A DNA stretch of 64,000 bases, taken from assembly GCA_964620555.1 (NCBI GenBank), contig CAZUGZ010000001.1, positions 13,667 through 77,666 on the forward strand, given 5' to 3'. The stretch comes from an uncultured Alteromonadaceae bacterium (GTDB taxonomy: Bacteria > Pseudomonadota > Gammaproteobacteria > Pseudomonadales > Halieaceae). A program made the translations under genes and the position numbers. The notes under the pieces are model-generated. The model was not told the DNA's origin. It searched no databases and worked only from the letters and a program-made list of their open reading frames with translations. How positions within the stretch are numbered: position 1 is the stretch's first letter; every line of letters begins with the position of its first letter. Positions 1 through 64,000 of this stretch are shown one piece after another.

Positions 1-1296
1 CGTGCTGACGTGGCTGGAGAAGAAATATTTCAGTTCATAGATGCCGCGCGGGGTGTGCAGGTACTTTTGGGTGGTCACTCGCGACACGGTGGATTCGTGC
101 ATTTCAATGGCTTCGGAGACGTCGCGCAAAACCAGGGGTTGCATGGCCGCGTCGCCGTACTCCAGGAAGCCCTGTTGCAGCTCAACGATTTTGCCGGCGA
201 CCTTGATCAGGGTTTCGTTGCGGCTCTGCAGGCTCTTCAGAAACCATCGTGCCTCCTGCAAGTTGTCGCGCAGGTAGGTATTTTCAGAACTGTTGTTGGC
301 GCGCTTCACCAGGCTGGCATAGTGGGAGTTGATGCGCAACTTTGGCGCCAGTTCCGGGTTCAGTTCCACGACCCAGTTGCCCTTCTCCTTGCGCACATAG
401 AGATCCGGGACTATGTATTCGGTGTGAGCGATTGCCAGGCTTTGGCCGGGATTGGGCGAAAGCTGCTGAATCAGTTCCAGGGCCGCCTGCAATTCCGCCT
501 CCCCGATCCTGGTACGGCGCATGATCTGAGCGTAATCGCGCGTGCCCAACAGGCCCATGTAGCGGTTGACCAGCAGTTTGGAGAGCGACAGCCAGGGCGT
601 GTCATCCGGCATTTGTTGCAGTTGTACCAGCAGGCATTCCCGCAGGTCATGGCAGCAGACTCCGATTGGATTGTACCGCTGCAGGCGGTGCAATACCGCC
701 ATCACTTCGTCCAGTTCAATGCCCAGTTCCGGATTGAAACTTTCCCAGATTTCCCGGGCCGGGAGAGACAGCCGCCCGTTATCGTCGGTGGCGTCAATAA
801 TGGCCAGCGCGATGGCGCGATCCAGATCGGAAAATCGAGTCAGATTCAGTTGCCAGAGCATGTGCTCACGCAGGGATTCCGGGTTGGGGAAGCGACCGTC
901 CAGATCCAGGTCCGGACCCGTGCCGCGACTCAGGCCCGGGTCATTGTAGGCACTGCTGGTCTGGCCGGAAGCGGCCGGTATCCGGTTTTCATCGTCCCAG
1001 GGCGCAGGGGTCGACGATTCGTCGGCAAAGTCATCCACCCATTCGGGGTCGCCGGCCTGGACTTCACTGGGGTTGTCGGCAGCGCTCTGTCGCAGCGGCT
1101 CACCACCGGGTTGGTCGTCTCCGGAGCTTTCTTCCGCGCCGTCGTCCTGAATCTCCAGCATCGGATTGTTGTCCAGGACCTGCTGTATTTCCTGTTGCAG
1201 ATCCAGGGTAGACAATTGCAACAGACGGATGGCTTGCTGCAACTGTGGCGTCATTGCCAACTGTTGGCTGAGCTTGAGCTGGAGGGTTTGCTTCAT
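1..1296 (-). CDS. rpoN: RNA polymerase sigma-54 factor RpoN, C-terminus cut by window edge
   Basis: Reverse-strand translation from ATG at 1296 gives MKQTLQLKLSQQLAMTPQLQQAIRLLQLSTLDLQQEIQQ..., the canonical sigma-54 N-terminus. The frame stays open to base 1 (...STVSRVTTQKYLHTPRGIYELKYFFSSHVST) and the RpoN box is not yet reached. It is absent from the ORF track because there is no stop in the window. It lies downstream of lptB, as in the conserved operon. Confidence 0.93.
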   Translation of the reverse strand, partial: MKQTLQLKLSQQLAMTPQLQQAIRLLQLSTLDLQQEIQQVLDNNPMLEIQDDGAEESSGDDQPGGEPLRQSAADNPSEVQAGDPEWVDDFADESSTPAPWDDENRIPAASGQTSSAYNDPGLSRGTGPDLDLDGRFPNPESLREHMLWQLNLTRFSDLDRAIALAIIDATDDNGRLSLPAREIWESFNPELGIELDEVMAVLHRLQRYNPIGVCCHDLRECLLVQLQQMPDDTPWLSLSKLLVNRYMGLLGTRDYAQIMRRTRIGEAELQAALELIQQLSPNPGQSLAIAHTEYIVPDLYVRKEKGNWVVELNPELAPKLRINSHYASLVKRANNSSENTYLRDNLQEARWFLKSLQSRNETLIKVAGKIVELQQGFLEYGDAAMQPLVLRDVSEAIEMHESTVSRVTTQKYLHTPRGIYELKYFFSSHVST

Positions 1297-1434
1297 TGAT
1301 GGACTGAGGCTTTGCACATGGCTCCGCAAGACGCTTTGACCCTGCGTTTCAGTGTAGTCCGGCCCCTCAACGGGTGCAACTGCGAGTGACCCGATATTGG
1401 CGAGAATTTGGCGTGTTACTTTGGCAGGCGCGGT

Positions 1435-2160
1435 CTAGAGACGGAAATTATCTCCCAGATAGGTGCTGCGGACTCGCTGGTTCGCGAGAATATCCTCGGC
1501 GCTGCCGGTGGCGATGATATTGCCCTCGCCGACGATATAGGCCCTCTCACAGATGTCCAGCGTATCCCGTACGTTGTGATCGGTAATGAGGATGCCGATG
1601 CCTCGCCGCTGCAAATGCGTGACCACCTGCTTGATATCGTTGACCGAGATGGGGTCCACTCCGGCAAAGGGCTCATCCAGTAGAATGAAATCCGGGTCGG
1701 TAGCCAGGGCACGGGCGATTTCAACCCGCCGCCGCTCGCCTCCGGACAGGCTGACGCCGGAATTATTGGCGATGTGGTCGATGTGAAATTCGGCCAGCAA
1801 TTGTTCCAGCTTCTGCCCCCGTTGGTGGCGATCGAGATCTTTGCGGGTTTGCAGTACCGCGAGGATATTGTCCCTGACCGACAGTTTGCGGAATATGGAC
1901 GCTTCCTGGGGCAGGTAACCGATACCCATTCTTGCGCGCTGCGACATGGGCAGCTCGGTCAGGTCCCGGCCATCGATTGCCACCGTGCCCCGGTCGGCGG
2001 CGACAATGCCGACGATCATGTAGAAACAGGTGGTTTTCCCGGCCCCGTTGGGGCCCAGCAGGCCGACGATCTGGCCACTTTCCACGCTGATGGAGACATC
2101 GATAACCACCTTGCGGCCCTGGTAGCTCTTGCCGAGGTGGGCTGCGCTGAGTTGACCCAT
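1435..2160 (-). CDS. lptB: LPS export ABC transporter ATP-binding protein LptB
   Basis: 241 aa. Walker [10 protein letters not shown], signature [15 protein letters not shown], Walker [13 protein letters not shown]. Positioned between lptA and rpoN. Confidence 0.95.
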
Positions 2161-2167
2161 GTGCCGG

Positions 2168-2707
2168 TCAATCCGCCTTGTCCAGTTCGAGTCTGCCGGG
2201 CGGTATCACCACCTTGACTCGACCCTGCGCCTCTCCGCTGACCGATTCGTCGGCAAGGGCCTTGACCAGTTCCCGGTTGATGAAGTATTCGATCGAGTCG
2301 GATTGTACCGTGGAGCCATCCTGTTCCAGTCTGGCCTGGTGGCTGATGTAGAGCCGCTCCTGTTCCTTGTAGTACTCGATGATCTTCCCTTCGGCGTGAA
2401 TGGGCTCGGTATCGGGCTGCCGCTGCATTTGCATGCGGGCCGGCTGGCCCTCGGCGACGATCTTGTCGGCCGGTGAGTCGAGGTGATAGAGGGTGACGAA
2501 GTCGGCGGCAATGCGAATGCTGCCCTGGCGAATCCTGACATTGCCACGGTAGCGGGTAACCCTGTTCTTTTCATCGCTGACCACTTCTTCCGACTCGATG
2601 TGAATCGGCTGCTCCTTGTCGTCGGGAAGAGCCAGGCCCGTCGTGCCAGGGACCAGCAGTCCCACGGCGAGCAGGCAGACCGGGAAAGTGCGCAACAAAC
2701 TGCTCAT
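2168..2707 (-). CDS. lptA: Periplasmic LPS transport protein LptA (OstA-like)
   Basis: 179 aa with a signal peptide ([16 protein letters not shown]). [12 protein letters not shown] and [22 protein letters not shown] match the LptA motifs DTDQPIHIESDQ and FTGNVIVTQGTIKINADKVVV of E. coli. ATGA overlap with the kdsC stop. Confidence 0.85.
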
Positions 2708-3225
2708 GCCCGAAAGCTCTCCTGGATTACCTGCAGTTTCCCCTGGCAGTGCAGGATGAACTCACAAGCTTCGCGTACCGCACCCATGCCGCCCTGCGCC
2801 TGACTGACCCAGTCGGCGTGCCGGGCGACATAGCGGTCGGCATTGGCTACGGCCATGCCCAATCCGGCCCTTTCGATGGCGCCGAGATCCGGCAGGTCGT
2901 CTCCCAGATAGGCGATGTGGCGCAGTGGAATTCCCACGTTTTCAGCCAGTGAATTCAGCGCGTCCAGCTTGTCTTCACGATCCTGGATCACATGGGATAT
3001 CCCGAGTTCCCGGGCCCGCTGCTCGACCATGGGTGAACTGCGGCCGCTGATGATGGCGACTTCAATGCCCTGCTCGAACAGCAGTTTGATTCCCAGGCCG
3101 TCGCTACTGTGGAAGCTTTTCAACTGTTCGCCCCGCTGGTCATAAAACAGCAGACCGGTGGACAGCACGCCGTCGACATCCAGCACCAGCATGCGGATGG
3201 CTGCCGCCCGTTGTTCCGCGTTCAT
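2704..3225 (-). CDS. kdsC: KDO-8-phosphate phosphatase KdsC (HAD-IIIA)
   Basis: 173 aa. LVLDVDGVLSTG HAD motif I, ISGRSS, YLGDDLPDL. 4-nt overlap with the kdsD stop. Confidence 0.9.
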   Translation of the reverse strand: MNAEQRAAAIRMLVLDVDGVLSTGLLFYDQRGEQLKSFHSSDGLGIKLLFEQGIEVAIISGRSSPMVEQRARELGISHVIQDREDKLDALNSLAENVGIPLRHIAYLGDDLPDLGAIERAGLGMAVANADRYVARHADWVSQAQGGMGAVREACEFILHCQGKLQVIQESFRA

Positions 3226-4229
3226 GCGATCCCGGCTTTGAGCAGGTCGTGCAGATGGAGGGCGCCGACCGGCTGCTCACCGTCGGCCACCACCAGGGCC
3301 GAGATTTTGTGTTCGTCCATAATGTGCAAGGCCTCGGCAGCGAGGCTGTCCGCGGTGATGGTAATGCAGTTGCGGGTCATGAGCTGGTCGATGGGGGTCT
3401 GGTGAATGTCGATTTCGTCGTCCAGCGCACGGCGCAGGTCGCCATCGGTAAACACCCCCAGCAGTCTGCCCCGGTCATCGACGACGCTGGTCATGCCCAG
3501 CCCCTTGTTGCTGACCTCCAGCAAAGCCTTGTCCAGCGTCGCCCCGCTGACCACGGCGGGTAGCGCCGGCCCCCGATGCATGATGTCTTCGACCTTCAGC
3601 AGCAGGCGGCGACCGAGATTGCCGCCGGGGTGCGAAAAGGCGAAATCTTCCGCCGAAAAGCCACGAGCTTCCAGCAACGCGATGGCCAGCGCATCTCCCA
3701 CGACCAGGCACACGGTAGTGCTGGATGTTGGCGCCAGGTCCAGCGGACAGGCCTCGACGCTGACCCCGGTATCGAGGTTGACGTCAGCAGCCAGTGCCAG
3801 CACCGAATCGGCCTCCCCGGTCATGGTGATCAAGGGTACGGCCATACGTTTGAGCAGGGGCAACAGGGTGACGACTTCGTCGGTATTGCCGCTGTTGGAA
3901 AGAGCAATCACCGAGTCGTGCCTGGTGATCATGCCCAGGTCGCCGTGACTGGCCTCGGCCGGGTGGACAAACAGGGCAGGGGTGCCGGTGCTGGCCAGGG
4001 TGGAGGCGATCTTGCGGGCGATGTGTCCCGACTTCCCGATGCCGGATACCACCACCCGTCCCCGGGTGGCCATGAGAATCTCGCAGGCCCGGCTGAAGCC
4101 CTCGTCCATGCGTTCCAGCAGATCGGATATGGCGTCCCGCTCCATGCGAACGGTGCGCTGTGCAGAGCCCAGATAATCCGGATTTTCGACAATCGACACG
4201 GGTATTTTCCTGTCAGAAGCGGTCAGCAC
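3222..4229 (-). CDS. kdsD: Arabinose-5-phosphate isomerase KdsD (SIS + tandem CBS)
   Basis: 335 aa. SIS motif VVVSGIGKSGHIARKIASTLASTGTPALFVHPAEASHGDLGMI, with C-terminal CBS-like repeats. Confidence 0.9.
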   Translation of the reverse strand: MLTASDRKIPVSIVENPDYLGSAQRTVRMERDAISDLLERMDEGFSRACEILMATRGRVVVSGIGKSGHIARKIASTLASTGTPALFVHPAEASHGDLGMITRHDSVIALSNSGNTDEVVTLLPLLKRMAVPLITMTGEADSVLALAADVNLDTGVSVEACPLDLAPTSSTTVCLVVGDALAIALLEARGFSAEDFAFSHPGGNLGRRLLLKVEDIMHRGPALPAVVSGATLDKALLEVSNKGLGMTSVVDDRGRLLGVFTDGDLRRALDDEIDIHQTPIDQLMTRNCITITADSLAAEALHIMDEHKISALVVADGEQPVGALHLHDLLKAGIA

Positions 4230-4232
4230 CGT

Positions 4233-5213
4233 TCATACCGTGAGGTACAGCCAGTAATAATACAGCGCGAAGGTAACTAGTAACAGCGCACCAAGGCCGC
4301 GCCCGACATACATCTGGCGGGTGGAATTGCCAAGGGAAATCCGCAGCCGGCTCGCGTAGAGGGCCACGGCCAGCAGCAGGGTGATCCCCGTCATGCTGGA
4401 GTAATCCCGCAGCAGTACCAGGGAGTCCAGCACCTGGGTTTCGAACAACCCCGGCAGTGACATTACGCCCAGCAGGTTGAAGAGGTTGGAGCCCAGCACG
4501 TTGCCCAGCGCGATCTGGCCATGTCCCTTCAAGGCGCTGGCCACGGACGCCGCCAATTCGGGAAGGCTGGTGCCGATGGCGACGATGGTCAAACCGATTA
4601 CCAGGGGGCTGACTCCGAGCCCCACGGCGGCGGCGGCAGCCCCCCAGACCAACAATTTGGCACTGGCGCTGAGCAGGACCAGGCCAATCAGAAAACTGAC
4701 CCAGGCACGACCCAATGGCAGTTCGGGGAGTTGCTTCATATGGTCCGGCGTGGTTTCGTCGGGGCTGTTGACCTGGCTGTTGATCATCTCGATCAGGATA
4801 AACGTCAAGGCGGCCAGCATCAGCAGGCCGTCTACCGCACTCAGATCGCCATCCAGCATCAGCAGGCCGCAACCCAGAGTGACTGTCAGCAGGATGGGCA
4901 TTTCGCGTTTCAGCCGATTGGGGTGCACCGGCAGTGGAGCCACCAGCGCCGTCACGCCGAGGACCAGACCCAGGTTGGCCAGGTTGGAGCCAATGGCGTT
5001 GCCGATCGCCAAATCGCCGGTATCGGACAGGGCGGCGTTGATCGAAACCAGTACCTCCGGCGCCGAGGTACCCAGGGAAACAATGGTAAGACCGATCAAC
5101 AGGGGGGGCATACCCAGGTTGCCGGCCACCGAGGCTGCACCGGCAACGAACAGGTCCGCACTCCAGATTAATACGATAAAGCCCACCACAATGGCGACTG
5201 ACGCGATCAGCAT
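4233..5213 (-). CDS. yrbG: CaCA-family Na+/Ca2+ antiporter (YrbG-like)
   Basis: 326 aa polytopic protein with two alpha-repeats (GTSAPEVLVS and GTSLPELAASV). Sits next to kdsD, as in E. coli. Confidence 0.85.
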   Translation of the reverse strand: MLIASVAIVVGFIVLIWSADLFVAGAASVAGNLGMPPLLIGLTIVSLGTSAPEVLVSINAALSDTGDLAIGNAIGSNLANLGLVLGVTALVAPLPVHPNRLKREMPILLTVTLGCGLLMLDGDLSAVDGLLMLAALTFILIEMINSQVNSPDETTPDHMKQLPELPLGRAWVSFLIGLVLLSASAKLLVWGAAAAAVGLGVSPLVIGLTIVAIGTSLPELAASVASALKGHGQIALGNVLGSNLFNLLGVMSLPGLFETQVLDSLVLLRDYSSMTGITLLLAVALYASRLRISLGNSTRQMYVGRGLGALLLVTFALYYYWLYLTV

Positions 5214-5351
5214 GAAAGTTTCGATCCTGTTGGTTGCAAACCGACGGCTGCAGCCCGCGCGAAATGACTACGGCGACGATGGTGAAAGTCCGGGAGAAAC
5301 GATAGCATGATAACGGTCAGCTTTGGTACAGTTCGACCTGGGAGGTTGACC

Positions 5352-6038
5352 ATGGGATACCACCGAACTTTGCGCTGGGCCTGGTTGCTGGGAATGGGCC
5401 TGCTGGGCTCCACCTGGACGCTGGCGGAGCAGAAGCCGAACGACGCCTACCAACTGGTGGAGGATGCCACCGCCCGGGTCATGGCGGTGGTTGAATCGGC
5501 TTCGTCCGACAGCGAGGCACAACTGGAAAAATATTACGACGATTTACAGGCGGTTCTCGACGACGTGGTAGATTTTTCGGGTTTTGCCCGCGCCGTGATG
5601 GGTCCCTTTGCCAGCCGCGAATACTACCGGTCGCTGGATGCCGCCGGCAAGGCCAGGTTGCGTGCCCAGGTCGACAGCTTCACCGCCAAGATGCGTGTGG
5701 GCCTGGTGCGCACGTATGGCAAGGGTCTACTGGTATTTGGCGGCAGCCGCACCGAAATCCAGCGCCCGGAGGGGGCTGGTGCTGAGGGCAATCGGGCAAC
5801 CGTGCTCCAGTACATCTACAGCGACAACCCCCAGCCCTATGAGATCCGGTATCAGGCGCACCGCAACCGGAAGGGTCAATGGAAATTGCGCAACCTGATT
5901 GTCGAATCCATCAACCTGGGTCAGATTTATCGCAATCAGTTTCAGGCCGCCGCCCGCGACGCCGGAGGCGACCTGGACCAGGTAATAGACAATTGGGACA
6001 TCGTGGATGCCTCCCCTTCCACCCCGCCATCGGGTTAG
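5352..6038 (+). CDS. mlaC: MlaC/Ttg2D-family periplasmic phospholipid-binding protein
   Basis: Start chosen at the ATG preceded by GGGAGG. Signal peptide WAWLLGMGLLGSTWTLA. VDFSGFARAVMGPF...WKLRNLIVESINLGQIYRNQFQAAARD matches the MlaC pattern (W-K-hydrophobic-x-D/N-hydrophobic-x-V-E-G-hydrophobic-S/N-L...R.QF). Confidence 0.75.
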   Translation: MGYHRTLRWAWLLGMGLLGSTWTLAEQKPNDAYQLVEDATARVMAVVESASSDSEAQLEKYYDDLQAVLDDVVDFSGFARAVMGPFASREYYRSLDAAGKARLRAQVDSFTAKMRVGLVRTYGKGLLVFGGSRTEIQRPEGAGAEGNRATVLQYIYSDNPQPYEIRYQAHRNRKGQWKLRNLIVESINLGQIYRNQFQAAARDAGGDLDQVIDNWDIVDASPSTPPSG

Positions 6039-6172
6039 GGCCGAATGTGGGTGGCCCCCATTTCCTCGCCATCCCCGGCGCGGACGAAACAACTATCGAT
6101 AGCAACCGTGGTGACGGGGTACAGTAAAACACCCGGAACCGCGCCAGTGATCGAATACGGGAACGCGGTGGT

Positions 6173-6188
6173 GAACGCTGCGCAGCGT
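6173..6188. repeat. 16-nt palindromic motif GAACGCTGCGCAGCGT, copy 1
   Basis: Read directly. An identical 16-mer recurs at 6991-7006. The two copies bracket the vapBC module. Confidence 0.8.
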
Positions 6189-6198
6189 CTCCCGATTC

Positions 6199-6591
6199 TC
6201 AGTACCAATTCTCAACTCGCAAACCCTGTACGCGGTTAAACTCCCGGATATTATTCGTCACCAACGTCGCGTCGATGCTGCGAGCATGTGCCGCAATCAG
6301 CGTATCATTCGGCCCGATCGGTGTCCCTTTCCGTTGTAGTTCGGCCCTTAGCTTCCCATACTCCATAGCCGCCTTATCATCGAAAAACAGCACCGACACG
6401 CGCCGGGTGAAGTCGAGCGCGTTATCAAGATTCCTGAGACGATTCCCTGATTTTTCAACACCAAACATCAGTTCTGCCAGTGTAATCGACGAAATCGCCA
6501 GTTGTTGGAAATACCGGTTAAACGTTGCCTTCAATTCAACAGGATTCTCATTGATGACGTACACGCATATATCCGTATCAAGCATATACAT
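6199..6591 (-). CDS. vapC: PIN-domain toxin VapC
   Basis: 130 aa. MYMLDTDICVYVI (first acidic PIN residue), LAELMFG, PIGPNDTLIAAHARSIDATLVTNNIREF. 1-nt overlap with the upstream antitoxin. Confidence 0.9.
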   Translation of the reverse strand: MYMLDTDICVYVINENPVELKATFNRYFQQLAISSITLAELMFGVEKSGNRLRNLDNALDFTRRVSVLFFDDKAAMEYGKLRAELQRKGTPIGPNDTLIAAHARSIDATLVTNNIREFNRVQGLRVENWY

Positions 6592-6839
6592 CAGTCGAAG
6601 AATTCCCGTTTCTCATATTCCAACTCCTCGATATCCGGTATCCGTTCATCTACAGGTAGCGTCTCCCTCGCGAAAAAATCATCCCAACAATCTGTCCTGG
6701 GGCTGATAATCACATTGTCGCCAAGTTTCTGGATCATGACTTCATCGGCATCGAACCGGCATTCTGCCGGCAATCTCACAGCCTGGCTGCGACCATTCAT
6801 AAAGAGCTTGGCAACACTTGAAAATGCTTTTTCTGTCAT
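6591..6839 (-). CDS. vapB: VapB antitoxin (AbrB/SpoVT-type)
   Basis: KLFMNGRSQAVRLPAECRFDADEVMIQKLGDNVIISP is the typical VapB/AbrB fold signature. ATG at 6839 is preferred because GAGGTG lies 4 nt upstream. An alternative ATG is at 6851. Confidence 0.8.
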   Translation of the reverse strand: MTEKAFSSVAKLFMNGRSQAVRLPAECRFDADEVMIQKLGDNVIISPRTDCWDDFFARETLPVDERIPDIEELEYEKREFFD

Positions 6840-6940
6840 GTCACACCTCATTGTGAAAACAGGAATTTCGGGGCGAAAACAGTATAACCATGTTGCTGAT
6901 ATATATCAAATGGCATATCACAAAATGTCAATCCAATTTT

Positions 6941-6980
6941 AAAATGTCCCCTTTTCTCCCAGTTTAAAGTGTCCCCTTTT
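6941..6980. repeat. Two direct copies of A(A/G)TGTCCCCTTTT, 25 nt apart
   Basis: 6943-6955 is aatgtcccctttt and 6968-6980 is agtgtcccctttt. A weaker aaaatgtc lies at 6922-6929. Located in AT-rich DNA upstream of vapB. Confidence 0.6.
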
Positions 6981-6986
6981 GGCCTT

Positions 6987-7012
6987 CTTCGAACGCTGCG
7001 CAGCGTTCGAAG
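6987..7012. repeat. 26-nt perfect palindrome CTTCGAACGCTGCGCAGCGTTCGAAG containing 16-mer copy 2
   Basis: Read directly. Contains the same GAACGCTGCGCAGCGT as 6173-6188. Confidence 0.8.
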
Positions 7013-7214
7013 ATTTCGAGAGTCTTGTTCTTGGGTGTATGTGCCGGTGAAAAACCGCGATTAATTGCCGCTGTTCCTCTCCAGGCCGACAGGCTACCGT
7101 GCTGCGATAATGGCGTAATTGGTTGCTAACCCTGCCGTTGGATCGGACTGCCACTTTTGTGGCTGTGTGACATTTGTTCGCAAAAAGGGTATGGGGGGGG
7201 GTAGCCGAAGAGAC

Positions 7215-7385
7215 AGGCACAGCGCCAGCCAGGCAATGGAGTTGCTCTTGCCGCTGCCGGCCGAGTTCGAACAGTTTTTCCCGTGGATTGCGGTCCCGGC
7301 GGTATTGCGCGATTGCGTCGTCAACAGTCTGCTTGGTGAGGTTGTTCTTCAGTTCGAAGGTGATGACCGGCAGGCCGTTGATTTC
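7215..7385 (-). pseudogene. hsdR: Type I restriction enzyme R-subunit (HsdR) remnant, internally deleted and frameshifted
   Basis: One reverse frame reads EINGLPVITFELKNNLTKQTVDDAIAQYRRDRNPREKLFE (HsdR N-terminal nuclease-domain pattern). The +1 frame continues directly with NSAGSGKSNSIAWLA (helicase Walker A of this HsdR family). Homology stops after that. Confidence 0.6.
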
Positions 7386-7612
7386 GCTGAAAGCAATATG
7401 ACAATGCCGAGTTTTTTGCCCGAGATATTCTGTTGATGTCTCAGGCTCTGGTCGGTAGTAACGAGTACCTGATACCCCTCCATCTCAGCCAGATCGAGCA
7501 ACTCGCCGTTACTCTTTTCCGACCAACCTTTTTCCGCGAGCGTATCCACGGAGTGCGTTGGGAGGTGATTCCGGAGAGGGGCTGGCGTGCCCTGGTCAAA
7601 TAGCAGCCTCAA
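7349..7612 (-). CDS. DUF5615-like (PIN/Mut7-C-like) putative toxin, 3' end probably replaced at a deletion junction
   Basis: 87 aa. MRLLFDQGTPAPLRNHL...YQVLVTTDQSL fits the DUF5615 pattern. The tail (LLSAKSTACRSSPSN) runs into the hsdR remnant in another frame. 4-nt overlap with the DUF433 gene. Confidence 0.55.
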   Translation of the reverse strand: MRLLFDQGTPAPLRNHLPTHSVDTLAEKGWSEKSNGELLDLAEMEGYQVLVTTDQSLRHQQNISGKKLGIVILLSAKSTACRSSPSN

Positions 7613-7836
7613 CGTGCCAGAGCCGTTCTAAGCGCACGGGCCTCGTATTCAAGTACAGCGCGAACCTGCTTTTCATCTACGCCCGGGAACCACTCAACGA
7701 ACTCCTCGACCGTGGCGCCACTGGCGAGGTTCTCATAAAGGGCATACAACGGAATACGTGTGCCCGCAAAAACCCAGGCGCCACTGACTTTCCCCGGCTT
7801 TCGTTCCACCGCCGAGCAGGTGTCCCAGTTTGTCAT
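7609..7836 (-). CDS. DUF433-family putative antitoxin
   Basis: 75 aa. GKVSGAWVFAGTRIPLYALYENLASGATVEEFVEWFPGVDEKQVRAVLEY matches the DUF433 consensus (G.p.i.GTRIpv..i...l..G.s.eEi...yP.l....i.aal.y). Confidence 0.75.
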   Translation of the reverse strand: MTNWDTCSAVERKPGKVSGAWVFAGTRIPLYALYENLASGATVEEFVEWFPGVDEKQVRAVLEYEARALRTALAR

Positions 7837-8270
7837 TGGTTCGCCTCCCCGGCGCTGCCGAATTTGACCTTTGGGGCTTTCGACTCAGCCTGCATTATAT
7901 CGGTTTCGTCGACGGAACTGGATAGGTCTCCGTTCGGCAGTGTTTTGGCCGCCTCGCGGACATCGAGCTTGCCGGTGACGACATCGGCGATGAGACGGGT
8001 GCGGTATTCGCGGATAAGATTGATCTCACGTTGGCACCCATCAATCATCGTATCCACATCAGTTTTAACCTTGTCCAGAAAACGGACGATTACCGCTTGC
8101 TCATCGACAGGTGGTAATGGTACCCGAAAGGTCTTGAGCACTTCAGCGTTGATGTTGGGCTGACCTCCGCCAAAGCTACGACCTGTCAACTCCTGTCGAG
8201 CGGAGATAATTGCTGCCTGACAGAACATGGTATTTACTTTTTGCTGATTTCGCTGAACAGCCGGTATCAA
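7833..8270 (-). pseudogene. hsdS: C-terminal fragment of type I R-M specificity subunit (HsdS)
   Basis: GGGQPNINAEVLKTFRVPLPPVDEQAVIVRFLD...INLIREYRTRLIADVVTGKLDVRE is the end of a target-recognition domain plus the conserved C-terminal helix of HsdS. No N-terminal TRD, hsdM or intact hsdR is present. Confidence 0.7.
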
Positions 8271-8388
8271 GAAGTTTCGCGAGCATTATGCTGGTCACGA
8301 AAAGCAATATGCCTTGATCGGCGGCGCTGCGGCTCGCCTTTGGGGGAAATTTCTCCTAGAATGTGCGGCTTTTTGCGGCGGAGCGGCA

Positions 8389-8634
8389 ATGCAACCGGAG
8401 CAACTTCAGGTTTTGCTGGCAGAGCAGTTCCCGGGCTGTGAGGTCAGGGTTTCCGCCGTGGACAATCACTTTGACGTACTGGTGGTCGGTGAAGTCTTCG
8501 CCGGGCTCAGGCCGGTCAAGAGGCAACAACTGGTCTATGCCGTGCTGGGCGAATACATCGCCGACGGCAGTATCCATGCGGTGCAGATCCATGCCGTCAC
8601 TCCGGCGGAGTGGTCGGCCCGCCAGGAGGGCTAG
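8389..8634 (+). CDS. ibaG: BolA-family protein IbaG
   Basis: 81 aa. HFDVLVVGEVFAGLRPVKRQQLVYAVLGEYIADGSIHAVQIHAVTPAEW closely parallels E. coli IbaG ([49 protein letters not shown]). Confidence 0.9.
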   Translation: MQPEQLQVLLAEQFPGCEVRVSAVDNHFDVLVVGEVFAGLRPVKRQQLVYAVLGEYIADGSIHAVQIHAVTPAEWSARQEG

Positions 8635-8638
8635 CACT

Positions 8639-9274
8639 GTGTCCGCCGAACTGACCCTGGCTTTGACCAGGGGACGCATCCTGAAGCAGGCCCTGCCGTT
8701 GCTGGAGAGGGCGGGAATTGTCCCGACCGTACAGATCGCCGGCAGCCGCAAGTTGATCTTCGAGACCTCCCATCCTCAACTGCGTCTGTTGGTGCTGCGT
8801 GGCGTGGATGTTCCCACCTACGTTCGCCAGGGCGCTGCCGACCTGGGTATCGTGGGTAAGGATGTCCTCCTGGAACAGGGCGCCGAAGGCATGTACGAAC
8901 CGCTGGATCTGCGCATCGCCCGCTGCCGCTTGATGACGGCCGCACCGGTGGGCTGGCAGCCGGGCCGCCGGCGCATTCGCGTGGCAACCAAATTCACCTC
9001 GGTGGCGCGGCGTTATTTTGCGGAGCGTGGCCTGCACGCCGATGTCATCAAGCTCTCCGGAGCACTGGAGCTGGCTCCCATGATGCAGTTGGCGGACATG
9101 ATCCTGGACCTCGTCGAAACCGGCAACACCCTGCGCGCCAACGGCATGGAACCGGTAGACCTGGTGGCTGAAATAAGCTCCCGCCTGGTGGTCAACAGGG
9201 CGGCGATGCGGTCCAACCGGACGGCCATCGGGGATCTGGTAACGGCCCTGTCCCAGGCTCTCCCGGAGATCTGA
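8639..9274 (+). CDS. hisG: ATP phosphoribosyltransferase, short form
   Basis: GTG start 4 nt after the ibaG stop, about 211 aa. [65 protein letters not shown]. Confidence 0.9.
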
Positions 9275-9276
9275 TC

Positions 9277-10581
9277 ATGCGCCGTCTGGATAGCACCAGT
9301 GCGGACTTTTCCAGGCAATTGCGGCGTCTGACCGACTGGAGTGAAATCCTGGACGCCGAACTGCTGGCGGTGGTCGACGGGGTGTTCGAACAAATGCTGG
9401 AGCGGGGCGATCAGGCCCTGCTGGAATTCACCCGCCGCTACGACGGCTTGTCCGTGGCCACTGCCGCCGAACTCGAGTTGCCGCCGGAGCAGATGCCGGC
9501 GGCCCTGGACGGGTTGGACGAAGCCGCCCGCGAGGCGCTGTCGATCGCCGCGGAGCGCATTCGCGACTACCATCAACGCCAGGTTCAGGAGTCCTGGAAC
9601 TACCGGGATCAGTACGACAACCTGCTCGGCCAGCAGCTTCAGCCAATGGATCGGGTCGGTGTCTACGTGCCGGGCGGCAAGGCCAGTTATCCATCGTCGG
9701 TATTGATGAACGCGATTCCCGCCAAGGTGGCCGGAGTGCGGGAAGTGGTGATGGCGGTGCCGGCCTCCGGCGGCACCCTCGACAGCCTGGTGTTGGCCGC
9801 GGCGGCGGTCGCCGGGGTAGACCGGCTGTTTCGCATCGGTGGCGCACAGGCCATTGCGGCCCTGGCCTACGGTACCGAAACAGTACCGGCGGTCGACAAG
9901 ATCGTCGGCCCCGGCAACCTCTACGTGGCCGCTGCCAAGCGCAAGGTTTTCGGCCAGGTAGGTATCGACATGGTGGCTGGGCCATCGGAAATTCTGATCA
10001 TTTGCGACGGTTTGTGCGAGCCGGACTGGATCGCCATGGACCTGTTTGCCCAGGCCGAGCACGATGAAAACGCACGGGCCATGCTGCTCTCGCCCGATGC
10101 GGATTTCCTCACCCGGGTAGAGGCGAGTATGGATCGCCTGCTACCGGAAATGGAGCGCAGCCGGATCATTCGGGCCTCGCTGCAGCGGCGCGGCGCCCTG
10201 ATCAGGACCCGCGATATCGCCGAGGCGGTGGCCATTGCCAACCGGGTCGCCCCGGAACACCTGCATCTGGCCGTCGACCAGCCGCGCCAGTGGCTGCCCC
10301 AGGTGCGCAACGCCGGGGCCATTTTCCTGGGCAGCGATACTGCGGAAGCGTTTGGCGATTATTGTGCCGGCCCCAACCACGTATTGCCCACCGCCGGCAC
10401 AGCGCGCTTCTCCTCTCCCCTGGGGGTGTATGATTTCGTCAAGCGCAGCTCGGTAATCATGGCCTCCAGTGACGGTGTGCGGGCCATGACACCGGTGGTT
10501 ACGGAACTGGCCCGGGCCGAATCACTATCGGCTCACGCCCGTGCCGCGCAATACCGGGCGCAGGCGCTGGACGAAGCCTGA
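9277..10581 (+). CDS. hisD: Histidinol dehydrogenase
   Basis: 434 aa. [59 protein letters not shown]. Confidence 0.95.
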
Positions 10582-10585
10582 TGGA

Positions 10586-11101
10586 TCAGCGCCGACCTGG
10601 CTCGGTGCCGGTTTCGGTGTCGACCAGCACCGCCCGGGGTTCATTGGAAGCGGATTTCTCCAGGCCGAACTCCTCGTTCAGCATGCCCCGTTCGTAGGGA
10701 TAACTCTTGGGTGCGTAATCCAGCGGCTGACGCACGGAAACGGGGCTTGCAGGATCGCCCGCGGCAGCGGATTCGGGTTCGGGCAAGGGTTGCAGAAGCG
10801 TAGTGGGGTGACCGTCGGTGAGCGTGCGGGCACCGGATGCCAGTTGGTTGTGTACGTCCCGATAGCTCTCCGTCAGTTTGTTGAGCAGTGTCGCCGTGTC
10901 GCTGAAGTGCTGCATCACCTGGCCGCGATACTCCCGTTGCTGCTGAGTCAACAGCTCCAGGCTGTTCTGCAGCTCGCGCTGCTTGCGGCCGTCAGCGGAC
11001 CAGTGACGGTAGGCCAGCAGAGCGGATACGGCACCGACCAGCAGGGCGCTGGCAATGGAAAAAAACAGGGTTTCGAAACTGTACACGAATTCCTCCCACA
11101 T
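10586..11101 (-). CDS. zapG: YhcB/ZapG-family (DUF1043) inner-membrane protein
   Basis: Start at ATG 11101 (MWEEFVYSFETLFFSIASALLVGAVSALLAY). Single N-terminal TM segment, then a coiled-coil (QRELQNSLELLTQQQREYRGQVMQHFSDTATLLNKLTESYRDVHNQL). Divergent from zapE, as in E. coli. Confidence 0.7.
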   Translation of the reverse strand: MWEEFVYSFETLFFSIASALLVGAVSALLAYRHWSADGRKQRELQNSLELLTQQQREYRGQVMQHFSDTATLLNKLTESYRDVHNQLASGARTLTDGHPTTLLQPLPEPESAAAGDPASPVSVRQPLDYAPKSYPYERGMLNEEFGLEKSASNEPRAVLVDTETGTEPGRR

Positions 11102-11256
11102 CCTACGGCCCCGGCTGTCAGTATACCCGGCCGGGCTGTCCGGTGCAGCAGTTTCCCGTAGTTTTCGCGGTTGCCGGCGACCACGAGCCGCGCCGACATT
11201 GCCAGCAATCCGGTGGCTGGGTAGAGTGTGTCGCCGTGAGCCAGTCCGACCCGCAC

Positions 11257-12363
11257 ATGAGCACACCCCTGCAATACTACCGGCAGCAACTTCGTTGCCA
11301 GGATCTGCTGCCGGACCAGGCTCAACTTCGAACCGTGCAGGTGCTGGACCAACTCTATCACCAGTTGCTGCAGGCCGAGCGGGAGACGGCCAGCCGCGGC
11401 CGCTTCGCGCGCTGGCTGAAACGCTGGCGCCGGCGCCCCCAGCCCCTGGTGCCGGGCCTGTACCTGTGGGGTGGAGTGGGCCGCGGCAAAACCTGGTTGA
11501 TGGACAGCTTCTATGAATGCCTGCCCTTCGAGCGCAAGTTGCGTCTGCACTTTCACCGTTTCATGCAACGGGTTCACAACGAGCTGAAAAGGTTGCAGGG
11601 GCACCCTTCGCCGCTGCTGGAAATAGCCGACCGGCTGGCGGCAGAAGCGAGAGTAGTGTGTTTCGACGAGTTTTTTGTCTCCGATATTACCGATGCCATG
11701 ATTCTGGGAGGACTGCTGGAGGCACTGTTTCAGCGGGGCGTTACGCTGGTGGCAACTTCCAATGTTGCGCCTGCCGACCTGTATGAAAATGGCCTGCAGC
11801 GGCAACGCTTTTTGTCCGCAATCGCCAGCCTGCAGCGGCACACCCGCGTCCTGAACATGGAGGTGGGGACCGATTACCGGTTGCGTGCGCTGGAGCAGGG
11901 CGAGCAGTACTACTGGCCGCTGGACGCCGGGGCGGAACAGCATTTGCAGCGCTGTTTCGAGCGTCTGGCCCCGGAGCCAGGCCAGCCCCGGGCGCAATTG
12001 GAAATCAATGGCCGCAATCTGCTTTCCCGTTACCTCGCCGACGATGTGGTGTGGTTTGAATTTGGCGAATTGTGTGACAGCCCCCGCAGTCAGAATGATT
12101 ACATCGAGTTGGCCCGCATCTACCATGCCGTGTTATTGGGCAATGTGCCCCAGCTCGGCAGAGACACCGAAGATCAGGCCCGGCGCCTGGTGAGCCTGGT
12201 GGATGAATTTTACGATCACAACGTGAAGCTGCTGATTTCGGCAGCGGTGCCCTTGGGCAGACTCTACTCCGGCGGCAGGCTCGACGCCCTGTTCGAGCGA
12301 ACCCGATCGCGGTTGCGGGAAATGCAAAGCCACCAATACCTGGCCCGGCCGCACAAACCCTGA
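11257..12363 (+). CDS. zapE: AFG1-like ATPase ZapE
   Basis: Start at MSTPLQYY. Walker A LWGGVGRGKTWLMD, Walker B VVCFDEFFVSDITDAM, TLVATSNVAPADLY. Confidence 0.9.
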   Translation: MSTPLQYYRQQLRCQDLLPDQAQLRTVQVLDQLYHQLLQAERETASRGRFARWLKRWRRRPQPLVPGLYLWGGVGRGKTWLMDSFYECLPFERKLRLHFHRFMQRVHNELKRLQGHPSPLLEIADRLAAEARVVCFDEFFVSDITDAMILGGLLEALFQRGVTLVATSNVAPADLYENGLQRQRFLSAIASLQRHTRVLNMEVGTDYRLRALEQGEQYYWPLDAGAEQHLQRCFERLAPEPGQPRAQLEINGRNLLSRYLADDVVWFEFGELCDSPRSQNDYIELARIYHAVLLGNVPQLGRDTEDQARRLVSLVDEFYDHNVKLLISAAVPLGRLYSGGRLDALFERTRSRLREMQSHQYLARPHKP

Positions 12364-12463
12364 TTCCAAATTGCCGGAATGACCTCCCTACCGTCCTGCC
12401 GGGCCCGATTCGGCACCCGGCGCCGCCACTCTTCGGCAGTTGCAGGGGGCGTCACTGCATCAG

Positions 12464-13417
12464 CTATGCTCCGCCTCTGCGTGGCCTCGAGGAGCAGTCC
12501 TTGGGCCAGCGCCGCTTCAGGCACATCCATTGCTCGGGAGCTTCGCGGATCCACTGCTCGAAATGGCGATTGACCAGGGTCGTCATGGCAATCGCCTGGG
12601 ACCGGATATCCGCCTCGGGATCGGGATTGTCGATGGGGTCGTGGACGCGAATGAAAAAGCGACCTGGTTCCAGGCGCCCGGCACGAACGGGAATCAGCGC
12701 CGCACCGGTTTTCAGCGCCAGCCGGGCAGCGCTGATATTGGTGTACGCATCGACTCCGAAGAAGGGAATTGGCTGACCGCTGTCGAGCCGGGTATCCGTG
12801 GCCAGGCCGATGCTGTTACCCGCCGTCAACTCCCGATAAAGCGGCCTGACCCCCTCTTCCGAAGCGACCAGTTTGCTACCGAAACTGGTCCGCAGGCGTA
12901 GCAAATGTCGCTGCAGGAAGGCATTGGATTCGGCCGCGTACACGGTACTGACGGTCATTCCATACTGGCGGAAAATCAGGTTGGTCAGTTGCCAGGCGCC
13001 GACGTGAGCGGTGACGAACACGTTGGCTCTGCCCGGTTGCAGGCGGCTGCGGGCAGCCGGGGAGACTTCGAACTCGATGCGCTGTTTGCGCTCTCGCCAG
13101 ATCTGGGGCAGCTTGACCAGTTCCGCCGTGGCGACCCCGAGATAGCCGAAGGTCTGGCGACACAACTGCCGGATGTGGCGTTCACCGGCTTCGGGATAGA
13201 TGACCCGCAGATTGCGCTTTACTGCCTTGGCCTTGTTGCTGAACGGGCCCAGACAGCGGAACACTGCGGCGGCGAGGGAGGCGGCACGTTCCGGCGAAAG
13301 GCGCCCGAGCAGTCGAAACACCAGGCCCACGCAGCACGCTTCCAGTTTTTGCGTCATCCGTCCAAGTGCCGGGGCCGCCCTGGCCAGGCGCTTGGGAACC
13401 AGGTAGAACTCAGCCAC
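12464..13417 (-). CDS. LpxL/HtrB-family lipid acyltransferase (Lip_A_acyltrans), copy 1
   Basis: VFVTAHVGAWQL (H-x4-type acyltransferase motif region), GLATDTRLDSGQPIPFFG, PEQWMCLKRRW (the family's C-terminal W..RRW). GTG at 13417 overlaps the hydroxylase stop by 8 nt. An alternative ATG is at 13357. Confidence 0.75.
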   Translation of the reverse strand: MAEFYLVPKRLARAAPALGRMTQKLEACCVGLVFRLLGRLSPERAASLAAAVFRCLGPFSNKAKAVKRNLRVIYPEAGERHIRQLCRQTFGYLGVATAELVKLPQIWRERKQRIEFEVSPAARSRLQPGRANVFVTAHVGAWQLTNLIFRQYGMTVSTVYAAESNAFLQRHLLRLRTSFGSKLVASEEGVRPLYRELTAGNSIGLATDTRLDSGQPIPFFGVDAYTNISAARLALKTGAALIPVRAGRLEPGRFFIRVHDPIDNPDPEADIRSQAIAMTTLVNRHFEQWIREAPEQWMCLKRRWPKDCSSRPRRGGA

Positions 13418-14024
13418 TGGGGCTGCCGGTACTGCGAAACACCAGGTCCCAGAGTGGGGAACTGACGCCGTAGCGTGCCTTCTCTCCCGAGTAGTGATGC
13501 TTGAGGTGATGTCGCTTGAGATAGGCGGCAATCGGGTTGCGCATGGGAAAGTGGTGAACGCCGTAGTGTATGTAGTCGTAGCACAGGTAGCCGGCGATAA
13601 AGAAGGCAAACAGGGGTTGCAGCCAGGGTTGTGGCACCGCCAGCGAAAACAGGTAATAGAGGGCGAGCATGATGGGTATGGAACCGCTGGGAGGCATCAC
13701 CAGGCGAGTCTTGTCCCTGGGGTCCTGGTGATGATTGCCGTGGAACAGGAACACCAGCCACTTGCCGGGTTTGCTCCTGGCGGGAAAGTGAAAGGCGAAA
13801 CGGTGAAGCAGGTATTCGGTGAGGGTCCACAATAGTAGCCCGGCGATGGCGCACCCGAGGATTCCGGTTGCCGGTAGCAGCTCCACGGCGATGCTGCGCC
13901 CCAACAGAAAGCCGGCGATGGGTGACCACAGGAGCAGGGGCACCAGCGGGTGTACGTGGGTCAGGCTTTCGAGAAAATCGTTCTCGAACAGGCGGATGGA
14001 TCGATGTTCCGGGTTAGCCTGCAT
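13410..14024 (-). CDS. Fatty-acid hydroxylase superfamily (sterol desaturase-like) membrane di-iron enzyme
   Basis: 204 aa, hydrophobic. Histidine boxes LLHRFAFH, FHGNHHQDP, HYGVHH, HHLKHHY. Confidence 0.75.
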   Translation of the reverse strand: MQANPEHRSIRLFENDFLESLTHVHPLVPLLLWSPIAGFLLGRSIAVELLPATGILGCAIAGLLLWTLTEYLLHRFAFHFPARSKPGKWLVFLFHGNHHQDPRDKTRLVMPPSGSIPIMLALYYLFSLAVPQPWLQPLFAFFIAGYLCYDYIHYGVHHFPMRNPIAAYLKRHHLKHHYSGEKARYGVSSPLWDLVFRSTGSPSG

Positions 14025-14991
14025 GGCCGTCTGCCTCCACAGGTGATCGCTGGTCGCCCGCTCCGGGCGCGGTTCCCGGCCAGATTCGCTGTGGGCAGAA
14101 CCAGGCCTCCGGGGCCTCGCTGATCCAACTCTGAAAGTGGTGGTGGAGTTGCGCCGTCATGTCCCGGGCCCGTTGATTTTCGTCGCCATGCCCCTCCGTG
14201 GCAAGTACCGGAGCATGAAAAGTGACTCGAAACTCGGCATCCCGGAGCCTCTGCACCTGGGTCGGGATCAGGTCCAGACAGAATTTCAGGGCCAATTTTG
14301 CCGGCAACAGGCTACTGGGCTTGGGTATGCCGAAAAAGGGAATTTCGGTGCCGCCATCCAGTCGCCGGTCGATGACCACGGCCACGGAGCGGCCGCTTTG
14401 CAGGTTTCGTACCATTCCCCGGGCGGCACGCTGGCGGGGCACCAGTTCGCAGTTCATTTGCCGCCTGGACTCAAACAGCATCCGCTCCAGCAGTGGATTG
14501 GACGGGGGAGTATACAGCGCCATACTGGGGATGCTAAGCCGATTCAGGGCGCAAATGATCAACTCCCAATTGCTTTGGTGGGCGCCTACAAAAATTGCCG
14601 GCCGTTGCCGGTCGCCCTCGCCAATCCACCGGATATGCAGCCGCTCCCGGTCCCTGGAGTCGACGATGGTACGGAAGTGGGGATATTCCGCCAACACCCG
14701 CCCCCCATTGCCCCAGCCCGCAGTAACCAACTGCTCGAGTGCGGCCGCGGACCGCTGGGGAAACGCCCGTGACAGATTTTCACGATACACGGCAGTCTTG
14801 TGCTTCAGCCGACGCCCCACCACTCGGCCCAGGTGCCAGCCGAGTCGCGAGGCGCGGTCCACCGGCAGCAGGGCGAACAGCTTGACCAGCAGCCATACCA
14901 GGACAAAGTCGAGACGCCACAGAAATTTCTGCAGACCCGGGTAACGTGTTGCGGTCTTGCCAATTGCATGGCCGATGAGGAACTGTGCCAC
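14014..14991 (-). CDS. LpxL/HtrB-family lipid acyltransferase, copy 2
   Basis: GTG start, 325 aa. N-terminal membrane anchor (FVLVWLLVKLFALLP), IFVGAHQSNWEL, VVIDRRLDGGTEIPFFG, PEAWFCPQRIW. 11-nt overlap with the hydroxylase start. Confidence 0.75.
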   Translation of the reverse strand: MAQFLIGHAIGKTATRYPGLQKFLWRLDFVLVWLLVKLFALLPVDRASRLGWHLGRVVGRRLKHKTAVYRENLSRAFPQRSAAALEQLVTAGWGNGGRVLAEYPHFRTIVDSRDRERLHIRWIGEGDRQRPAIFVGAHQSNWELIICALNRLSIPSMALYTPPSNPLLERMLFESRRQMNCELVPRQRAARGMVRNLQSGRSVAVVIDRRLDGGTEIPFFGIPKPSSLLPAKLALKFCLDLIPTQVQRLRDAEFRVTFHAPVLATEGHGDENQRARDMTAQLHHHFQSWISEAPEAWFCPQRIWPGTAPGAGDQRSPVEADGHAG

Positions 14992-15004
14992 GACTCTTCC
15001 CGCC

Positions 15005-15946
15005 TCAGCCCCGTGCTGTCCGCAGATTCTTCAAACCCCGGGCCAGGGAGATCGAGGGCCGCCATTCAATCTTCGCCTGGATTTCCCGGTTATCCACCAC
15101 CCAATCCGGGTATCGCAGTTCGCGCAACTTGGCGGGAGTCAGCATCGGTGCGTAATGCAGTTGGCGCGCCAGTTTCAGGTTGGTCCAGGCCAGCAGGTCC
15201 AGCAGTTGTGCCGGCAGACGCAGCAGGCGCACCCGGCGACTCTCGACCTGTGCTGCCACCGTGGCCAACTCGTGCCAGTCGTATCCTTCCGCCCGGTCGT
15301 CCGCCAGGCTCAGTATCTGCCGGGGCAGGGCCTCGGCATCCACCAGCAGCACCAGGGCCCGCACCAGGTCGGCAACGTGCAGCAGTGAGAAGCGATTTGC
15401 GGGAGCGCAGGGTATGGGCAGCAAGCCGTGTGCCAGCCAGCGGAAAATCGGTGTCAGTTCCCGGTCCCCGGGGCCGTAGACCGGCGGCGGGCGCAGTATG
15501 GTCCATTCCAGTTGGTCGGCCTGCTCCTGTACGAGCCGTTCCGCCCGCTGTTTGCTGGACGCATACCAGGATAGTTGCGGCTGCCGGGCCGCCAGTGTAG
15601 ACAGCATGATCAACCGGGGGGATGGTTGTCGCTGCTGCAGGGCGGTCAGCAAACGGGAGGTTCCCTGGAGATTGGTGCGGTCGAATTCCGCCTGGCTGGC
15701 ACCGCGTACCGCCCCGGCACAATGGACAACTGTCCCGGCATTTTCCAGCAGTTGCGACAGCGCCTGCGGGGCAGCCAGGTCACCGACCACCAGGCTGGCG
15801 CCGGCCGCCTCCAGTTCCCGGGCGGCATCGGGGTCGCGCACCAGCACCCGCAGTGAGCTGCCACTGCCGAGCAGGGAGTTGCAAAGATGAAAGCCGATGA
15901 ATCCGGTTGCGCCGGTAACCGCAACCAATTGAGCAGACGAATTCAA
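15005..15946 (-). CDS. NAD(P)-dependent epimerase/dehydratase-fold reductase, CerR-like candidate
   Basis: 313 aa (TTG start, exact start uncertain). Rossmann motif VAVTGATGFIGFHL and YASSK (catalytic Y-x3-K). Starts 3 nt after the acyl-AMP ligase stop. Confidence 0.75.
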   Translation of the reverse strand: MNSSAQLVAVTGATGFIGFHLCNSLLGSGSSLRVLVRDPDAARELEAAGASLVVGDLAAPQALSQLLENAGTVVHCAGAVRGASQAEFDRTNLQGTSRLLTALQQRQPSPRLIMLSTLAARQPQLSWYASSKQRAERLVQEQADQLEWTILRPPPVYGPGDRELTPIFRWLAHGLLPIPCAPANRFSLLHVADLVRALVLLVDAEALPRQILSLADDRAEGYDWHELATVAAQVESRRVRLLRLPAQLLDLLAWTNLKLARQLHYAPMLTPAKLRELRYPDWVVDNREIQAKIEWRPSISLARGLKNLRTARG

Positions 15947-15949
15947 GGC

Positions 15950-17878
15950 TCAGGCCGAGGCGACCTTGAGTTCCCTCTCTCCGCTGCGGACAGTGCCGTC
16001 CTCGCCGCCCTGGGCTGCGATGAAATCCAGGCGCGCCTTGGCCCGCGATAATTTGCCGGATGAAGTCTTCGGCAGGGAACGCACCGGCACCAGTTCCACG
16101 TGGCAGTCCAGGCTCAACTCCATGCGGATCAGGGCGCGCAGACGACGTATCAGGTTGTTGCGCAGTTTGGCATCGGATTCCCGGCACTGCACCAGCAATA
16201 CGCATTGTTCATCACCGTTGGTATTGGGTGTGGAGAATGCCAGGGCGTCGTTGCGGCGCACTTCGGGCTGGGTCTCGGCGATGTGCTCGAGGTCCTGGGG
16301 CCAGATGTTGCGCCCGTGGATGATGATCAGGTCTTTCTTGCGACCGGTGATGGTCAGAATGCCGTCCACCAGGTAGCCGTAATCGCCGGTATTGAGCCAG
16401 CCGTCCTCGCTCAGCACCTCGCTGGTTTCTTCCGGCAGGTTGTAATAGCCGGACATGACACTGGGGCCGCGCAAATGCACCACACCACTGTGCCAATCGG
16501 CCAGCGGTTGGCCCTGGTCATCGCGAATTTCAATTTCGAAACTGGGCAGGGGTTTGCCACAGTTGACGAAATGGCGGCCCCGTCCACCCGGCAGGTGTTC
16601 TTCCAGCAGCAGCGCCCGATGGTGGTCGGCCAGGTGGTCGCTGTCGATATAGTGAGTGGAATAGGTTTTGTCCAGGGGTGAAAAGCTGACGCCGAGCGTA
16701 CATTCCGCCATACCGTAACAGGCGGTGAAGGCGCGTGGGTCGAAACCCACTGGTTGCAGCGTGTCGGCAAAGTGCTTCAGGGTCTGGGGATGGATCATTT
16801 CGGCACCGATGCCGGCGACCCGCCAGTGGCGCAGGTCGTATTGTTCGATATCCTGGGGACGCAGACGGCGGGTTACCAGGTCGTAACCGAAAGAGGGCGC
16901 AAAGGAGATGGTTGCCTTGCTGAGCGTCATCAGCCTCAACCACTGGCGCGGGCGCAAGGCAAACTCGCGGGTATCCAGGAAATCGATGGAGAGCTGGGTT
17001 GCCGTGGGCGTCAGCACAAAACCCACCAATCCCATATCGTGGTAGAAGGGCAGCCAGGACATCATCCGGTCTCCCTCCTCCAGGGCCAGACCGTGCTGCG
17101 CTATTCCCTGAAGGTTGGCCAGTACCGTGCGGTGTTTGATGACGGTACCGCGGGGGAAACGGGTGCTGCCGGAGGTGTACTGAATGTAGGATATGTCTTC
17201 CGCACTCGGTGTGGGCAGGGTCAATTCTGTTGTGGGCAATTGCTGGAAAGCCGCGGGCTGATCCACCATGAGCAGGTTCAAATCCGCGCAGGCCTCCCGC
17301 AAAATCGTCAGGTACCCCTCGGAGGCAACCGCCACCGAAGCTTCACTGGCCTTCAACAAACGCCGCAATTGTTGCGTGTAGACATTCTGGCTGCCCATAT
17401 TGATGGTGGCGGGCAGCGAGACCGGGATCAGGCAGGCATACTGGCAGGCATAGAAAAATTTCAGGAAATCCGGCGTCGTCTCAGCCACCAGCCCGACCCG
17501 GTCGCCCGGACTCAGGCCGAGGCCCAGCAGCTTGCGGGCCAGTTCTCGCGCTGCTTCACGCAGTTCGAAATAGGTCAAAACAGTCTGCAGCTTGCCGCGG
17601 CCACTGTAGAAATTGGCGCCGGTTTCGCCTTGCGCAGCGTAATCCAGCGCCTCGGCCAGGGTGACAAAGTCAGCCGGCCGGCGGGCGAGATCATGGGAAG
17701 TCGGTGTGGCGAGTACGGTAGTGGGTTCTGAATGCAAAACTGGTTCCCCGGAAATTTGATAGGTAGATGCTGCCAACCCGGCCCAGGCTGCGTCGCGTGG
17801 TCGTTTCCCTCTGCGGACGCTGCTGGACAATCGGATAGTACCAAAATCGGAAGTGGTCCCTGTAGGTAATAATACCAA
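15950..17878 (-). CDS. Fatty acyl-AMP ligase / acyl-ACP synthetase-type adenylating enzyme
   Basis: Motifs YIQYTSGSTRFPRGTVIKH (A3), FYHDMGL, ACYGMAE, NTGDYGY, ITGRKKDLIIIHGRNIWPQDLE, SSGKLSR (A10). N-terminus uncertain: ATG 17878 gives a low-complexity leader, and TTG 17737 is an alternative. Confidence 0.85.
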   Translation of the reverse strand: MVLLPTGTTSDFGTIRLSSSVRRGKRPRDAAWAGLAASTYQISGEPVLHSEPTTVLATPTSHDLARRPADFVTLAEALDYAAQGETGANFYSGRGKLQTVLTYFELREAARELARKLLGLGLSPGDRVGLVAETTPDFLKFFYACQYACLIPVSLPATINMGSQNVYTQQLRRLLKASEASVAVASEGYLTILREACADLNLLMVDQPAAFQQLPTTELTLPTPSAEDISYIQYTSGSTRFPRGTVIKHRTVLANLQGIAQHGLALEEGDRMMSWLPFYHDMGLVGFVLTPTATQLSIDFLDTREFALRPRQWLRLMTLSKATISFAPSFGYDLVTRRLRPQDIEQYDLRHWRVAGIGAEMIHPQTLKHFADTLQPVGFDPRAFTACYGMAECTLGVSFSPLDKTYSTHYIDSDHLADHHRALLLEEHLPGGRGRHFVNCGKPLPSFEIEIRDDQGQPLADWHSGVVHLRGPSVMSGYYNLPEETSEVLSEDGWLNTGDYGYLVDGILTITGRKKDLIIIHGRNIWPQDLEHIAETQPEVRRNDALAFSTPNTNGDEQCVLLVQCRESDAKLRNNLIRRLRALIRMELSLDCHVELVPVRSLPKTSSGKLSRAKARLDFIAAQGGEDGTVRSGERELKVASA

Positions 17879-17979
17879 GGAACTGGGGAAATTTGCCTAT
17901 ATTATTGAGGTCTTTCCAATTTCATTCGTTACAGCCCCTTCGCGGGCCGGGGACGGCTGGAAATTGATGTTTCAATCGC

Positions 17980-17985
17980 TATACT
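17980..17985 (+). promoter_or_regulatory. Possible -10 element (TATACT) for the bCerS-like operon
   Basis: TATACT lies 40 nt upstream of GTG 18026 in the 147-bp divergent intergenic region. No convincing -35 element. Confidence 0.25.
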
Positions 17986-18025
17986 GCCCGGTCGCGTCGA
18001 GTCTGTCTACCGGAGTTTTTCCCCT

Positions 18026-19171
18026 GTGTCCAAGGTAGCAAGCCATTCCCTGACCCTGTTGCCGGTCGACGATGCGGCTACCCTGCGGCAATTCATTCGC
18101 GTTCCCCATCGCGTGTACCGGGATGACCCCAATTGGATTGCGCCACTGAATTTTCAGGAAAAACATCGTTTCAGCCCGGCTCGTCCCTTTTTTGAGCACG
18201 CCCGCTGGCGGGGCTGGGTGGTGCTTGGCGACGGCCGGCCACTGGGCCGGATCAGTGCCCAGGTGGATGATCTTCATCAACAGCGCTATCGGGACCATAC
18301 CGGCAGCTTCGGCATGCTGGAGGCGATAGACGACCCCGAGGTGTTTCAACTGCTGTTCGAGGCCGCGCAGAACTGGCTGCGCGAACAGGGCATGCGGCGG
18401 GTGCGTGGCCCCTTCAACCTGACCATCAACGAGGAGGTGGGTATGCTGGTGGAAGGCCTGCAGTACCCGCCCTGTTTTTTGATGGGACACGGTCGTACCT
18501 ATTACGACCTCAGGGTCAGGGACCAGGGCTTCGCCAAGTGCAAGGATGTGCTGGCCTTCCGCATCAATCCGGATTTTGAGGCACCACCGGTAATGACGAA
18601 GCTGGCGCAACGTGCGTCGCGAAAAGTCAGCGTACGGCCGCTGAACCGGAGCCGGCTGGCCCAGGACACCGAAATCATGCGCACCATTTTCAATGACGCC
18701 TGGCAGCACAACTGGGGTTTTGTGCCCTTTACCGACAACGAGTTCAGTGACCTGGTAAAGTCCCTGATCCTGGTGTTGCCCGAAGACTATGTGCAAATCG
18801 CCACCTATGAAGGTCGGCCGGCTGCCTTCATCGTCATGCTGCCCAACCTCAACGAGGCCATACGGGGCCTGCGCGGGCGCGTTTTTCCCCTGGGATGGCT
18901 CACCATACTGTGGCGCTTCAAGGTTCGTGGCCTGCGCTCCGGGCGGGTACCCCTGATGGGTGTGTGCCAGGAATTCCAGAATTCTCCAGCGGGTCCGGTC
19001 ATGGCCTTTCTGGTGATCGATGCCGTGCGCAAGCGGGCCGCCGCACGGGGTATGGTGGAAACCGAAATGGGCTGGGTGCTGGAAGACAACCAGGCCATGT
19101 GCAATATCATCGAGACCATTGGGGGCGAGGCCTACAAGCGCTATCGAATCTACGAGAAGGAGCTGGACTGA
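18026..19171 (+). CDS. GNAT-fold N-acyltransferase, candidate bacterial ceramide synthase (bCerS-like)
   Basis: GTG start, 381 aa. LRQFIRVPHRVYRDDPNWIAPL, GRISAQVDD, FGMLEA, VRGPFNLTINEEVGMLVEG, WQHNWGFVPFTDNEF, MGWVLEDNQAM...YKRYRIYEKEL. Family assignment is by pattern memory. The functional call rests on the genomic context. Confidence 0.55.
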   Translation: MSKVASHSLTLLPVDDAATLRQFIRVPHRVYRDDPNWIAPLNFQEKHRFSPARPFFEHARWRGWVVLGDGRPLGRISAQVDDLHQQRYRDHTGSFGMLEAIDDPEVFQLLFEAAQNWLREQGMRRVRGPFNLTINEEVGMLVEGLQYPPCFLMGHGRTYYDLRVRDQGFAKCKDVLAFRINPDFEAPPVMTKLAQRASRKVSVRPLNRSRLAQDTEIMRTIFNDAWQHNWGFVPFTDNEFSDLVKSLILVLPEDYVQIATYEGRPAAFIVMLPNLNEAIRGLRGRVFPLGWLTILWRFKVRGLRSGRVPLMGVCQEFQNSPAGPVMAFLVIDAVRKRAAARGMVETEMGWVLEDNQAMCNIIETIGGEAYKRYRIYEKELD

Positions 19172-19175
19172 GACC

Positions 19176-19997
19176 GTGCAACTGGACCCGAAATCAAACC
19201 GCCTGTCGGCCATAGTGCTGGCCGGGGACCGAACCAAAGCCGATTCGCTGATCGCCCATTCCGGGGTCCCTTGCAAAGCACTGATCGATGTCGATGGCAC
19301 TCCCATGGTGCATCGGGTGATCAATGCCCTGAGGAGTTCCCAACTGGTCAATGGCATCCTGTTGTCCGGCCCGGAACGCGAGGAACTTGCCGGCGATGCC
19401 ACGCTGAGCGACTGGGTTGAACGGGGCGAAGTAGCCTGGCATTCGCCGCTGCATACTCCCAGTACCAGTGCCTTTGCCGCGCTGCAATCCCTGCCCAGGG
19501 AGGCCCCGGTATTGCTTACCACTGCGGACCACCCCCTGCTCAGCAAGGAAATCATCGATGCCTACGGCCGCCAGAGTCTGACGGATGACGTGGATGTAAC
19601 TGTGGCTCTGGCCCCCTACGCGCTGGTGCGGGAGGCCTATCCCGGCATGAAAAAGACAGTCCTCCGCTTCAGCGACGGCGAGTTCTGCGGCTGCAACCTG
19701 TTCGCCTTCCTCACTCCGGAGGGTCGCCGGGTCGCCCATTTCTGGCAAAAGATTGAACAGCAGCGCAAGAAGCCGCTGGCGCTGATTGCCCTGTTGGGCT
19801 GGTGGCCCCTGCTGCGCTATCACTTCGGCCTGCTGCCGCTGGAGGAGGCCCTGGCGAAGTTGAGCAAGCGTCTGGGTTTGCGGCTGCGCGCGATCATCCT
19901 GCCCTACGCCAATGCGGCGGTGGACGTGGATTCGATTTCCGACCTGATGATGGTGCGTGGTTCCTTCGAAAAACTGACTGGCGAGCAACGTCTGTAG
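19176..19997 (+). CDS. MobA-like nucleotidyltransferase-fold protein (NTP_transf_3-like)
   Basis: GTG start 4 nt after the preceding stop, about 273 aa. AIVLAGDRTKADSL...PCKALIDVDGTPMVHRV resembles the LAGG-x-SxR-hydrophobic...K.L..hydrophobic.G.phi-hydrophobic N-terminal NTP-binding pattern. TTADHPLL. Confidence 0.6.
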   Translation: MQLDPKSNRLSAIVLAGDRTKADSLIAHSGVPCKALIDVDGTPMVHRVINALRSSQLVNGILLSGPEREELAGDATLSDWVERGEVAWHSPLHTPSTSAFAALQSLPREAPVLLTTADHPLLSKEIIDAYGRQSLTDDVDVTVALAPYALVREAYPGMKKTVLRFSDGEFCGCNLFAFLTPEGRRVAHFWQKIEQQRKKPLALIALLGWWPLLRYHFGLLPLEEALAKLSKRLGLRLRAIILPYANAAVDVDSISDLMMVRGSFEKLTGEQRL

Positions 19998-20010
19998 ACG
20001 ACGACCCCGC

Positions 20011-21261
20011 TCAAACGCGGCGGATGTCGGCTCCCAGACTGGCCAGCTTGGCGTCGATATTGGCGTAACCCCGGTCCAGGTGGTAGACGCGGTCAATGGC
20101 GCTTTGGCCATCGGCAGCCAGCGCCGCGATGATCAGCGAGGCGGAGGCACGCAGGTCGGTGGCCATTACCGGCGCGCCCTGTAACCGGTCGCGGCCGCGG
20201 ATGACGGCGGTGTGCCCCTGCAGTTCGATGTCCGCACCCATGCGCTGCAGTTCGGCGACGTGCATGAAGCGGTTCTCGAAGATGTTTTCGACGATGGTGG
20301 CGGTGCCCTCGGCCACTGCGTTCAGTGCCATGAACTGGGCCTGCATGTCGGTGGGGAAAGCTGGATAGGGAGCGGTGCTGATGCTGACTGCCCGTGGACG
20401 GCGACCGTGGCTTTGCAGGCGCACCCAGTCTTCCCCCTGCGTCAATTCGGCGCCACTGGCCCTCAGTTTGTCCAGTACGAAGCCCAGATGCGCGGGTTGC
20501 GTCCGGCGAATGGTGACGTCGCCACGGGTGGCGGCCGCCGCGGCCAGGAAAGTGCCGCTCTCGATGCGGTCCGGCGGCACTCGATGGCGGGCCGCATGCA
20601 GTTGCCTGCGCCCGGAAATGCTCAGTGTACTGGTGCCGATTCCCGCGATCTTGCTGCCCATGGCATTCAGCATGGTGGCGAGGTTACCGACTTCCGGTTC
20701 CAGCGCGGCATTCTCGATGGTGGTATCGCCCTGCGCCAGGCTGGCCGCCATCATCAGATTCTCGGTGGCGGTTACCGAGGGCATGGTGAGGCGAATGCTG
20801 GCCCCCTGCAGACGCCGGCACCTGGCTTTGATATAGCCGCCCTCTATCTCGATCTCGGCGCCCATGCGCTGGAGACCTGAGATGTGTTCGTTTACCGGGC
20901 GGGAACCGATGGCACAGCCCCCGGGCAGGGAGACCACCGCTTCACCGAAGCGGGCCAGCAGCGGGCCCAGCAACAGAATCGAACCGCGCATGGTGCGGAC
21001 CAGTTCATAGGGTGCCCGTAGCGAATGAACTCCCGCCGCGTCGACGTCGAGTTGGTCGCCATCCCGTTCCAGGGTGCATCCCAGCAGTTCCAGCAATTCC
21101 AGCGCGGTGCTGATGTCCCGTACCTGGGGAATATTGCTGATGGTGACCGGTTCCGCACTGAGCAGGGTGGCGGCGATGGTGGGCAGGGCGGCATTCTTGG
21201 CGCCGGCGATGGTAGTTTCCCCGAGCAGTGGTTCGCTGCCGCCGACGAGCAATTTTTCCAT
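20011..21261 (-). CDS. murA: UDP-N-acetylglucosamine 1-carboxyvinyltransferase homologue (enolpyruvyl transferase, MurA family)
   Basis: Start MEKLLVGG at 21261, about 416 aa. Collinear with E. coli MurA along its full length: GAKNAALP (Lys22), [12 protein letters not shown] (catalytic Cys115/Arg120), PDRIESGTF (Asp305), [24 protein letters not shown] (Arg397), HLDRGY. 1-nt overlap (TGATG) with the Spt stop. Confidence 0.9.
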
Positions 21262-22463
21262 CAGGCGACCCGTCTGGCGCGGATCAGATCGGAATCCAGC
21301 AAGCCTGCGTAGGCCCCGATGATGTGCTCGATCTGCTCGGGATTGTGGGCGGCACTCAGGCTGCAACGCAGCAGGCAGGTGGTGGAGGGAGAGGCGGGGG
21401 GAATTACCAGGTTGACGTACACCCCGGATTGCATGAGCGCATTCCAGCATTGGATGGCCTGATCCCGGCTGTCCAGTTCCACCGCCACCACCGGGCTCGG
21501 GGTCGGGCCCAGTTTCAGGCCCAGGGCCTGCAGACTGTCGTAGAGTCGGTGCGAGTACTCCCACAGGCGGGTGCGCAGCTCCGGTTCCTGGCGCACAATT
21601 TTCAGTGCCTCGCGGGTCGAGGCCACCACCGAGGGAGCGGAGGAAGCAGTGAAGATGTAGGCCCCTATGCAATAGCGGATACTCTCGAGCTGTGAATGTC
21701 GACTGACACAGTAGCCGCCGGTACCGCCCAGGCTCTTGCTGAAGGTGCCGACCGTGAAATCCACATCGGCCTCGATTCCAGCGGCTTCACTGGCACCGCG
21801 ACCCAACTCGCCCAGCACTCCCAGGGAGTGCGCCTCATCCACCATCAGGTAGCCACCGTATTGCCGTTTGACCGCGGCTATCTCCTGCAGCGGCGCGGTA
21901 TCTCCCAGCATACTGTAAATGCCCTCGACCACGATCAGGGTGTCGTCGGCGCGTTCGCCGAGGCGCCGCAGGCGCTTGGCGAGATCCTGGGGATCGTTGT
22001 GCTTGAAGCGGATGATATCGGCTCCGCTGAGTTTTACCCCGGCATAAATGCTTGCGTGGCTGTCGGCATCCAGCAGGATGACGTCGCCCGGGCCCGCCAG
22101 GGTGGCACACATGCCCATGGTGGAAGAGTAGCCGGTAGTAAAGCAGATGGCGTGGTCAACCCCGTGGAATTCGGCCAGTTCCCGTTCCAGCAACTCGTGC
22201 TCCAGGAAGGAACCATTGGCCACCCGGGACCCGGTGGTGCCGGTGCCCCAGCGTTCGGCGGCGGCCTGGGCCGCGGCGATACAGCGGGGATGCCAGGCCA
22301 GGCCCAGGTAGTTGTTACTGCCCGCCAGGATGACCCGAAAGCCGCCGACCATGCCTTCCGTGGCGGACAACAGGCGCTCGGTAACGGCGCCAAAGGGCTT
22401 GACTTCACGCTCGGCCAGTTGCCGCTGAAACTCGATCATGGATTGGAATTTGTCGAACAGCAT
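21261..22463 (-). CDS. spt: Alpha-oxoamine synthase, serine palmitoyltransferase-like
   Basis: 400 aa PLP enzyme. [20 protein letters not shown]-lysine motif [14 protein letters not shown] associate the TFSKS form with Spt; BioF/Kbl typically have G-K-A. A dedicated ACP gene lies 5 nt upstream. Confidence 0.75.
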
Positions 22464-22468
22464 GGGCT

Positions 22469-22711
22469 TCAGTCCTGCAGTTCCCCCAGCTTGGTGGCGA
22501 GTTGGCCGATAGTGCTGATGGCGGGAAGAATATTCAAGGGGATGGATAGATCGAACTCATCTTCTATCTGCTCGATGAATTCCATTACCTCCAGTGAACT
22601 CATGCCGAGGTCGCCGACCAGTTCGGTGGTCTCCGACAAGCCCGGTTCCGGGGTCTGCGCGGACCCGAGCTGGCGGTAGATGAAGTCCAGGTATTGCTGG
22701 TAGTTCGCCAT
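22469..22711 (-). CDS. Acyl carrier protein (dedicated)
   Basis: 80 aa from MANYQQYLDF. Phosphopantetheine site region GDLGMSSLEVMEFIEQIEDEF. Confidence 0.8.
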   Translation of the reverse strand: MANYQQYLDFIYRQLGSAQTPEPGLSETTELVGDLGMSSLEVMEFIEQIEDEFDLSIPLNILPAISTIGQLATKLGELQD

Positions 22712-22850
22712 GGTTGTCACATTCCCGACTGCGCCGTTGGAGTAGAACCTGTCTGGCACTGTCGAGGGCGAGTCGCCAGCACAGCCCAGATGCCATACAC
22801 TGGTGCGGGGACTCCCGTTATTCCAGCATCGAAACTATACCGACCGTGAC

Positions 22851-23936
22851 ATGCCAATACCAGTAGTCTGGGTGATCGACGCCTACCGGGCCGGAGAACG
22901 CAGCCAGGTGCTGGCGCTGGCAGAGGCGCTGGACTGGCCATTTGCGGTGAAGCGTCTGCGCTATCGAAAATACGAGTTCGCGACCAATATTCTGCAGCGC
23001 AGCGACCTGCGTGGGATTCGCCGCGCAACTTCCGATGCGCTGGCGGCGCCCTGGCCGGACCTGGTGATTTCTTCGGGGCTGCGCAATGAGGCGGTATGCC
23101 GGTGGATCAGAAACCAGTCCGGCGGCGCCACGCGCATCGTCCACGTGGGTAACCCCTGGGCTGATCCGGCGCGCTTTGATCTGGTGATTACCACTCCCCA
23201 ATACCGTATCCCGGTGCGTGACAACGTGCTGCAAAACCGTTTGACCCTGAACGCGGTCAGCCGGGATCGATTGCGCGCTGAAGCGGCTGTCTGGGAGCCG
23301 CGCTACCGCGATTTGCCCACTCCCTACACTACCGTGGCGGTGGGCGGCAACAGCGGCCCCTTCACCTTCGGCAAGCGCGCTGCCGCCCGTCTGGCACGGC
23401 AGGTCAACCAGTTGGTGCGGCACAGCGGCGGTTCGGCCCTGGTGACCACCAGTGCGCGCACCTCCGCCGCTGCCGCCGCAGTGCTGCAGGCCGGGTTACA
23501 GGTGCCCAACCACTACCACCGGTGGCGCGCGGACGACCCGGCCAATCCCTACTTTGGCATGTTGGCAGTGGCCTCACAATTGGTGGTAACCGGTGACAGC
23601 ATCGGTATGATTTCGGAAGCCTGCGCCACCGGCAAACCGGTGTACCTGTTTGACCTGGGCCGCGGCATGCTGGCCATGGAGGACGCCGCCGACGGAGCGT
23701 GGTACGAAAACGACTGGCGTGTGGGCGGGGTACTCTACCGCCTGTTGATGCGCCTGCTGTGGCGCAAGCTGAGCCGTGATATCCGCCTGGTTCACAGACC
23801 CCTGGTGGCGCAGCGGCGCGTGGCCTGGCTGGGCAAACCGGCACCTTCACCAGCCCACACCGACGCCGACATGGACTCGGCAGTGGCCGCAGTGCGGAAT
23901 TTATTTGCCGATTTCCCCCGCCTCGACCGACACTAG
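22851..23936 (+). CDS. ELM1/DUF1022-family putative glycosyltransferase, paralogue 1
   Basis: Start MPIPVVWVI. PWPDLVISSGLRNE, HVGNPWADPARFDLVITTPQY, VAVGGNSGPF, LVTTSARTS, NPYFGMLAVASQLVVTGDSIGMISEACATGKPVYLFDL. The 3' end overlaps the convergent ABC exporter by 36 nt. Confidence 0.75.
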   Translation: MPIPVVWVIDAYRAGERSQVLALAEALDWPFAVKRLRYRKYEFATNILQRSDLRGIRRATSDALAAPWPDLVISSGLRNEAVCRWIRNQSGGATRIVHVGNPWADPARFDLVITTPQYRIPVRDNVLQNRLTLNAVSRDRLRAEAAVWEPRYRDLPTPYTTVAVGGNSGPFTFGKRAAARLARQVNQLVRHSGGSALVTTSARTSAAAAAVLQAGLQVPNHYHRWRADDPANPYFGMLAVASQLVVTGDSIGMISEACATGKPVYLFDLGRGMLAMEDAADGAWYENDWRVGGVLYRLLMRLLWRKLSRDIRLVHRPLVAQRRVAWLGKPAPSPAHTDADMDSAVAAVRNLFADFPRLDRH

Positions 23937-25640
23937 TTCGGCGCCACCGGCTTCCAGGCGGTAGACCCGGTCTGCCGCTTCCATCATCGAGCGATTGTGG
24001 GTGATGGCGAGTATGGTCAGTTGTCCCTTGAGACTCTCCAGGGTACGCCGCACCGCCGCTTCGCTGTCGGCATCCAGGGCGCTGGTGGCTTCGTCGAGTA
24101 TCAACAGTTGCGGCCGATTGATCAGCGCCCTGGCGATGGCGATGCGCTGGCGCTGACCACCCGACAGTTTGCCGCCGCCTTCCCCCACCATGGTGGCACA
24201 GCCCTGGGGCAGGGGTTCGATGAATTGCCAGGCACCGGCCGCTCGCAGTGCCTGTTCCACGTCGCCGGCATCGAGTGCGGGATCGCCCAGGGTGACATTG
24301 TGCTCGATAGTGTCGTGCAGCAACACGGTTTCCTGGGGCACGTAACCGATCAGGCTGCGCCAGGCCCGGATGTCCAGTTCTCCCAGCGCGGTACCATCCA
24401 CCGCCACCGTCCCGGAATCCGGTTGTATCAAACCGATGGCGAGATCGATGAGACTGGTCTTGCCGACACCCGAGGCGCCCACCAGGGTGGTGAGTCGGCC
24501 CGCCTCCAGGTACAGATTCAGATTCGCAAATACCTGCCGCCGATCGTAACTGAGGTCGATGGCGGAGAAGGAGACGCCTCGCTTCAGGCTCGGGGTGGCG
24601 CCACCAAACAGATGTTCCCGCTCCTGCTCCGCGGCTTCGACCGATTCCAGCATCGCCCAATAGGCGCTTTCGCCCTGGGCCAGCTTCTGGTACTGCTTCT
24701 GCACTTTGCCGAGGAAGGCAAAACCACGCCCCAGGGTCAGTACCAGTACCATCACCGTGGGCAAATCCATGGTGAACAGTTGCAGGGCGGCGTAAATTCC
24801 GAGCGCGATGAAAACCGCGAACAGAAATTCCTGGGCGCCGTCCAGTACCGCACCGCTGAGCACTGCCTTGCGCAACGCCTTGTTGAGTCGCAGCGTGTCC
24901 CCGGCCAGGGCCCGGTCCGCCAGGTGCTCCCGGGCCATGGCCTTGAGCGGTTTGACCGATTGCAGGGTGTCGGTCAGGTTGGCCATCAGGGAAGTGAGCA
25001 GCTTGGTCTGGCGCTTGCCGGCCCGGCGCGTGATGCGGACCAGGAAGTGTGAGCACAGCATGACCAGGGCACCCGCCGCCACCGCCGCCAGGCTGGCACT
25101 CCAGGACACCGCAAACGCCACCCCTCCGTACACCGAGGCCTGCACCAGGTAGGTCAGGGCGGTGGCGCCGTGGACGAAAGAAGCGGATGCGCGCTGGGCC
25201 TCCGTGGCCAGGGAATTGGTCAACTTGCCGATCGGTTGGTGCAGGAAATACTTCCATTTGCTGCGCATTACCGCCCGCAACATTCGCAGCCGCAGGTCGG
25301 TGCCGACCTGGGCGGCGGTGTAGCCCACCTGGCGGTTGGCGACGATTAGCAGCAGGCTTTTCAGCAGCACCATGAGGACGATGATCAACAACAGGTTGAC
25401 CAGGCTGGGGTCGATATCCATGCGCCCCAACAGTTCCAGTACCTGGCGTTCGAAATCGTTTTGCATGGCGCTGTCCGGCAAGCCCGCGGCGCTACTGGCC
25501 TGGGACCCCAGTGCCACGTTCAGCAGCGGCAGCAGGGCGGACAAACCCAGGCCTTCCATCAATCCGGACAACAGCAGCGCCATCAGCATCAGCACGGTTT
25601 GCAGTGGGTAGGCAGAGAAAAAACTCAGCATCAACCGCAT
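23901..25640 (-). CDS. ABC exporter, fused TMD-NBD half-transporter (MsbA-like lipid flippase family)
   Basis: 579 aa. Six predicted TM helices, Walker A GASGVGKTS, signature LSGGQRQRIAIARAL, Walker B LLILDEATSALD. Confidence 0.9.
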   Translation of the reverse strand: MRLMLSFFSAYPLQTVLMLMALLLSGLMEGLGLSALLPLLNVALGSQASSAAGLPDSAMQNDFERQVLELLGRMDIDPSLVNLLLIIVLMVLLKSLLLIVANRQVGYTAAQVGTDLRLRMLRAVMRSKWKYFLHQPIGKLTNSLATEAQRASASFVHGATALTYLVQASVYGGVAFAVSWSASLAAVAAGALVMLCSHFLVRITRRAGKRQTKLLTSLMANLTDTLQSVKPLKAMAREHLADRALAGDTLRLNKALRKAVLSGAVLDGAQEFLFAVFIALGIYAALQLFTMDLPTVMVLVLTLGRGFAFLGKVQKQYQKLAQGESAYWAMLESVEAAEQEREHLFGGATPSLKRGVSFSAIDLSYDRRQVFANLNLYLEAGRLTTLVGASGVGKTSLIDLAIGLIQPDSGTVAVDGTALGELDIRAWRSLIGYVPQETVLLHDTIEHNVTLGDPALDAGDVEQALRAAGAWQFIEPLPQGCATMVGEGGGKLSGGQRQRIAIARALINRPQLLILDEATSALDADSEAAVRRTLESLKGQLTILAITHNRSMMEAADRVYRLEAGGAELVSVEAGEIGK

Positions 25641-25691
25641 CGACTGAAAGCTCCCGGATTGGCGTGTGCGACTGTATTCTCGATCATTCCG

Positions 25692-26765
25692 TCACCAGCG
25701 CATGGAGAGCAGCGACAGGCCGGCGCACAGCAGCACGAAGAGTATCGGGATGGATGCCGTAAGCTGCGGGCTGAGCTGGGCCATTTGCCCCAACGCCCAG
25801 ATGATCTGGGTGGCCATGAAAAACCCCACGCCAATCAGCGCTCCCAGCGCCAGCCGGATACCGATGACCGGTCCGCGCTGGGTACTGACGATGGCGCTCA
25901 TGGGGATGGCCAGCAGTACCATTGCGGCCACCGCCAGGGGCAGGGTCGCCCGTTGCCAGAAGTTCATGGCGTGGGCCGCGTAGGGTTGCCGGTTGCGCTT
26001 GAGGTAGGCGATGTACTCTCCCAGTACCGACAGCCGGATGCTGTCGCTGCTAAGCGACAGGGTAGGTAACTCGGCGGGTGACCAGAGGTTGTCGATTTCC
26101 ACTTCCCGCCGCAGGGTGGTGACCAGTTCACCGTCCTGCAACCGCTTTTGCCTGACCTGCTGGAACTGCCAGCGGCGATCCTCGCTGACGCTGGCGCTGG
26201 ATGCCTCCAGCGCCAGCAGCAGGCGTCCCTGGTCATCGAATTGAAACAGACTGATGGCGCCGGGCTGGTGCCCCTTGCCCATGGCGCCCAGGTGAATAAA
26301 GCGCTGCTCCTGCCGGGACCATACTCCGCCGTCGGGCAGCAGTTCGGGAAGCTCGTTGCGGGCGGCGGATTTCATTTGCTGGGCAGACTGAAAGAGTACG
26401 GGCGAGATCAGTTCCGTCAGTATCCAGAGCACTGCCAATAGTCCGCCGGTGGGTAGTGCAATGGCTTTGAGCAGTGAACTTCGCGACACTCCGGATGCGC
26501 AAATGACGGTCAACTCATGGTGGCGGCCCAGCCCCGCCAGGGCCAGGATGGTACCCAGCAGGAAGATTACCGGCGCCAGCGCCAACAGGCGATTGGGCAG
26601 AGTCAGCAAGGCGAACTGAATGACCTGTGGGATCCCGTACCCGCCGTGAACGCGTTCCAGTTGTTCCATCAGGCCGATGATGGCAAACACCGTTCCCACT
26701 ACCAGCAGCGCCGACAGCCAGCCGCTGAGCAGACGGGTAGCGAGATAGCGGGTCAGGATCGTCAT
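25692..26765 (-). CDS. LptG-like permease (YjgP/YjgQ family)
   Basis: Start MTILTRYLATRLL at 26765 (ATGA overlap with the upstream gene), about 357 aa. Three TM segments, a periplasmic middle domain, then three TM segments. Confidence 0.8.
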   Translation of the reverse strand: MTILTRYLATRLLSGWLSALLVVGTVFAIIGLMEQLERVHGGYGIPQVIQFALLTLPNRLLALAPVIFLLGTILALAGLGRHHELTVICASGVSRSSLLKAIALPTGGLLAVLWILTELISPVLFQSAQQMKSAARNELPELLPDGGVWSRQEQRFIHLGAMGKGHQPGAISLFQFDDQGRLLLALEASSASVSEDRRWQFQQVRQKRLQDGELVTTLRREVEIDNLWSPAELPTLSLSSDSIRLSVLGEYIAYLKRNRQPYAAHAMNFWQRATLPLAVAAMVLLAIPMSAIVSTQRGPVIGIRLALGALIGVGFFMATQIIWALGQMAQLSPQLTASIPILFVLLCAGLSLLSMRW

Positions 26766-27829
26766 TCCGGGCCGGTTCCGGGCCGGCGCAACAGGTACAT
26801 CAATACCAGGAATATGAAGGCATAGGCGGACCACAATCCGGGAACCGTCGGTATGCGGCCCTGTTCGATAAAGGTTCGGGTGACGCTGGTGAGGCCGAAC
26901 AGGACCACGTAGAGAGCACTGGCCATAAAAAAACAACGCAATCGGGAATCTCCCGGGTTCGAGCGGCCCAGCGGCACCGCTACCAGGGCCAGCAGCAGGG
27001 TGGCCAGCGGCGTGGACAGGCGCCATTGATATTCGGCTATGTCCTTGGCCTGGTCGGATTGGCCCAGTTGCGCGGTAGTTTCCGCCTTGCGCCGGTAGTT
27101 GACCAGATCCTCGTCGTGTTCCATGTCAATTGTCAGATGGTCGAAACGAACGGTGATGTCCCGGGATGCCCGCCGATCCAGAAGGTAGTGATAACCGCGA
27201 TAAAAATGCGCGGTGAGCGCTGCTCCGGGGTTCAGTGCGGGCAGAGCGGCCTGCTCGGCAACGATGATTTCAGTACGCTGCTCGCGCGGGTGCTGCTGAT
27301 GCAGGAAGACGTTCTCGTGCAGGCCCTGTTCCAGGTCGATATCCTCGGCGATAAACAGGTAGTCGCTGTTGCCCATGTTAACGAATTTTCCGGTGGCCAT
27401 TTTTTTCAGGTCGAAGCGCGCCGCAGCTTCCGCCTCCAGGCGGTACATTTCGCGGTAGGCCCAGGGCCGGCCCTCGATGGAGATGAACCCGGTGATCACC
27501 GCCACCAGCAGCGAGAGCTGGAATACCGCTCCCAGTATGCGCCGGCGGCTGATTCCACAGGCGTGCAGAACATGCATTTCCGCGTCCCGGTGCAGCCTGC
27601 TGATGGCCGCCAGCACCGAAAAAAACAGTGCAGAGGGCATCAGAACCTCCAGGGTGACGAAGGTATTGAGGGCGACCAGGTTGAAGGCCGTGGCAAGATT
27701 CATTTGCCCCTGGGCGGCCAACTGAAGTTGCACCGTGGTCACGTAACCGACAAATATCAATACCAGCAAACCCAGGCCGCCGAGGAAGGGGCGCAGAATC
27801 TCGGCGTTGATATAGCGGTCGACAAGCAA
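26762..27829 (-). CDS. LptF-like permease (YjgP/YjgQ family)
   Basis: TTG start, 355 aa. (M)LVDRYINAEILRPFLGGLGLLVLIF, HACGIS (conserved LptF motif, compare E. coli MHACGLS), and a C-terminal three-TM bundle. Confidence 0.8.
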   Translation of the reverse strand: MLVDRYINAEILRPFLGGLGLLVLIFVGYVTTVQLQLAAQGQMNLATAFNLVALNTFVTLEVLMPSALFFSVLAAISRLHRDAEMHVLHACGISRRRILGAVFQLSLLVAVITGFISIEGRPWAYREMYRLEAEAAARFDLKKMATGKFVNMGNSDYLFIAEDIDLEQGLHENVFLHQQHPREQRTEIIVAEQAALPALNPGAALTAHFYRGYHYLLDRRASRDITVRFDHLTIDMEHDEDLVNYRRKAETTAQLGQSDQAKDIAEYQWRLSTPLATLLLALVAVPLGRSNPGDSRLRCFFMASALYVVLFGLTSVTRTFIEQGRIPTVPGLWSAYAFIFLVLMYLLRRPGTGPE

Positions 27830-27946
27830 AACCGGGCTCCCGGGGACAGCGCGTTTGCCGCCGATTGTAACACCACGGCGAAACTGGCCATTTTCCCGAC
27901 CTTGTCACATACTTTGCTCAACGCTGCAGCCCGAGCAGGACACTAC

Positions 27947-29059
27947 ATGTCACAGCCACACACCTGGATCATGGTCGGCGACAAACGCGGCGACAACGGC
28001 CAGGTGGAGACCATTGCCGCGGCCTTGCCCTGGTCCTGCGAGCACAGATACCTGCACATGAAGCCGCGCTACAGGCAGGGAAAGCCGCGCTTTTCCGCCT
28101 CTCTGCACCACCTGGACCGGGATCGTTCCGACCCGCTGCAGGCACCCTGGCCGGACCTGATACTGACCGTTGGCCGGCGACCCTCGATGGCGGCCCTGTG
28201 GGTGAAGCGACAGTCCGGGGGACACAGCAAGGTGGTGCTGGTGGGCAAGCCCACGGCGCGCATGCTGGATTTTGATCTGATCGTATGCAGTGCGGAAAAA
28301 CTCCTGCCGCCGATGCCCAACTGTCATCCCGTGACCCTGCCACTGATGCGGGTCGACGCCGGGGAGGTGGCGCAAGAGGCCGAACGCTGGCACCGGCGGC
28401 TGGCCGATCTGCCGCGCCCGCTGGTGGCCTTTTTCATCGGTGGCTCGACCAGCCCCTACGTCCTGAACCGGCGGGTGGCCCAGCGGCTGCTCGCCCTGGC
28501 CAGACAGGTATGCGAAGAACTGGGCGGTACCGCCTATGTGGTCAGCAGTCGGCGCACTTCTTCAGCGGTGTTGCAAACCCTGCGCCAGGATCTTCCCGCC
28601 GGGGCGCGCTTCTATCAGTGGTCCGAGCGCGGCGAAGACAACCCCTACCGGGCGCTGTTGGGACTGGCAGATGGTTTTGTGGTCACCGGTGACAGCATTT
28701 CGATGCTGGTGGAGGTGGTCTATCTGCGTCGTCCCCTGGCCATTTTCCCGCTGCCCTATGCTGCCCTGGGCCGCCTGGACCAGTACCGCCGCTCCTTCGC
28801 CCGCTGGCTGTTCAACCCGCGCCTGTCGTCCTCGGGCGACCGCCTGCGCCACCGCCTGGCGCGGCTCGTCTTTCACCTGGACGTTTTTACCCTGTTGTCT
28901 TCGACCCGCGATTTTCGGGCCTTTCACCAGTTGCTGGTGGACCGGCAACTGGCGGTCTGGAGTGGACAACCACTGTGTGAGCCCAGCGGTTCACTGCCCG
29001 AAGATGTTCCACTCGCCATCGAGCGGATTCAGGCCCTGTTCGGAGGCCGGTTTGACTGA
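27947..29059 (+). CDS. ELM1/DUF1022-family putative glycosyltransferase, paralogue 2
   Basis: Start MSQPHTWIMVGDKRGDNGQV. PWPDLILTVGRR, FFIGGSTSPY, VVSSRRTS, NPYRALLGLADGFVVTGDSISMLVE. The N-terminal 307 aa of the 677-aa track ORF are antisense to lptF and were discarded. Confidence 0.75.
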   Translation: MSQPHTWIMVGDKRGDNGQVETIAAALPWSCEHRYLHMKPRYRQGKPRFSASLHHLDRDRSDPLQAPWPDLILTVGRRPSMAALWVKRQSGGHSKVVLVGKPTARMLDFDLIVCSAEKLLPPMPNCHPVTLPLMRVDAGEVAQEAERWHRRLADLPRPLVAFFIGGSTSPYVLNRRVAQRLLALARQVCEELGGTAYVVSSRRTSSAVLQTLRQDLPAGARFYQWSERGEDNPYRALLGLADGFVVTGDSISMLVEVVYLRRPLAIFPLPYAALGRLDQYRRSFARWLFNPRLSSSGDRLRHRLARLVFHLDVFTLLSSTRDFRAFHQLLVDRQLAVWSGQPLCEPSGSLPEDVPLAIERIQALFGGRFD

Positions 29060-30143
29060 ACCTCGCGTCTGGCTGTTGTTGGGGCGCAAGGCGGGAGACA
29101 ATACCCAGGTGCGAGCGCTGGCAGCGGAACTGGGGTGGCCGTGGGAGGAAAAGCACCTGGTTGCCCGCCCCTGGGAATTGCTTCCCCACCTGCTGTTGGG
29201 CACTACGCTGGCGGGCATCGACCGGCGCGCCTCGAGTGCGCTGACGCCCCCCTGGCCCGACCTGGTGATCAGCGCCGGGCGCCGCAATGAACCGGTGGCG
29301 CGCTGGGTCCGGGCGCGCAGCCGGGGCCGCAGCCGCCTGGTACACGTCGGCAGACCCTGGGCCGAGCCGAAGAACTACGACCTGGTGGTCACCACCCCCC
29401 AGTATTTTCTGCCCGATGCTGCCAATATCCAGCGCAATCGCCTGCCATTGTACCGCTTGCAAAGCCGTCAACTGGAGGCGGCCGCGACCAGGCTGGAACC
29501 GCACTTGGCCGATTTGCCGCGTCCCTTCACCGCGCTGCTGGTAGGGGGCAGCAGCGGACCGAGCGTGTTCACCGGGGCCAAAGCGTGTCGCCTGGGACAA
29601 CTGGCCCAACGACTGATTGGCGAACTGGGGGGCTCCCTGCTGATCAGCAATAGTGCGCGGACCCCGCCGGCGGCCTGGCGGGCACTGCTCGCCCAGCTCT
29701 CGGTGCCGCGTTTTACCCACGATTACGGACAGGCGGGAGTCGACAACCCCTACCTGGGAATGCTGGGAATTGCCGATCGCTTTATCGTTACCGGCGACAG
29801 TGTGTCGATGCTGGCCGAAGCCTGCGCCATGGGCAAGCCATTGCACATCTTTGACCTGGAGGATCCTTCCGGGCCCTGGTGGCGTCACCGGCACAACTAC
29901 CGCTACCGACCCCTGGTTCATCACCTGGTCTCGGCCTGGGCGCCCCGGCGCCTGCGGCGGGACGTGAGTCGAATTCGCCAGGCCCTGCTGGAAGCCGGGC
30001 AGGCAGTGTGGCTGGGTCAGGACGAGACGGTATTGCGGCCCGCCGCCGGCCGCGAACCCGGGGAACTGGTGGCGACCGCCCGGCGGGTGCGGGAACTACT
30101 GTCCCGGGATGCCCCTTCGCCTAATCCGCCAGACGGTAATTGA
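29052..30143 (+). CDS. ELM1/DUF1022-family putative glycosyltransferase, paralogue 3
   Basis: TTG 29052 chosen by N-terminal alignment with the paralogues ((M)TEPRVWLLLGRKAGDNTQV). An alternative ATG is at 29004. PWPDLVISAGRRNE, HVGRPWAEPKNYDLVVTTPQY, LLVGGSSGP, NPYLGMLGIADRFIVTGDSVSMLAEACAMGKPLHIFDL. Overlaps paralogue 2 by 8 nt. Confidence 0.7.
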   Translation: MTEPRVWLLLGRKAGDNTQVRALAAELGWPWEEKHLVARPWELLPHLLLGTTLAGIDRRASSALTPPWPDLVISAGRRNEPVARWVRARSRGRSRLVHVGRPWAEPKNYDLVVTTPQYFLPDAANIQRNRLPLYRLQSRQLEAAATRLEPHLADLPRPFTALLVGGSSGPSVFTGAKACRLGQLAQRLIGELGGSLLISNSARTPPAAWRALLAQLSVPRFTHDYGQAGVDNPYLGMLGIADRFIVTGDSVSMLAEACAMGKPLHIFDLEDPSGPWWRHRHNYRYRPLVHHLVSAWAPRRLRRDVSRIRQALLEAGQAVWLGQDETVLRPAAGREPGELVATARRVRELLSRDAPSPNPPDGN

Positions 30144-32190
30144 GCACCACCCCGACGTAGAAATTTCGTTCCGGTGCGGGCTCGAAGTAGCGCCCGCCGA
30201 AGGCGTTGATGCGAATATTGCCGTGATAGCTTTGGTCGAACAGGTTATTGATGCCCGCATAGGGGCGGATACGCCAGCGGCCCGCTGCAAATTCCCGCGC
30301 CAGGCGGAAATTTGCGACCGAGTACGCCGACACCTCGGTGGTGTTGGCATTGTCTGCGTAGAGATCCCCGGAGTAACGGGCTTCCAGGGTTCCGCTGAAG
30401 CCGCTGTCGGACCGGTACGACAGACCGAGGTAGGCGAATCGTCGCGGCAGCCCGGGCAGCCGGTTGCCGCCGAAGTCGTTGCCGCCGTCGTCGACGAAGT
30501 CGTCGAAGTTGAAGTCGGACCAGGTCGCGGCAGCGTCAATGCGCAGTCCGTTGGCAAACTCCCACTGCAGCGCTGCCTCGATGCCATTGCGTGAGGAACT
30601 TCCGCTGTTGGAATAAAAGGTTCGCCCCGGGAACTCCGGCAACTCGAACGGAATCAGTTCCTCTTCGAGCTGGATAGTGAACCACGCCAGTTCGTAGTAG
30701 AGGGCGCCCCCGGTGTGCCGGTAGCCGATCTCGAAGTTGTCCGCGGTCTGCGCATCGAGTTGCGGATTGAAGCCGCCACCGGCATCGGGATTGGCCAGCT
30801 CCGTGGTGGTCGGCGTCTCGAATCCGCTGCTGTACGAAGCAAACAGAACGCCGTCGTCCATCCGGTAATTCAGGGCCACCGAAGGACTGGCCTGGTCGAA
30901 TTCGAGATCGCCCGAATCGTCGCCATTGGCCAGGAAACGGTCGCCGATGTCGTAGCGAATCCGGTCGTGGCGCAATCCCGCGAGAATGGCCCAGGCCGCG
31001 TCGAGTTGATAGCGTGCCTGCACATAGATACCGGTACTGTCGACTCGCTCGCGTTGCGCGAAGGCCAGGGCTCCCGGCTGGCCCTGGTCGTTGTCGAAAC
31101 GTTTTCGATTGTCGTCCTGCCGGTCGAGGTCCACGCCGAAGCTGAGGTGTAACGGCACGGCTGAACTTTCAGCGATGCTGTATTGCGCGCCGAAGCCATG
31201 GACGAATCGGTCGAGGTCCACGGAACCGCCCGCGACGAACGGCAGCCGGTTGGCAAACTCGCGCCAGGTGTAATAGGTGCGCAAGCGCAACTCGCCCGCG
31301 GGCCGCGAGCGCCGATAGACGACGCCGAATCTCTGCTGCTCCAGTGCCTCACCCCCGTCAAACTGCACATTGCGTTCCCGTGCCGAGGTTGGATCGGCGG
31401 CGGCCTGAGCGGCGGTAATGGCGCCGGGATCCTCTGCCTTTGGCTGGTCGCTGAGGTTGAGCGAGAAAATCAGTTCGTCCGCGGTGCCCAGGGGCACGCT
31501 CAGTTTCGAATTGACCACCCTGCCGCGGGCTTTGGAATGATCGCGGTAGCCGTCCAGCGCGCTGCGCGAGAGATTGACGAGGTAGTTCGCGGCACCGAGC
31601 TTGCCGGCGGATTTGAGCTGCGTTTGCGAATAGCCATGATCGCCGGTGGCGATTCGGCCCTCCAGGTAGGGCATGTCAGTCTCCAATTCGCTGGAAATCG
31701 CGATGACACCTCCCGCCGCATTGCCGTACAGCGACGCCGCCGGGCCGCGCAACACTTCAATGCTCTGGATCGAACCGATGTCGATGCTGTCCACGCCGGC
31801 CTGACCGTCGGGAAGAGTTTCCGGAATGCCATCGACCAGAATCCTGATGCCGCGAATGCCAAAACTCGAACGAGCGCCGAAGCCACGCAGCGAAATTCGC
31901 AAATCCTGGGCAAAGTTGTAGCCATTTTGCAGGTAGAGGCCGGGAACACCGGCCAGGGCTTCCTGGAGCCCCAGTTGCTGCGTATCCAGTTGGATGCGGT
32001 CTTTGTCGATGATGGATACCGAACGCGCGACGTCGCGCACGGAGGATTCCATTCGCGTTGCGGTGATCACGATTTCGTCTACTGGCGCGCCGTTCGCAAG
32101 CTGTGCCGAACCGGGTGAGACCCCCAGCAAAAGCGTGAGCATCGGCGCCAGCCATGCTGAAACTCCCGCGCCAACGTTTCTGGAGCGCAT
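30121..32190 (-). CDS. TonB-dependent outer-membrane receptor
   Basis: Start MRSRNVGAG with a signal peptide. Plug domain (EIVITATRMESSVRDVARSVSIIDKDRI, IEVLRGPAASLYGNAAGGVIAISS) and a long beta-barrel ending ...FYVGVVLNYRLAD. Confidence 0.85.
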   Translation of the reverse strand: MRSRNVGAGVSAWLAPMLTLLLGVSPGSAQLANGAPVDEIVITATRMESSVRDVARSVSIIDKDRIQLDTQQLGLQEALAGVPGLYLQNGYNFAQDLRISLRGFGARSSFGIRGIRILVDGIPETLPDGQAGVDSIDIGSIQSIEVLRGPAASLYGNAAGGVIAISSELETDMPYLEGRIATGDHGYSQTQLKSAGKLGAANYLVNLSRSALDGYRDHSKARGRVVNSKLSVPLGTADELIFSLNLSDQPKAEDPGAITAAQAAADPTSARERNVQFDGGEALEQQRFGVVYRRSRPAGELRLRTYYTWREFANRLPFVAGGSVDLDRFVHGFGAQYSIAESSAVPLHLSFGVDLDRQDDNRKRFDNDQGQPGALAFAQRERVDSTGIYVQARYQLDAAWAILAGLRHDRIRYDIGDRFLANGDDSGDLEFDQASPSVALNYRMDDGVLFASYSSGFETPTTTELANPDAGGGFNPQLDAQTADNFEIGYRHTGGALYYELAWFTIQLEEELIPFELPEFPGRTFYSNSGSSSRNGIEAALQWEFANGLRIDAAATWSDFNFDDFVDDGGNDFGGNRLPGLPRRFAYLGLSYRSDSGFSGTLEARYSGDLYADNANTTEVSAYSVANFRLAREFAAGRWRIRPYAGINNLFDQSYHGNIRINAFGGRYFEPAPERNFYVGVVLNYRLAD

Positions 32191-32329
32191 TGATTCCCCT
32201 GGCTGGAACAGCAGTGTGGTGTTGGCAGCCGCGCGGATGATACCGCAATTGATCAGGTGATTCAGGTCAGACTGTGCTACCGTGATCGCCCTCAGCGGAT
32301 CTGTCCACCATGCCGGGGAGAAGGAGCCG

Positions 32330-33616
32330 ATGCCCTTGGGCAATGCCACGACCAGGCGGGGTCTCGAGACCACGACGGATTACCAAAACCCCCATCGCCC
32401 GCTTCCGGTCAGGGTCTTCAACCGTATCGGAAGGTCGTGGAATGACCCGGGAGTGTTTGCCGCTCCGGGCACGGGGCGACTCCTGGACGATGCCCGAAGA
32501 AAGACCGGCCTTTTGGATTTCGGTGACGACGGTCACTTTGAGGCCCTGCAGGTTCTGCTGCAGTCCATCGGGGACGAAGCCGAGTTGACTGCAACGGGCC
32601 GGCTCATACAGAGAAACCGCCTCTCCGGCGCACTCGCCTGTCGGCTGAGGATCGAGCACCTGCTGAACAAACATCCCGAAATTCTTGACGTCGATCTCGG
32701 CTCGGTCATCGTGATTACCGGATTGCAGCGCACCGGCACCACGCTGCTGCACCGTCTGCTGCATTGCAACCCGGATATTCGCGGTGTTTCGGGTGAGGAA
32801 GCGCTCGATCCGGTGCCGGCGGGCGGGGCGGCAGGCCGGATGGCCGCGGGCCGCAGACGGCGTGCGCTGCTGGCCCAGCGGGCCATTGCCTACCTGTCAC
32901 CACAATTCATGAAAGTCCATCCCATCGACCACGGCGAACCGGAGGAAGACGTCCTGTTGCTCGATTTGAATTTCATGAGTCAGGCACCGGAAGCAACCAT
33001 GCATGTACCAACCTACTCCCGCTGGCTTGAGCAACAGGACCATACCCGCAACTACGAATATTTTCGGAAAATCCTGAAGATCCTCTGCTGGCAACGTCCT
33101 GCCGGCCGGTGGGTACTCAAGACGCCACACCACATGGAATATCTGGACGCACTACTGAAAGTTTTTCCCGAAGCCACAATTGTGCAAACCCACCGTGACC
33201 CGCAAATGGCGCTGCCGTCCTTCTGCAGCATGGTTGCCCACAGCCGCGCCATCTTCAGCGATCGGGTCGATCCCGTGGAAATTGGTGATCATTGGTGCCG
33301 AAAGACCCGCAGGATGGTCGAGCTGACTATGGAGACCCGGGCCGCAGCCGATTCCGAACGATTTGTCGATGTCTCCTACCACCACCTGTTGGATGATCCG
33401 ATGGCACAGCTCAGGCGCATCTACGATCGGATCGGGTTAGAATTTGACCATGAAGCCGAGCGAATCGCCCGGCAGTACCTGAAGAAAAATCCAAAAAATC
33501 GCTATGGCAAACACACCTATCGACTGAGCGATTTCGGATTGAACGGGGAAGTCGTCGAAAGACAGTTTGCGGATTATCGGGCGCAGCATGCCATTCCGTT
33601 TGAACGGTCAGGTTGA
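32330..33616 (+). CDS. P-loop sulfotransferase family protein
   Basis: ATG preceded by GGAGAAGGAG (an alternative GTG is at 32282). 5'-PSB motif ITGLQRTGTTLLHRLL. LKTPHHMEYLDALLKVFPEATIVQTHRDP (3'-PB region). Confidence 0.7.
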   Translation: MPLGNATTRRGLETTTDYQNPHRPLPVRVFNRIGRSWNDPGVFAAPGTGRLLDDARRKTGLLDFGDDGHFEALQVLLQSIGDEAELTATGRLIQRNRLSGALACRLRIEHLLNKHPEILDVDLGSVIVITGLQRTGTTLLHRLLHCNPDIRGVSGEEALDPVPAGGAAGRMAAGRRRRALLAQRAIAYLSPQFMKVHPIDHGEPEEDVLLLDLNFMSQAPEATMHVPTYSRWLEQQDHTRNYEYFRKILKILCWQRPAGRWVLKTPHHMEYLDALLKVFPEATIVQTHRDPQMALPSFCSMVAHSRAIFSDRVDPVEIGDHWCRKTRRMVELTMETRAAADSERFVDVSYHHLLDDPMAQLRRIYDRIGLEFDHEAERIARQYLKKNPKNRYGKHTYRLSDFGLNGEVVERQFADYRAQHAIPFERSG

Positions 33617-33651
33617 GATGGCAGCGGCGCGGGACAAACTGGGGTGAAGCG

Positions 33652-34680
33652 ATGTCTGGCAGAAGCAGACAAACCAGAGCGGTAGGCGATGGTACCGTAG
33701 CCAACGCCCTGTTCACTGCGGTGCGGGAGCTCAGGCAACCCAAGATTTTGGACCTGGAACCCGTTGCCGCCGATGTGCGGATCGATGGCAGGACCTGTCT
33801 GGTCACGGGAGCCAGCAGCGGCCTGGGCCTGGCAGCGGCTGTTCAACTCGCGCGGCGGGGAGGGCGCGTTATCGTCGCCTGCCGGCCCGGACATTGCGGG
33901 ATCCGCGAAAGGATAATGCGCCTGTCCGGTTCCGATTCCGTGGAATCCATGGAGGTCGACCTCTCCGACACGGATTCTGTGCATCGATTTTGCGACCACT
34001 TGAAGGCGCGCAATGTCCGCCTCGACATCGCATTGCTGAACGCCGGTCTGGTGCCGCCCAGGGCGAGAAAGACGCGGCAGGGGTACGACGTGATGTTCGC
34101 GGTTCATTTCCTGTCTTCACGGATAATGATCGAGCGATGGCTGCGGGATAAGCTGATCGAACCTCCCGGCGGGAACGGGGAGATGCCTCGCATCGTCTTC
34201 GTCGCATCCGAATCGCATCGCTCCTCGCAGCAAATCGATTTCGACCGTCTCGGCGAGTTCACCGATTACCGGATAAAAGAGAGCATGAAATACTACGGCT
34301 TGAGCAAGCTGGTTCTGTGTACCTACGCAACCGAACTTTCCCGCCGTTTGAATCCGGACGGCAAGCCACGGGTTGCGGTTCACGCCCTGTGCCCCGGTGG
34401 TGTGGCCTCGAATATCGCCAGGGACGCGCCGCTGCTGTTGAAGCCGGTCATCAACCTGCTGTTGAGGTGTTTCCTGCAATCTCCCGAACAGGCCGTTGGC
34501 CCCGTGGTCTACCTGTGTTGCTCGGAGGAGGCCGGCCGCGCTACGGGAATGTACCTGCACCTCATGCAGCGGAAATCCGTATCGCCGGCAGCATCGGATC
34601 CGGAAAACGGAACCAGGTTATGGGAAGCCAGTGAGCGCCTGGTGGAAATTTCAGGATTACCGCCCGACGGCGGCTCCTGA
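33652..34680 (+). CDS. Short-chain dehydrogenase/reductase (retinol-dehydrogenase-like)
   Basis: CLVTGASSGLGLAAAVQLARRG, LLNAGL, YYGLSKL (Y-x3-K). Start uncertain (33613 or 33652). Confidence 0.75.
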   Translation: MSGRSRQTRAVGDGTVANALFTAVRELRQPKILDLEPVAADVRIDGRTCLVTGASSGLGLAAAVQLARRGGRVIVACRPGHCGIRERIMRLSGSDSVESMEVDLSDTDSVHRFCDHLKARNVRLDIALLNAGLVPPRARKTRQGYDVMFAVHFLSSRIMIERWLRDKLIEPPGGNGEMPRIVFVASESHRSSQQIDFDRLGEFTDYRIKESMKYYGLSKLVLCTYATELSRRLNPDGKPRVAVHALCPGGVASNIARDAPLLLKPVINLLLRCFLQSPEQAVGPVVYLCCSEEAGRATGMYLHLMQRKSVSPAASDPENGTRLWEASERLVEISGLPPDGGS

Positions 34681-34792
34681 GCGATGACGAAGAAGGGGAC
34701 GGAATGACGAAGAAGGGGGGTGTGATCGAAATTCGCCAACGCTGCCTCGCTCGCTTACCATACCGGCATCCAGGGTAAGGGCGGAGTGATCG

Positions 34793-36379
34793 ATGAGTAA
34801 ACAGTACGACATCGTCGTGGTCGGCGGCGGCAGCAACAGCCTGGTGGCGGCGGCCTATATGGCCAAGGCCGGCAACAGCGTGCTGGTGCTGGAGAAAAAC
34901 GACCAGTGTGGCGGCGGGGTAGTGTCCATCGAAATCGCCCCCGGCTTTATCAACGATCCCCACGCCAGCGGCTATTACGTTTGCGTGGCCAACCCGGCCG
35001 TTACCCACGACGAATTGGGGCTGTTTTCCCGACACGGGCTTGAGTTCAAGTACTGGAAGGCCGGCTTTGCCACCATCTTTGACGATGGAACCACGCTGAC
35101 CGCGTACTCGGACCTGGACAAGAGCTGCGAGGACATCGCCAAATTCTCCCACAAGGATGCGGAAACCTACCGCGCCTTCGCGGCGGACTGCGCGGAGCTC
35201 CTGCCCATCCTGACCCGGGGTTTTTCCACACCCCCTCTGCCCACCGGCAATTTCCTCAACATGCTGGAGGCCACGCCCCTGGGCCGCAAGCTCGCTGCCT
35301 CCCTGTTTACCAGCGCGTACGAGATAATCGATCACCTGTATGAGTCCCCCGAGCTGAAGATTCATATCATGAAGTGGTGCTCCGAGATGATGGAGAATCC
35401 CGAAATCAAGGGCACCGGTGTGGTGATGTACCAGTTGTTCGGGCTCGCCCACGCGTACGATGCGGCCATTCCCGTCGGTGGCTCCAAAGCCCTTAGCAAC
35501 GCCCTGCTGCGTTGTATCGAGCATCACGGCGGCGAGATCCGCACCGGGGCGGAGGTCACCAGCCTGAAGATACGCTCTGGTGACGTGGAAGGGGTTTACG
35601 TGGGCGACGAACTGATCGAGGCGAAAAAATCCGTGATCGCCAATATCCACCCCTGGCGGCTGAAGGACTTTATTCCTGAAGTCGACCCCGATGTTGCCGA
35701 AGCTGCGCGCCGCGTACACCTCAGTAATCACGGCGCGGTGAACCAGCAGTTCGCCCTCTCCGAGCGCCCGAAGCTGAAGGCCGGGCCCCAGTTCGATGAA
35801 TCACTGTGTGTGGAGTTCGTGGAGAAGGATGTGGAGGGTTGCCGGCGGGTGTTCGACGAGTATCGCTATGGCCATATCCCGAAACATCACCTGAGTCCGT
35901 TGACCATGATCAACAGCAATCTCGACCCTACGCGTGCTCCGGAGGGTCAGGCCACAATGTACCTGTACCATTTCGCCCCGTGTGTATTGGCCGATGGCGG
36001 CCTGGAGGCCTGGGCGCGGCCGGAAAACGGGCAGGCCTTCGCCGACGCGATCCTGGAGAACTACACGCAGTACACCACGAATATCGACAGTTCGAAGATT
36101 ATCGCCCGCCACATCGAGACGCCGTTGGAGCATCACCATCATTCCATGAACATGATGCATGGCGACATCTACGGTATCGGTACGACTTTCGGCCAGTTAC
36201 TGGGCCGCCGGCCGACACCGGAACTGTCGCAGTACAAGGTACCGGGCATATCCTCCCTGTACCTGGTGGGCCCCACGCAACACCCGGGCGGCACCGTGAC
36301 CCTGGGTGGCCGCGCTACCGCCATGCGCATGGCAATGGACTGGGGTATGGACCTCAAGTCCGTGTTCGAGGCCTACTGA
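34793..36379 (+). CDS. FAD/NAD(P)-dependent oxidoreductase, phytoene-desaturase (CrtI)-like family
   Basis: 528 aa. Dinucleotide fold YDIVVVGGGSNSLVAAAYMAKAGNSVLVLEKNDQCGG. C-terminal LYLVGPTQHPGGTV. Confidence 0.75.
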   Translation: MSKQYDIVVVGGGSNSLVAAAYMAKAGNSVLVLEKNDQCGGGVVSIEIAPGFINDPHASGYYVCVANPAVTHDELGLFSRHGLEFKYWKAGFATIFDDGTTLTAYSDLDKSCEDIAKFSHKDAETYRAFAADCAELLPILTRGFSTPPLPTGNFLNMLEATPLGRKLAASLFTSAYEIIDHLYESPELKIHIMKWCSEMMENPEIKGTGVVMYQLFGLAHAYDAAIPVGGSKALSNALLRCIEHHGGEIRTGAEVTSLKIRSGDVEGVYVGDELIEAKKSVIANIHPWRLKDFIPEVDPDVAEAARRVHLSNHGAVNQQFALSERPKLKAGPQFDESLCVEFVEKDVEGCRRVFDEYRYGHIPKHHLSPLTMINSNLDPTRAPEGQATMYLYHFAPCVLADGGLEAWARPENGQAFADAILENYTQYTTNIDSSKIIARHIETPLEHHHHSMNMMHGDIYGIGTTFGQLLGRRPTPELSQYKVPGISSLYLVGPTQHPGGTVTLGGRATAMRMAMDWGMDLKSVFEAY

Positions 36380-38727
36380 TGGCGTGATGCAGTCTCGTGG
36401 GGCAGAGGTGGCGGAACCGCAGCGGTTCCGGACAGGGACAGCAGCGGCGCGACGAGCAGCAGGCAGACACCCAGGGCCAGGACAAAGGTCATGGCACTCA
36501 TGACCCCCAGCGTCGCGTTGGGGGTGTAATCAGCAAAACTCAGAATGAAAAAGCCGATTCCCATGACGGCGGTGTTGACGATCAATGCCGGCGCCACATT
36601 GTTGATGCTGTACTCCAGAGCACTGTATTTGTCGGCGCCGTGGTGCAGGCGCGCATAGTTGAATTTGCTGATCAGGTGAACGGAATTGTCCACCACGATG
36701 CCGAGCGAAATGCCCAGTACGATTACGGCGGCAAGGCCGACGTAGCTGGCGAACACTCCCCATATCCCGAACATCAGGACCAGTGGGCAGGTAACGCCGA
36801 GCATGCCCAGCAGGCCCTGGCGCAACGATTGAAAAGCGATGATCAGGATCAGGCCTATACAGGCGAAAGACAGCAATGAAGTGGACAGGGAATCTCTCAT
36901 CACCCCGTAGAGGAGGTCGTTGACCAGAAAAACACCACCGGCAGTGTAGACTGAATACTCTGGAAACGCCTCGGACAGCTTTTCTTCCAGCCTGACTGCT
37001 GCGGCATGGGTGTTGACCGAGTCTTCGTCGTTAATGGTGGCAACCAGTCGAATCCCCGATTTGTCCATATTCAGTTGATTGGTCAGATCCAGGCCGTAGG
37101 GCAGGGACATTTCGTAGAGCAAATGGTACTGCGATGCCAATTCGCGGCTTTCCGGCAGCCGGTAGTAGTCCGGATTGTCACCGTGCAGGTTCCTGTTGAT
37201 ACGCTTTAGCGCGTCGGTGTAGCTGAATACGTGTCGTACGGAGTCCTGTTCCCGCAGCCAGTCTGCGAAGGCGTCGATCCGCTCCAGGAATTCCACCTCG
37301 TGTACCGAGTCAGGGGTATCCGATTCGATGGCGACGATCAGATTGCCGCTTCCGGTCAGGTGGGCCTGGTTGAACTCATGGTTCTGCCGGTAGAGCGAGT
37401 CGGGCCCGTAGAACCAGATCATATTGTCTTTCGGACTGTTCAGGGGCAGCAGCAAGGCCGCCACCACACAGGCGGTGACGCTGATCGCCGTGAGTTTTCG
37501 CCGGTGGACGGGAATGCGGTCGGCGAGAAACGCCGCGAATTGCGTGGCTCTGTCGGTGCGACTGCTCGCCTCGATATGAAACGGGACACAGGACAGGAAT
37601 GCGGGAAGAAAAATTATTGAGAAGAGCAATGCCAGGACGATACCCACGGATACGATGTTACCCAGCCCGACCAGCGGTTCGAAAGAACTCAAATTGAACA
37701 TCAGAAAGCCGATTGCCGTGGTTACCGTGGTCAGCAGGATGGCGACGATATTCTGTTTTACTGCCTGCACTATGGCAGGGTTCTTCTCGACCCCCTGCAG
37801 CATCAGTTTCTTCAGCGTCATCAAAATGTGAATGGAATCGGCGACTGCCAGTGTCATGATCATGATCGGCGCACTGGAGGTTGGCAGCGTAAAGGGTGTG
37901 CGGCTGTAGCCGACCAGACCCGTGGTCGACAGGATGGTGAGGGCGATCACTGCGAGGCAGGCAATGGTGATGACCCAGTTTCCGAGGAAAAAGTAGATTC
38001 CCAGAATCACCAGCACGCTGGCCAGGGTGAACAGGGTGAGCACATCGTGAAGGGCCAGGAAGGCTGTCTCGGCGTGCCCGGTTACTATTCCCACATGCCT
38101 GAATTCCATATTCGGGTAGCGTTTGACAAAGCCGTCGAGCATGGTTCGAAACTCGTTTTCCAGTTCGATATTGGCGATCACGTCCCGATCGTCATAGTGG
38201 AAGATGATATTGATCGCAGCCGCACCACCGTCTTCGCTCACATGGAGGTTTCTCAGTTGCGGTTCCCGGCTGGCGATGCGGGCGATGCGCTCGATATTTT
38301 TCCGGGACAGTTCCAGGTCGGCGGGCACCAGATCGTCGACAATGAGTTCATCTCCCTCTGCGTAGGTGTATTGATAGTTGTTGAGCGAGTCGACCCGCCG
38401 CACGTGGCTGAGGCCCCAGGCCGCCTCGGTGATTTCGCGCATGACTCCCAGCACTTCCGGCTGGTAGACAGTGCCGGACCCGGGGCGCACGATGAGGAAG
38501 ATATTGTCGTCTTTGACGTAGTTGTCCTCCATGTGATCGATCATCAGCCGGTAGCGGTGATCGTCTGCCAAATAGGACTTGTAGCTGTGGTCGAGGGTGG
38601 CGTGACGCAGGCCGCTGGACATCGCGCAGGCGGCAATGACTGTGAGAAACAGCACCAGGTAGCGATGCCGGATAACGCCCAGTACCAGATCGTCGACGAA
38701 TCTGTAGGCAAATTTCTCCACCGGCAT
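36373..38727 (-). CDS. RND-superfamily lipid exporter (MMPL/HpnN-like)
   Basis: Start MPVEKFAYRF at 38727, about 784 aa. Two six-TM bundles, each preceded by a periplasmic domain. Only the C-terminal 784 aa of the 1264-aa track ORF are used. Visibly less GC-rich than its neighbours. Confidence 0.8.
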   Translation of the reverse strand: MPVEKFAYRFVDDLVLGVIRHRYLVLFLTVIAACAMSSGLRHATLDHSYKSYLADDHRYRLMIDHMEDNYVKDDNIFLIVRPGSGTVYQPEVLGVMREITEAAWGLSHVRRVDSLNNYQYTYAEGDELIVDDLVPADLELSRKNIERIARIASREPQLRNLHVSEDGGAAAINIIFHYDDRDVIANIELENEFRTMLDGFVKRYPNMEFRHVGIVTGHAETAFLALHDVLTLFTLASVLVILGIYFFLGNWVITIACLAVIALTILSTTGLVGYSRTPFTLPTSSAPIMIMTLAVADSIHILMTLKKLMLQGVEKNPAIVQAVKQNIVAILLTTVTTAIGFLMFNLSSFEPLVGLGNIVSVGIVLALLFSIIFLPAFLSCVPFHIEASSRTDRATQFAAFLADRIPVHRRKLTAISVTACVVAALLLPLNSPKDNMIWFYGPDSLYRQNHEFNQAHLTGSGNLIVAIESDTPDSVHEVEFLERIDAFADWLREQDSVRHVFSYTDALKRINRNLHGDNPDYYRLPESRELASQYHLLYEMSLPYGLDLTNQLNMDKSGIRLVATINDEDSVNTHAAAVRLEEKLSEAFPEYSVYTAGGVFLVNDLLYGVMRDSLSTSLLSFACIGLILIIAFQSLRQGLLGMLGVTCPLVLMFGIWGVFASYVGLAAVIVLGISLGIVVDNSVHLISKFNYARLHHGADKYSALEYSINNVAPALIVNTAVMGIGFFILSFADYTPNATLGVMSAMTFVLALGVCLLLVAPLLSLSGTAAVPPPLPHETASRHQ

Positions 38728-38925
38728 ATGGTCCTTTCCTGTCACGGCGTCGCCGGAGCGACGTTGGCTGGCAATTGCCCACCATGATAGTACGATTACT
38801 GTATCTACCGTTATGAAAAAGTGACGTAGCGTTGCCGCTTGTATTCCATTCAGGTGGTAATCCATGTAACGATATTTCCGATGGTGTATCTTGATTGAAT
38901 CGATGACAGACAGAGGTGAATACTG

Positions 38926-40329
38926 ATGACCGGGATAATCGAAGGTTTCGGCACGAAAGAGAGCCCGCTGGTGCGGGATCTGTTGGCCAGTGACTCGCAA
39001 ACTGTGCCCGACTGCCTGAAGGCGGAGGGCAATTACTACCCCGAGCCGCGAACTGTGCCCTTCAGTACCTATTTCGATTCCGCCTATGCCGAGTTGGAAA
39101 TGGAGCATGTGTGGAAGAAGAGCTGGCAGTACGCCTGCCGGGAGGAAGACATCCCGGAAACAGGCGACCGCTATCCCTACGAGGTGGGGCCCCTGTCTTT
39201 CATCATCATCCGCAGTGGCGACGACGAATTCCGCGCCTTTCACAACAGTTGTCTGCACCGCGGCACCAAGTTGTGCAGCGGCATTTTCGGCGGCGACCAC
39301 ATCCGCTGTCCCTTTCACGGCTGGACCTGGAACCTGGACGGTTCCGTGCACAACATTCCCGGCCGCTGGGACTTTCCCCAGGTGGACGACAGCTACCGCC
39401 TGGTGGAGGTGAGGTTGGAGCGCTGGGGTGGCTGCCTGTTTATCAACCCGGACCCGGACGCGGGCCCCCTGGAAGATGCCCTGGGCATCCTGCCGGAGCA
39501 CTTCAATCACTTCGACCTGGGCAACCGCTTTACGCTGGCGGTGACGCAAAAGAAAATTCGCGCCAACTGGAAGCACGTGTGGGCCGCTTTCCTGGAGTCC
39601 TATCACGTGGCGGAGACGCACTTTGATGCGGTGGATTTCAACGGTGACGCCAATACCAAGTACGACTGTTACGACAACGGCAAGACGGTGATTAGCCGGC
39701 TGATCACCCCCTCGGCGGTACCCAGCCCGAGTCTTGGGGACGAGGTCAGCGCGCGCCAGGCGGCAATCAATGCAGCGCGATCCTTCGCCAACGCCCTGGG
39801 CCCGGCGGCGGAGGCCAGCCTGCCCGCCTTCGACGAGATGCCGGATTTCGGGCGCAGGGATGTGGCGGCCTGGCGGCGAGAGCTGTTCAAGACCCTGGGT
39901 GCGGATACCAGCCACCTGTGTGACTCGGAATTGCTGGACAGCACCCAGTACGCCATGTTCCCCAATTTCGGGCCCTGGCTCGGTGAGGGGTTGCCCCTGA
40001 TGTACCAGTTCCTGCCCCTGGGGGACAACCCGAATGAATCGCTGTTTACCGTGCGCCTGACCGCTCCCTGCCCCGACGGGGCGCCGCGGCCACCGTCGGC
40101 GCCGGTGACCTACCTGAATTTTGACGAGTTCTTCTCGAGCCTGCCGGAGTGGGGGCGCATCGCCCACGTATTCGACCAGGACATGTCAAACCTGCCGCAT
40201 ATCCAGGCGGGTATGCGCGCTGCCGGCGCGGAGCGCTCCCAGGTGACCCTGGGCCGTTACCAGGAGCAGCGTATTACCCTGATGCACGAGTTCGTGGACC
40301 GCAAGATCGCCGAGGGGCAGGGCGGCTAG
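38926..40329 (+). CDS. Rieske [2Fe-2S] non-haem-iron oxygenase, alpha subunit
   Basis: 467 aa. Rieske motif CLHRGTKLC...CPFHGWTW. Mononuclear-iron region ESYHVAETH. No beta subunit, ferredoxin or reductase gene nearby. Confidence 0.85.
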   Translation: MTGIIEGFGTKESPLVRDLLASDSQTVPDCLKAEGNYYPEPRTVPFSTYFDSAYAELEMEHVWKKSWQYACREEDIPETGDRYPYEVGPLSFIIIRSGDDEFRAFHNSCLHRGTKLCSGIFGGDHIRCPFHGWTWNLDGSVHNIPGRWDFPQVDDSYRLVEVRLERWGGCLFINPDPDAGPLEDALGILPEHFNHFDLGNRFTLAVTQKKIRANWKHVWAAFLESYHVAETHFDAVDFNGDANTKYDCYDNGKTVISRLITPSAVPSPSLGDEVSARQAAINAARSFANALGPAAEASLPAFDEMPDFGRRDVAAWRRELFKTLGADTSHLCDSELLDSTQYAMFPNFGPWLGEGLPLMYQFLPLGDNPNESLFTVRLTAPCPDGAPRPPSAPVTYLNFDEFFSSLPEWGRIAHVFDQDMSNLPHIQAGMRAAGAERSQVTLGRYQEQRITLMHEFVDRKIAEGQGG

Positions 40330-40413
40330 GCGTCTGCGCGATTGCCGCTCACCGAGCTTGGTGTTACGGTGGCCTGGTCTGTCCCCCTGGACGTTTCGGA
40401 TTCGGAGGAAAAA

Positions 40414-41073
40414 ATGACTTCAGCGCACGGGTCGCCGGGTTGGGCCTGGCGGGCAACAGCTATGATTCTCCTGCCGCTGCTTTGCCACGGCGCGTACGGG
40501 GTGGACGAACCCCAGCCGGACGAAATCAGGGAAATCACGGCGACGGCGACCATCATGAGTTGCGACTCGCAAAGGCGGATTGGCCGGGCCCTGCTGCGCG
40601 AGCGGCCCTCCGCCGAGGGCGTGAAGACCGTCGATGTGGAGATCGATGTGCGGCGTGGCCTCAGCGGAGGGAACCATGCCGTTCACATTCACGAAACGGG
40701 AGCGTGCGAACCATGTTCCGCGGCCGGCGGGCACTTTGATCCCGGGCCTCACGGCAACACGAGTCCCGACGGCAACCATCCGTTTCATGCGGGCGATCTG
40801 GTGAACCTGAAAGTCTGCGACCCGTCGGCGGAGGAGTGCGACAGCGAGGGGGAACGGGTCGGCGGAGGTACACTCACGACGCTGACCACTCGCGTCACCC
40901 TGTCGGACGGACCGCTGACGCTGTTCGACGAGGACGGCAGCGCCTTCATAATCCACACCAAGCCCGACTCCTACTGTCCGGGCGGAGAAGTGGCCGGTTG
41001 TGCCGGCGGAAGTCGGGCCGCCTGCGGGGTGATCGTGAAGGACGCCGGATTGACGAAGCGGGGGCCGGGGTGA
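40414..41073 (+). CDS. sodC: Cu/Zn superoxide dismutase family protein (periplasmic)
   Basis: ATG preceded by GGAGGA. Signal peptide WRATAMILLPLLCHGAYG. Metal ligands HAVHIHETG, GGHFDP, HPFHAGDL, FIIHTKPD. Confidence 0.8.
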   Translation: MTSAHGSPGWAWRATAMILLPLLCHGAYGVDEPQPDEIREITATATIMSCDSQRRIGRALLRERPSAEGVKTVDVEIDVRRGLSGGNHAVHIHETGACEPCSAAGGHFDPGPHGNTSPDGNHPFHAGDLVNLKVCDPSAEECDSEGERVGGGTLTTLTTRVTLSDGPLTLFDEDGSAFIIHTKPDSYCPGGEVAGCAGGSRAACGVIVKDAGLTKRGPG

Positions 41074-41110
41074 TCTGTAAAGAATGTCTCCGGTACAGAC
41101 CTTGATTTAT

Positions 41111-41201
<91 letters not shown>

Positions 41202-41238
41202 ACACGGGAAGTGAATTCTACTGAAATTTCGCCACCTG

Positions 41239-42186
41239 TCAGGCGGCTTTTTCGATGGGGTCGGAGAGGGGGTGAAGCGGCGCCGGCGGCAACTCGCGGG
41301 TCTGTGCCAACACTTCGAACAGGTCGTGGCGCACATGATTCTGCGCCATCTCCTGGCGCAGGAACTGCTCGCTTATGCGGTCCGATTCCAGGCACTCCTT
41401 GAGCAGGGCCAGGAAAAAATTCTCCTGGTTGCGGTCGGGGTGGGGCTTGTAGTTGCCGAGAAAGGCGTATTCGCCGAACAGGTGACGACGGGCGCGCAGC
41501 AGCCAGGCAGCCGGGGGGAACAGCCGAAAGCGTTCGGCCGGACGCCAGTCGGTGGGCAGTCCGGTCTTCCAGGGCTGAGTCTTGCGGCGCGTGGTGTGCA
41601 GCAATCGGGTGGCGGTTGTGAATCGGTCAAAATCATTCCACTCCGCCTCAAAAAAACCGATGCTGTCGCGGTCCTCCTGCTTCAGACAGATCCATGGCTG
41701 ATAATCCTGCTCGAGGTCGAACATGGCGTTGAAGGTGGCTTCCGCATCCCAATGCCGCAGGCGGGCACAGTCCAGCAGCATGACACTGCTGGCAAAGCAG
41801 CGGTCGACCAGCCCCTTGGGACCCGAACGCATCCGGCAGAGGATGGCCTTGCCCTGCATGTCCCGGGACAGTAACTCCCAGACATCAGCGCTGGCGAAAA
41901 TGTCGGGATCGATGACCAGCGCCCGGCCCTGGTACCCCATCAACTCGGGTGGCATGAAGCGGGTGGGAGTAAAGGATTGCAGGTCGTCGTTGCGCCAGAC
42001 GCGTTTGACCCCGTCGCGCAGGTACAGTTGGCCCTCGCGGGCGGCGAACATGGGGTAGTCGCGGCTGTCGATGATCCTGATTTCAAAGCGGTCGTTATGG
42101 CTTGAATAACGCCGCAGGGCGTATTCGCCGACGATGGCCCCGGTCATCTGCTTGTGATTGGTCTGTATGAAAACGCAGTAGTCCAT
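41239..42186 (-). CDS. GT8-like nucleotide-diphospho-sugar glycosyltransferase, paralogue A
   Basis: Start MDYCVFIQTNHKQ at 42186, 315 aa. DxD-type motif ALVIDPDIFA, SSVMLLDCARLRHW, HTTRRKTQPWKTGLP. Clearly paralogous to 47353-48255. Confidence 0.6.
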   Translation of the reverse strand: MDYCVFIQTNHKQMTGAIVGEYALRRYSSHNDRFEIRIIDSRDYPMFAAREGQLYLRDGVKRVWRNDDLQSFTPTRFMPPELMGYQGRALVIDPDIFASADVWELLSRDMQGKAILCRMRSGPKGLVDRCFASSVMLLDCARLRHWDAEATFNAMFDLEQDYQPWICLKQEDRDSIGFFEAEWNDFDRFTTATRLLHTTRRKTQPWKTGLPTDWRPAERFRLFPPAAWLLRARRHLFGEYAFLGNYKPHPDRNQENFFLALLKECLESDRISEQFLRQEMAQNHVRHDLFEVLAQTRELPPAPLHPLSDPIEKAA

Positions 42187-42257
42187 GGTGGTTTCTGGTC
42201 GCTGCCGGAGCCTGCCGACTATAGAGGATAGCGTCGGCCATTTCCATTGCCGGCGCG

Positions 42258-43079
42258 TCAGCGCCGGGTGTTCTGATAGAGTATGCGGTTGCGCCTGATG
42301 TCGGCGTGGCGCGGAACAAAGCCGTGATCGTAGAGAAAGACATTGGTCTCGATAAAGGTATGTGCCTGCTGCTGGCCCCGTTCGTAGCCGCAATCCAGCG
42401 CCACCCAGTCGATGCGGGCCAGCGATTTGGTGGCGCCTTCGAGGACTTCCGGCTCCGCTCCCTCGGCTTCCACCTTGAAAATGACGGTTCCCTCCACGCC
42501 GGACAGGTCGAGTGCGCCGTCCAGGGTTACCGCCGGCACCTCGGTGCGCGAGACGGAACCGGGCATGTCGATTATTGAGCTGTCGGCCGACTCCGGTTTG
42601 GAGTAGAACGAGAGCGTCGTCTCTTCGTTCCACAGGGCCTCGCGTCGCGTGCCCGGCTGGCCACCGAAATTGTTCAGGTCGCAGCAGCGCGCCTCCAGCG
42701 GCTCTGGTTCGAAGGCAATATAGTCGAGTTCATGGGCTCGCGCCCACAGGCCGAGTTCCCCAATATTGGCGCCGGAGTCGACGAACAGGCCGCCATTGCT
42801 CAGGTCGATCACTTCCAGGTGGTACTCGTGGGCGAGGTCGCGTACCCGCCGCATCACCCCGCGCTTGAAGCGGTAGCTGCGCCGCAGCCGGCAGAAATGG
42901 ATGCGCGTTTCGCCGTCATCGGCACGAAATACCGGTTCCCCGGGGAGCGGAGAGATCCGGTGCCGGTTGCCGAGCGCGGCGTAAACAGTATTTGCCAGCA
43001 GGCAGTACGGCTTGCGTGGTATCCGGTTGCGGGTGCTCCGGGCAAAGTTGAGGAGCGCATCAGATTGCAGTTTTTTCAC
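42258..43079 (-). CDS. FkbM-family methyltransferase
   Basis: 273 aa. SAM-binding FVDSGANIGELGLWA, IAFEPEP, IFKVEAEGAEPEVLEG (the FkbM pattern K.D.EG.E..vL.G). Confidence 0.75.
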   Translation of the reverse strand: MKKLQSDALLNFARSTRNRIPRKPYCLLANTVYAALGNRHRISPLPGEPVFRADDGETRIHFCRLRRSYRFKRGVMRRVRDLAHEYHLEVIDLSNGGLFVDSGANIGELGLWARAHELDYIAFEPEPLEARCCDLNNFGGQPGTRREALWNEETTLSFYSKPESADSSIIDMPGSVSRTEVPAVTLDGALDLSGVEGTVIFKVEAEGAEPEVLEGATKSLARIDWVALDCGYERGQQQAHTFIETNVFLYDHGFVPRHADIRRNRILYQNTRR

Positions 43080-43205
43080 GTCGATACACTGTCCGGAGGC
43101 GGCAATGAAAGCGCCGGGCGCTGAAATGGTTGGCTGATGGCAGCGGCGAATAGTGGACTAGTTCGGGGTTGATTTCCAGTAGGGGATTGCCGGCACCGCC
43201 CGCGG

Positions 43206-43233
43206 TTGACTCGCATGGGGGGGTATGGATAAT
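43206..43233 (+). promoter_or_regulatory. Candidate sigma-70 promoter (TTGACT, 16-nt spacer, GATAAT)
   Basis: Read directly. Lies 50 nt upstream of the TTG at 43284. Confidence 0.35.
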
Positions 43234-43283
43234 TCGCGGCCTATGAGGGAATACCCATCGATACCGTCAGTTCGATTTTCAGT

Positions 43284-44576
43284 TTGAACGGTTCCCGTTT
43301 CGCGACCATCAATTCACTATCCTGGCTGGTCATGCTCATGCTGGCCACGGTTTACGTCGTTCCCATGCCCTTCGATGCCCTGTTCTTCGGGGTGCTGCTG
43401 TACGCGCTGTGCAAACTGCCCGCCGGTGAGCGCAACCACTGGCAGATAACCGGCGACCCCCTGTTCTGGCTGGGCACCGCACTGCTGGCTTACCTGAGTC
43501 TGAGCACGCTGTGGTCGGTGGAGGTCAGTGTGAAAGGTGTCGGGCAGGTGTGGCTGCGGGCGGCAATGGCCGCCACTTTCGTTCTTGCAGTGGTGATAGT
43601 GATCGGTCGGCGCGCAGACTTTGGTGTCGCGCTGAGTCGGGCGGTGGTGGCGGGGGCAGTGGCCGGTGCCGCAATCGCCCTGTTCTGTTACCTGGTCGAG
43701 CCTCCCGGGGATGGCCGCCTGCAGGGTTTGCTCCGCTTCGACAACGCCGGCCGCGCCGGGCGCATATTTTGTGCCGCGCTGCCCTTTGCCTTGACCCTGC
43801 TGTTTGCCGATCATCGCCACTGGCGGGTGTTGGGCGCTTTCGCCGTGCTCATCCTCTGCCTGGCGACCTTGTTGACGGATACCAGGGCGGCGTGGCTGGC
43901 CGCCGCGACTTGCCTGGCGGTTTACGGTATCGCCGTGCTGCGGCCACGGCTGCACCGCCTGCTGGCGGGCCTGGCGGGCGCGGCGGCGCTGGCCCTGGGT
44001 ATTTTCTACCTGGCGCTGCACAACCTCGACCTGTACGCCCTGATTTTACCGCGCGGAGGGAGTCTGCGGCTGGATATCTGGTCTGCTGCCACAGCAGACC
44101 TGATCGCCAGCAAGCCGTGGTACGGCTGGGGCCATCTCACCGATTACTGGACCACCGTTGGTGACCGGGAGATTCGAGGTACCCACAACATGTACCTGAC
44201 GGTGCTGTGGCAGGGTGGCCTGATCGGGCTGCTGCTGTTCGTCGGGACCCTGTTGGGTGTCGGGCTGCGCTTGACGAGATACCTGGATGACGTGAATGCG
44301 CGAATCGGCCTGAGCCTGCTGGCGGCAGGGTGCGTGGCCTTTGTATTCGGCGGCGACAGGATCATCGAAAAGATCGAATTTGTGCTGTTTGTGCTTTGGC
44401 TGCCACTGGGCATCGCCCTGTCGCTGCGATTGAAAAGCACCGCAGGAATGGCCCCGATGATGCAACGCGGGCCCCGCGTCCAGTCACCTACCGGAATACC
44501 CCCCGTCGATACAGCCGCCAGAAAAACCCCCAGCAGTAGAGAAGTGGTCGCTCCCGCACGCGTGGTGGAATGCTGA
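43284..44576 (+). CDS. O-antigen ligase/polymerase-like (Wzy_C) integral membrane protein
   Basis: About 12 TM segments. TDTRAAWLAAATCLAVY and a loop with GTHNMYLTVLWQGGLIGLLLF typical of the Wzy_C domain. Start is TTG 43284 or ATG 43332. The non-conserved tail overlaps the convergent gene by 89 nt. Confidence 0.7.
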   Translation: MNGSRFATINSLSWLVMLMLATVYVVPMPFDALFFGVLLYALCKLPAGERNHWQITGDPLFWLGTALLAYLSLSTLWSVEVSVKGVGQVWLRAAMAATFVLAVVIVIGRRADFGVALSRAVVAGAVAGAAIALFCYLVEPPGDGRLQGLLRFDNAGRAGRIFCAALPFALTLLFADHRHWRVLGAFAVLILCLATLLTDTRAAWLAAATCLAVYGIAVLRPRLHRLLAGLAGAAALALGIFYLALHNLDLYALILPRGGSLRLDIWSAATADLIASKPWYGWGHLTDYWTTVGDREIRGTHNMYLTVLWQGGLIGLLLFVGTLLGVGLRLTRYLDDVNARIGLSLLAAGCVAFVFGGDRIIEKIEFVLFVLWLPLGIALSLRLKSTAGMAPMMQRGPRVQSPTGIPPVDTAARKTPSSREVVAPARVVEC

Positions 44577-45423
44577 TCTGCTGACCGGAGTGGCGTTCCA
44601 GTTTCCAGGCGATGTAGTCGAGCCCGCCGTCAAAAGTGAACAATGCCTTGAGCAGGCGCAGCACCGAGCGCGCCTTGCCGAGGACGACTCGCAACGGCCA
44701 TGCCAGCCGGGCGCGGGCACGTTGCAGAGCGGTGCAGTGGCTGCGGTAGTGGCTTTGGCCGGCGTCGCTCCACAGTTCCAGTGCCAGTCCCTGCGCCTGC
44801 GCCAGGCGGGTTACCTGCTCGAAATGCCCGCTGCCACTGGCACTCAGTTGCCCGGCACGGCTGTCGCGTTCGGCGCGCAGTTCGGTGCGGTAGCTCAACC
44901 ACAGGCTGTGCTGCCAGAGTTGTTGCACTGTGCCGCTGGCGGGCAGCGTGGGCAGTCCGGCCCGTAACAGGGTAGTGACCGCACGCAGCAGGCATTCCCT
45001 CACCTGGCGGCCGCTGTCCTGGTCGCGCTGCCAGGCAATGGCAACCGGCTGCGCAAAACGCCCCCAAAAATAGGATTCCAGGGTGGTGCCGCCGGTAGCG
45101 CGGGCCAATTGCGCGGAGGACAGCAGCGCGTACTTGCAGCGCACCACCCGCTGCCGGTGCGTCGTCTCGGCGTAGAACACATTGGGTGGCAACAGCCAGT
45201 TGGCGGTGGCCGAAAGCCCCGCCCCGTAGGCCGAACGATAGTCGTCGCAGATCAGGTACAGGTCCAGCAAACCGTCGTGAATGTCGCCACTGCGCAGACA
45301 CGAGCCATACACCAGGACACAGTTGATGGCGCCGCGGTACCGCTCCAGCAGTGGCGCCAGTAGTGCGGCCAGGGCCGGGTCGGTGTCCGCGCTGGGTCCG
45401 GCGATGGTGGGAAAGCCGCTCAT
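44488..45423 (-). CDS. Pol-beta-type nucleotidyltransferase, Tam41/Mmp37-like (candidate lipid-phosphate cytidylyltransferase)
   Basis: 311 aa. VLVYGSCLRSGDIHDGLLDLYLICDDY (a G-S...D-x-D nucleotidyltransferase motif) followed by PPNVFYAETTHRQRVVRCKYALLSSAQL. This parallels the Tam41 pattern (...vYfn......g..iKYGvvs...L). ATGA overlap with the kinase stop. Confidence 0.5.
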   Translation of the reverse strand: MSGFPTIAGPSADTDPALAALLAPLLERYRGAINCVLVYGSCLRSGDIHDGLLDLYLICDDYRSAYGAGLSATANWLLPPNVFYAETTHRQRVVRCKYALLSSAQLARATGGTTLESYFWGRFAQPVAIAWQRDQDSGRQVRECLLRAVTTLLRAGLPTLPASGTVQQLWQHSLWLSYRTELRAERDSRAGQLSASGSGHFEQVTRLAQAQGLALELWSDAGQSHYRSHCTALQRARARLAWPLRVVLGKARSVLRLLKALFTFDGGLDYIAWKLERHSGQQISIPPRVRERPLLYCWGFFWRLYRRGVFR

Positions 45424-46370
45424 AACCTGATGAAAGTGACCGGTTGGCTGGCGCTGATGGTGATCGTACCGTCAGCGGCTCGGCTGCGCAGTATCTCTCC
45501 ATCCAGGTTGAACTCGGAGTCCAGCCGCAAGGTGATGTGGTCGGAGTTGTAGCTGAAGTAGCCGTATTCGGGCCGGGCGAAGCGATTGGGCCTGCCCCGT
45601 AGAATGGATTGCAGGCTGTACAGCAATCGCCGGCAGTGCTGCTCGATCACGGTCGTTCTCAGGGCCCCTGGCTCCCGACCCCAGAACGGATTGCTGCCCA
45701 GGAACAGGCGTTGCAGGCTGCTGATGAGGAGAACCAGGGCCTGGTGGTGGCCCGATAGCTGCTGTAACTGAAGTTCCACGTCTACCGGACGGTGAAATTG
45801 CGCCTCCCTGCGCAGCAGGCCCCAAATGGTGCGCAGCACCCCGAGGGCGACACTGAAATCGTCGCGCAGACCTCGCGAATGCAGTTCCCGATGTGCGTAT
45901 TCGGTACCCTGGATAACCGCCCCGGCGCCCAGGAACATGCCGTAGTGGGGTGGGCTGTCCGGGTCGATACAGACTCGCATCATCACCCGTTGAATGCGCT
46001 CGGATGGCACCGGATCACCGTTGCTCCAGGCGCAGAACTTTTTCAGGGCGGTTGCCGGAGTGCCGCGCACACCGACATCGCCGGCGCTCATGTTGGCGGT
46101 GCCCGCGGGCAGCAGAAGCACCGGCGGCAACTCGTTGAAGACCCGCTGTTCCAGGGCGTGGCCCAGCGTGGCAGCGAGCGTGCCGTCGCCCCCGTTGATG
46201 GCCAACGCCTGCAGTGGCTGTCGCCGCAGGCGGTCGAGAGCGGCTGCTATCTGCTGCGCATCGTCGGTAACGCAGTGGACAATATTGGGCTGGTCATCCA
46301 GCCGGCGCGTCCAGCGCTCGAAGCGGTCCCGGTTGTGGCCACTGTTCGGATTGCTGATCAGGCCGATCAA
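45420..46370 (-). CDS. DAGK_cat/LCB5-type lipid kinase
   Basis: 316 aa. LISNPNSG, ALAINGGDGTLAATL (GGDGT catalytic motif), LPAGTANM. ATGA overlap with the upstream gene. Confidence 0.8.
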   Translation of the reverse strand: MIGLISNPNSGHNRDRFERWTRRLDDQPNIVHCVTDDAQQIAAALDRLRRQPLQALAINGGDGTLAATLGHALEQRVFNELPPVLLLPAGTANMSAGDVGVRGTPATALKKFCAWSNGDPVPSERIQRVMMRVCIDPDSPPHYGMFLGAGAVIQGTEYAHRELHSRGLRDDFSVALGVLRTIWGLLRREAQFHRPVDVELQLQQLSGHHQALVLLISSLQRLFLGSNPFWGREPGALRTTVIEQHCRRLLYSLQSILRGRPNRFARPEYGYFSYNSDHITLRLDSEFNLDGEILRSRAADGTITISASQPVTFIRL

Positions 46371-47227
46371 AGGCTGGCACCGGACAGATCGATATGGGTC
46401 TCGCCGAAATGGGGTACCCGCCCGGAAATTCGCAGCGGCAGGCGAGTTTCCCGGTCCACCAGGAAATACACCTGGTCGCGCAAGCCCATCAACTCAAAAT
46501 CGTTCTGCTCGGGCTGCCGTACCGGCACTACCTGCAGTTCGATGCGGTCCGCGGAGACGGTCCCTTCCACCAGTTGCCCTCCTTCTCCCTGCAATCGGTA
46601 GCGAACGGCAACTGGCTGTTGGCCCTGGTTGCGCAACGTTGCCCGGTAAAAATTGTGGTCGGTGTGCAAATAGACTGTCAGGCTGTTGTCTACCGCGGTC
46701 AATTCGCCGGCAGTTGCCAATAGCAGCAGAGCGTACGGTGTCAGCAGGGGAGCGTCCATTTCGGGCAGGGCCAGTGACTCGCTGCTGGTGTCACTCCACT
46801 GCTGGTGGGGCAAGCGGTGTTCGCCCTGGGCCGGTTCCCTGCGCTGCCGCAGAATGTTCTCGGCCGCGTAGTCGAAGGACTTGAAACGCCGGTTCAGGCG
46901 GCCTTCGCTATAGCGCCGTTTGGCAAGTATGTTGCCGCGTGGAGAGGCCAGCAGCAGGGTAACCTGTTCCCGATTGTGTCGCCCCAGGCTGGCGTCCACC
47001 TGCAACTGCCAGTGGCAGCTTCCCCGCGCGTTGCGAACCGGCTGCAGTGCCAATTCGGCGGTGACGCCTCCCAGCGGAGAGGCCTGGTGATAATGCAGCG
47101 TTTGCCAGGGTGGAGCGGCAGTTGCCGGCGCGGCCATCGGCAGTAGCCAACAGCTGACGACAACGGCTGCGCAAAGGCTTGCGATGTTCCGTTCCGGCAG
47201 ATGGCGCTGCCACTTCATCAGCTTCAT
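46367..47227 (-). CDS. Exported protein of unknown function (possibly DUF3108-like)
   Basis: 286 aa. Signal peptide LCAAVVVSCWLLPMAAPATAA, then a predicted beta-rich body. First gene of the three-gene overlapping operon. Confidence 0.5.
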   Translation of the reverse strand: MKLMKWQRHLPERNIASLCAAVVVSCWLLPMAAPATAAPPWQTLHYHQASPLGGVTAELALQPVRNARGSCHWQLQVDASLGRHNREQVTLLLASPRGNILAKRRYSEGRLNRRFKSFDYAAENILRQRREPAQGEHRLPHQQWSDTSSESLALPEMDAPLLTPYALLLLATAGELTAVDNSLTVYLHTDHNFYRATLRNQGQQPVAVRYRLQGEGGQLVEGTVSADRIELQVVPVRQPEQNDFELMGLRDQVYFLVDRETRLPLRISGRVPHFGETHIDLSGASL

Positions 47228-47352
47228 GTCGGATACGCAATGGCACGGAACGGGCCGTCCAATCTATCACAAGCTTGAGAGCGGGGCGATCATCTTGTAG
47301 CCTGCACCCCTGTTGCAGTGCCCGCCCGCACTGCCAGTGAGGAGGCCGATTT

Positions 47353-48255
47353 GTGACCAACTGCGTCTTCATCCACACCAACGAGCGTCAGTGGCTGGGC
47401 GCACTGGTTGCCGAGTATTCGCTGCGCCGCAACAGTCGCACTGCGGACGAGTTTGAAGTCCGGTTGCTGCATACCCGTGACTTCGACTATCTCAGTGCGC
47501 GCGAAGGCCAGGACTACCTGCGTGCCGGCAGTTCACGCACCTGGCGCATGGACGATCTGCAATCCTTTACTCCCTTGCGTTTTCTGCCTCCCGCGCTGAT
47601 GCAGTGGCAGGGCCGGGCAGTGGTGATGGACCCCGACATTTTTGCGGTGGGCGATATCTGTGAACTGCTGGGCCGCGATATGGAGGGCGCCGCGGTGATG
47701 GGCAGGCACCGCTACCGGCAGGCTGCCAAGCAACACCTCGTGGCTACCAGCGTCATGCTGCTGGACTGTGCCCGGCTGCGGCATTGGGATGGGCCAGCCC
47801 AGTTCGAGGAACTGTTCCGATTCGAGCGCGATTACAAGGAGTGGATGGTACTGGCCCATGAGGACCCGGCCAATGTCGGCTTTCTGGAGCCCTGCTGGAA
47901 CGACTTCGACCACTTCGATGACGACACCCGGCTGCTGCACAACACCAAGCGTCGCACCCAGCCCTGGAAGACCGGTCTGCCGGTGGACTACACGCCCGCC
48001 GACAAATTCAAGCGCCTGCCGCTGCTGCGGCGGCTAAACCGCGCCCGCGCCCGCTGGCTGGGGGAATACGCGCTGCTGGGGCGCTACCGCCAGCATCCCG
48101 ACCAGCGCCAACAGGACTACTTTTTTGGCCTGCTCAAGGAATGCCTCGACTGCGGCCAACTGACGGAAGGCCTGCTCAGGGAAGAAATTGCCCGTCGCCA
48201 CCTGCGCCCCGACGCACTGCAGGTGTTGGCGCGCACTCCCGACCTGCGGCACTGA
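47353..48255 (+). CDS. GT8-like nucleotide-diphospho-sugar glycosyltransferase, paralogue B
   Basis: GTG start, 300 aa. MTNCVFIHTNERQ, AVVMDPDIFA, TSVMLLDCARLRHW, HNTKRRTQPWKTGLP. Collinear with paralogue A. Confidence 0.6.
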   Translation: MTNCVFIHTNERQWLGALVAEYSLRRNSRTADEFEVRLLHTRDFDYLSAREGQDYLRAGSSRTWRMDDLQSFTPLRFLPPALMQWQGRAVVMDPDIFAVGDICELLGRDMEGAAVMGRHRYRQAAKQHLVATSVMLLDCARLRHWDGPAQFEELFRFERDYKEWMVLAHEDPANVGFLEPCWNDFDHFDDDTRLLHNTKRRTQPWKTGLPVDYTPADKFKRLPLLRRLNRARARWLGEYALLGRYRQHPDQRQQDYFFGLLKECLDCGQLTEGLLREEIARRHLRPDALQVLARTPDLRH

Positions 48256-48296
48256 TTCAGCATCATCCAGGACCTCAAAAGACACGGAATTCCGTC

Positions 48297-48325
48297 TTGT
48301 ATTGCCGTGGTCGGATAGGTAGAAT
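48297..48325 (+). promoter_or_regulatory. Candidate sigma-70 promoter of rplM-rpsI (TTGTAT, 17-nt spacer, TAGAAT)
   Basis: Read directly. The -10 element lies 40 nt upstream of the rplM ATG. Confidence 0.45.
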
Positions 48326-48364
48326 CGCCGCTCTCAAAACGGAAGGCCCGGCAAGGCAGGAACA

Positions 48365-48793
48365 ATGAAAACCTACAGCGCCAAGGCGCACCTGGTCGAG
48401 CGCGACTGGTACCTGGTGGATGCGGAGGAAAAGACGCTGGGCCGTCTGGCCAGCGGAATCGCACACCGCCTGCGCGGCAAGCACAAGGCCGAGTACACGC
48501 CACACGTCGATACGGGTGATTACATCGTCGTTATCAACGCCGCCAAAGTGAAAGTCAGCGGCAACAAGCGCAGTGACAAAATCTATCATCACCACAGTGG
48601 ATACCCGGGTGGGCTCAAGTCCATTTCCTTTGAGAAACTGTTGGACAAGGCTCCCGAGAAGGTGCTTTCGCGTGCGGTAAAAGGCATGCTGCCCCGCAAC
48701 CCCCTGGGTCGGGCCATGTTCAGGAAACTGAAAATCTATGCGGGTAGCGAGCATCCCCATGCCGCCCAGCAACCACGCCCGCTCAACATCTAA
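48365..48793 (+). CDS. rplM: 50S ribosomal protein L13
   Basis: 142 aa. [59 protein letters not shown]. Confidence 0.97.
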
Positions 48794-48801
48794 GGACTGC
48801 C

Positions 48802-49194
48802 ATGCCAGCCAAGCAATATTACGGAACCGGTCGCCGCAAGACCTCGACAGCTCGAGTGTTCCTGCGCACCGGGAAGGGCAGCATCACTATCAACCGCCGT
48901 CCTCTCGACCAGTACTTCGGCCGCGAGGTGGCACGCATGATCGTACGCCAGCCTCTGCAACTGGCTGATCTGGAGTCCAATTTTGACATCCGGGTCACAG
49001 TCAACGGCGGTGGCAGTTTCGGTCAGGCCGGCGCCATTCGGCACGGCATTACCCGGGCACTGTTGCACTACGATGAATCGTTGCGCCCCACGTTGCGCGC
49101 CGCGGGTTTTGTTACCCGGGACGCGCGCGAGGTCGAACGCAAGAAGGTCGGTTTGCGCAAGGCGCGCAAACGCCCGCAGTATTCCAAGCGATAA
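48802..49194 (+). CDS. rpsI: 30S ribosomal protein S9
   Basis: 130 aa. [16 protein letters not shown]...[19 protein letters not shown]...[17 protein letters not shown]. Confidence 0.97.
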
Positions 49195-49301
49195 CTGCCA
49201 GTCGTGTACGGTGGCATTCGGGGTCATTGTGGCGGCGTTCCATGCCTTGTATCTGAATGCCGATATCAACAACGGAAATGTAGACGGGGGAATATCCAGT
49301 A

Positions 49302-49898
49302 ATGAGTAGTGACGGTGTCAACACCGGTCGCAGGCGCTTCCTGAGTGTGGCCACCAGCGCGGTTGCCGCCGCGGGCGTGGCGGGTGCGGCGGTGCCGTTT
49401 GTGGCGTCCTGGAACCCCAGCGCTCGCGCCAGGGCGGCGGGAGCGCCGGTAAAGTTCGATGTCAGCAAAATCGAACCCGGTCAGATGGTGGTTGTGGAGT
49501 GGCGCGGCAAACCGGTGTACGTGATGCGCCGCACCAGCGAACAGGTTGCCGAACTCGATGCCCTCGAACCCGAACTGAAAGACCCGGATTCAGAAATTTC
49601 ACAACAACCGGACTACGTGGCGATGCCGACGCGTTCCATCAGGCCCGAAATCCTGGTGGTGATCGGCCTCTGCACCCACCTGGGATGTACACCGAAATTC
49701 CGCCCCGAGGTCGGGGTTGCAGATCTCGGTGGTGAAAGCTGGCGGGGCGGGTTTTTCTGTCCCTGCCACGGCTCCCGTTTCGACCTTTCGGGTCGGGTCT
49801 ATGCCGGGGTGCCGGCATCGACCAACCTGGAGGTTCCACCCTATGCCTTCCAGGACGATCAGGTCATCGTCATCGGCGTCGATCAGGAGGCTGCCTGA
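49302..49898 (+). CDS. petA: Ubiquinol-cytochrome c reductase Rieske iron-sulfur subunit
   Basis: 198 aa. Tat-like leader RRRFLSVATSAVAAAG. CTHLGC...CPCHGSRFD. Confidence 0.95.
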   Translation: MSSDGVNTGRRRFLSVATSAVAAAGVAGAAVPFVASWNPSARARAAGAPVKFDVSKIEPGQMVVVEWRGKPVYVMRRTSEQVAELDALEPELKDPDSEISQQPDYVAMPTRSIRPEILVVIGLCTHLGCTPKFRPEVGVADLGGESWRGGFFCPCHGSRFDLSGRVYAGVPASTNLEVPPYAFQDDQVIVIGVDQEAA

Positions 49899-51919
49899 TG
49901 ACTAAAGTACTGATCGGCTTGCGCGACTGGGTCGATGCACGCCTGCCCATTCAGCGTGGCTGGGATACCCACCTGGGCCGCTATTACGCCCCTAAAAATT
50001 TCAATTTCTGGTACTACTTTGGTGCGCTGTCACTGTTGGTGCTGGCAAATCAGTTGATTACCGGCATCTGGCTGACCATGAGTTATGTACCCTCCGAAGA
50101 GGGCGCCTTCGCCTCGGTGGAGTACATCATGCGCGACGTCGATGGTGGTTGGCTGCTGCGTTACCTGCACTCCACCGGCGCCTCCGCCTTCTTTATCGTG
50201 ATCTACCTGCACATGTTCCGGGCCCTGCTGTACGGCTCCTATAAAAAACCCAGGGAACTGATCTGGGTTTTCGGCATGTTGATATTCCTGGTGGTGATGG
50301 CCGAGGCTTTCTTCGGCTATGTGCTGCCCTGGGGCCAGATGTCCTACTGGGGCGCCCAGGTCATCATCTCTCTGCTCGGGGCCATACCCGTGGTGGGGGA
50401 GGAACTGGTGGTGTGGGTGCGCGGAGACTACCTGATTTCCGGTATTACCCTGAACCGCTTTTTCGCCCTGCACGTGGTGGCGTTGCCGATCGTCCTGCTG
50501 GCGCTGGTGTTGCTGCACCTGCTGGCGCTGCACGAGGTGGGTTCCAACAACCCCGACGGGGTGGATATCAAGCGCCACAAGGATGAGCAGGGCCGGCCGC
50601 TGGACGGTGTCCCCTTTCACCCCTACTACGTGGTACACGACCTGCCGGCGGTGGCGGTCTTTCTGTTCGTGTTTTGCACCGTGTTGTTCTTCTTCCCGGA
50701 GATGGGGGGATTGTTCCTGGAATACCCCAACTTTGAACGGGCCAATTCCCTGAAAACCCCCGAGCACATCGCCCCGGTCTGGTATTTCACTCCATACTAT
50801 TCGATCTTGCGGGCGGTGCCCGACAAGTTCTGGGGTTTCATTGGCTTCGCGGCGGCCCTGGCGCTGCCCTTCGTCCTGCCCTGGCTGGACCGCAGCCCGG
50901 TCAGGTCCTGGCGCTATCGCGGCCTCATGACGCGGCTGATGCTGGTACTGTTCGTCTCCGCTTTCATCATCCTGGGAGTACTGGGAGTTCGGGTGCCGAC
51001 ACCGGCGCGCACCCTGTTGGCACAAATCTGCTCGGTGATCTATTTTGCCTTCTTCCTGTTGATGCCGGTATGGACTGCCATGGAGAAAACCAAACCGGTA
51101 CCCGAGCGTACCACCGACGACGGCGGCATCGGCTTCTGGGGTTCCATGGCGGCGCTGCTGCTGATCCTGGGGCTGGTATTCCTGCCCTTGAAGGCCGTGG
51201 GCGCAGAGCAAGCCGAGCTGGATCACATGCAGGTGGACCTGGAGAACCGCTCGTCCCTGCAGGCCGGCGCCCACAGCTACATCAACTACTGTATGGGCTG
51301 TCACTCCCTGCAATATTCCCGCTATGAGCGCGTCGCCGATGACCTGGGTATTCCCCATGACCTGATGCTCGACAACATGGTGTTCGATCCGGAACTGAAA
51401 ATCGGCGCACTGATGGAAAACAACATGGACGAGGACCAGGCCAAGCGCTGGTTCGGTGTCGCACCACCCGACCTGACGCTGGTGGCACGTGCGCGCGGGG
51501 TGGATTGGCTATACACCTACCTGCGCGGGTTTTACGCGGACCCGCAGCGACCCTACGGGGTCAACAACCAGCTCTTTCCCGATGTGGCCATGCCCCATGC
51601 CCTGCTGGACCTGCAGGGGTTGCAGGAATGTGATCCGGATCCGGTGGCGGTAGCCCGTGGCAATATCCGGCGCGATCCCCTGACCGGCCGCGACATTCCC
51701 CTGGACCCCTGCGCCAAACTGCGTCTGGCCGAGGAGGGAGAATTGTCCGCCGAGGAATTTGACGGCGCAGTGTACGACCTGGTCAATTTCCTCGCCTACG
51801 TGGGTGAGCCCGCCGCCCTGAAACGGGAACGCCTCGGTGTCTACGTGCTGTCGTTTATCGCCGTATTTTTTGTTTTCACCCGGCTGCTGGACCGGGAATA
51901 CTGGAAAGACGTTCACTGA
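49898..51919 (+). CDS. Fused cytochrome b / cytochrome c1 (FbcH-like single ORF)
   Basis: 673 aa continuous ORF. The N-terminal ~410 aa are cytochrome b ([40 protein letters not shown]). The C-terminal ~250 aa are cytochrome c1 (haem site [20 protein letters not shown]-terminal anchor [15 protein letters not shown]). Confidence 0.9.
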
Positions 51920-51950
51920 CCCCAGCCGGGTAAAATACGAGGTTTTTTAC

Positions 51951-52583
51951 ATGGGCACCGTGGCAAAACAGTCTTCCATGACCTTTTACTCCGATAGTAA
52001 TAGCCACTACAGTCACCGGGTGCGTATTGTGCTGGCAGAGAAGGGGGTAACTGTCGATGTGGTACCGGCAGATGAAGCCCGACCACCCCGGGAACTGGCG
52101 GACCTCAACCCCTACAACAGTTTGCCCACCCTGGTGGACCGCGATCTGGTGCTGTATGAATCCAAGGTGATGATGGAGTACCTGGACGAGCGTTTCCCCC
52201 ACCCGCCGCTATTGCCGGTATACCCGGTTGCGCGTGCCGAAAGCCGCCTCTACATTCACCGCATCGAGCGGGACTGGTGTTCCCTGACCGATGCCATCCT
52301 GCGCAGTCGTTCCGAAAAAGTGGTGAGCAAGGCCACCCGCGAACTGCGTGAGGGACTGCTGGCGGTGTCGCCCATTTTCGCCGAAAAGAAGTTCTTCATG
52401 AGTGAGGAATTCACCCTGGTGGACTGTTGCATCGCACCCCTGCTGTGGCGCCTGCCAGTGCTGGGTATCGAATACCGGCTCAACAAGCAATCCCGGCCTC
52501 TGTTTGACTACATGGACCGCCTGTTCCAGCGGGAGCCGTTTCAGGCCAGCCTGTCCGAGCAAGAGTATGAAATGCGTCTGTGA
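51951..52583 (+). CDS. sspA: Stringent starvation protein A
   Basis: Start [17 protein letters not shown] fold. [40 protein letters not shown]. Confidence 0.93.
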
Positions 52584-52612
52584 ATCGGCGGGCCTGAGGG
52601 TGGGTTGACGGC

Positions 52613-52999
52613 ATGGCAATGAGTTCCAGCAGAGCCTACCTGATGCGCGCCCTGTACGACTGGATACTCGACAATGAGTGTACGCCCTACGTGCTGGTCA
52701 ATGCCATGGCCGACGGGGTGGAAGTGCCCCAGCAATACGTCAAGAATGGTCAGATCGTCCTCAATATCTCACCACTGTCGGTGGCCGACCTCGATATCGG
52801 CAATACCTGCATGAGCTTCAACGGTCGTTTCGGTGGGATTGCCACCGATGTGGTAGTCCCCTCCGCCGCAATCATCGGTATCTATGCCCGGGAAAACGGT
52901 CAGGGCATGATGTTTGAAGGGGAGGTAGGCCCCGAGTCTCCCACGCCCCCCACTTCGCCCCGGCAGCAGCGCAAACCCTCGCTGAAAGTAGTCAAGTAA
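52613..52999 (+). CDS. sspB: ClpXP adaptor SspB
   Basis: 128 aa. RAYLMRALYDWILDNECTPYVLVNA...IVLNISP, and a C-terminal ClpX-binding tail ...KPSLKVVK. Confidence 0.93.
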   Translation: MAMSSSRAYLMRALYDWILDNECTPYVLVNAMADGVEVPQQYVKNGQIVLNISPLSVADLDIGNTCMSFNGRFGGIATDVVVPSAAIIGIYARENGQGMMFEGEVGPESPTPPTSPRQQRKPSLKVVK

Positions 53000-53011
53000 G
53001 CTGCTCCGATA

Positions 53012-53779
53012 TCAGCGGGTCGGCGGGCGCACCCGCAGCGTCTGGCCGTGCAGCGTAGCGCCGTCTTTACCCATCAGGTACAGGTAGGCGGGCATGAGCT
53101 GCTCCGCACCGGGCAGGCTGGCGGGATCTTCCGCCGGGTAGGCGGCGGCCCGCATGGCGGTGCGGGTGGCCCCGGGGTTGAGACTGTTGACGCGAATGCC
53201 ACTGGTGTTTTCCAACTCCTCGGCCAGAACCTGCATCAGTCCCTCGACCGCAAACTTGGAGACCGCGTAAGCACCCCAGTAGGCGCGTCCGCGACGACCC
53301 ACCGACGACGAAGTGAAAACCACCGATGCCTGCTCGGCTCTTTGCAGAGCCGGCAGCACGGCCTGGGTGAGAAGCATCTGCGCGGTGACGTTTACCGTCA
53401 GCACCTGTTGCCAGGTATTCAGGTTTGCACTGGCCAGCGGAGCGCGTTCTCCCAACATGCCGGCATTGTTGAGTAGGCCGTGCAGAGAACCCAGTTGGGA
53501 GTCGACTGCATCACCGAGCCGTTGGTAATCAGCCAGATCGGCGCTGAGCAGGTCCAGTTCGAACAGCAGTGGCTGGGGCTGGCCGGCAGCGACGATTCCA
53601 TCGTATACCGTTTCCAGTTTGGACAGGGTTCGCCCCAGCAGAATCACCGTGGCGCCGTGGCCGGCAAAGGCTTGTGCGGCAGCCCTGCCGATACCGTCTC
53701 CAGCACCACTGACCAGTATGTTGTGGCCCTGCAGCAACTTCGCCGGGGCCCGATAGTCGGTTCCAATGTCGCGTTCCAT
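53012..53779 (-). CDS. yciK: YciK-family SDR oxidoreductase
   Basis: Start MERDIGTDY at 53779. ILVSGAGDGIGRAAAQAFAGHGATVILLGR, NNAG, YAVSKFA. Confidence 0.85.
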   Translation of the reverse strand: MERDIGTDYRAPAKLLQGHNILVSGAGDGIGRAAAQAFAGHGATVILLGRTLSKLETVYDGIVAAGQPQPLLFELDLLSADLADYQRLGDAVDSQLGSLHGLLNNAGMLGERAPLASANLNTWQQVLTVNVTAQMLLTQAVLPALQRAEQASVVFTSSSVGRRGRAYWGAYAVSKFAVEGLMQVLAEELENTSGIRVNSLNPGATRTAMRAAAYPAEDPASLPGAEQLMPAYLYLMGKDGATLHGQTLRVRPPTR

Positions 53780-53789
53780 CAGGTTTTCC

Positions 53790-54473
53790 TCAGTCCAGCA
53801 GGGTAGCCAGGGTGGGGGCCAGTTCGAAGCAGTCGCGAACCACGGCGTCCGCGCCCCAGTGGCCGGGGTCGTCGCCCGCCGCCAGGTAACCGTAGGCAGC
53901 GGCAATGGTGCCCAGGCCGGCGGCGCGCCCCGCCTCGATGTCCCGCGGGTGGTCACCCACGTACACCGCCTGCTTCGGGTCGCAGCCAAGTTGCCGGCAA
54001 TTCAGCAGCAGCGGTTCCGGGTCCGGTTTGGGCCGACTGACGTGGTCGGGGCAAACCAGGCTCTGGGGAGCGGGTTCCAGGCCCACCCGTTGCAGCAACG
54101 GTTGTGCGTAGATGCTGGGTTTATTGGTGGAAACTCCCCAGCGAATGCCACCCCGATGCAGTTGTGACAGCAGCTCCTGCATACCGTCATAGGCGGTGGT
54201 TTGGGTGCCCAGAACCTCTCCGTAGAGTTCCAGCAGGCGCAGGCGTTCTTTTTCGAACTCCCGGTCCTGCGGTTCCAGCCCCAGCGCCAGTGTGACCAGG
54301 GCGCGGGCACCATTGGATACCGAGGCGCGAATGCGCTCGGCGGGCAATCCGCCCATGCCGTGCTCGTGCCGCAACTGCTGAACCGCTGTGATGAATTCCG
54401 GTGCCGTGTCGAGCAGGGTGCCGTCGAGGTCGAAGATCACTGCCTGCAAGCGCGGGGAAAACTTCTGGCTCAC
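53790..54473 (-). CDS. HAD-IA phosphatase, phosphoglycolate phosphatase-like (Gph/MupP family)
   Basis: GTG start overlapping the ubiG stop (GTGA). [36 protein letters not shown]. The position ubiG-HAD-yciK matches the pseudomonad arrangement. Confidence 0.8.
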
Positions 54474-55183
54474 AGGGGTTTGACCGCATGCAGCAGATAA
54501 TTGACGCTGACATCGTGCTGTTCCAGCCAGTAGCGTTTGCTCAGCGGGTTGTAGCGCAGCCCGGTGATGTGCCGCAGCTCCAGGTTGGCGGCGCGAAGCC
54601 AGCCATGCAATTCCGAGGGTTTGATGAACCTGGCGTAATCGTGGGTTCCCCGGGGAAGCAGCCCGAGCACGTACTCGGCGCCGACCACCGCGAATAACCA
54701 GGATTTGGGATTGCGATTGATAGTGGAGAAATAGAGGTTGCCCCCGGGTTTGCACAGGTCGGCGCAGGCTGCCACCACTGCGGCCGGGTCCGGCACGTGC
54801 TCCAGCAGTTCAAGGCAACAGACCAGGTCAAAGGACTGGGGAGCAGCGGCCGCCAATTCTTCGGGACTGCTGTTTCGGTAATCCACCGTCAGGCCGGATT
54901 CCAGTTGATGGATGCGGGCTACGGCCAGCGGCGCCTCCCCCTTGTCGATTCCGGTCACCTCGGCACCCCGCTGGGCCAGTGCCTCGGCCAGGATGCCGCC
55001 GCCGCAGCCGACGTCCACCACCCGCTGGCCGACTACGGGCGAACGCTGGTCTATGTAGTTGGCGCGCAGGGGATTGATGTCGTGCAGGGGTTTGAACTCA
55101 CTGCCCCTGTCCCACCAGCGCGAGGCCAGGGCCTCGAATTTGGCGATTTCCGCAGGGTCCACATTTTGCCCGGTGGCATTCAT
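54470..55183 (-). CDS. ubiG: Bifunctional 3-demethylubiquinol 3-O-methyltransferase / 2-polyprenyl-6-hydroxyphenol methylase
   Basis: 237 aa. [22 protein letters not shown] motif [22 protein letters not shown]. Confidence 0.93.
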
Positions 55184-56505
55184 GCGGGTGCCTCAAAGCG
55201 GCGAATACGCGTTTGCCAGGCGGCTGCCCGGGCACTGATCTGTTCCAGGTTCAGGGTGTGTACCTGGCGCCGGGACATCAGGTTCCTGCCCGCCACCCAG
55301 CAGTGGCTGACCAGGTTGGCGCCGCCAGCGTAAATGAGTTGTGAAATGGGGTGATACAGCGGCTGGGTTTCCGGGTGGGACAGGTCCAGTGCGATCAGGT
55401 CTGCGAATTTGCCGACTTCCAGGCTGCCCAGTCGCTCCTCCTGGCCCAGTGCCCGGGCGCCGTCGATGGTTGCCATGCTCAGCAGGCGGCTGGCGGGGAG
55501 GGCAGCGGCATCGCGGTTGTGCAACTTGGCGAGCAGGCCGGCGCTGCGCATTTCGCCCAGCAGGCTGAGATCGTTGTTGCTGGCGGCGCTATCGGTGCCC
55601 AGGGCGACATTGACCCCGGCGGCCTGCAATTCGACTACCGGGCAAACTCCGGATGCCAGTTTCATATTGGAATCCGGGCAGTGCACCACGTGGGCACCGG
55701 TGGTCGCCAGCAGTGCAATATCCTCCGGGTTCACTTCGGTCATGTGCACGCACTGGGTGCGAGGTCCCAGCAGCCCCAGTTGGTTCAGGTCCGACAGCGG
55801 GCGGCTGCCGCCGGCAGCAACCGCGTGGGCGACCTCCCGGGCGGTTTCGTGCAAGTGAATCTGAACCGGCAGGTCCAGTTCGTCGGCCAGGATGGCGATT
55901 TTTTCCAGCGTCGGCCTGGACACGGTGTAGGGCGCGTGTGGCCCAAAGGCTACCTGCAACAGCTCGCTGTGCCGGTAGTCGTCGTGCAGGGCCAGACCCC
56001 GGTCGATGTAGTCCTGGGCGCCACTGGCCCAGGCACTGGCGAAATCGAGTATGGGGAAGCTGAGCTGGCAGCGCATTCCGGCCTGCAGGCAGCAGCGGGC
56101 CGCGATATTGGGAAAGAAGTACATGTCACTGTAGCAGGTGGTGCCGGAACGGATCATTTCCAGCAGCGCCAGATTGACCCCGTCGCGGACGAATTCCTCG
56201 CTCAGGAATTCGCTCTCCAGCGGCCAGATGCGTTGCTCCAGCCACGGCTCCAGGGGCAGGTCGTCGGCGTAGCCGCGCAGCAGGGACATGGCGGCGTGGC
56301 CGTGGCAGTTGATCAAACCCGGCAACAGGGCGTGGCCGGGCAGTTCAATCACTTCCCCGGCCTCCACCGAACCCAGTGCGTCCGGCGGCCATATACCGCT
56401 GATGCGCTCGCCGGTGATGCCCAGGGCATGTCCCTGCCACACCTGTCCCTCGGGAACCACTGGTATCAGCCAACCCGGGACGATCAGTGTATCTACGGTT
56501 TCCAT
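55180..56505 (-). CDS. mtaD: TRZ/ATZ-family amidohydrolase (5'-methylthioadenosine/SAH deaminase-like)
   Basis: Start [12 protein letters not shown] at 56505. [17 protein letters not shown] metal-binding Hx[18 protein letters not shown]. Confidence 0.8.
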
Positions 56506-56781
56506 ACTGGGGCACAGTATAACCCGTGGCCGGAGGTTTGCTCGCGCACGTGCGGCTCGGCTGCAAGCGGAGATTTCCTCGTATCTGGTCACCCCTGCTC
56601 AGAGTTGGCTGCGCCGCGGTTGCGATTCTGCGAATCGGCCTGCATACTCGAAAAATTGACTACAGAGCTCAGTTCGGTGCCCCGTTTCGTGTACTTGTGA
56701 ATAAGTGGAGGGAAGGGTCAGGTCTGGAAGTAGCGGAATGTTTGGGGTACGCGGCGGCGCATTGAATCAAGAATAGACACG

Positions 56782-57804
56782 ATGGCAAGCCTGCGCTCAA
56801 AACTACTGAACACTGCTACCCGCTTTGCAAGCCGGTTGCTGTTTCGTCCGAGGGAGGATGTGACCGGCTTCCGGAAGATGTTCGCCCGTACTGATCGGCG
56901 CCGGGCAGGCGCCCTGGCGGCGGGTATCTGCACCGAAGAACAGGAAATGCCGGTGGCCGGTCGCTGGTTGCACAACGGCGACGGCGCGCCGGACAAAGTC
57001 ATTCTCTACCTGCACGGCGGGGCCTTTATCCTGCGTCTGCCCGAGAGTCACACTGCCATGGTGTCTCTGCTGTGCCGGGAACTCGGCGCATCCGCTTTTT
57101 TGCCCTGGTACCGCCTGGCGCCCGAGCACCCGTTCCCGGCGGCCCCCGAAGATTGTCTGGCGGCCTATCGTTACCTCCTGGAGAGCCATGCACCGGGTGA
57201 TATCGTGGTGATGGGAGATTCCGCGGGAGGCAACCTCACCCTGTCACTGCTCAACCAGCTCAAGCGCGAAGGGCTGCCGCAGCCCGCCGCTGCCGTGGCT
57301 TTGTCTCCGCCCCTGGACTTTGCCCAGATCAGCGCCACCTGGTTGCTGCATCGCTGGACGGATCCCATGTACGTGGTACAGCCCGCCGTGGCACCACAGC
57401 GGTACTACCTGAATGCGGACCAGCTCACCGATCCAATCGCCTCGCCGGTATACGGGGATCTGGCGGGTCTGCCGCCGGTGCTGTTGCTGGTGGGGAGTGT
57501 GGAAGCCCTGAGGGACGACGTAATGGGTTATGCCCGCGCCGCCACACTGGCGCGCACCCCCGTGCAGGTGCATGTCTGGGGGGGTATGCCGCACGTGCAC
57601 ATGTTGCAGCCCTTCCTGCCGGAGACGGCCCTGGCGCGGGAGCGGGTGTGCGATTGGGTGCAGTGCGCGTTGCGCGGCGAATTCGCGGGTTCCGGGCCTT
57701 CCTGCCTGAAAGATGTGGTGATTCTGTTCAATCGACGGCCCCTGCTGGGGGGCGTATCGCGATTCAGCAACAGTGATGCGGACTACATGAGAGATGTATT
57801 GTGA
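56782..57804 (+). CDS. Alpha/beta hydrolase, hormone-sensitive-lipase-type esterase
   Basis: 340 aa. Oxyanion LYLHGGAF, nucleophile elbow GDSAGGNL, and GMPHVH near the C-terminus. Confidence 0.8.
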   Translation: MASLRSKLLNTATRFASRLLFRPREDVTGFRKMFARTDRRRAGALAAGICTEEQEMPVAGRWLHNGDGAPDKVILYLHGGAFILRLPESHTAMVSLLCRELGASAFLPWYRLAPEHPFPAAPEDCLAAYRYLLESHAPGDIVVMGDSAGGNLTLSLLNQLKREGLPQPAAAVALSPPLDFAQISATWLLHRWTDPMYVVQPAVAPQRYYLNADQLTDPIASPVYGDLAGLPPVLLLVGSVEALRDDVMGYARAATLARTPVQVHVWGGMPHVHMLQPFLPETALARERVCDWVQCALRGEFAGSGPSCLKDVVILFNRRPLLGGVSRFSNSDADYMRDVL

Positions 57805-58574
57805 GAGCCAAAAATGAGGGCGCGAGTGCTGGGCGCCTGCAGGGTAAGACGGCGCTGGTAACCGGCGCCGCCAGCGGTATTGGCCTGGCGATTGCCCGGC
57901 GTTTTGCCCGCGAGGGGGCGCTGGTGGCGTTGGCGGACCTCGATGAACCCCTGGTCACCGAACGGTCCGCGGAGCTTGCGAAGCAGGGTGGCAATGCTCT
58001 TGGTCTGCGGCTGGATGTCAGTGTCGAGGCGGATTGGGAGCAGGCCTTCGCCTCGTTGCAGGCCACCGGGGTGAGTCTGGATATTCTGGTCAACAACGCC
58101 GGCATACCTGCCCAGGGCTCCATCGAGGAAACCGATCTGGCGAGCTGGCGCAAGGTGATGGCGGTCAACCTGGACGGCACCTTCCTCGGTTGCAAGTACG
58201 CCGTCGTTCATATGCAGGAGCGCGGTGGCTCCATCGTCAACGTGGCCTCCATCGGCGCCCTGCGGGCCAGCGTGGTAGGGCCCGCCTACGGCGCATCCAA
58301 GGCGGGTGTGTGGAACCTCACCCGTACCGTCGCGCTGCACTGCGCGCGCGCCGGTTACGATATTCGTTGCAATTCGGTGCACCCGGGACTGACCCATACG
58401 CCCATGATGAACGATGTACCCGAGGACATGATTGCGAAAATGGCCGCCAGTGTGCCCACCGGCCGGATTGCGGAACCGGAGGATATCGCCAACGCGGTGT
58501 TGTATTTCGCCAGCGACGAGGCCCGCCAGGCCACTGGCTCCACCCTGGTGGTGGACGGCGGCATGCTGGCGTAG
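57801..58574 (+). CDS. SDR-family oxidoreductase
   Basis: GTG start overlapping the previous stop. ALVTGAASGIGLAIARRFAREGA, NNAG, YGASKAG, and a C-terminal GSTLVVDGG. Confidence 0.85.
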   Translation: MRAKNEGASAGRLQGKTALVTGAASGIGLAIARRFAREGALVALADLDEPLVTERSAELAKQGGNALGLRLDVSVEADWEQAFASLQATGVSLDILVNNAGIPAQGSIEETDLASWRKVMAVNLDGTFLGCKYAVVHMQERGGSIVNVASIGALRASVVGPAYGASKAGVWNLTRTVALHCARAGYDIRCNSVHPGLTHTPMMNDVPEDMIAKMAASVPTGRIAEPEDIANAVLYFASDEARQATGSTLVVDGGMLA

Positions 58575-58654
58575 AAGCGGGCTCCGGACGCAACTCCTGA
58601 TCAAGGTAGACACAATGACAAAAAAGCCTGATTACTCAAAGGCGAACCCGGGTC

Positions 58655-60112
58655 GTGAATAGGTCGATCGGGAAGACAATCCGGTGCCTGGAGAGGAAAC
58701 TGGACGAGGCCCAGAGCTATGCGCAGTGGAGCGAAATAGCGCAACAGCACGACCAATTCACCGGTATGGAGCAGTGGAGGGATACCGACCACACATCGCT
58801 GTACGACCACGCCGAGATTCGACTGCGCCTGCAGCAACTTCAGGACCAGCACCATCAGCAGGATCACGCAGGCCTGCTGTTCACCCTGAACCAGGGCATA
58901 CACGGCAATATGGGCGGTATGGGGCGCCCCGCCCTTTACAGCCAGGCGCGCTTTGGCACCAAGCGGCTGGTTACCGAGTATATCGACGAGATCGCCCATG
59001 CCCTGGATATCCTGTCCAACAGCGACAGCCCGCAACTGGATACCCATGAGAAACTGGATTTCTTTCACCGGGCGCGGCACTGCTTTGGCAGCTCCGCCCT
59101 GATGTTGAGCGGTGCCGGCACCCTGGGTTTTTTCCACATGGGGGTGATCAAGGCTCTGGTGGAGCAGAGTCTGTTGCCGCGGGTGATATCCGGTTCCAGC
59201 GCCGGTGCCATGATCGCCGCGACGGTGGGTACCCACACCGACGAGGAACTGCGGCACTTTTTCGATCCGGCCAATATCCCTGTGGAAGCGGGGGAAAACC
59301 GGCGCATTCTCGATGCCCTGTTTCTTGGGCGCGAGGGCCGCCTGGACAGGAACTATATCGAGGCCATGCGCGAGCACTTTGTGCGGGATTTGACTTTTCA
59401 GGAGGCGTACGAACTCACCGGCCACGCGGTGAACATTTCCGTGTCGCCCGCCGAAACCAACCAGACCTCGCGGCTGCTCAATGCGGTAACCTCGCCCAAT
59501 GTCACTATCCGTTCCGCGGTCAGTGCCTCCTGCGCCGTGCCGGGAGCATTGGAACCGGTGATGCTGGAGGCCAAATCCAAGCGCGGTGAGCGCGTGCCCT
59601 ATTTGCCCAGCCGCCGCTGGGTGGACGGTTCGGTGAGCAGCGATCTGCCGGCCAAGCGCCTGGCGCGGCTGTATGGTGTGAATCACTTTATCGTAAGCCA
59701 AACCAATCCATTGGTGTTGTGGGCAATGTCCGACCCGAAAACGGAACAGGGTGTGCAGTTCAGCCTGAAACGCTTCTCCAGGCGGATGGGCCGGGAGCTG
59801 ATCGAACTGAATTACCAGGCGCTGAAACCCTTGTTGCGGCGCTCGCCGGCCCTGGGTACCGCCATGGGCCAGTTGCACTCCATGGTCACCCAGGATTACC
59901 TGGGGGATATCAATATTCTGCCGAGCTACCGTTTTTTTGATCCGCGCAAGCTGGCCAGGCGCTGGTCGGAGGAAGAATTGCGTTTCCTGCTGCGCGAGGG
60001 TGAACGGGCCACCTGGCCCAAGGTCGAGATGATCCGCAATTGTACGAAGGTGAGCCGCAAGCTGGAAGAGATACTCGGACGCTACGAGGTGGTTGGTGCG
60101 GAGCCCGATTAG
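58655..60112 (+). CDS. Patatin-like phospholipase with N-terminal DUF3336-like region
   Basis: GTG start, 485 aa. Oxyanion LSGAGTLGFFHMG, nucleophile GSSAGA, catalytic Asp region VDGSV. Confidence 0.8.
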   Translation: MNRSIGKTIRCLERKLDEAQSYAQWSEIAQQHDQFTGMEQWRDTDHTSLYDHAEIRLRLQQLQDQHHQQDHAGLLFTLNQGIHGNMGGMGRPALYSQARFGTKRLVTEYIDEIAHALDILSNSDSPQLDTHEKLDFFHRARHCFGSSALMLSGAGTLGFFHMGVIKALVEQSLLPRVISGSSAGAMIAATVGTHTDEELRHFFDPANIPVEAGENRRILDALFLGREGRLDRNYIEAMREHFVRDLTFQEAYELTGHAVNISVSPAETNQTSRLLNAVTSPNVTIRSAVSASCAVPGALEPVMLEAKSKRGERVPYLPSRRWVDGSVSSDLPAKRLARLYGVNHFIVSQTNPLVLWAMSDPKTEQGVQFSLKRFSRRMGRELIELNYQALKPLLRRSPALGTAMGQLHSMVTQDYLGDINILPSYRFFDPRKLARRWSEEELRFLLREGERATWPKVEMIRNCTKVSRKLEEILGRYEVVGAEPD

Positions 60113-60176
60113 CCCGCATATCTACCCGGGCTTGTGCGGCAAACGTCGCTACGAACCCCGGTGAGATATGCGGGCT

Positions 60177-61028
60177 CTATTCTCCCGCCAGGAAATTTTC
60201 CAGTACGAGCAGGCGATCCTGCGCTTCATCCGGCAACAACCGACTGGCGTAGTTGATCAGCGAGGGTTGCACACCCACCGTGTACCGTGCCGCCGGCCGC
60301 TTCTCTTCCAGCGCCTTCAGAATCGTTGCCGCCACGGCTTCCGGCGCCACGCCATGGCGGTAGCCGTATTCCATGCGCTTCCGGTGCCCGCGATAGAGCT
60401 TCAGGTATTCCTCGGGCTCGTCCCGGGGATTGTCGGTGATGATGCCGTCGATTTCCTTCAGGTGGTGCAGCATCATACTGGTCTTGATGGGGCCGGGTTT
60501 CACCAGGCTGACGGGAATCTTCCAGAGCGCCAGTTCCCGCCGCAGAGCATCTGACAGGGCCTCCAGCGCGAATTTGGAGGCACTGTAGCCACCCAGGGCG
60601 GGCAGGGCGATATCGCCCCCCGAGGAGCCGACGAAGATCAGCCGTCCCTGCCCGTGCCGCAACAGTGGAATCGACAACTGCGCAGCCCGCAGTGTGCCGG
60701 CAACGTTGATCTGCAGGATCTCCCTGAAGTCGGCCTCGCTCATCGTTTCCAGCATGGCGGCCCGGGTGATGGCCGCGCAGTTGATACTGCCGGCCAGGGC
60801 GTCGATGCCTTCCTCTTCCAGCACTGTGAAGGCGGATTCAATACTCCGGGTGCGCCCCAGGTTCATCTGTATGGTCCGCTCGCACAGTCCATCCGACAGC
60901 AGCCGCTGACCCTGTTTTTTGGTGCGGCAAGTTGCAATCACCCAATACCCACGGGACATCAGGCTCCTGGCCAGGACCTTGCCGACACCGCCGGTAGCCC
61001 CGATCAGGAGAATGCTTCGCTCGTTCAT
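60177..61028 (-). CDS. SDR-family oxidoreductase
   Basis: Start MNERSILLIGATGGVGK at 61028. YSASKFALEAL. Confidence 0.8.
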   Translation of the reverse strand: MNERSILLIGATGGVGKVLARSLMSRGYWVIATCRTKKQGQRLLSDGLCERTIQMNLGRTRSIESAFTVLEEEGIDALAGSINCAAITRAAMLETMSEADFREILQINVAGTLRAAQLSIPLLRHGQGRLIFVGSSGGDIALPALGGYSASKFALEALSDALRRELALWKIPVSLVKPGPIKTSMMLHHLKEIDGIITDNPRDEPEEYLKLYRGHRKRMEYGYRHGVAPEAVAATILKALEEKRPAARYTVGVQPSLINYASRLLPDEAQDRLLVLENFLAGE

Positions 61029-61133
61029 ATTACCGGACAAAATATAGCTGGCAGAATATAGTGAGCACCATATCTGTAGTATTCTTCCCTGTCCACCTGC
61101 TACCACTCAGCGGGGAAAGAGGAGAGAAGTGCA

Positions 61134-62570
61134 ATGCCCGCTGTAAATGCAGTGAACCAACTGGAGGGAATAGACGCAAACTTTATTCATCTGGATGGGC
61201 CCCGAACCCCGCTGCAGGTGGGTACCCTCATGTTTTAAGATGTGTCCACCGCGAAGAAAAGCTTCTTGCGCTTAAAGGACATACTGGCCACGTTTGATGA
61301 CCGGGTCGGCAAGCAAAGTGTGCTTCGCAAGAAATTGCGCAAGGTGCCCTTTGATCTGGACCATCCCTATTGGGTGGACGACGTGGACTTCAATATCGAA
61401 CACCACATACGACATATTGCCCTGCCCAAGCCGGGCGACTGGCGCCAGCTCTGTATCCAGGTGGCGCGGCTGCATGCCCGCCCGCTGGATATGGCCCGGC
61501 CACTGTGGGAGGTGTATGTCATAGAAGGGCTCGACAATATCGAGGGCCTGCCAAAGGGCGGCTTCGCGCTCTATGTGAAGTTGCACCATGCCTCGATCGA
61601 CGGCGTTGCCGGCAACGAACTGGTGACTGCCATTCACGATCCGGAGCCCTTTCCGGAAGTTCCGGAGAACGAGGATAGAGAACCTCGGGTGATGGCAAGC
61701 GGCCCCAGCGATTTCGAAATTCTGGCGCGTGGATATGTCAACCTGTGGCGCCAGCCGAGGCGCGTGTTTGATCTGGCTTCCCGGGCCTTTCCCGCCTGGC
61801 GCCGCCTGCGCAAGGGCCGGGAGGAAAAGCGCTTCGCTCCGCTCGGCCCCCCCCTGCGCACCTGTCTGAATGGCCGGGTTTCCGGCCACCTGGTGATGGA
61901 TGCCGCGATCTTCAGGCTCGATGACATGAAGCAGGTAAAGAACGCCTTTGACGGAGTGACGATCAATGACGTAATGCTCGCAATTGTGTCCGGCGCGATG
62001 CAAAGGTACCTCACTCACCGCGGTGAGTCGCCGGAGGGAAACCTGTCGGCGGGCATGCCGATCAATATCAGGCCCATGATCGACAAACCGGACTACTCCG
62101 ACGCCAGTAACCTGGTGAGCGTGGTCAAGGTGAGCCTGCAGAACCTGGTGGAGGATCCCGCCCAGCGTTTACTGGCCATCCACAGGAGTGCCGGCGAGTC
62201 CAAGGCCTACCAGGATGCCCTGGGGGTGGAGGTGATGCTGGAGGTGAGTAAATCCATGCCCGCCCTGCTGACCTCTCTGGCATCCCGGGCCCTGCCCACT
62301 TTGATGACCAAGTTGGTGAATACGATAGTGACCAACGTACCGGGTTCTCCGGTCCCCCTCTACATGGGCGGCGCGAAACTGGCGGGTATGTGCAATATCG
62401 GCGCCATACTGGACGGTCTGGGTCTGTTCCACGCAGTGAGCAGCTACTGCGGCACGGCGACCGTGTCGTTCCAGGCCTGCCGCGAGGCCATGCCCGACCC
62501 GGAGTTCTACCGGCAGTGCCTGCAGGAGTCCTTTGCGGAACTGCAGAAGGTGGCCGGGGAACAGCGGTAA
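61134..62570 (+). pseudogene. WS/DGAT-family wax-ester synthase/diacylglycerol acyltransferase interrupted by an in-frame TAA at codon 35
   Basis: ATG 61134 (RBS AAGAGGAGAG) gives MPAVNAVNQLEGIDANFIHLDGPRTPLQVGTLMF, then TAA (61236-61238). The same frame continues DVSTAKKSF...KLHHASIDGVAG (the HHxxxDG active site) to 62570. The track ORF starts at GTG 61242. Confidence 0.7.
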
Positions 62571-62767
62571 TCCGTCAGCAAAGCAGAGAACGAATTCATG
62601 TCAGGGGCATCGACCAAGACTGCGACCAGGAAAATCTTTACCGGGAAGTCGAGGCCCAATCCTGCGGGAAACTGAAGGAACACCTGGTAGACGCAATGGA
62701 CAAGGACGACGACCCGAAGGCGCGTCTGCGGGCCTGATCAGTTACCCCCCAAAATACAGTCTCTCTC

Positions 62768-63901
62768 CTACGCGACGATGTTTCTGACGTAGAGATCGTC
62801 AATATGCGCTTCGTCATAGCCGAATTCGGCCAGGATTTCCCGGGTATCCTCCCCTGCTTCGGGCACGCGGCCGGCGCGTTCCCTGTCTGGTTCCATGTCT
62901 GAGAACCGCAGGCAGTTGCCGATCTGTCGGGTGACGCCCCAGGGACCATTGGGGTGATCCCGCAGCAGGCCGGCCTGCTCCCAGGCATCTGAGTTGAACA
63001 GGATGGCTTCGAAGTCATCCCGGCAACGCTCCGCCCATACGCCCGCCTCATGCAGCAGAGACAGGAGTTCCCCGGTGTCGTGGCGGGCCGCCGCCCCGGC
63101 GAGATCATCGTGAGAGAAGTCTGCTGTCAGGTCCAGGGTCCTTTGCAGTGCCCGCTGCTGATCCGCACTCCGGGCGACTATTGCTACCCAGCCGTCCTTC
63201 GCCTGGTAAATGGATTGGGCGGGGTGGTTGCCGGTCAGGGTAGAATTGATGGTCGTCGCGCCATCGAAACTTTGGTCGCTATTCTGCAGAAGTTCCGAGT
63301 TCAACATGAGGCCGCTGTCGAGGAGATTGACGCACAGCCTTCCCCCCCCGCCCGAGCGCAGTCTGCGGAAATGACCCGCCAGCATGCCGATGGTACCGAG
63401 GTAGCCCCCGGTAAAATCCACTGGAGCCCAGCGCAGCCAGAGCGGATCGTTATCCTCACCGCCACAGTGGCTTTCCAGGCCGCACATGGCCTGTATGATC
63501 ATGTCGAAGCCGGGTAATTTCGACATGGGGCCGGTATCACCGTAGGCGCTGCTCTCCATATAGGTGAGCCCCGGGTTGCCTTCCTTCAGGTCGTCATGGC
63601 CCAGCCCCAGGCGCTCGGCCACGCCGGGACGAAAGTTGTGGCTTACCACGTCCGCGCTGAGGCAGATTTTTCTGGCGATCCCGATACCCTCCGGCTGCTT
63701 GAGGTCGAGCAGAATGGAGCGCTTACCGCGGTTGCAGCAGGCGAAGGGTCGCCACAGGTTTCGTTGCGGATCGCCGGTCAGGGGTTCGATCTTGATGACA
63801 TCGGCGCCGAGATCCGCCATGGGCACGGAGGCGTAGGGGCCTGCTACATACATGCCCAGATCCACGACGCGCATGTTCTGTAATGGCGCTTTCATCGTCA
63901 T
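62768..63901 (-). CDS. Family III CoA-transferase (CaiB/BaiF)
   Basis: 377 aa. MRVVDLGMYVAGPYASVPMADLGADVIKIEP, and a GYLGTIGMLAG region. Confidence 0.85.
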   Translation of the reverse strand: MTMKAPLQNMRVVDLGMYVAGPYASVPMADLGADVIKIEPLTGDPQRNLWRPFACCNRGKRSILLDLKQPEGIGIARKICLSADVVSHNFRPGVAERLGLGHDDLKEGNPGLTYMESSAYGDTGPMSKLPGFDMIIQAMCGLESHCGGEDNDPLWLRWAPVDFTGGYLGTIGMLAGHFRRLRSGGGGRLCVNLLDSGLMLNSELLQNSDQSFDGATTINSTLTGNHPAQSIYQAKDGWVAIVARSADQQRALQRTLDLTADFSHDDLAGAAARHDTGELLSLLHEAGVWAERCRDDFEAILFNSDAWEQAGLLRDHPNGPWGVTRQIGNCLRFSDMEPDRERAGRVPEAGEDTREILAEFGYDEAHIDDLYVRNIVA

Positions 63902-64000
63902 AGCCCCCGCACCGGAAAGCCGACGTATTGCCGACCTTTGTCATCGGTTTCCAATATCCCGTTGTGCGCCACCTGCGGATTGCTCCAGCAGTCGCCGGGA
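63898..64000 (-). CDS. 3' end of an unidentified upstream gene (partial)
   Basis: The reverse frame is open from the window edge and ends ...ILETDDKGRQYVGFPVRGL. Its TGA overlaps the CoA-transferase ATG (ATGA). Too short to assign. Confidence 0.3.
   Translation of the reverse strand, partial: PGDCWSNPQVAHNGILETDDKGRQYVGFPVRGL

Follow-up and report, generated by a model that had tools for sequence, protein, structure and literature searches.

Layout of the zapE-rplM interval

The window analysed here, a 64,000-nucleotide stretch of DNA from an uncultured member of the Halieaceae, contains zapE and rplM separated by 36 kb. Both limits of this block, predicted at the end of zapE (12363) and the start of rplM (48365), are borne out by profile matches and by the genes of relatives. 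The probable real start of zapE is ~11257, where the alignment of relatives begins. The flanks had been described as conserved zapG-zapE and rplM-rpsI-petABC-sspAB neighbourhoods; zapG and, downstream of rplM, rpsI, petA, sspA and sspB are all present, but the supposed petABC consists of petA and a single 673-aa gene in which petB and petC are fused.

10586-11161, minus strand: zapG, left of zapE
11143-12363, plus strand: zapE, left boundary (Pfam AFG1_ATPase; NCBIfam ZapE equivalog, 435 bits)
48365-48793, plus strand: rplM, right boundary (142-aa ORF, 80-84% identical to the Ribosomal_L13 genes of relatives)

Between zapE and rplM lie 30 protein genes and a tRNA-Ser(CGA), in agreement with the expected count of about 30. 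They form alternating divergent and convergent operons with the short overlaps anticipated (-1, -4, -4, -7, -8 and -11 nt between start and stop, and a few larger). The claim that nearly all of these genes are lipid-related went too far: murA belongs to peptidoglycan synthesis, and positions 30121-41201 are a species-level insert. Instead of one 36-kb unit, the block is a composite of a ~25-kb conserved core and an ~11-kb insert of eight genes, one of them a tRNA gene.

30121-32190, minus strand: TonB-dependent receptor
32330-33616, plus strand: Sulfotransfer_3 sulfotransferase
33652-34680, plus strand: SDR
34793-36379, plus strand: CrtO/CrtI-like FAD oxidoreductase
36373-38712, minus strand: HAE3/MMPL-type RND protein
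38926-40329, plus strand: Rieske oxygenase
40414-41073, plus strand: SodC
41111-41201, minus strand: tRNA-Ser(cga)

The insert is found only in the close relative L168 (at least 88-90% identical) and is missing, between the homologues of ELM1/KdoT-like gene c and unk315 (see below), from the more distant block-bearing relatives L165-L167. We regard it as a later, species-level addition of uncertain function that is not assignable to the pathway discussed here.

An old insertion in one Halieaceae sub-clade

Comparison of 80 zapE loci verified that the block splits a normally adjacent pair: rplM follows within ~3.5 kb of zapE in 24 of them, and in loci of Halomonadaceae and of Halieaceae of the Halioglobus type the gap is only ~100-250 nt. 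The top matches to zapE come from Halieaceae MAGs, placing the window in a gammaproteobacterium of this family, within the Cellvibrionales. Every one of the 16 members of the window's clade, all of them related Halieaceae loci, has the block between zapE and rplM, and their left junction is common to all (zapE / lpxL-hydroxylase-lpxL-cerR-aasR / bCerS-NTase / murA-spt-acp); the whole block, 23-27 kb long, was seen in three relatives. The closest relatives carry the block at the same place, and block-less ones show direct zapE-rplM contact. In a hisD and zapE tree the block-bearing loci are monophyletic, with block-less Halieaceae as their sister group, so that the predicted lineage-specific content is confined to one sub-clade.

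A recent arrival of all 36 kb as a mobile genomic island is extremely improbable. Such an origin would fit the tRNA-Ser inside the block, a fall in GC to 0.56-0.60 at 33-39 kb, a top score of Spt with a betaproteobacterial model, and the existence of homologous sphingolipid clusters between IS5/Tn3 elements of an IncP plasmid. However, domain searches of the block genes found no integrase or transposase, no direct repeats were found flanking the block boundaries, and GC3 and codon usage are indistinguishable from those of the flanks. Moreover, the same position and gene order recur across a monophyletic set of genomes in which ZapE identity is just 60-74%. The recent part is the inner 11 kb only, which likewise has no mobility genes in the window. 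For the conserved core the mobile-island reading is already contradicted, in line with the original prediction.

Because the block sits at one site in one clade, lacks an integrase and repeats and has flank-like codon usage, we consider it an old, vertically inherited insertion. The ancestor of the sub-clade would have acquired a proteobacterial sphingolipid locus between zapE and rplM in a single event, with vertical inheritance thereafter in the clade, which includes Ca. Litorirhabdus singularis.

An expanded proteobacterial sphingolipid locus

A sphingolipid locus is known from Caulobacter, A. vinelandii, P. luteola and E. coli (PMC11324152; bioRxiv 10.64898/2026.04.12.717747), the Caulobacter locus and gamma-proteobacterial clusters being described in PMC11324152. 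The E. coli cluster has the order yghO / FAAL-epimerase-ACP-spt / lptG-lptF. That of the IncP plasmid pPNP1 comprises a nucleotidyltransferase (NTase), bCerS, FAAL, epimerase, ACP, spt, ABC, kinase, Tam41-like gene, lptFG and an ELM1 fused to an unk300-like domain; identities between the window and this cluster are 30-55%. The following ceramide-synthesis genes were recognised in the block.

15005-15928, minus strand: CerR-like NAD(P)-dependent reductase, epimerase/dehydratase family (Pfam Epimerase), 38-41% identical to the epimerase genes of the E. coli and pPNP1 spt clusters
15950-17737, minus strand: AasR-like fatty acyl-AMP ligase/acyl-ACP synthetase, 595 aa (NCBIfam NF006624, 760 bits against a cut-off of 600), 45-48% identical to the spt-linked FAALs of E. 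coli and pPNP1
18026-19171, plus strand: bCerS/YghO-like GNAT N-acyltransferase, candidate ceramide synthase by homology, 381 aa
21261-22463, minus strand: serine palmitoyltransferase Spt, 400 aa (NCBIfam SerpalmtaseBetaP equivalog, 575 bits against 500), 52-55% identical to E. coli and pPNP1 Spt
22469-22711, minus strand: AcpR-like dedicated acyl carrier protein, 80 aa (Pfam PP-binding; gene called in L001), immediately upstream of spt as in every cluster compared

The bCerS/YghO-like protein gave no Pfam match, while many of its homologues have PF00583 and are named N-acetyltransferase. It is 47% identical to E. coli YghO, which adjoins the spt operon, and ~40% identical to an IS5-split gene in pPNP1; its candidate assignment as bCerS thus runs through the spt-linked YghO-type gene, not through direct comparison with Caulobacter CC_1154.

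Genes for head-group, glycosyl, acyl and hydroxyl decoration are spread through the conserved core.

12464-13417, minus strand: LpxL-like acyltransferase 1, 317 aa (Pfam Lip_A_acyltrans, E 4e-38)
13410-14024, minus strand: membrane fatty-acid hydroxylase family protein, 204 aa (Pfam FA_hydroxylase, E 3.5e-20; His boxes), 66-76% identical in relatives
14014-14991, minus strand: LpxL-like acyltransferase 2, 325 aa (Pfam Lip_A_acyltrans, E 1e-40)
19176-19997, plus strand: MobA/CofC-like nucleotidyltransferase, CC_1153 type, 273 aa (Pfam NTP_transf_3)
22872-23936, plus strand: ELM1/KdoT-like GT-B glycosyltransferase a, 354 aa, SART motif (Pfam Mito_fiss_Elm1, E 2e-62)
27989-29059, plus strand: ELM1/KdoT-like glycosyltransferase b, SRRT motif at residue 187 (Pfam Mito_fiss_Elm1)
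29064-30143, plus strand: ELM1/KdoT-like glycosyltransferase c, SART motif (Pfam Mito_fiss_Elm1), 56-63% identical in relatives
41239-42189, minus strand: DxD-motif protein unk315, putative GT-A glycosyltransferase, paralogue of unk300, 78% identical in relatives
42258-43079, minus strand: FkbM-family methyltransferase (Pfam Methyltransf_21 and TIGR01444)
43284-44576, plus strand: Wzy_C/O-antigen-ligase-family (WaaL-like) membrane protein (Pfam Wzy_C, E 3.8e-16), 8 TM-like segments, start codon uncertain
44488-45423, minus strand: Tam41-like protein, CpgC/CC_1161 type, 311 aa (Pfam Tam41_Mmp37 in orthologues)
45420-46370, minus strand: DAGK_cat lipid kinase, CpgB-type candidate ceramide kinase, 316 aa (Pfam DAGK_cat)
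47353-48255, plus strand: DxD-motif protein unk300, putative glycosyltransferase (paralogue of unk315; weak GT8 hint), 75-79% identical in relatives

The kinase is 34% identical to the acylglycerol-kinase-family gene of pPNP1, and the Tam41-like protein 37% identical to the hypothetical gene adjoining it. Pfam Tam41_Mmp37 matches two of four orthologues (best E 3.8e-5) and the window protein itself at E 0.051, a weak assignment. The nucleotidyltransferase is 44% identical to the one between lptF and bCerS in pPNP1; it gave no match to the CpgD-like gene of that plasmid. CC_1153 and CC_1161 are described in S1 Text of PMC11324152, and the roles of CpgB, CpgC, CpgA and CpgD in PMC12275187. Unlike the Caulobacter locus, the block has no homologues of CpgA, CpgD or LptC2 that we could find, and a second phosphoglycerate of the Caulobacter type is therefore not expected, nor a CPG2 head group.

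The SRRT motif is defined in PMC12856342. Unk315 and unk300 are 54% identical with a conserved DPD motif, and their domain is fused to ELM1 in a 780-aa pPNP1 protein. Relatives L165 and L166 have a GT2 gene at the position of the FkbM methyltransferase; the Wzy_C gene is present in L165, L166 and L168 and absent from Litorirhabdus (L167). LpxL-like protein 1, whose gene adjoins zapE in 16 relatives, has H-x4-Q in place of H-x4-E at its active site and so has no acidic partner in its catalytic dyad, while LpxL-like protein 2 retains the canonical H-x4-E (motif HQSNWE). The hydroxylase has His motifs and one TM segment.

Three further genes are candidates for export functions; they are listed here with the remaining gene of the core, unk286.

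23901-25640, minus strand: ABC half-transporter, candidate sphingolipid flippase, 579 aa (Pfam ABC_membrane and ABC_tran)
25692-26759, minus strand: LptG2-type permease (TIGR04408, 250.6 bits against 240)
26762-27829, minus strand: LptF2-type permease (Pfam LptF_LptG; TIGR04407, 263.8 bits against 230)
46367-47227, minus strand: unk286, secreted or anchored all-beta protein (N-terminal hydrophobic segment; AF2 pLDDT 78.5)

Foldseek matches to the unk286 model were weak (best 6ntr, E 1.3e-3, TM 0.40-0.45, followed by RseB and LolA-like folds), and it may be a lipid-binding barrel of the LolA/RseB/DUF1849 kind. The block has no recognisable LptC2 homologue, which leaves the transport module incomplete.

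Rather than the new kind of supercluster that had been proposed, the block is an enlarged version of the pathway known from Caulobacter, E. coli and Pseudomonas. The three ELM1/KdoT-like glycosyltransferases, two DxD proteins, two LpxL-like proteins, fatty-acid hydroxylase, sulfotransferase and WaaL-like protein are Halieaceae-specific additions. We found no literature linking Halieaceae and sphingolipids.

A divergent MurA in the sphingolipid operon

The last gene of the acpR-spt-murA operon is of another kind.

20011-21261, minus strand: MurA, 416 aa (NCBIfam TIGR01072 murA equivalog, 564 bits against 392.7)

Judged by its sequence, it is a divergent, catalytically intact MurA-type enzyme and not a lipid enzyme. 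All nine residues checked (K22, N23, R91, C115, R120, D305, D369, R371 and R397, by comparison with the E. coli reference sequence), and with them the catalytic and UDP-GlcNAc-binding residues, are conserved. We also weighed a dedicated enolpyruvyl transferase acting on a glycolipid head group or sugar, with the canonical murA elsewhere, and consider it rather unlikely. In every block-bearing genome seen the gene belongs to one transcription unit with acpR-spt, overlapping it by 1 nt, as such an enzyme's gene might. It also stands apart as a clade of its own, sharing only 57-60% identity with the canonical gamma MurAs, against ~70% among the latter. Against this stand the equivalog score far above its cut-off, the intact residues, the absence of murA from the E. 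coli, pPNP1 and Caulobacter sphingolipid clusters, and the empty ibaG-murA-hisG slot: canonical murA is absent from this slot in 16 of 16 block-bearing loci. Since the ancestral slot is empty, the block enzyme is most likely the cell's MurA and probably replaces the missing canonical gene. The slot is likewise empty in the block-less relative L073, which shows that its loss is not strictly coupled to the presence of the block at this site and leaves some room for the dedicated transferase.

Proposed product of the block and its relation to LPS

We put at roughly 70% the probability that the block serves to make an anionic sphingolipid decorated with sugars and to export it to the outer membrane, with murA separate and the 11-kb insert added later. 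The conserved core (Spt, AcpR, AasR, CerR and the YghO/bCerS-like, CpgB-like, Tam41/CpgC-like and LptF2G2-type proteins) agrees with the earlier expectation of a non-canonical envelope lipid.

By homology, AasR would charge AcpR, its dedicated carrier, with a fatty acid, and Spt would join the loaded acyl chain to serine, yielding 3-ketosphinganine. The YghO/bCerS-like GNAT would add the N-acyl chain, and CerR would reduce the ketone. Ceramide-1-phosphate could then be formed by the CpgB-like kinase and activated or extended by the Tam41/CpgC-like protein and the CC_1153-like nucleotidyltransferase. Decoration by the three ELM1/KdoT-like GT-B transferases, the two DxD proteins, the sulfotransferase and a methyl- or GT2 transferase may be expected, and the hydroxylase and LpxL-like proteins are probably responsible for hydroxylation of the lipid and for secondary acyl chains, in acyloxyacyl or sugar linkage. 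Export may follow the pattern of Caulobacter LptF2G2, for which sharing of LptB is described (bioRxiv 10.64898/2026.04.12.717747): the non-MsbA ABC transporter would flip the lipid across the inner membrane, and LptF2G2, driven by the housekeeping LptB (~10 kb upstream), would extract it for transfer to the outer membrane.

An ordinary region for late lipid A acylation, LPS core and export, with LPS as the main product and a small ceramide operon alongside, is improbable, even though many of its expected parts are here: two Lip_A_acyltrans proteins, Wzy_C, an ABC transporter of MsbA-like architecture, and kdsD-kdsC-lptA-lptB ~8-10 kb upstream. The LpxL-like proteins score 150 (protein 1) and 135 bits (protein 2), below every NCBIfam LpxL/LpxM cut-off (at least 273), and their genes and the hydroxylase gene are co-transcribed with aasR-cerR, to which the lpxL-like genes are translationally coupled. 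An identity of the ABC transporter as MsbA was rejected (236 bits against 602 for the equivalog); its identity to the ABC transporter encoded downstream of the pPNP1 spt is 47%. LptF and LptG both exceed the NCBIfam LPS equivalog cut-offs, yet they are closer to spt-linked LptF2 (141-171 bits, against 93 for canonical E. coli LptF) and, in E. coli and pPNP1, LptG2 (129-137 against 101 for canonical E. coli LptG), and PGAP gives the spt-linked E. coli paralogues the same names, LptF and LptG, as the canonical ones. The sole characterised ELM1-like enzyme, KdoT, extends the lipid A core and not a sphingolipid (PMC12856342), but pPNP1 has spt together with ELM1, the unk300-like domain, the ABC transporter, the kinase and the Tam41-like gene. 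Domain searches of the block genes gave no match to a heptosyltransferase or WaaA family. Although the block sits at the same place in its relatives, it is not an ordinary waa region, and the sphingolipid remains the preferred product. Some of the lptFG, msbA-, lpxL- and waaL-like genes could still be the genome's only, LPS-serving copies.

Position and age of the zapE-rplM block

The zapE-rplM interval contains 30 protein-coding genes and one tRNA-Ser(cga), in units that alternate between divergent and convergent orientation; many neighbouring genes overlap slightly (-1, -4, -4, -7, -8 and -11 nt). The gene count and overlap list bear out the original prediction in its boundaries, its tally of about 30 genes plus a tRNA-Ser and its description of the operon pattern. 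The window has a GC content of ~62%, and its landmarks are:

10586-11161, divergent: zapG
ending at 12363: zapE, whose product, an AFG1_ATPase, scores 435 bits and passes the NCBIfam ZapE equivalog
12464-13417: lpxL-like 1
20011-21261: block murA
30121-41201: 11-kb insert
41111-41201: tRNA-Ser(cga)
starting at 48365: rplM, beyond which lie rpsI, petA, a fused cytochrome b/c1 gene, sspA and sspB

An Rfam search of the window matched only the tRNA. Promoter-like sites occurred at chance level and terminator-like sites in modest excess (21, against 14.0, sd 4.2, in shuffles); neither helped with operon mapping.

A ZapE scan using one genome per species gave its best matches in Halieaceae (Cellvibrionales) MAGs (60-74% identity), followed by Marinobacter, Halomonadaceae and others. 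When the window proteins were mapped onto 80 zapE loci, 16 Halieaceae loci, including that of Ca. Litorirhabdus singularis IMCC14734, were found to share the genes and gene order that follow zapE in the window. Their conserved left part reads zapE, lpxL-like, hydroxylase, lpxL-like, cerR, aasR; bCerS-like, nucleotidyltransferase; murA, spt, acp. In Halioglobus-type Halieaceae, gammaproteobacterial MAGs and Halomonadaceae, rplM-rpsI-petA-petB begins ~100-250 nt past zapE. A neighbour-joining tree of hisD and zapE places the block-bearing genomes in a single clade, with block-less Halieaceae as its sister group. The parsimonious reading is one insertion event into an ancestrally adjacent zapE-rplM pair, and the synteny agrees with the proposal that lineage-specific content splits a conserved neighbourhood: the pair is adjacent in block-less Halieaceae and Halomonadaceae, and the block occupies this site in the 16 Halieaceae loci.

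An integrative genomic island would be an alternative description of such an insertion. No integrase or transposase was found, and neither flanking direct repeats nor deviant composition marked the boundaries of the block or of the insert, where repeat searches recovered only the paralogous ELM1 genes. The block genes cannot be told from the flanking housekeeping genes in GC3 or codon usage. The acquisition of the block is therefore old, and the view that it is not a recent mobile island stands.

The block is a composite of a shared core and a species-level insert

Entire blocks in three relatives (OZ242189.1, CBDEGK01 and Litorirhabdus) span only ~23-27 kb. Their shared order, with semicolons between units and variable genes in brackets, is:

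zapE; lpxL1-hydroxylase-lpxL2-cerR-aasR; bCerS-NTase; murA-spt-acp; ELM1a
ABC-lptG-lptF; ELM1b, Sulfotransfer_1, ELM1c
unk315, (GT2), Tam41-like, kinase, unk286, (Wzy_C); unk300, (PPTase); rplM

The window differs from these three relatives in having an FkbM methyltransferase gene in place of the GT2 gene and Wzy_C at a different position, and in missing the Sulfotransfer_1 gene and the PPTase. It also has an 11-kb insert (30121-41201) that separates ELM1c from unk315 and encodes:

a TonB-dependent receptor, Sulfotransfer_3, an SDR and a CrtO/CrtI-like flavoprotein
an HAE3/MMPL-type RND transporter, a Rieske oxygenase, SodC and the tRNA-Ser

The insert is present in the close relative L168 (at least 88-90% identical) and absent from more distant relatives, and part of it has a lower GC content (0.56-0.60). 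The 36-kb interval is thus a composite. We conjecture that the insert sulfotransferase may stand in functionally for the missing Sulfotransfer_1 and that the RND transporter could be of a lipid-exporting type. Scanning metagenomes with the Rieske oxygenase as anchor brought up a widespread, generic family (up to 63% identity), mostly on short contigs, and yielded no information on synteny.

Two further differences concern small genes. In L168 (13099-14728), genes for an AAA_14/DUF4143 ATPase and a truncated FAD protein flank tRNA-Ser(cga), and neither is found in the window (41111-41238); the tRNA-adjacent site is therefore a small variable hotspot inside the block. In the block-bearing relatives L165 (6172-6924) and L166 (6344-7021), the space between unk300 and rplM is occupied by a gene for a 4'-phosphopantetheinyl transferase (ACPS), which presumably activates AcpR. 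No homologue lies within the 64-kb window, where the unk300-rplM gap is just 109 nt.

Predicted ceramide synthesis genes

Spt passes the NCBIfam SerpalmtaseBetaP equivalog (575 bits, cut-off 500), and the acyl-AMP ligase AasR passes the FAAL subfamily model (760 bits, cut-off 600) and is 45-48% identical to spt-linked FAALs. AcpR, an 80-aa PP-binding carrier protein, is encoded 5 nt upstream of spt. The CerR candidate belongs to the Epimerase family and shares 38-41% identity with its spt-linked counterparts in E. coli and on the Pseudomonas plasmid pPNP1. A 381-aa protein with no Pfam match is 47% identical to E. coli YghO, a neighbour of the spt operon, and its homologues bear the GNAT domain PF00583; its bCerS-type assignment refers to YghO and spt-linked homologues rather than to Caulobacter CC_1154 itself. 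In the proposed pathway, AasR would charge AcpR and Spt would then yield 3-ketosphinganine, which would be N-acylated by the YghO/bCerS-like GNAT protein and subsequently reduced by CerR.

Translational coupling links aasR-cerR to the genes for a His-box fatty-acid hydroxylase and two LpxL-family acyltransferases. We propose that the lipid is first hydroxylated and then given secondary acyl chains, and this is the least supported step. One LpxL-like protein has the H-x4-E motif and the other H-x4-Q. The latter is LpxL-like 1, in which the catalytic H-x4-E/D dyad is replaced; the OZ242189.1 orthologue has the same replacement, so this protein may be inactive or work differently.

Predicted head group and glycosylation

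The DAGK_cat kinase gene overlaps by 4 nt the gene for a 311-aa protein whose orthologues match Tam41_Mmp37 (E 3.8e-5), in agreement with CC_1161/CpgC of Caulobacter. Kinase and Tam41-like protein are 34% and 37% identical, respectively, to an adjacent pair in pPNP1. The CpgB-like kinase is predicted to form ceramide-1-phosphate, on which the Tam41-like protein and a CC_1153-like nucleotidyltransferase would act next, as in the formation of CPG (PMC12275187). Among the block's 30 proteins, none matched PF01066 (CpgA) and none resembled CpgD, and tblastn with the CpgA- and CpgD-like genes of pPNP1 likewise found neither. CPG2 is therefore not an expected product.

The three ELM1-like GT-B proteins all match PF06258 (E 1e-48 to 1e-62). 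KdoT, the only characterised bacterial member of the ELM1 family, is a CMP-Kdo transferase whose SRRT motif contains an essential arginine (PMC12856342). This motif is SRRT in elm1b and SART in elm1a and elm1c, which retain the second arginine. A 780-aa 'ELM1/GtrOC1' protein of pPNP1 resembles the three ELM1 paralogues in its C-terminus (34-44%) and the paralogous DxD proteins unk300 and unk315 in its N-terminus (32-35%). This fusion connects the ELM1 proteins and the DxD unknowns with sphingolipid clusters and not with LPS. PDB sequences searched with profiles of the three unknown families gave no significant match, and an AlphaFold2 model of unk300, with the window paralogue as its whole alignment, was unusable (pLDDT 38.5). 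Decoration of the head group would fall to the three ELM1-like GT-Bs, the two DxD proteins, a sulfotransferase and a methyl- or GT2 transferase, and this gene set leads us to predict a glycosylated, sulfated head group.

Candidate export genes

Two LptF_LptG genes lie in the block. The window LptF scores higher against spt-linked paralogues (141-171 bits) than against canonical E. coli LptF (93 bits), as does LptG (129-137 versus 101 bits). Both pass the NCBIfam LPS equivalogs marginally (264 vs 230 and 251 vs 240), which does not imply a housekeeping role because PGAP also labels the spt-linked paralogues of E. coli 'LptF/LptG'. The ABC transporter falls below the MsbA model cut-off (236 vs 602). 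LptF2G2 is required once an anionic sphingolipid is made and uses the housekeeping LptB (bioRxiv 10.64898/2026.04.12.717747). In the window, the housekeeping operon kdsD-kdsC-lptA-lptB lies 8-10 kb upstream, and we propose that export would proceed via the ABC half-transporter and LptF2G2.

No block protein matched the LptC family. The secreted or membrane-anchored protein unk286, the single secreted unknown of the block, was considered as LptC2 and rejected as unsupported: its model (pLDDT 78.5) weakly resembles the lipid-binding barrels of DUF1849, RseB and LolA type and not the LptC jellyroll. Separately, the LPS operon (1435-4229) has no lptC between kdsC and lptA, and relatives show the same two-gene spacing.

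Comparison with known loci

The Caulobacter crescentus locus CC_1152-CC_1168 (CCNA_01210-01226) directs synthesis of ceramide, CPG and CPG2 and encodes LptF2G2C2 (PMC11324152). It contains aasR, cerR, acpR, spt, cerS, a DAGK-type ceramide kinase, a Tam41-like protein, MobA/CofC-like and CpgD nucleotidyltransferases, a CDP-alcohol phosphatidyltransferase and second LptF/G/C copies; CC_1161 (CpgC) is Tam41-like and the locus has no murA (PMC11324152). A MurA/EPSP-like identity for CpgC is thereby ruled out. The block shares with this locus aasR, cerR, acpR, spt and a candidate bCerS-type acyltransferase, a DAGK-type ceramide kinase adjoining a Tam41-like gene, a MobA/CofC-like nucleotidyltransferase adjoining bCerS, and a putative second LptF/LptG pair, with a proposed export logic in which LptB is shared. 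Unlike the Caulobacter locus, it lacks CpgA, CpgD, a phosphoesterase or HIT protein and a recognisable LptC2, and its flippase candidate is the ABC half-transporter rather than a Wzx-like protein. Its extras are the three ELM1-like GTs, two DxD proteins, sulfotransferase, two LpxL-like acyltransferases, fatty-acid hydroxylase, WaaL-like protein and murA.

Contiguous versions of the Caulobacter locus occur in gammaproteobacteria, with clusters described in A. vinelandii and P. luteola (PMC11324152). In E. coli the cluster reads yghO; FAAL-epimerase-ACP-spt; lptG-lptF, and spt with a second lptF/lptG pair is present in the yghO-to-yghS region of 4101 of 5426 complete genomes. At the E. coli locus inspected here (NC_017656.1) an internal stop makes the cerR-like epimerase gene a pseudogene. 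The E. coli and pPNP1 clusters encode homologues (30-55% identity) of the block's bCerS/YghO, AasR, CerR, ACP, Spt, LptF2, LptG2, NTase, kinase, Tam41-like protein and ABC exporter. For pPNP1 the identities are 44% for the nucleotidyltransferase, ~40% for the bCerS-like protein (split by IS5), 48% for AasR, 38% for CerR, 55% for Spt, 47% for the ABC exporter, 34% for the kinase, 37% for the 311-aa protein and ~30% for LptF/G. The block differs from these clusters in being larger and chromosomal at zapE-rplM, and in adding LpxL-like genes, FA_hydroxylase (where pPNP1 has an Asp beta-hydroxylase-type protein), a sulfotransferase, a WaaL-like gene and murA. The ELM1 and unk300-like domains fused in pPNP1 are split and multiplied in the block, whereas the CpgA- and CpgD-like genes kept in pPNP1 are missing from the window. 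pPNP1 is an IncP plasmid of Pseudomonas sp. JS425, and its near-complete sphingolipid cluster (65.7-86.1 kb; L170/L171) adjoins a class 1 integron (sul1, intI1) and IS5, IS6100 and Tn3 elements.

A competing explanation is that the block belongs to LPS synthesis. In its favour, Lip_A_acyltrans, ABC exporter and Wzy_C families are common to the block and to LPS waa and late-acylation regions, and Lpt-pathway export is expected of both; the ELM1 proteins also share PF06258 and the functionally essential second arginine with KdoT of the Acinetobacter baumannii LOS core (A1S_2903). Unlike in LPS regions, however, the Lip_A_acyltrans, ABC and Wzy_C proteins of the block fall below ortholog-level cut-offs (at most 150 bits against at least 273 for the LpxL-like proteins), and their genes are embedded in ceramide operons. 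The WaaL-like protein (Pfam Wzy_C E 3.8e-16, 8 TM-like segments) belongs to a family that also includes polymerases, and its gene is absent from the Litorirhabdus block. Nor do the ELM1 genes resemble kdoT in setting: they lie in a sphingolipid locus, number three, and have no identified GnaT partner gene. No block protein matched the Kdo- and heptosyltransferase families WaaA, WaaC and WaaF. With no ortholog-level LpxL, MsbA, WaaA, WaaC or WaaF, the block is, judged by its gene content, not an ordinary waa region. The possibility weighed against the original prediction, an LPS-core region kept at the same place in related genomes, thus holds for position, as the nearest relatives do carry the block at zapE-rplM, and fails for content.

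Taken together, the block has the ceramide genes, among them a candidate bCerS, the kinase with its Tam41-like partner, and LptF2G2, while CpgA, CpgD and LptC2 were not found; by homology the conserved core belongs to the known proteobacterial sphingolipid locus family. What is new is the Halieaceae host clade, the fixed location between zapE and rplM, the expanded set of decoration and acylation genes and the murA arrangement.

A murA gene in the spt operon

The block MurA (416 aa) passes the TIGR01072 murA equivalog (564 vs 392.7 bits) and keeps K22, C115, R120, D305, R397 and all other catalytic and substrate-binding residues checked against the E. coli sequence. Its gene overlaps spt by 1 nt, a position conserved in all relatives. 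In block-less relatives the canonical murA lies between ibaG and hisG, ~6 kb upstream of zapE; in the window (8386-9274) and in all 16 block-bearing loci it is missing and ibaG abuts hisG (slots compared: L005, L006 and L008 versus L017 and L019). The slot is filled in other block-less Halieaceae and in most other zapE loci keeping hisG upstream, and is likewise empty in the block-less Halioglobus sp. ANT-24 (L073). The block MurAs group apart from the canonical MurAs sampled, as a clade of their own. They share 57-60% identity with canonical gammaproteobacterial MurAs, against ~70% among the canonical sequences themselves; the block copy is therefore a paralogue or xenologue rather than a relocated native gene. 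The simplest reading is that the native essential murA was displaced by the spt-operon copy, which would make the arrangement a clear-cut example of displacement of an essential gene into an operon for an accessory lipid.

A possible ceramide-anchored analogue of LPS

A bolder reading, which we consider unlikely at perhaps one chance in five, is that the Halieaceae block makes a ceramide-anchored analogue of LPS and that murA was xenologously replaced by the spt-operon copy. A ceramide-phosphate anchor would be hydroxylated and receive secondary acyl chains from the LpxL-like enzymes, KdoT-like and DxD transferases would add ulosonic-acid or other sugars, sulfation and, in some strains, ligation of a polymer by the WaaL-like enzyme would follow, and the product would be exported by the ABC flippase and LptB2F2G2. 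If true, an abundant marine clade would couple the synthesis of its cell wall and of its outer-leaflet sphingolipid at the level of transcription.

The Halieaceae (OM60/NOR5 group) are abundant coastal marine bacteria. To our knowledge no sphingolipid has been reported from them, and our search found no literature linking the family with sphingolipids. A conserved ~25-kb locus fixed in the chromosome predicts an anionic, glycosylated and probably sulfated outer-membrane sphingolipid beside LPS across a whole sub-clade, which would bear on phage and grazer recognition, antimicrobial-peptide sensitivity and marine lipid biomarkers. The locus also offers natural experiments on the role of ELM1-like transferases and of the DxD domain in its fused or split form, on the flippase preceding LptF2G2 and on LpxL-family acylation of sphingolipids. 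Such questions can be addressed directly in a cultured member of the clade, Ca. Litorirhabdus singularis IMCC14734.

Other features of the window

Beyond the block, cytochrome b and cytochrome c1 form one fused gene (49898-51919, 673 aa), also found in relatives (675 aa), so that 'petABC' is really petA plus a petBC fusion. Upstream, a 2.3-kb low-GC islet (6038-8332, GC 0.53-0.55) between a 243-aa gene and ibaG is absent from loci L005, L006 and L008. It contains:

6199-6591, minus strand: PIN-domain (VapC-like) toxin
7833-8270, minus strand: fragment of a Type I restriction-modification specificity subunit

Follow-up and report, generated by a model that had tools for sequence, protein, structure and literature searches.

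The window analysed here, a stretch of 64,000 nt, raises the question of whether its source organism, a member of the Halieaceae (OM60/NOR5 clade) or a close relative, has the genes to build a ceramide, and whether such genes are out of place in a gammaproteobacterial genome. We consider it likely, with a probability of roughly 0.85, that the interval in question encodes a complete bacterial ('Caulobacter-type') dihydroceramide pathway, and that it is part of an envelope-lipid island that occurs throughout the family and has been inherited vertically. The lipid island spans about 12.4-30.1 kb, and the five ceramide genes form its core (Table 1).

Table 1 Positions and supporting matches of the ceramide genes and their neighbours in the 64,000-nt window.
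Feature	Position	Strand	Length	Remarks
LpxL-like acyltransferase a	12464..13357	-	~297 aa	start inferred; PF03279 at 4.3e-38
Membrane fatty-acid/sphingolipid hydroxylase family protein (FAH)	13410..14024	-	204 aa	PF04116 at 3.5e-20
LpxL-like acyltransferase b	14014..14991	-		PF03279 at 1.2e-40
CerR-type NAD(P)-dependent reductase, extended SDR	15005..15946	-	313 aa	TTG start; PF01370 and PF13460
AasR-type fatty acyl-AMP ligase / acyl-ACP synthetase	15950..~17737	-	~595 aa	start inferred; NF006624
bCerS-type N-acyltransferase, tandem GNAT	18026..19171	+	381 aa	predicted fold and YghO homology
MobA/CofC-like nucleotidyltransferase, CC_1153 counterpart	19176..19997	+	273 aa	GTG start; PF12804 at 1.2e-11
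murA, canonical	20011..21261	-	416 aa	TIGR01072
Spt, serine palmitoyltransferase	21261..22463	-	400 aa	GTFSKSLGG; NF047599
ACP (AcpR-type, dedicated)	22469..22711	-	80 aa	PF00550 at 1.3e-9; phosphopantetheine site in DLGMSSLE
ELM1/GtrOC1-family GT-B transferase a	22851..23936	+	361 aa	PF06258 at 2e-62
ABC exporter, fused TMD-NBD	23901..25640	-	579 aa	PF00664 and PF00005
LptG paralogue, spt-linked type	25692..26765	-		TIGR04408
LptF paralogue, spt-linked type	26762..27829	-		TIGR04407
ELM1-family GT-B transferase b	27947..29059	+		start inferred; PF06258 at 5.4e-48
ELM1-family GT-B transferase c	29052..30143	+		start inferred; PF06258 at 1.4e-53; overlaps stop of b
CpgC-like (Tam41/Mmp37-like) candidate	44488..45423	-	311 aa	weak PF09139 match, E 0.051, below cut-off
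CpgB-like lipid (ceramide) kinase candidate	45420..46370	-	316 aa	GGDG motif; PF00781 (DAGK_cat) at 1.8e-11

The local gene arrangement is as the original prediction described it, with an ACP just ahead of an α-oxoamine synthase, an acyl-AMP ligase just ahead of a Rossmann-fold SDR, and a divergent GNAT-like gene. The TGA stop of the ACP gene is followed after 5 nt by the ATG of spt, the TGA of aasR is followed after 3 nt by the start codon of cerR, and bcerS is divided from the divergent aasR by an intergenic region of ~290 bp. The length given for the aasR product is the one called in an independent assembly. The boundaries first proposed were too tight: the system extends beyond the flagged interval, which itself holds two genes that had gone unmentioned, murA and the CC_1153-like nucleotidyltransferase gene. 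The latter begins 4 nt after the bcerS stop and is translationally linked to bcerS, and murA overlaps spt in the sequence TGATG and is translationally coupled to it.

Because all α-oxoamine synthases share a fold and a PLP motif, GTFSKSLGG alone is not discriminating. The 400-aa enzyme scores 574.8 bits on the NCBIfam serine palmitoyltransferase equivalog NF047599 (cut-off 500), and among NCBIfam models it passes a cut-off only for an Spt model, falling short for bioF (327 vs 426), kbl (287 vs 460), ALAS (222 vs 339) and CqsA (200 vs 428). In the PDB it scores highest against Sphingomonas SPTs (395 and 375 bits), about twice the score of any other enzyme (KBL 210, BioF 180, ALAS 180, cysteate acyltransferase 179, CqsA 123 bits). 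It passes the 'beta-proteobacterial' Spt model but not the alpha-type one (427 vs a cut-off of 670), and it is 52% identical to the PGAP-annotated Spt of E. coli. The catalytic residues H159, D231, H234, K265 and R390 (S. paucimobilis numbering) are kept, and Ile occupies the position of S. paucimobilis Arg378. It is hardly credible that this is instead another α-oxoamine synthase (BioF, Kbl, HemA, CqsA or cysteate acyltransferase) serving a different amino-lipid or signal, such as a sulfonolipid or an α-hydroxyketone autoinducer: the common fold and motif, the missing Arg378 and a sulfotransferase gene nearby (32282-33616) would suit that reading, but the profile scores, structural matches and E. 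coli identity all favour Spt, the flanking AcpR, AasR, CerR and bCerS are the partners of Spt in published clusters, and the partner sets of the other synthases (bioADC, tdh, cqsS) are not seen nearby. The enzyme thus sides with Spt rather than with BioF, Kbl or CqsA, a grouping that would have told against the original prediction.

The remaining four core proteins can be identified in a similar manner. The ACP reaches none of the NCBIfam cut-offs for housekeeping AcpP (39.9 bits vs 70 at best) and, judged by its sequence, is not AcpP-like; with the ACP of the E. coli spt island it shares 36% identity. AasR scores 760 bits on the fatty acyl-AMP ligase model NF006624 (cut-off 600) and shares 46% identity with the ligase of that island. 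CerR and the SDR of the E. coli island share 41% identity, and among the best sequence matches of CerR in the PDB is the complex-I subunit NDUFA9, a homology that is published for CerR (PMC11087976). The 381-aa bCerS-type protein has no match in Pfam or NCBIfam and no curated family model. Its AlphaFold model (pLDDT 84.5) finds tandem-GNAT N-acyltransferases as top Foldseek matches (E about 1e-14), its full-length alignment with E. coli YghO shows 47% identity, and 5731 homologues were found. Profiles, structure and homology to the E. coli island therefore give good support, gene by gene, to the predicted Caulobacter-type set of Spt, AcpR, acyl-ACP synthetase, CerR and bCerS, and since this set is present, the further prediction that the organism makes a ceramide-based lipid appears well founded.

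The analysis establishes what each protein is and which family it belongs to, together with synteny and phyletic spread; what each enzyme acts on, which head group the lipid bears and how it is exported are inferred. Homology to the characterised Caulobacter enzymes suggests the following steps. The AasR-type ligase would attach a fatty acid to the dedicated AcpR at the expense of ATP, and Spt would condense this acyl-AcpR and L-serine into 3-ketosphinganine. The tandem-GNAT bCerS would N-acylate this intermediate, after which the NDUFA9-like SDR CerR would reduce the 3-keto group to give dihydroceramide. The end product would most likely be a hydroxylated ceramide bearing phosphate and/or sugar groups, with FAH as the putative ceramide hydroxylase and the two LpxL-like genes that flank it perhaps encoding O-acyltransferases. 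The finished lipid would be flipped by the ABC exporter and then carried to the outer membrane by an LptB2F2G2-type machine. The product is thus probably a decorated phospho- or glyco-sphingolipid, which would be so far uncharacterised in the abundant marine clade Halieaceae. We found no paper linking Halieaceae to sphingolipids in the literature searched; major unidentified phospholipid and aminophospholipid spots are reported for OM60/NOR5 isolates (PMC3679898), which is circumstantial.

A genome scan returned at least 579 bCerS loci, and the locus counts given here come from the best 80 of these (34 Halieaceae-type and 46 others). These best 80 are mostly gammaproteobacterial. Gene order and orientation are the same in the 34 Halieaceae-type loci, and the core genes co-cluster in other orders in many of the 46 further loci, which come from other classes and phyla. 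In 59 of the 71 assessable loci the CC_1153-like gene comes immediately after bcerS, on the same strand. Chance juxtaposition does not account for the gene arrangement. The view that a gammaproteobacterial backbone is an unusual place for a complete set does not stand: the pathway is already known from Azotobacter, Pseudomonas luteola and E. coli B and is common in gammaproteobacteria, so it is not the oddity it was taken for.

The phrase 'gammaproteobacterial backbone' also implies that the cluster is a genomic island acquired recently from an alphaproteobacterium, which we regard as unlikely. In its favour, the LpxL-like proteins have their best NCBIfam match in PRK06553 (NF005120), which we take to be an alphaproteobacterial-type LpxL, and a similar gene set occurs in a Roseovarius strain. 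Olea-Ozuna et al. also suggest that the A. vinelandii and P. luteola clusters were acquired horizontally from an alphaproteobacterium. However, the GC content of the cluster (0.59-0.65) equals that of the rest of the window, and neither GC nor skew can be distinguished from the flanks. Among the ORFs examined, the edges of the cluster showed no integrase, tRNA or repeat boundary, and the sole mobile-looking island, with toxin-antitoxin genes and low GC, lies outside the cluster at 6.1-8.3 kb. The order is kept across different Halieaceae species, and the identities of Spt (~72%) and bCerS (~58%) parallel those of the housekeeping proteins MurA (~71%, embedded) and ZapE (~63%, flanking). Spt, moreover, fits the beta/gamma-type and not the alpha-type model. 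Conservation in the 34 loci and native GC indicate that the cluster is not a recent import, and with divergence running in parallel any transfer must predate the radiation of the family.

A more serious alternative, possible but in our view the less probable, accepts the ceramide genes and holds that the LpxL-like, ELM1, ABC, LptF/G and murA genes are ordinary LPS or peptidoglycan housekeeping, the ceramide being plain or decorated by unlinked genes. For murA this probably applies. MurA scores 564 bits on TIGR01072 (cut-off 392.7), has a Cys-type active site (GGCAIG) and matches PDB chains 6cn1, 6wfm and 5bq2, presumably Pseudomonas MurA enzymes, at about 500 bits. The usual ibaG-murA-hisG slot of the window is without murA. 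Among the best 80 of at least 579 loci, 22 Halieaceae-type loci have murA downstream of spt and some others lack it there; murA would be a normal peptidoglycan gene co-transcribed by happenstance. The window also holds lptB and kdsD, so the organism probably makes LPS, and the LpxL-like and ELM1 genes could serve LPS/LOS synthesis. The ELM1 family, PF06258, is a member of clan CL0113, and the Acinetobacter family member GtrOC1 is a predicted LOS outer-core glycosyltransferase (PMC4172580). The model of ELM1 protein a (pLDDT 89.8) matches GT-B glycosyltransferases in Foldseek (MurG, WaaG, GT4, TarL). LpxL-like genes are rare beside bCerS outside Halieaceae (2 of 46 loci), but both LpxL-like proteins fall below every NCBIfam LpxL/LpxM cut-off (best 149.6 for a and 134.6 for b, vs 273), and the LpxLa-FAH-LpxLb triad recurs inside the ceramide cluster of a Roseovarius (locus L048).

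The export genes and the wider co-clustering argue for the decorated sphingolipid. The ABC protein was rejected as MsbA (236 bits vs a cut-off of 602) and is a candidate sphingolipid flippase. LptG (250.6 bits on TIGR04408, cut-off 240) and LptF (263.8 on TIGR04407, cut-off 230) both pass the housekeeping LPS-exporter cut-offs of NCBIfam. They are nevertheless closer to the second, non-housekeeping pair in the E. coli spt island, PGAP-named LptF/LptG, than to housekeeping proteins of solved structure: by phmmer, LptG scores 142 bits against its spt-linked counterpart and at most 115 against any housekeeping LptG in the PDB, and LptF scores 153 bits, compared with 124 for the best PDB LptF chain, 5x5y, and 99 for 6mhu, which we take to be the P. 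aeruginosa and E. coli LptF. Among the best 80 of at least 579 loci, FAH occurs in 28 of the 34 Halieaceae-type loci and in 9 of the others, LpxL-like a is conserved in 28 Halieaceae-type loci, and the ABC exporter shares a cluster with bCerS/Spt in 24 Halieaceae-type loci and 10 others; in unrelated lineages ELM1 (19 loci) and LptFG (16) also lie beside bCerS. FAH, ABC, ELM1 and LptFG genes, along with DAGK-like and Tam41-like ones, co-cluster with bCerS in varied orders in Nitrospirales, beta- and deltaproteobacteria and a Roseovarius. The CpgB/CpgC-like pair, whose genes overlap by 4 nt, lies 22 kb further along, and no CpgA is present in the 64,000-nt window. CpgB is a ceramide kinase that has a DAGK/LCB5 domain and a GGDG motif (PMC10331486), and CC_1161 has been described as Tam41-like. 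In the same best 80 of at least 579, 16 other loci have a CpgB-like homologue (29-42% identity) next to bCerS, and CpgC-like homologues (36-51%) adjoin a kinase homologue and bCerS in 18. In other lineages, homologues of ELM1 b directly follow the CpgC-like gene.

The window can finally be set against known loci. The E. coli island reads yghO / FAAL-SDR-ACP-spt / lptG-lptF, with yghO adjoining the spt operon divergently, and its proteins are full-length homologues of the five window proteins at 36-52% identity. E. coli B carries spt, acpR and aasR, and the island proteins Spt, AcpR and AasR grouped with those of Caulobacter (PMC9386255). Comparison with Caulobacter CCNA_01212 and CCNA_01220-01223 is transitive only, made via E. 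coli, published identity tables and NCBIfam. Published work finds the five genes conserved across alpha-, beta- and gammaproteobacteria, and in Azotobacter vinelandii and Pseudomonas luteola they form contiguous clusters (PMC11324152); adjacency of CC_1154 and CC_1153 is published for Caulobacter and both these species. The published signatures of all three are seen in the window: acp adjacent to spt, aasR adjacent to cerR, bcerS followed by a CC_1153-like gene, and LptF/G paralogues.

All of the gene features behind the original prediction of a ceramide pathway are present in the sequence: an ACP, a PLP enzyme with its motif, an adenylate-forming ligase, an SDR protein and a divergently transcribed 381-aa protein. 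The interval from 15005 to 22711 had been described correctly for these genes, but a nucleotidyltransferase gene and murA also lie inside it and had gone unmentioned. The end of the ACP gene is separated from the ATG of spt by 5 nt, and the end of the ligase gene (aasR) from the TTG start of cerR by 3 nt, while the nucleotidyltransferase gene starts 4 nt past the stop of the 381-aa bcerS gene. An Rfam scan returned just one tRNA, and no riboswitch or other RNA element tied to the cluster.

Coordinates of the ceramide genes and of other features discussed in the text
Feature	Position (nt)	Strand	Remarks
Slot of ibaG (8314-8634) and hisG	8314-9274	+	no murA
Second small putative toxin-antitoxin pair	7349-7836
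CerR-type Rossmann protein, 313 aa	15005-15946		TTG start
AasR-type adenylate-forming ligase	15950 to about 17737	-	595 aa in independent assembly
bCerS-type protein, 381 aa	18026-19171	+	divergent, about 290 bp from ligase
MobA-like nucleotidyltransferase, 273 aa	19176-19997		PF12804
murA	20011-21261	-	ATG overlaps spt stop (TGATG)
Spt, PLP enzyme, 400 aa	21261-22463	-	GTFSKSLGG
AcpR-type ACP, 80 aa	22469-22711	-	PF00550
Sulfotransfer_3 protein	32282-33616
tRNA	41114-41201
~300-aa protein, first paralogue	41239-42159		no Pfam match
FkbM methyltransferase	42258-43079
Wzy_C/O-antigen-ligase-like membrane protein	43284-44576
CpgC-like (CC_1161-like) candidate	44488-45423	-	4-nt overlap with kinase gene
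CpgB-like DAGK-domain kinase candidate	45420-46370	-	DAGK_cat 1.8e-11; INGGDGT
~300-aa protein, second paralogue	47353-48255		no Pfam match
WS/DGAT	61242-62570	+

To discriminate between classes of alpha-oxoamine synthase, profile cut-offs were combined with a ranking of scores against PDB sequences. Among NCBIfam models the 400-aa enzyme passes just an Spt equivalog (NF047599, 574.8 bits against a cut-off of 500), and it falls below the cut-offs for bioF (327 vs 426), kbl (287 vs 460), ALAS (222 vs 339) and CqsA (200 vs 428). The SPT structures of S. wittichii (395 bits) and S. paucimobilis (375 bits) head the PDB ranking, with roughly twice the bit score of any other enzyme, followed by KBL (210), BioF (180), ALAS (180), cysteate acyltransferase (179) and CqsA (123). 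The alignment to Sphingomonas SPT is full-length and keeps the PLP lysine, His159, Asp231, His234 and Arg390. By these sequence criteria the enzyme is a serine palmitoyltransferase, as originally proposed, and not a BioF, Kbl, HemA or CqsA. At residue ~354 it carries Ile in place of Arg378, which lies in the PPATP loop of the S. paucimobilis enzyme. In an indicative regular-expression survey that recovered 13 Spt homologues from beta- and gammaproteobacteria and Nitrospirales (loci L034-L073, with no Halieaceae-type locus among them), this position was Ile, Leu, Val or Met. We take the missing Arg to be a subfamily trait, and its replacement suggests a subfamily-specific difference in how the substrate carboxylate is handled.

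The other four proteins could be assigned by a mixture of profiles, structure models and gene neighbourhood. The ACP scores below every housekeeping AcpP cut-off in NCBIfam, and a dedicated ACP gene adjoining spt is a described rule (PMC9386255). The ligase reaches 760 bits on the fatty acyl-AMP ligase model NF006624 (cut-off 600), which places it as an AasR-type acyl-ACP synthetase, the predicted loader of AcpR. CerR is an extended SDR matching PF01370 and PF13460, with GATGFIG at residues 12-18, and chains of the complex-I subunit NDUFA9 are among its best PDB sequence matches; Caulobacter CerR is likewise reported to be homologous to NDUFA9 (PMC11087976). The 381-aa protein, a probable bCerS, has no match in Pfam or NCBIfam. 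Its AlphaFold model (pLDDT 84.5, pTM 0.84) resembles tandem-GNAT N-acyltransferases with a Foldseek E of about 1e-14, and its gene is paired with a CC_1153-like gene, as is CC_1154 in Caulobacter.

Comparison with Caulobacter was anchored on the annotated E. coli spt island, NCBIfam, the PDB and published identity tables. When the window spt was used as a DNA query of E. coli genomes, it retrieved genes annotated as “spt: serine palmitoyltransferase”. In E. coli O55:H7 (locus L082, NC_017656.1 3660440-3668218) these belong to an island with a divergent yghO, genes for a fatty acyl-AMP ligase, an NAD-dependent epimerase and an ACP, and a second lptG-lptF pair, for which RefSeq has the plain name “LPS export ABC transporter permease LptG/LptF”. 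YghO, which has no known function, is homologous over its full length (47% identity) to the putative ceramide synthase of bCerS type. Identities to the other island proteins are 52% for Spt, 46% for AasR against the fatty acyl-AMP ligase (45% by tblastn), 41% for CerR against the epimerase-family SDR, which is a pseudogene in the strain examined, and 36% for the ACP; LptF/G of the window and of the island are 29-31% identical by BLASTP. The island, found in E. coli B/BL21(DE3), O55:H7 and other strains, agrees with the window in that the bCerS homologue is divergent from the acyl-AMP ligase and that SDR, ACP, spt and a second lptF/lptG pair are present. Unlike the window, it has aasR-cerR-acp-spt in one operon, and a Wzx-like “LPS biosynthesis protein” where the window has an ABC exporter. 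No homologue of the nucleotidyltransferase, ELM1-family (PF06258), DAGK or Tam41-like proteins was detected in the O55:H7 locus. Spt, AcpR and AasR of E. coli B share clades with the Caulobacter proteins (Padilla-Gómez et al., PMC9386255), and because the island matches are also full-length, the functional part of the original prediction stands. We put the probability that the Halieaceae locus makes a ceramide-based lipid at roughly 85%, with a link to Caulobacter that is transitive, via the E. coli island. Bioinformatic support for this reading is good, and comes from the Spt equivalog, the fatty acyl-AMP ligase model, the NDUFA9-like CerR, the tandem-GNAT fold and the E. coli matches.

It had also been claimed that a complete set is unusual in a gammaproteobacterium, and this view has to be given up. 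Olea-Ozuna et al. (2024) described the five genes as conserved in alpha-, beta- and gammaproteobacteria, and as lying in one contiguous cluster each in Azotobacter vinelandii and Pseudomonas luteola (PMC11324152). A protein search with the bCerS-like protein gave 5731 relatives, the named top matches being from Halieaceae, Halioglobus and Pseudomonadales MAGs, and a scan in which each GTDB species was represented by one genome confirmed at least 579 bCerS loci. The best 80 of these, which include none from Caulobacter, Azotobacter or P. luteola, are mostly gammaproteobacterial (Halieaceae, Lysobacterales/Luteibacter/Rhodanobacter, Thiogranum, Porticoccus, Methylophaga, Sedimenticola and Wenzhouxiangellaceae); other lineages among them include betaproteobacteria, Nitrospirales, Desulfobacterota and one Roseovarius. 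The five genes were already known as a set from gammaproteobacteria, and they are not rare there.

The closest genome among the best 80 is a Halieaceae MAG (75% identity), which argues that the window comes from Halieaceae or a close relative. One gene order is kept in the 34 Halieaceae-type loci of the best 80, among them those of the cultured Halioglobus japonicus, Ca. Litorirhabdus singularis and Haliea sp. E17: LpxL-like, hydroxylase, LpxL-like, CerR, AasR / bCerS, nucleotidyltransferase / (MurA), Spt, ACP / ELM1 / ABC, LptG, LptF. Median identities for Spt (72%), AasR (69%) and bCerS (58%) are in the same range as those for the housekeeping proteins MurA (71%) and ZapE (63%), and the GC content of the cluster (0.59-0.65) equals that of its flanks. 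We reject a recent, horizontally acquired island on this GC content and the family-wide synteny.

MurA, encoded directly behind spt and translationally coupled to it, could be imagined to supply an enolpyruvyl head group. We reject this role, as the enzyme is of the canonical Cys type (564 bits on TIGR01072; about 500 bits against the best PDB MurA chains, which we take to be Pseudomonas enzymes) and some Halieaceae-type loci have a cluster without murA, which lies behind spt in 22 of the Halieaceae-type loci among the best 80. In the usual ibaG-murA-hisG slot, ibaG is followed directly by hisG. We read murA as a relocated housekeeping gene, on the strength of its sequence and context, rather than as a pathway enzyme. 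Between an MlaC-like gene and ibaG (~6100-8300) lies an islet of low GC (0.53). Judged by its ORF translations, it carries two pairs of toxin-antitoxin genes, one VapBC-like and the other small and putative, and part of a specificity subunit of type I restriction-modification. The islet looks like mobile debris, and is possibly the former place of murA.

Several accessory genes accompany the five ceramide genes. In the 46 non-Halieaceae loci of the best 80, where gene orders vary, the CC_1153-like nucleotidyltransferase was present in 33, ELM1-family proteins in 19, LptF/G in 16, the ABC exporter in 10, the PF04116 hydroxylase in nine and LpxL-like acyltransferases in two. The nucleotidyltransferase, of MobA/CofC type, adjoins bcerS in the window, and it directly follows bCerS in 59 of the 71 loci with enough sequence among the best 80. 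The first of the three ELM1-family proteins gave a model with a GT-B fold (pLDDT 89.8); PF06258 belongs to the GT-B clan, and for its Acinetobacter members, GtrOC1 among them, a role as LOS glycosyltransferases has been predicted (PMC4172580). A literature search for ELM1 together with sphingolipid gave no match. On the MsbA model the ABC protein reaches 236 bits, far under the cut-off of 602. LptF and LptG narrowly pass the LPS-exporter cut-offs (264 vs 230 on TIGR04407 and 251 vs 240 on TIGR04408, respectively), and in phmmer they score higher against the spt-linked E. coli paralogues (153 and 142 bits) than against housekeeping chains in the PDB, where the maxima are 124 and 115 bits; 5x5y, the LptF chain that gives the former, is presumably from P. 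aeruginosa. From these scores we read the pair as probably of the LptF2/G2 type, which Olea-Ozuna et al. proposed for sphingolipid export.

A candidate kinase and a CpgC-like gene lie 22 kb from the island. CpgB is a soluble ceramide kinase with a DAGK/LCB5 domain and a GGDG motif (PMC10331486). The CpgC-like candidate matches Pfam Tam41 weakly, below the cut-off (E 0.051). Among the best 80 loci, kinase homologues lie beside bCerS in 16, and synteny of the CpgC-like gene with kinase and bCerS is kept in 18. CpgA (CC_1159), a CDP-alcohol phosphatidyltransferase, carries a PgsA-type domain (Zik et al.). Its motif (DGx2ARx7-12Gx3Dx3D) was found in none of the six frames of the 64-kb window, and no scanned window ORF matched PF01066; the gene could lie elsewhere in the genome. 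The motif is present in 10 other bCerS loci among the best 80, beside or near kinase and CpgC-like homologues, and the published order LptF2-LptG2-CpgA-CpgB-CpgC was seen in Nitrospirales loci, among others. Loci without CpgA, for example L040, L041 and L044, have an ELM1-family gene right behind the CpgC-like one. Given this arrangement and the missing motif, we infer that the head-group chemistry likely differs from that of Caulobacter CPG2.

The kinase and CpgC-like genes form one overlapping operon with a gene for a secreted 286-aa protein, within a second envelope gene cluster (41239-48255). This cluster also encodes a Wzy_C/O-antigen-ligase-like membrane protein, an FkbM methyltransferase and two paralogous ~300-aa proteins, homologues of which occur in several bCerS loci (L035, L040, L048 and L053). 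Directly downstream of the third ELM1-family gene, at 30121-40167, are genes for a TonB-dependent receptor, a Sulfotransfer_3 protein, an SDR, a CrtO/CrtI-like FAD oxidoreductase and a 1264-aa HAE3/MMPL-type RND transporter with weak similarity to HpnN. At the thresholds used, they have no homologues in the fetched loci (best 80), and a part in lipid modification or export is possible. Near the window end and unrelated to the ceramide locus, a gene for a WS/DGAT (wax ester synthase/diacylglycerol acyltransferase) indicates, by its sequence, a capacity for neutral-lipid storage.

A bolder reading, which we consider rather improbable, is that Halieaceae, several other gammaproteobacteria from the sea or soil and a Roseovarius use ceramide as the anchor of an LPS-like lipid of the outer membrane that has yet to be described. 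The PF04116 enzyme would hydroxylate the ceramide, and the two LpxL-like acyltransferases would attach further O-linked acyl chains, so that a multi-acyl lipid of acyloxyacyl type, similar to lipid A, would result. The CpgB-like kinase would then phosphorylate it, ELM1-family GT-B transferases, in the genomic place of CpgA, would extend it, and a dedicated ABC flippase with LptF2/G2 would export it; the WaaL/Wzy_C-like protein could possibly add a polymer cap. If true, bacterial complex sphingolipids would gain a third architecture next to Sphingomonas GSL and Caulobacter CPG2, and bacterial ELM1-family proteins a first function outside LOS cores.

For the ceramide pathway itself, searches of the available library gave no paper linking Halieaceae, Halioglobus, Haliea or Congregibacter with sphingolipid. 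Polar-lipid profiles of OM60/NOR5 isolates contain unidentified major phospholipid and aminophospholipid spots (PMC3679898), for which the pathway offers a candidate identity. Halieaceae (OM60/NOR5) are abundant in the coastal sea, and an intact family-wide pathway predicts that they add sphingolipids to the lipid pools of the sea, which matters for work on lipid biomarkers. The accessory set, with ELM1-family transferases for CpgA, an ABC exporter for a Wzx-like flippase and spt-linked LptF/G paralogues, is a tractable way into new bacterial sphingolipid head groups and sphingolipid transport to the outer membrane.

Among known systems, Caulobacter crescentus has the same five enzyme types (spt CCNA_01220, acpR 01221, cerR 01222, aasR/acps 01223 and bcerS 01212). 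As in the window, acp adjoins spt, aasR adjoins cerR, and a gene for a MobA/CofC-like nucleotidyltransferase (CC_1153) comes after bcerS; the CPG/CPG2 cluster CC_1152-CC_1168 also includes LptF/G paralogues, and its neighbouring genes for a DAGK-domain kinase and a Tam41-like protein (CpgB/CpgC) have candidate counterparts in the window. The Caulobacter operon aasR-cerR-acpR-spt is, however, split in two in the window, with bcerS and the nucleotidyltransferase between the halves, and the kinase/CpgC-like pair is remote. None of the window ORFs scanned was a counterpart of CC_1152 (PF00483), CC_1158, CC_1157, the Wzx-like flippase (CC_1166) or LptC2; what the window has instead are three GT-B transferases of the ELM1 family, two acyltransferases of LpxL-like type, an ABC exporter, a hydroxylase (PF04116) and the embedded murA. 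Sphingomonas shares an Spt of the same Rhodobacteria type and, as predicted for the host of the window, a sphingolipid destined for the outer membrane. In sphingomonads glycosphingolipids replace LPS (PMC11087976), and the sphingolipid genes are scattered over the genome (PMC11324152). The window keeps kdsD and lptB, so LPS is presumably still made, unlike in Sphingomonas. Azotobacter vinelandii DJ (Avin_44240-44370) and Pseudomonas luteola (FOB45_16280-16340) are gammaproteobacterial hosts, like that of the window, and likewise have the five ceramide genes with CC_1153-like, LptF2/G2, CpgB-like and CpgC-like genes and without CC_1166-1168. Their genes form single contiguous blocks with CpgA and CC_1152, and they are predicted CPG2 makers; the Halieaceae version lacks both of these genes and, as compared by published gene content, adds the ELM1, ABC, LpxL-like and hydroxylase genes. 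The Halieaceae locus is an added case of a known system, and its uncharacterised accessory set hints at a distinct decorated sphingolipid.

Follow-up and report, generated by a model that had tools for sequence, protein, structure and literature searches.

Two LptF/LptG-like permeases and an adjoining ABC exporter in a Halieaceae-type marine gammaproteobacterium probably work as an export system devoted to the lipid that the surrounding sphingolipid cluster produces. The trio lies on the minus strand of the window (the whole 64,000-nucleotide stretch of DNA analysed), and all of its features given in a preliminary description of this DNA were found in place, correct to the base:

26762..27829, minus strand: LptF2-type permease, 355 aa, TTG start; full-model PF03739 match, E = 1.5e-56
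25692..26765, minus strand: LptG2-type permease, 357 aa; PF03739, E = 7.2e-58
23901..25640, minus strand: ABCB-type half-transporter (TMD-NBD), candidate flippase for the cluster lipid, 579 aa; ABC_membrane and ABC_tran

The LptF-like protein starts with MLVDRYIN, in keeping with its family, and a GGGAG stands 9 nt 5' of the TTG start. The ATG of the lptG-like gene overlaps the lptF-like stop as ATGA, and the exporter gene follows 51 nt later. The Pfam LptF_LptG model covers both permeases over its full length, far beyond chance. As had also been noted, no separate NBD gene adjoins the pair.

The genes around the trio encode a sphingolipid pathway and putative transferases, with murA among them:

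29052..30143, plus strand: third ELM1-family putative transferase; Pfam E = 1.4e-53, gene calls on two identical contigs
27947..29059, plus strand: ELM1-family putative transferase; Pfam E = 1.1e-48, gene calls on the same two contigs
22803..23936, plus strand: ELM1-family (PF06258, GT-B clan) putative transferase; Pfam E = 2e-62
22469..22759, minus strand: specialised acyl carrier protein, AcpR-like; PP-binding E = 1.3e-9, true start probably near 22711
21261..22463, minus strand: serine palmitoyltransferase (Spt); NF047599 equivalog, 575 bits against a cut-off of 500
20011..21261, minus strand: murA, a context gene outside the transporter; TIGR01072, 564 bits, from residue 138 of a long ORF
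18026..19171, plus strand: probable bacterial ceramide synthase (YghO-like); 47% identity over 362 aa to E. coli YghO
15950..17878, minus strand: acyl-ACP synthetase (AasR-like); AMP-binding, true start near 17690
15005..15946, minus strand: CerR-like reductase of the epimerase/dehydrogenase family; Epimerase and NAD_binding_10
45420..46370, minus strand: DAGK_cat kinase, like ceramide kinase CC_1160; Pfam, same cluster in two further loci
43284..44576, plus strand: Wzy_C / O-antigen-ligase-like membrane protein; Pfam E = 3.8e-16, adjoining ELM1 genes in the same two loci

ELM1 genes had been reported on both sides of the trio, and all three match PF06258. The nearest downstream one is convergent with the exporter, their 3' ends overlapping by 36 nt, while the nearest upstream one is divergent from lptF2 across a 117-nt spacer. 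The distance from the trio to acp-spt, put earlier at about 1.2 kb, measures 1.14–1.19 kb with the ACP gene starting at about 22711–22759. On the other side of spt, murA overlaps the spt stop by 1 nt, a junction found in most loci. Homologues of the CerR-like gene adjoin spt in three loci. Four proteins have counterparts encoded at the spt locus of E. coli: Spt (52% identity), the ACP (36%), the AasR-like protein (46% to the fatty acyl-AMP ligase) and the YghO-like protein, which matches no Pfam family.

The cluster as a whole contains Spt, AcpR, AasR, bCerS, CerR, a Tam41-like protein, ELM1/GT-B transferases, LpxL-like acyltransferases and a kinase resembling the ceramide kinase CC_1160 (role in PMC11324152 S1 Text). 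Part of this content has an LPS flavour, namely two Lip_A_acyltrans genes, the Wzy_C ligase-like gene and ELM1 genes, a GT-B clan family found in Acinetobacter LOS outer-core loci (PMC10327509). The cargo could thus be an LPS-related glycolipid.

We compared gene order across 78 GTDB loci from Halieaceae, Thiogranum, Thioalkalivibrio and Thiohalobacter. The order ELM1-lptF-lptG-ABC-ELM1-acp-spt is common to the Halieaceae and the sulfur-oxidiser loci: lptG lies directly downstream of lptF in 73/73 loci and the exporter next after lptG in 67/67, ELM1 genes lie downstream of the trio in 62 of 63 and upstream of lptF in 67 of 71, and spt is nearby in 57 of 59. None of the 78 loci has pepA beside the cluster-type lptF. 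The export module is strictly co-inherited with spt. Median conservation across loci is 63% for the exporter, against 57% and 45% for LptF and LptG.

What kind of transporter is the exporter? MsbA is the flippase of lipid A-core and PglK that of lipid-linked oligosaccharide. The label "MsbA-like", given earlier, holds only at the level of the fold: like both proteins, the exporter belongs by its sequence to the type IV ABC half-transporters (TMD-NBD, about 580 aa), the fold class of known lipid flippases, with complete ATPase motifs (Walker A GASGVGKT, the LSGGQ signature, and Walker B with the catalytic Glu, LLILDE). PglK and MsbA are also its nearest solved half-transporters (PDB), at 178 bits over residues 198–565 only and at 163 bits, a small difference. 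The exporter falls below every NCBIfam equivalog cut-off, scoring 236 bits against 602 for MsbA and 276 against 725 for its best match, the polysaccharide exporter HepA. It is 27.7% identical to E. coli MsbA; R78, R148 and K299, which we take to be lipid A-binding residues, are replaced by K, V and A, so that two of the three are gone, and lpxK does not lie directly downstream. Together, the low identity and score, the two lost residues and the missing lpxK neighbour rule out MsbA itself. The top family matches (HepA, CydD, PglK and MsbA) do not point specifically to a lipid as substrate.

The leading positions of PglK and HepA in these comparisons would fit an exporter that flips, PglK-like, an undecaprenyl-linked glycan or another ELM1-made precursor. 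A Wzy_C/WaaL-like ligase would then join it to a ceramide anchor in the periplasm and LptB2F2G2 would extract the resulting LPS-like glycosphingolipid, the sphingolipid having crossed the inner membrane by another route. The conserved cluster does include a Wzy_C ligase-like gene and three ELM1/GT-B genes of a family known from LOS outer-core loci. We nevertheless regard this route as unlikely: the gap between PglK and MsbA is small, all of these scores fall well short of family cut-offs, the window holds no polyprenyl-phosphate glycosyltransferase of the WecA/WbaP type, and the exporter is tied more tightly to lptFG and spt (67/67 loci) than to Wzy_C.

Are the permeases the LPS extractor itself? 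The canonical extractor, LptB2FG(C) (E. coli b4261/b4262; PDB 6MHU, 5X5Y, 6MIT), shares with the window pair its family, length, full-model Pfam match, similar hydropathy and the coupling-helix glutamates that engage LptB. The window pair differs in belonging to another clade, in never being pepA-linked and in TIGR scores lower by 120–200 bits. On TIGR04407, the canonical LptF proteins of E. coli and P. aeruginosa reach 385–387 bits, E. coli LptF2, from the spt locus, 318 and window LptF 264; on TIGR04408, canonical E. coli LptG reaches 456, E. coli LptG2 308 and window LptG 252. The remote similarity to E. coli LptF/G judged earlier by eye corresponds to 25% identity (tblastn). By phmmer, window LptF scores 153 bits against E. 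coli LptF2, 123 against canonical P. aeruginosa LptF and 98 against canonical E. coli LptF, whereas the two canonical proteins score 172 against each other on the same scale.

A YjgP/YjgQ phylogeny (a simple neighbour-joining distance tree of 222 sequences with 100 bootstraps) groups window LptF with E. coli LptF2 to the exclusion of the pepA-linked landmarks in 90/100 bootstraps. The clade with ELM1/ABC context is monophyletic in 92/100, and the canonical clade, which spans enteric, Pseudomonas and marine gammaproteobacterial sequences, keeps out the window protein and E. coli LptF2 in just 63/100. The canonical-type relatives that we looked up have the context valS-holC-pepA<>lptF-lptG. No canonical-type hit exceeds 38% identity to any LptF encoded in an spt context. 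Window-type LptF departs from canonical LptF at 25 of the 60 positions that are conserved there, Arg212 among them, and the cluster-type clade has fewer basic residues where canonical LptF carries them in TM1. These data support the window pair being a sphingolipid-cluster paralogue rather than the pepA-linked housekeeping type, and we infer that the source genome also has, elsewhere, an lptFG pair of the canonical type beside pepA and a genuine msbA.

E. coli provides a parallel, with a second lptF/lptG pair at its spt locus, between yghO and yghS, in 4102 of 5426 complete genomes. As in the window, its neighbourhood comprises acp-spt together with genes for a fatty acyl-AMP ligase, a CerR-like protein and a YghO-type protein. 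In E. coli this pair coexists with the canonical pepA-linked one. The two spt-context pairs are only 28–31% identical, and the E. coli locus carries Polysacc_synt (Wzx-like), YtfJ-family and YghS/T-type kinase genes but no ABC exporter and no ELM1. The NCBI pipeline labels both E. coli pair types lptF and lptG, so the label does not discriminate; relatives are likewise annotated simply as LptF.

Could a single pair serve two lipids? If the lineage had lost canonical lptFG, a sole F2G2-type pair would carry both LPS and sphingolipid. Single pairs do exist, in Bacteroidetes and Myxococci and in Sphingomonas wittichii, whose sole LptFG lies in the sphingolipid region (10.64898/2026.04.12.717747). 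However, S. wittichii makes no LPS, whereas the window encodes Kdo synthesis (kdsD, kdsC), LptA and LptB; the LPS producers E. coli (examined here) and Caulobacter (according to the preprint) also keep a canonical pair; and the cluster-type clade has fewer basic residues at the LptF TM1 positions. We therefore find a dual-purpose pair quite improbable. Least credible is that these are the genome's sole lptF, lptG and msbA-type genes, moving LPS and meaninglessly placed beside spt: both permeases pass the NCBI LptF/LptG equivalog cut-offs, housekeeping envelope genes (kdsD, kdsC, lptA, lptB, murA) are interleaved with the cluster and no second lptF/lptG pair occurs within the 64-kb window, but the exporter differs from MsbA as set out above, the permeases group apart from the canonical clade and have lost residues invariant in it, and E. 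coli has both pair types under one label.

The window also encodes an LptB-type ATPase and a periplasmic bridge protein:

1435..2160, minus strand: lptB, the presumed shared motor; 373 bits to P. aeruginosa LptB, full length
2168..2707, minus strand: lptA, periplasmic bridge protein; TIGR03002, 122 bits against a cut-off of 72
2704–3225: kdsC (HAD), directly overlapping lptA

This lptB, from which the preliminary description had the pair borrow its motor, is the only LptB-type ATPase in the window. The equivalents of LptF Glu84 and LptG Glu88, the coupling-helix residues for LptB docking, are invariant in 72/72 and 69/69 cluster-type sequences. No lptC lies between kdsC and lptA. In E. coli, LptF R212G/S/C bypass LptC. 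The equivalent residue is His in window LptF and Ala in E. coli LptF2; Arg occurs there in 0/118 F2-superclade sequences, as against 31/34 in the canonical clade. Because this clade lacks the arginine whose loss frees E. coli from LptC, cluster-type LptFG may hand off lipid without LptC, a suggestion that would be weaker if canonical LptF of other classes were among the 67 unplaced sequences, 61 of which also lack Arg.

How would the trio work? The lipid would be assembled at the inner membrane, on its cytoplasmic side, and flipped to the periplasmic leaflet by a homodimer of the ABCB-type half-transporter. An LptF2-LptG2 heterodimer would then dock through its coupling-helix glutamates on a dimer of LptB and extract the lipid, and the beta-jellyroll domains would pass it through the LptA bridge to LptDE. 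Such a flip-then-extract route with a borrowed LptB, already put forward in the preliminary description, fits the paralogous pair with its docking glutamates kept and no NBD of its own, and the co-inherited exporter.

Experimental support for the LptB-dependent step comes only from the Caulobacter crescentus homologues. An Lpt-type machine for a sphingolipid, earlier thought undescribed, was proposed in 2024, with LptC2, LptF2, LptG2 and a candidate flippase (PMC11324152). In an April 2026 preprint, Caulobacter LptF2 binds LptG2 and both bind LptB; lptF2/lptG2 become essential only in cells that make anionic sphingolipid, being deletable only in strains lacking spt or cpgB, and the preprint also reports the pair from numerous sphingolipid loci of alpha- and gammaproteobacteria (10.64898/2026.04.12.717747). 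LptF2/LptG2 function has been demonstrated only for Caulobacter.

The Caulobacter pair (CCNA_01214/CCNA_01213 = CC_1156/CC_1155) lies in its sphingolipid locus (PMC11324152; 10.64898/2026.04.12.717747) and, compared by gene content, resembles the window pair in being a PF03739 pair within an spt/acp/aasR/cerR/bcerS cluster with ceramide-kinase-like and Tam41-like genes. Neither cluster contains its own LptB gene, and the model is likewise a shared LptB motor and downstream Lpt bridge. Caulobacter additionally has LptC2 and a Wzx-type (IPR002797) candidate flippase, CC_1166, neither of which occurs in the window or the loci examined; the flippase gene has no orthologue in beta- or gammaproteobacterial clusters (PMC11324152). 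The window clade differs in its in-operon ABCB-type exporter and three ELM1/GT-B genes. Lpt-type sphingolipid transport is thus already published, and the exporter is the new part: it holds the slot taken by Wzx-like candidate flippases in the Caulobacter and E. coli clusters and, judged by sequence and position, offers a new and testable candidate for the sphingolipid flippase still missing.

The arrangement read by eye in the preliminary description, a permease pair followed by an ABC exporter, is borne out by the sequence, and the Pfam families agree. The trio, its neighbours and the Lpt genes at the left end of the window are as follows:

27829..26762, minus strand: lptF-like (lptF2-type) permease, 355 aa, TTG start, N-terminus MLVDRYIN, GGGAG 9 nt upstream
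26765..25692, minus strand: lptG-like (lptG2-type) permease, 357 aa, ATG overlapping the lptF stop as ATGA
25640..23901, minus strand: ABC exporter, 579 aa, 51 nt after lptG
22803-23936: ELM1 (PF06258) gene flanking the trio
27947-29059: ELM1 (PF06258) gene flanking the trio on its other side
29052-30143: ELM1 (PF06258) gene, on that same side
1435-2160: lptB
2168-2707: lptA
2704-3225: kdsC, overlapping lptA by 4 nt

Both permeases belong to PF03739 (LptF_LptG), which the LptF-like protein matches over model positions 1-353 of 353 (E = 1.5e-56) and the LptG-like protein over 1-348 of 353 (E = 7.2e-58). They align full-length to the solved LptF and LptG, and a crude hydropathy scan finds in each 5-6 TM segments, positioned as in E. 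coli LptF and LptG, and a polar middle of 150-180 residues. We assign the three genes to one operon because of the ATGA overlap, the 51-nt gap and the conserved gene order; promoter and terminator scans returned nothing above shuffled background. Four long ORFs, at 17972-19555 (minus), 23404-25257 (minus), 23997-25052 (plus) and 27026-29059 (plus, upstream part), were rejected as high-GC artefacts because they overlap genes with family support.

The trio is embedded in a sphingolipid cluster. The window has a GC content of about 62% and is gammaproteobacterial; its left end carries rpoN, lptB, lptA, kdsC, kdsD, yrbG, mlaC, hisG, hisD and zapE. At this site mlaC is the only mla operon gene present, and the stretch between mlaC and hisG (6038-8360) is low in GC (53% vs about 62%) and holds no Pfam-recognisable ORFs. 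The first sphingolipid block (12.4-30.1 kb) comprises two Lip_A_acyltrans genes, a fatty-acid hydroxylase, a CerR-like reductase, an AasR-like acyl-ACP synthetase, a YghO-like probable bCerS (47% identity to E. coli YghO), an NTP-transferase, murA, spt, acp, an ELM1 gene, the trio and two more ELM1 genes. The flanking ELM1 genes, the nearness of acp-spt (the pair begins about 1.15 kb from the trio) and the position of lptB all agree with what had been described, and the window Spt scores 575 bits against the serine palmitoyltransferase equivalog (cut-off 500). A second block at 42-48 kb encodes an FkbM methyltransferase, a Wzy_C ligase-like protein, a Tam41-like protein and a DAGK_cat kinase. 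Three of these cluster genes have parallels in the ceramide-phosphoglycerate pathway of Caulobacter: the kinase in CC_1160, the Tam41-like gene in CC_1161 and the NTP-transferase in CC_1153/CC_1152.

Several features of the surroundings were observed alongside. At the cluster edge (12464-14991), the LpxL/HtrB-like Lip_A_acyltrans pair brackets the PF04116 hydroxylase, which hints at a hydroxylated, secondarily acylated (lipid A-like) sphingolipid species. The acp, spt and murA genes are co-oriented (20011-22759), with a 1-nt overlap of spt stop and murA start, so that an essential peptidoglycan gene appears to be co-transcribed with sphingolipid genes; the spt-murA junction recurs in the comparison loci L003, L004 and most of L008-L085. 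A block of about 12 kb (30121-42258), ending at a tRNA-Ser(CGA) gene (41111-41201), parts the ELM1 genes from the Wzy_C/kinase portion and is likely an inserted island, because the parts that it splits are adjacent in L003 and L008. It encodes a TonB-dependent receptor, a sulfotransferase, an SDR, an FAD oxidoreductase, an MMPL/RND-type transporter, a Rieske oxygenase and a Cu/Zn superoxide dismutase. The transporter gene (36373-38900, minus strand) lies inside a 1264-aa ORF (36373-40167) whose upstream part overlaps the well-supported Rieske gene on the opposite strand; in Myxococcus, an MmpL transporter next to spt has been pointed to as an alternative sphingolipid exporter (2026 preprint). 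The right end of the window (56782-63901) carries neutral-lipid genes, namely an alpha/beta hydrolase, SDRs, a patatin-like phospholipase with DUF3336, a wax-ester synthase/DGAT and a CoA-transferase.

How constant is this arrangement? Species representatives in GTDB supplied 78 loci for comparison (Halieaceae, Pseudohaliea, Congregibacter, Thiogranum, Thioalkalivibrio, Thiohalobacter and unnamed Gammaproteobacteria), and each feature was counted among the loci long enough to show it. The lptG gene lies directly downstream of lptF in 73/73 loci and the ABC exporter downstream of lptG in 67/67; a convergent ELM1 gene follows in 62 of 63, a divergent ELM1 gene precedes lptF in 67 of 71, and spt is found downstream in 57 of 59. 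Thus, the trio is a conserved module co-inherited with spt. Its best-conserved member is the exporter, with a median identity to the window protein of 63% (LptF 57%, LptG 45%). Halieaceae (Cellvibrionales) are the nearest relatives, with 75% identity in LptF and 80% in the exporter at the best locus from a species representative; among the exporter's named relatives are Haliea sp. E17, Ca. Litorirhabdus singularis and Mangrovimicrobium sediminis. Identical copies of the window LptF are recorded on two metagenome contigs of 5 kb only, and the protein collection has the identical exporter from an NCBI contig of 108 kb. One MAG, MFD09848.bin.2.30, has two separate cluster-type lptF loci (L036 and L039, 58% and 57% identity to the window), for which duplication, strain heterogeneity and mixed binning are all possible explanations. 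Two loci with the full ELM1-lptFG-ABC-spt module (L066 and L075) belong to MAGs labelled Klebsiella; these labels are probably wrong, since by sequence both loci look like those of the sulfur-oxidiser group (LptF 40-46% identical to that of the window).

Are the permeases housekeeping genes that merely lie beside the cluster? Both pass the NCBI equivalog cut-offs: the window LptF scores 264 bits against TIGR04407 (cut-off 230) and the window LptG 252 bits against TIGR04408 (cut-off 240). We rejected these calls as a discriminator, since E. coli LptF2 and LptG2, the spt-locus paralogues, pass the same cut-offs. E. coli carries both pair types and served as the internal standard: its canonical pair adjoins pepA, and a second lptF-lptG pair lies in the spt locus of 4102 of the 5426 complete genomes, where RefSeq names the genes plain lptF and lptG, exactly like the housekeeping ones. 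In one such locus (O55:H7 RM12579, 3661986-3672543), the CerR-like gene is a pseudogene. On TIGR04407, the canonical proteins of E. coli and P. aeruginosa reach 385 and 387 bits and the E. coli spt-locus protein 318; on TIGR04408, canonical E. coli reaches 456 and the spt-locus protein 308. In phmmer scores on a single scale, the window LptF matches E. coli LptF2 at 153 bits, P. aeruginosa LptF at 123 and E. coli LptF at 98; between the two canonical proteins the score is 172.

A search of 1.84 billion representatives yielded 150 relatives, and we computed a neighbor-joining tree of 222 sequences, rooted on LptG, with 100 bootstraps. In this tree, (i) a clade of the window LptF with E. coli LptF2 excludes six canonical landmarks (90/100 bootstraps); and (ii) sequences in the ELM1/ABC context form a clade of their own (92/100). 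Canonical-type proteins, retrieved with a profile built from 20 canonical-type representatives, share no more than 38% identity with any cluster-type LptF, and those whose contexts were looked up show the order valS-holC-pepA<>lptF-lptG, which is also that of E. coli. No pepA was found near cluster-type lptF at any of the 78 related loci, and the 64-kb window holds neither pepA nor a second PF03739 gene. By tree and model scores, the window LptF thus falls outside the canonical clade; by phmmer and tree, it is closer to the spt-locus LptF2 of E. coli than to canonical LptF. Encoded inside an spt/acp/cerR/bcerS cluster, the pair is of the sphingolipid-locus LptF2/LptG2 kind.

In Sphingomonas wittichii, the only LptFG pair is of the sphingolipid-locus kind (Uchendu, Isom and Klein, bioRxiv, April 2026). 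Caulobacter is reported to keep a canonical pair beside LptF2/LptG2 (bioRxiv, April 2026). We consider it quite probable that the source genome encodes a canonical lptFG pair elsewhere, because the window pair sits in a paralogous clade and has lost canonical invariants, because the LPS producers examined or described (E. coli, Caulobacter) keep one as well, and because genes for Kdo synthesis, LptA and LptB lie in the window.

What could the exporter carry? It consists of an N-terminal TMD fused to an NBD (Pfam ABC_membrane and ABC_tran), its ATPase motifs (Walker A, Q-loop, LSGGQ, Walker B-Glu) are present and intact, and its PDB matches are ABCB1, ABCB4, PglK and MsbA. Judged by its sequence, which does not assign a substrate, it is a type IV (ABCB-like) ABC half-transporter. 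It had been taken for an MsbA-like flippase, and identity with MsbA does not hold: it scores 236 bits against TIGR02203 (cut-off 602) and 189 bits against NF008381 (cut-off 867), and is 27.7% identical to E. coli MsbA. In the latter, R78, R148 and K299, a residue list that reportedly goes back to Mi et al. 2017, presumably form the basic ring that binds the glucosamine phosphates of lipid A. The window equivalents are K, V and A, only the first of which stays basic, and the aligned exporter family has K in 66/66, V in 55/66 and S/A in 58/66 sequences at these positions. In Gammaproteobacteria, msbA typically adjoins lpxK, as seen in E. coli; lpxK is absent as a neighbour of the window exporter, whose downstream gene is the convergent ELM1 gene.

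Among solved half-transporters, PglK (178 bits) scores above MsbA (163 bits), and a real alternative is that the exporter's substrate is a polyprenyl-linked glycan, flipped for use by the Wzy_C ligase-like protein. Genomic context argues for the cluster's own lipid and makes the exporter a candidate flippase for it, because (i) it is strictly co-operonic with lptF2G2; (ii) the Caulobacter and E. coli clusters carry a Wzx-like (Polysacc_synt) proposed flippase instead; and (iii) the literature leaves the sphingolipid flippase unidentified, with no flippase or transporter known as of a 2024 pathway study (PMC11087976) and the flipping step not addressed in the 2026 LptF2/LptG2 work. The exporter in place of the Wzx-like gene looks like a non-orthologous replacement, and the flippase step would therefore belong to the sphingolipid pathway.

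Lpt-type export of a sphingolipid, which the preliminary description believed undescribed, is right in kind and has been proposed before. Olea-Ozuna et al. 2024 (PMC11324152) named CC_1168, CC_1156 and CC_1155 LptC2, LptF2 and LptG2, proposed that these and the Wzx-type CC_1166 carry phosphosphingolipids to the outer membrane, and noted that orthologues of CC_1166 to CC_1168 are missing from beta- and gammaproteobacterial clusters. Uchendu, Isom and Klein (bioRxiv, April 2026) found that strains tolerate deletion of lptF2, lptG2 and lptC2 only if spt or cpgB is missing, that in co-purification Caulobacter LptF2 and LptG2 bring down each other as well as the single LptB, and that many sphingolipid loci of alpha- and gammaproteobacteria, E. 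coli UTI89 included, hold such a pair. By analogy, the window pair may bind LptB and be essential only when an anionic sphingolipid is made, properties demonstrated for the Caulobacter homologues only. The interpretation put forward for the window is largely right as to mechanism, its core idea being already in the literature. New here are the module layout ELM1-lptF2-lptG2-ABC exporter-ELM1-acp-spt(-murA) in Gammaproteobacteria, the candidacy of the ABC exporter for the role of sphingolipid flippase and the absence of LptF Arg212 across the clade.

How would the extractor engage the Lpt machinery? The equivalents of E. coli LptF E84 and LptG E88, the coupling-helix glutamates engaging the LptB groove, are Glu in the window proteins and invariant in cluster-type sequences (LptF 72/72, LptG 69/69), which fits a shared LptB. 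LptG K34, K40 and K41 were rejected as a substrate signature, as even canonical LptG varies at these residues outside the enterics. The usual gammaproteobacterial arrangement places lptC between kdsC and lptA; this slot lacks lptC in the window, and no window ORF scanned matched PF06835 (LptC). Of 60 canonical-conserved LptF positions, 25 are changed, most notably Arg212 in the beta-jellyroll. This position is Arg in 31/34 sequences of the canonical clade vs 0/118 of the F2 superclade (His in the window LptF, Ala in E. coli LptF2), and the surrounding motif G-x-R-Y-[ED]-G-x-P-G becomes G-x-[NSHA]-Y-L-L-D in the cluster type. E. coli R212G, R212S and R212C mutants are viable without LptC through a six-protein bridge, LptF to LptA to LptD. 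Because Arg212 is lost, its substitution in E. coli bypasses LptC, lptC is missing from its usual slot and LptC2 is found only in Caulobacter (bioRxiv, April 2026), we tentatively suggest that the cargo passes from the cluster-type extractor directly to LptA, without LptC. Arg is also missing at this position in 61 of the 67 sequences that the tree left unplaced, and the suggestion would be weaker if some of these were canonical LptF of other classes.

Put together, a possible, if on balance doubtful, scheme is that the exporter is the missing bacterial sphingolipid flippase, that with LptB2-LptF2G2 it forms a self-contained, LptC-free flip-and-extract module, and that the cargo is a multiply acylated, glycosylated LPS-like phosphosphingolipid on the cell surface. 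Current annotation calls spt-locus paralogues plain lptF/lptG, as RefSeq does for both E. coli pairs and as NCBI records do in naming the window's relatives LptF, and lptFG gene counts and LPS inferences drawn from annotation can mislead because the paralogues share a label; the Arg212 position is a possible marker separating the two LptF types within Gammaproteobacteria. For the crossing of the inner membrane by bacterial sphingolipids, this clade gives a concrete candidate. The flippase idea is testable, since some members of the clade are in culture (Pseudohaliea rubra, Haliea sp. E17, Mangrovimicrobium sediminis, Thiohalobacter thiocyanaticus). If the scheme is true, the LptC-bypassing E. 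coli suppressors would have their natural counterpart in the lost LptF Arg212, and the hosts of such a module would be abundant marine Gammaproteobacteria, the Halieaceae/OM60 group and its sulfur-oxidising relatives.
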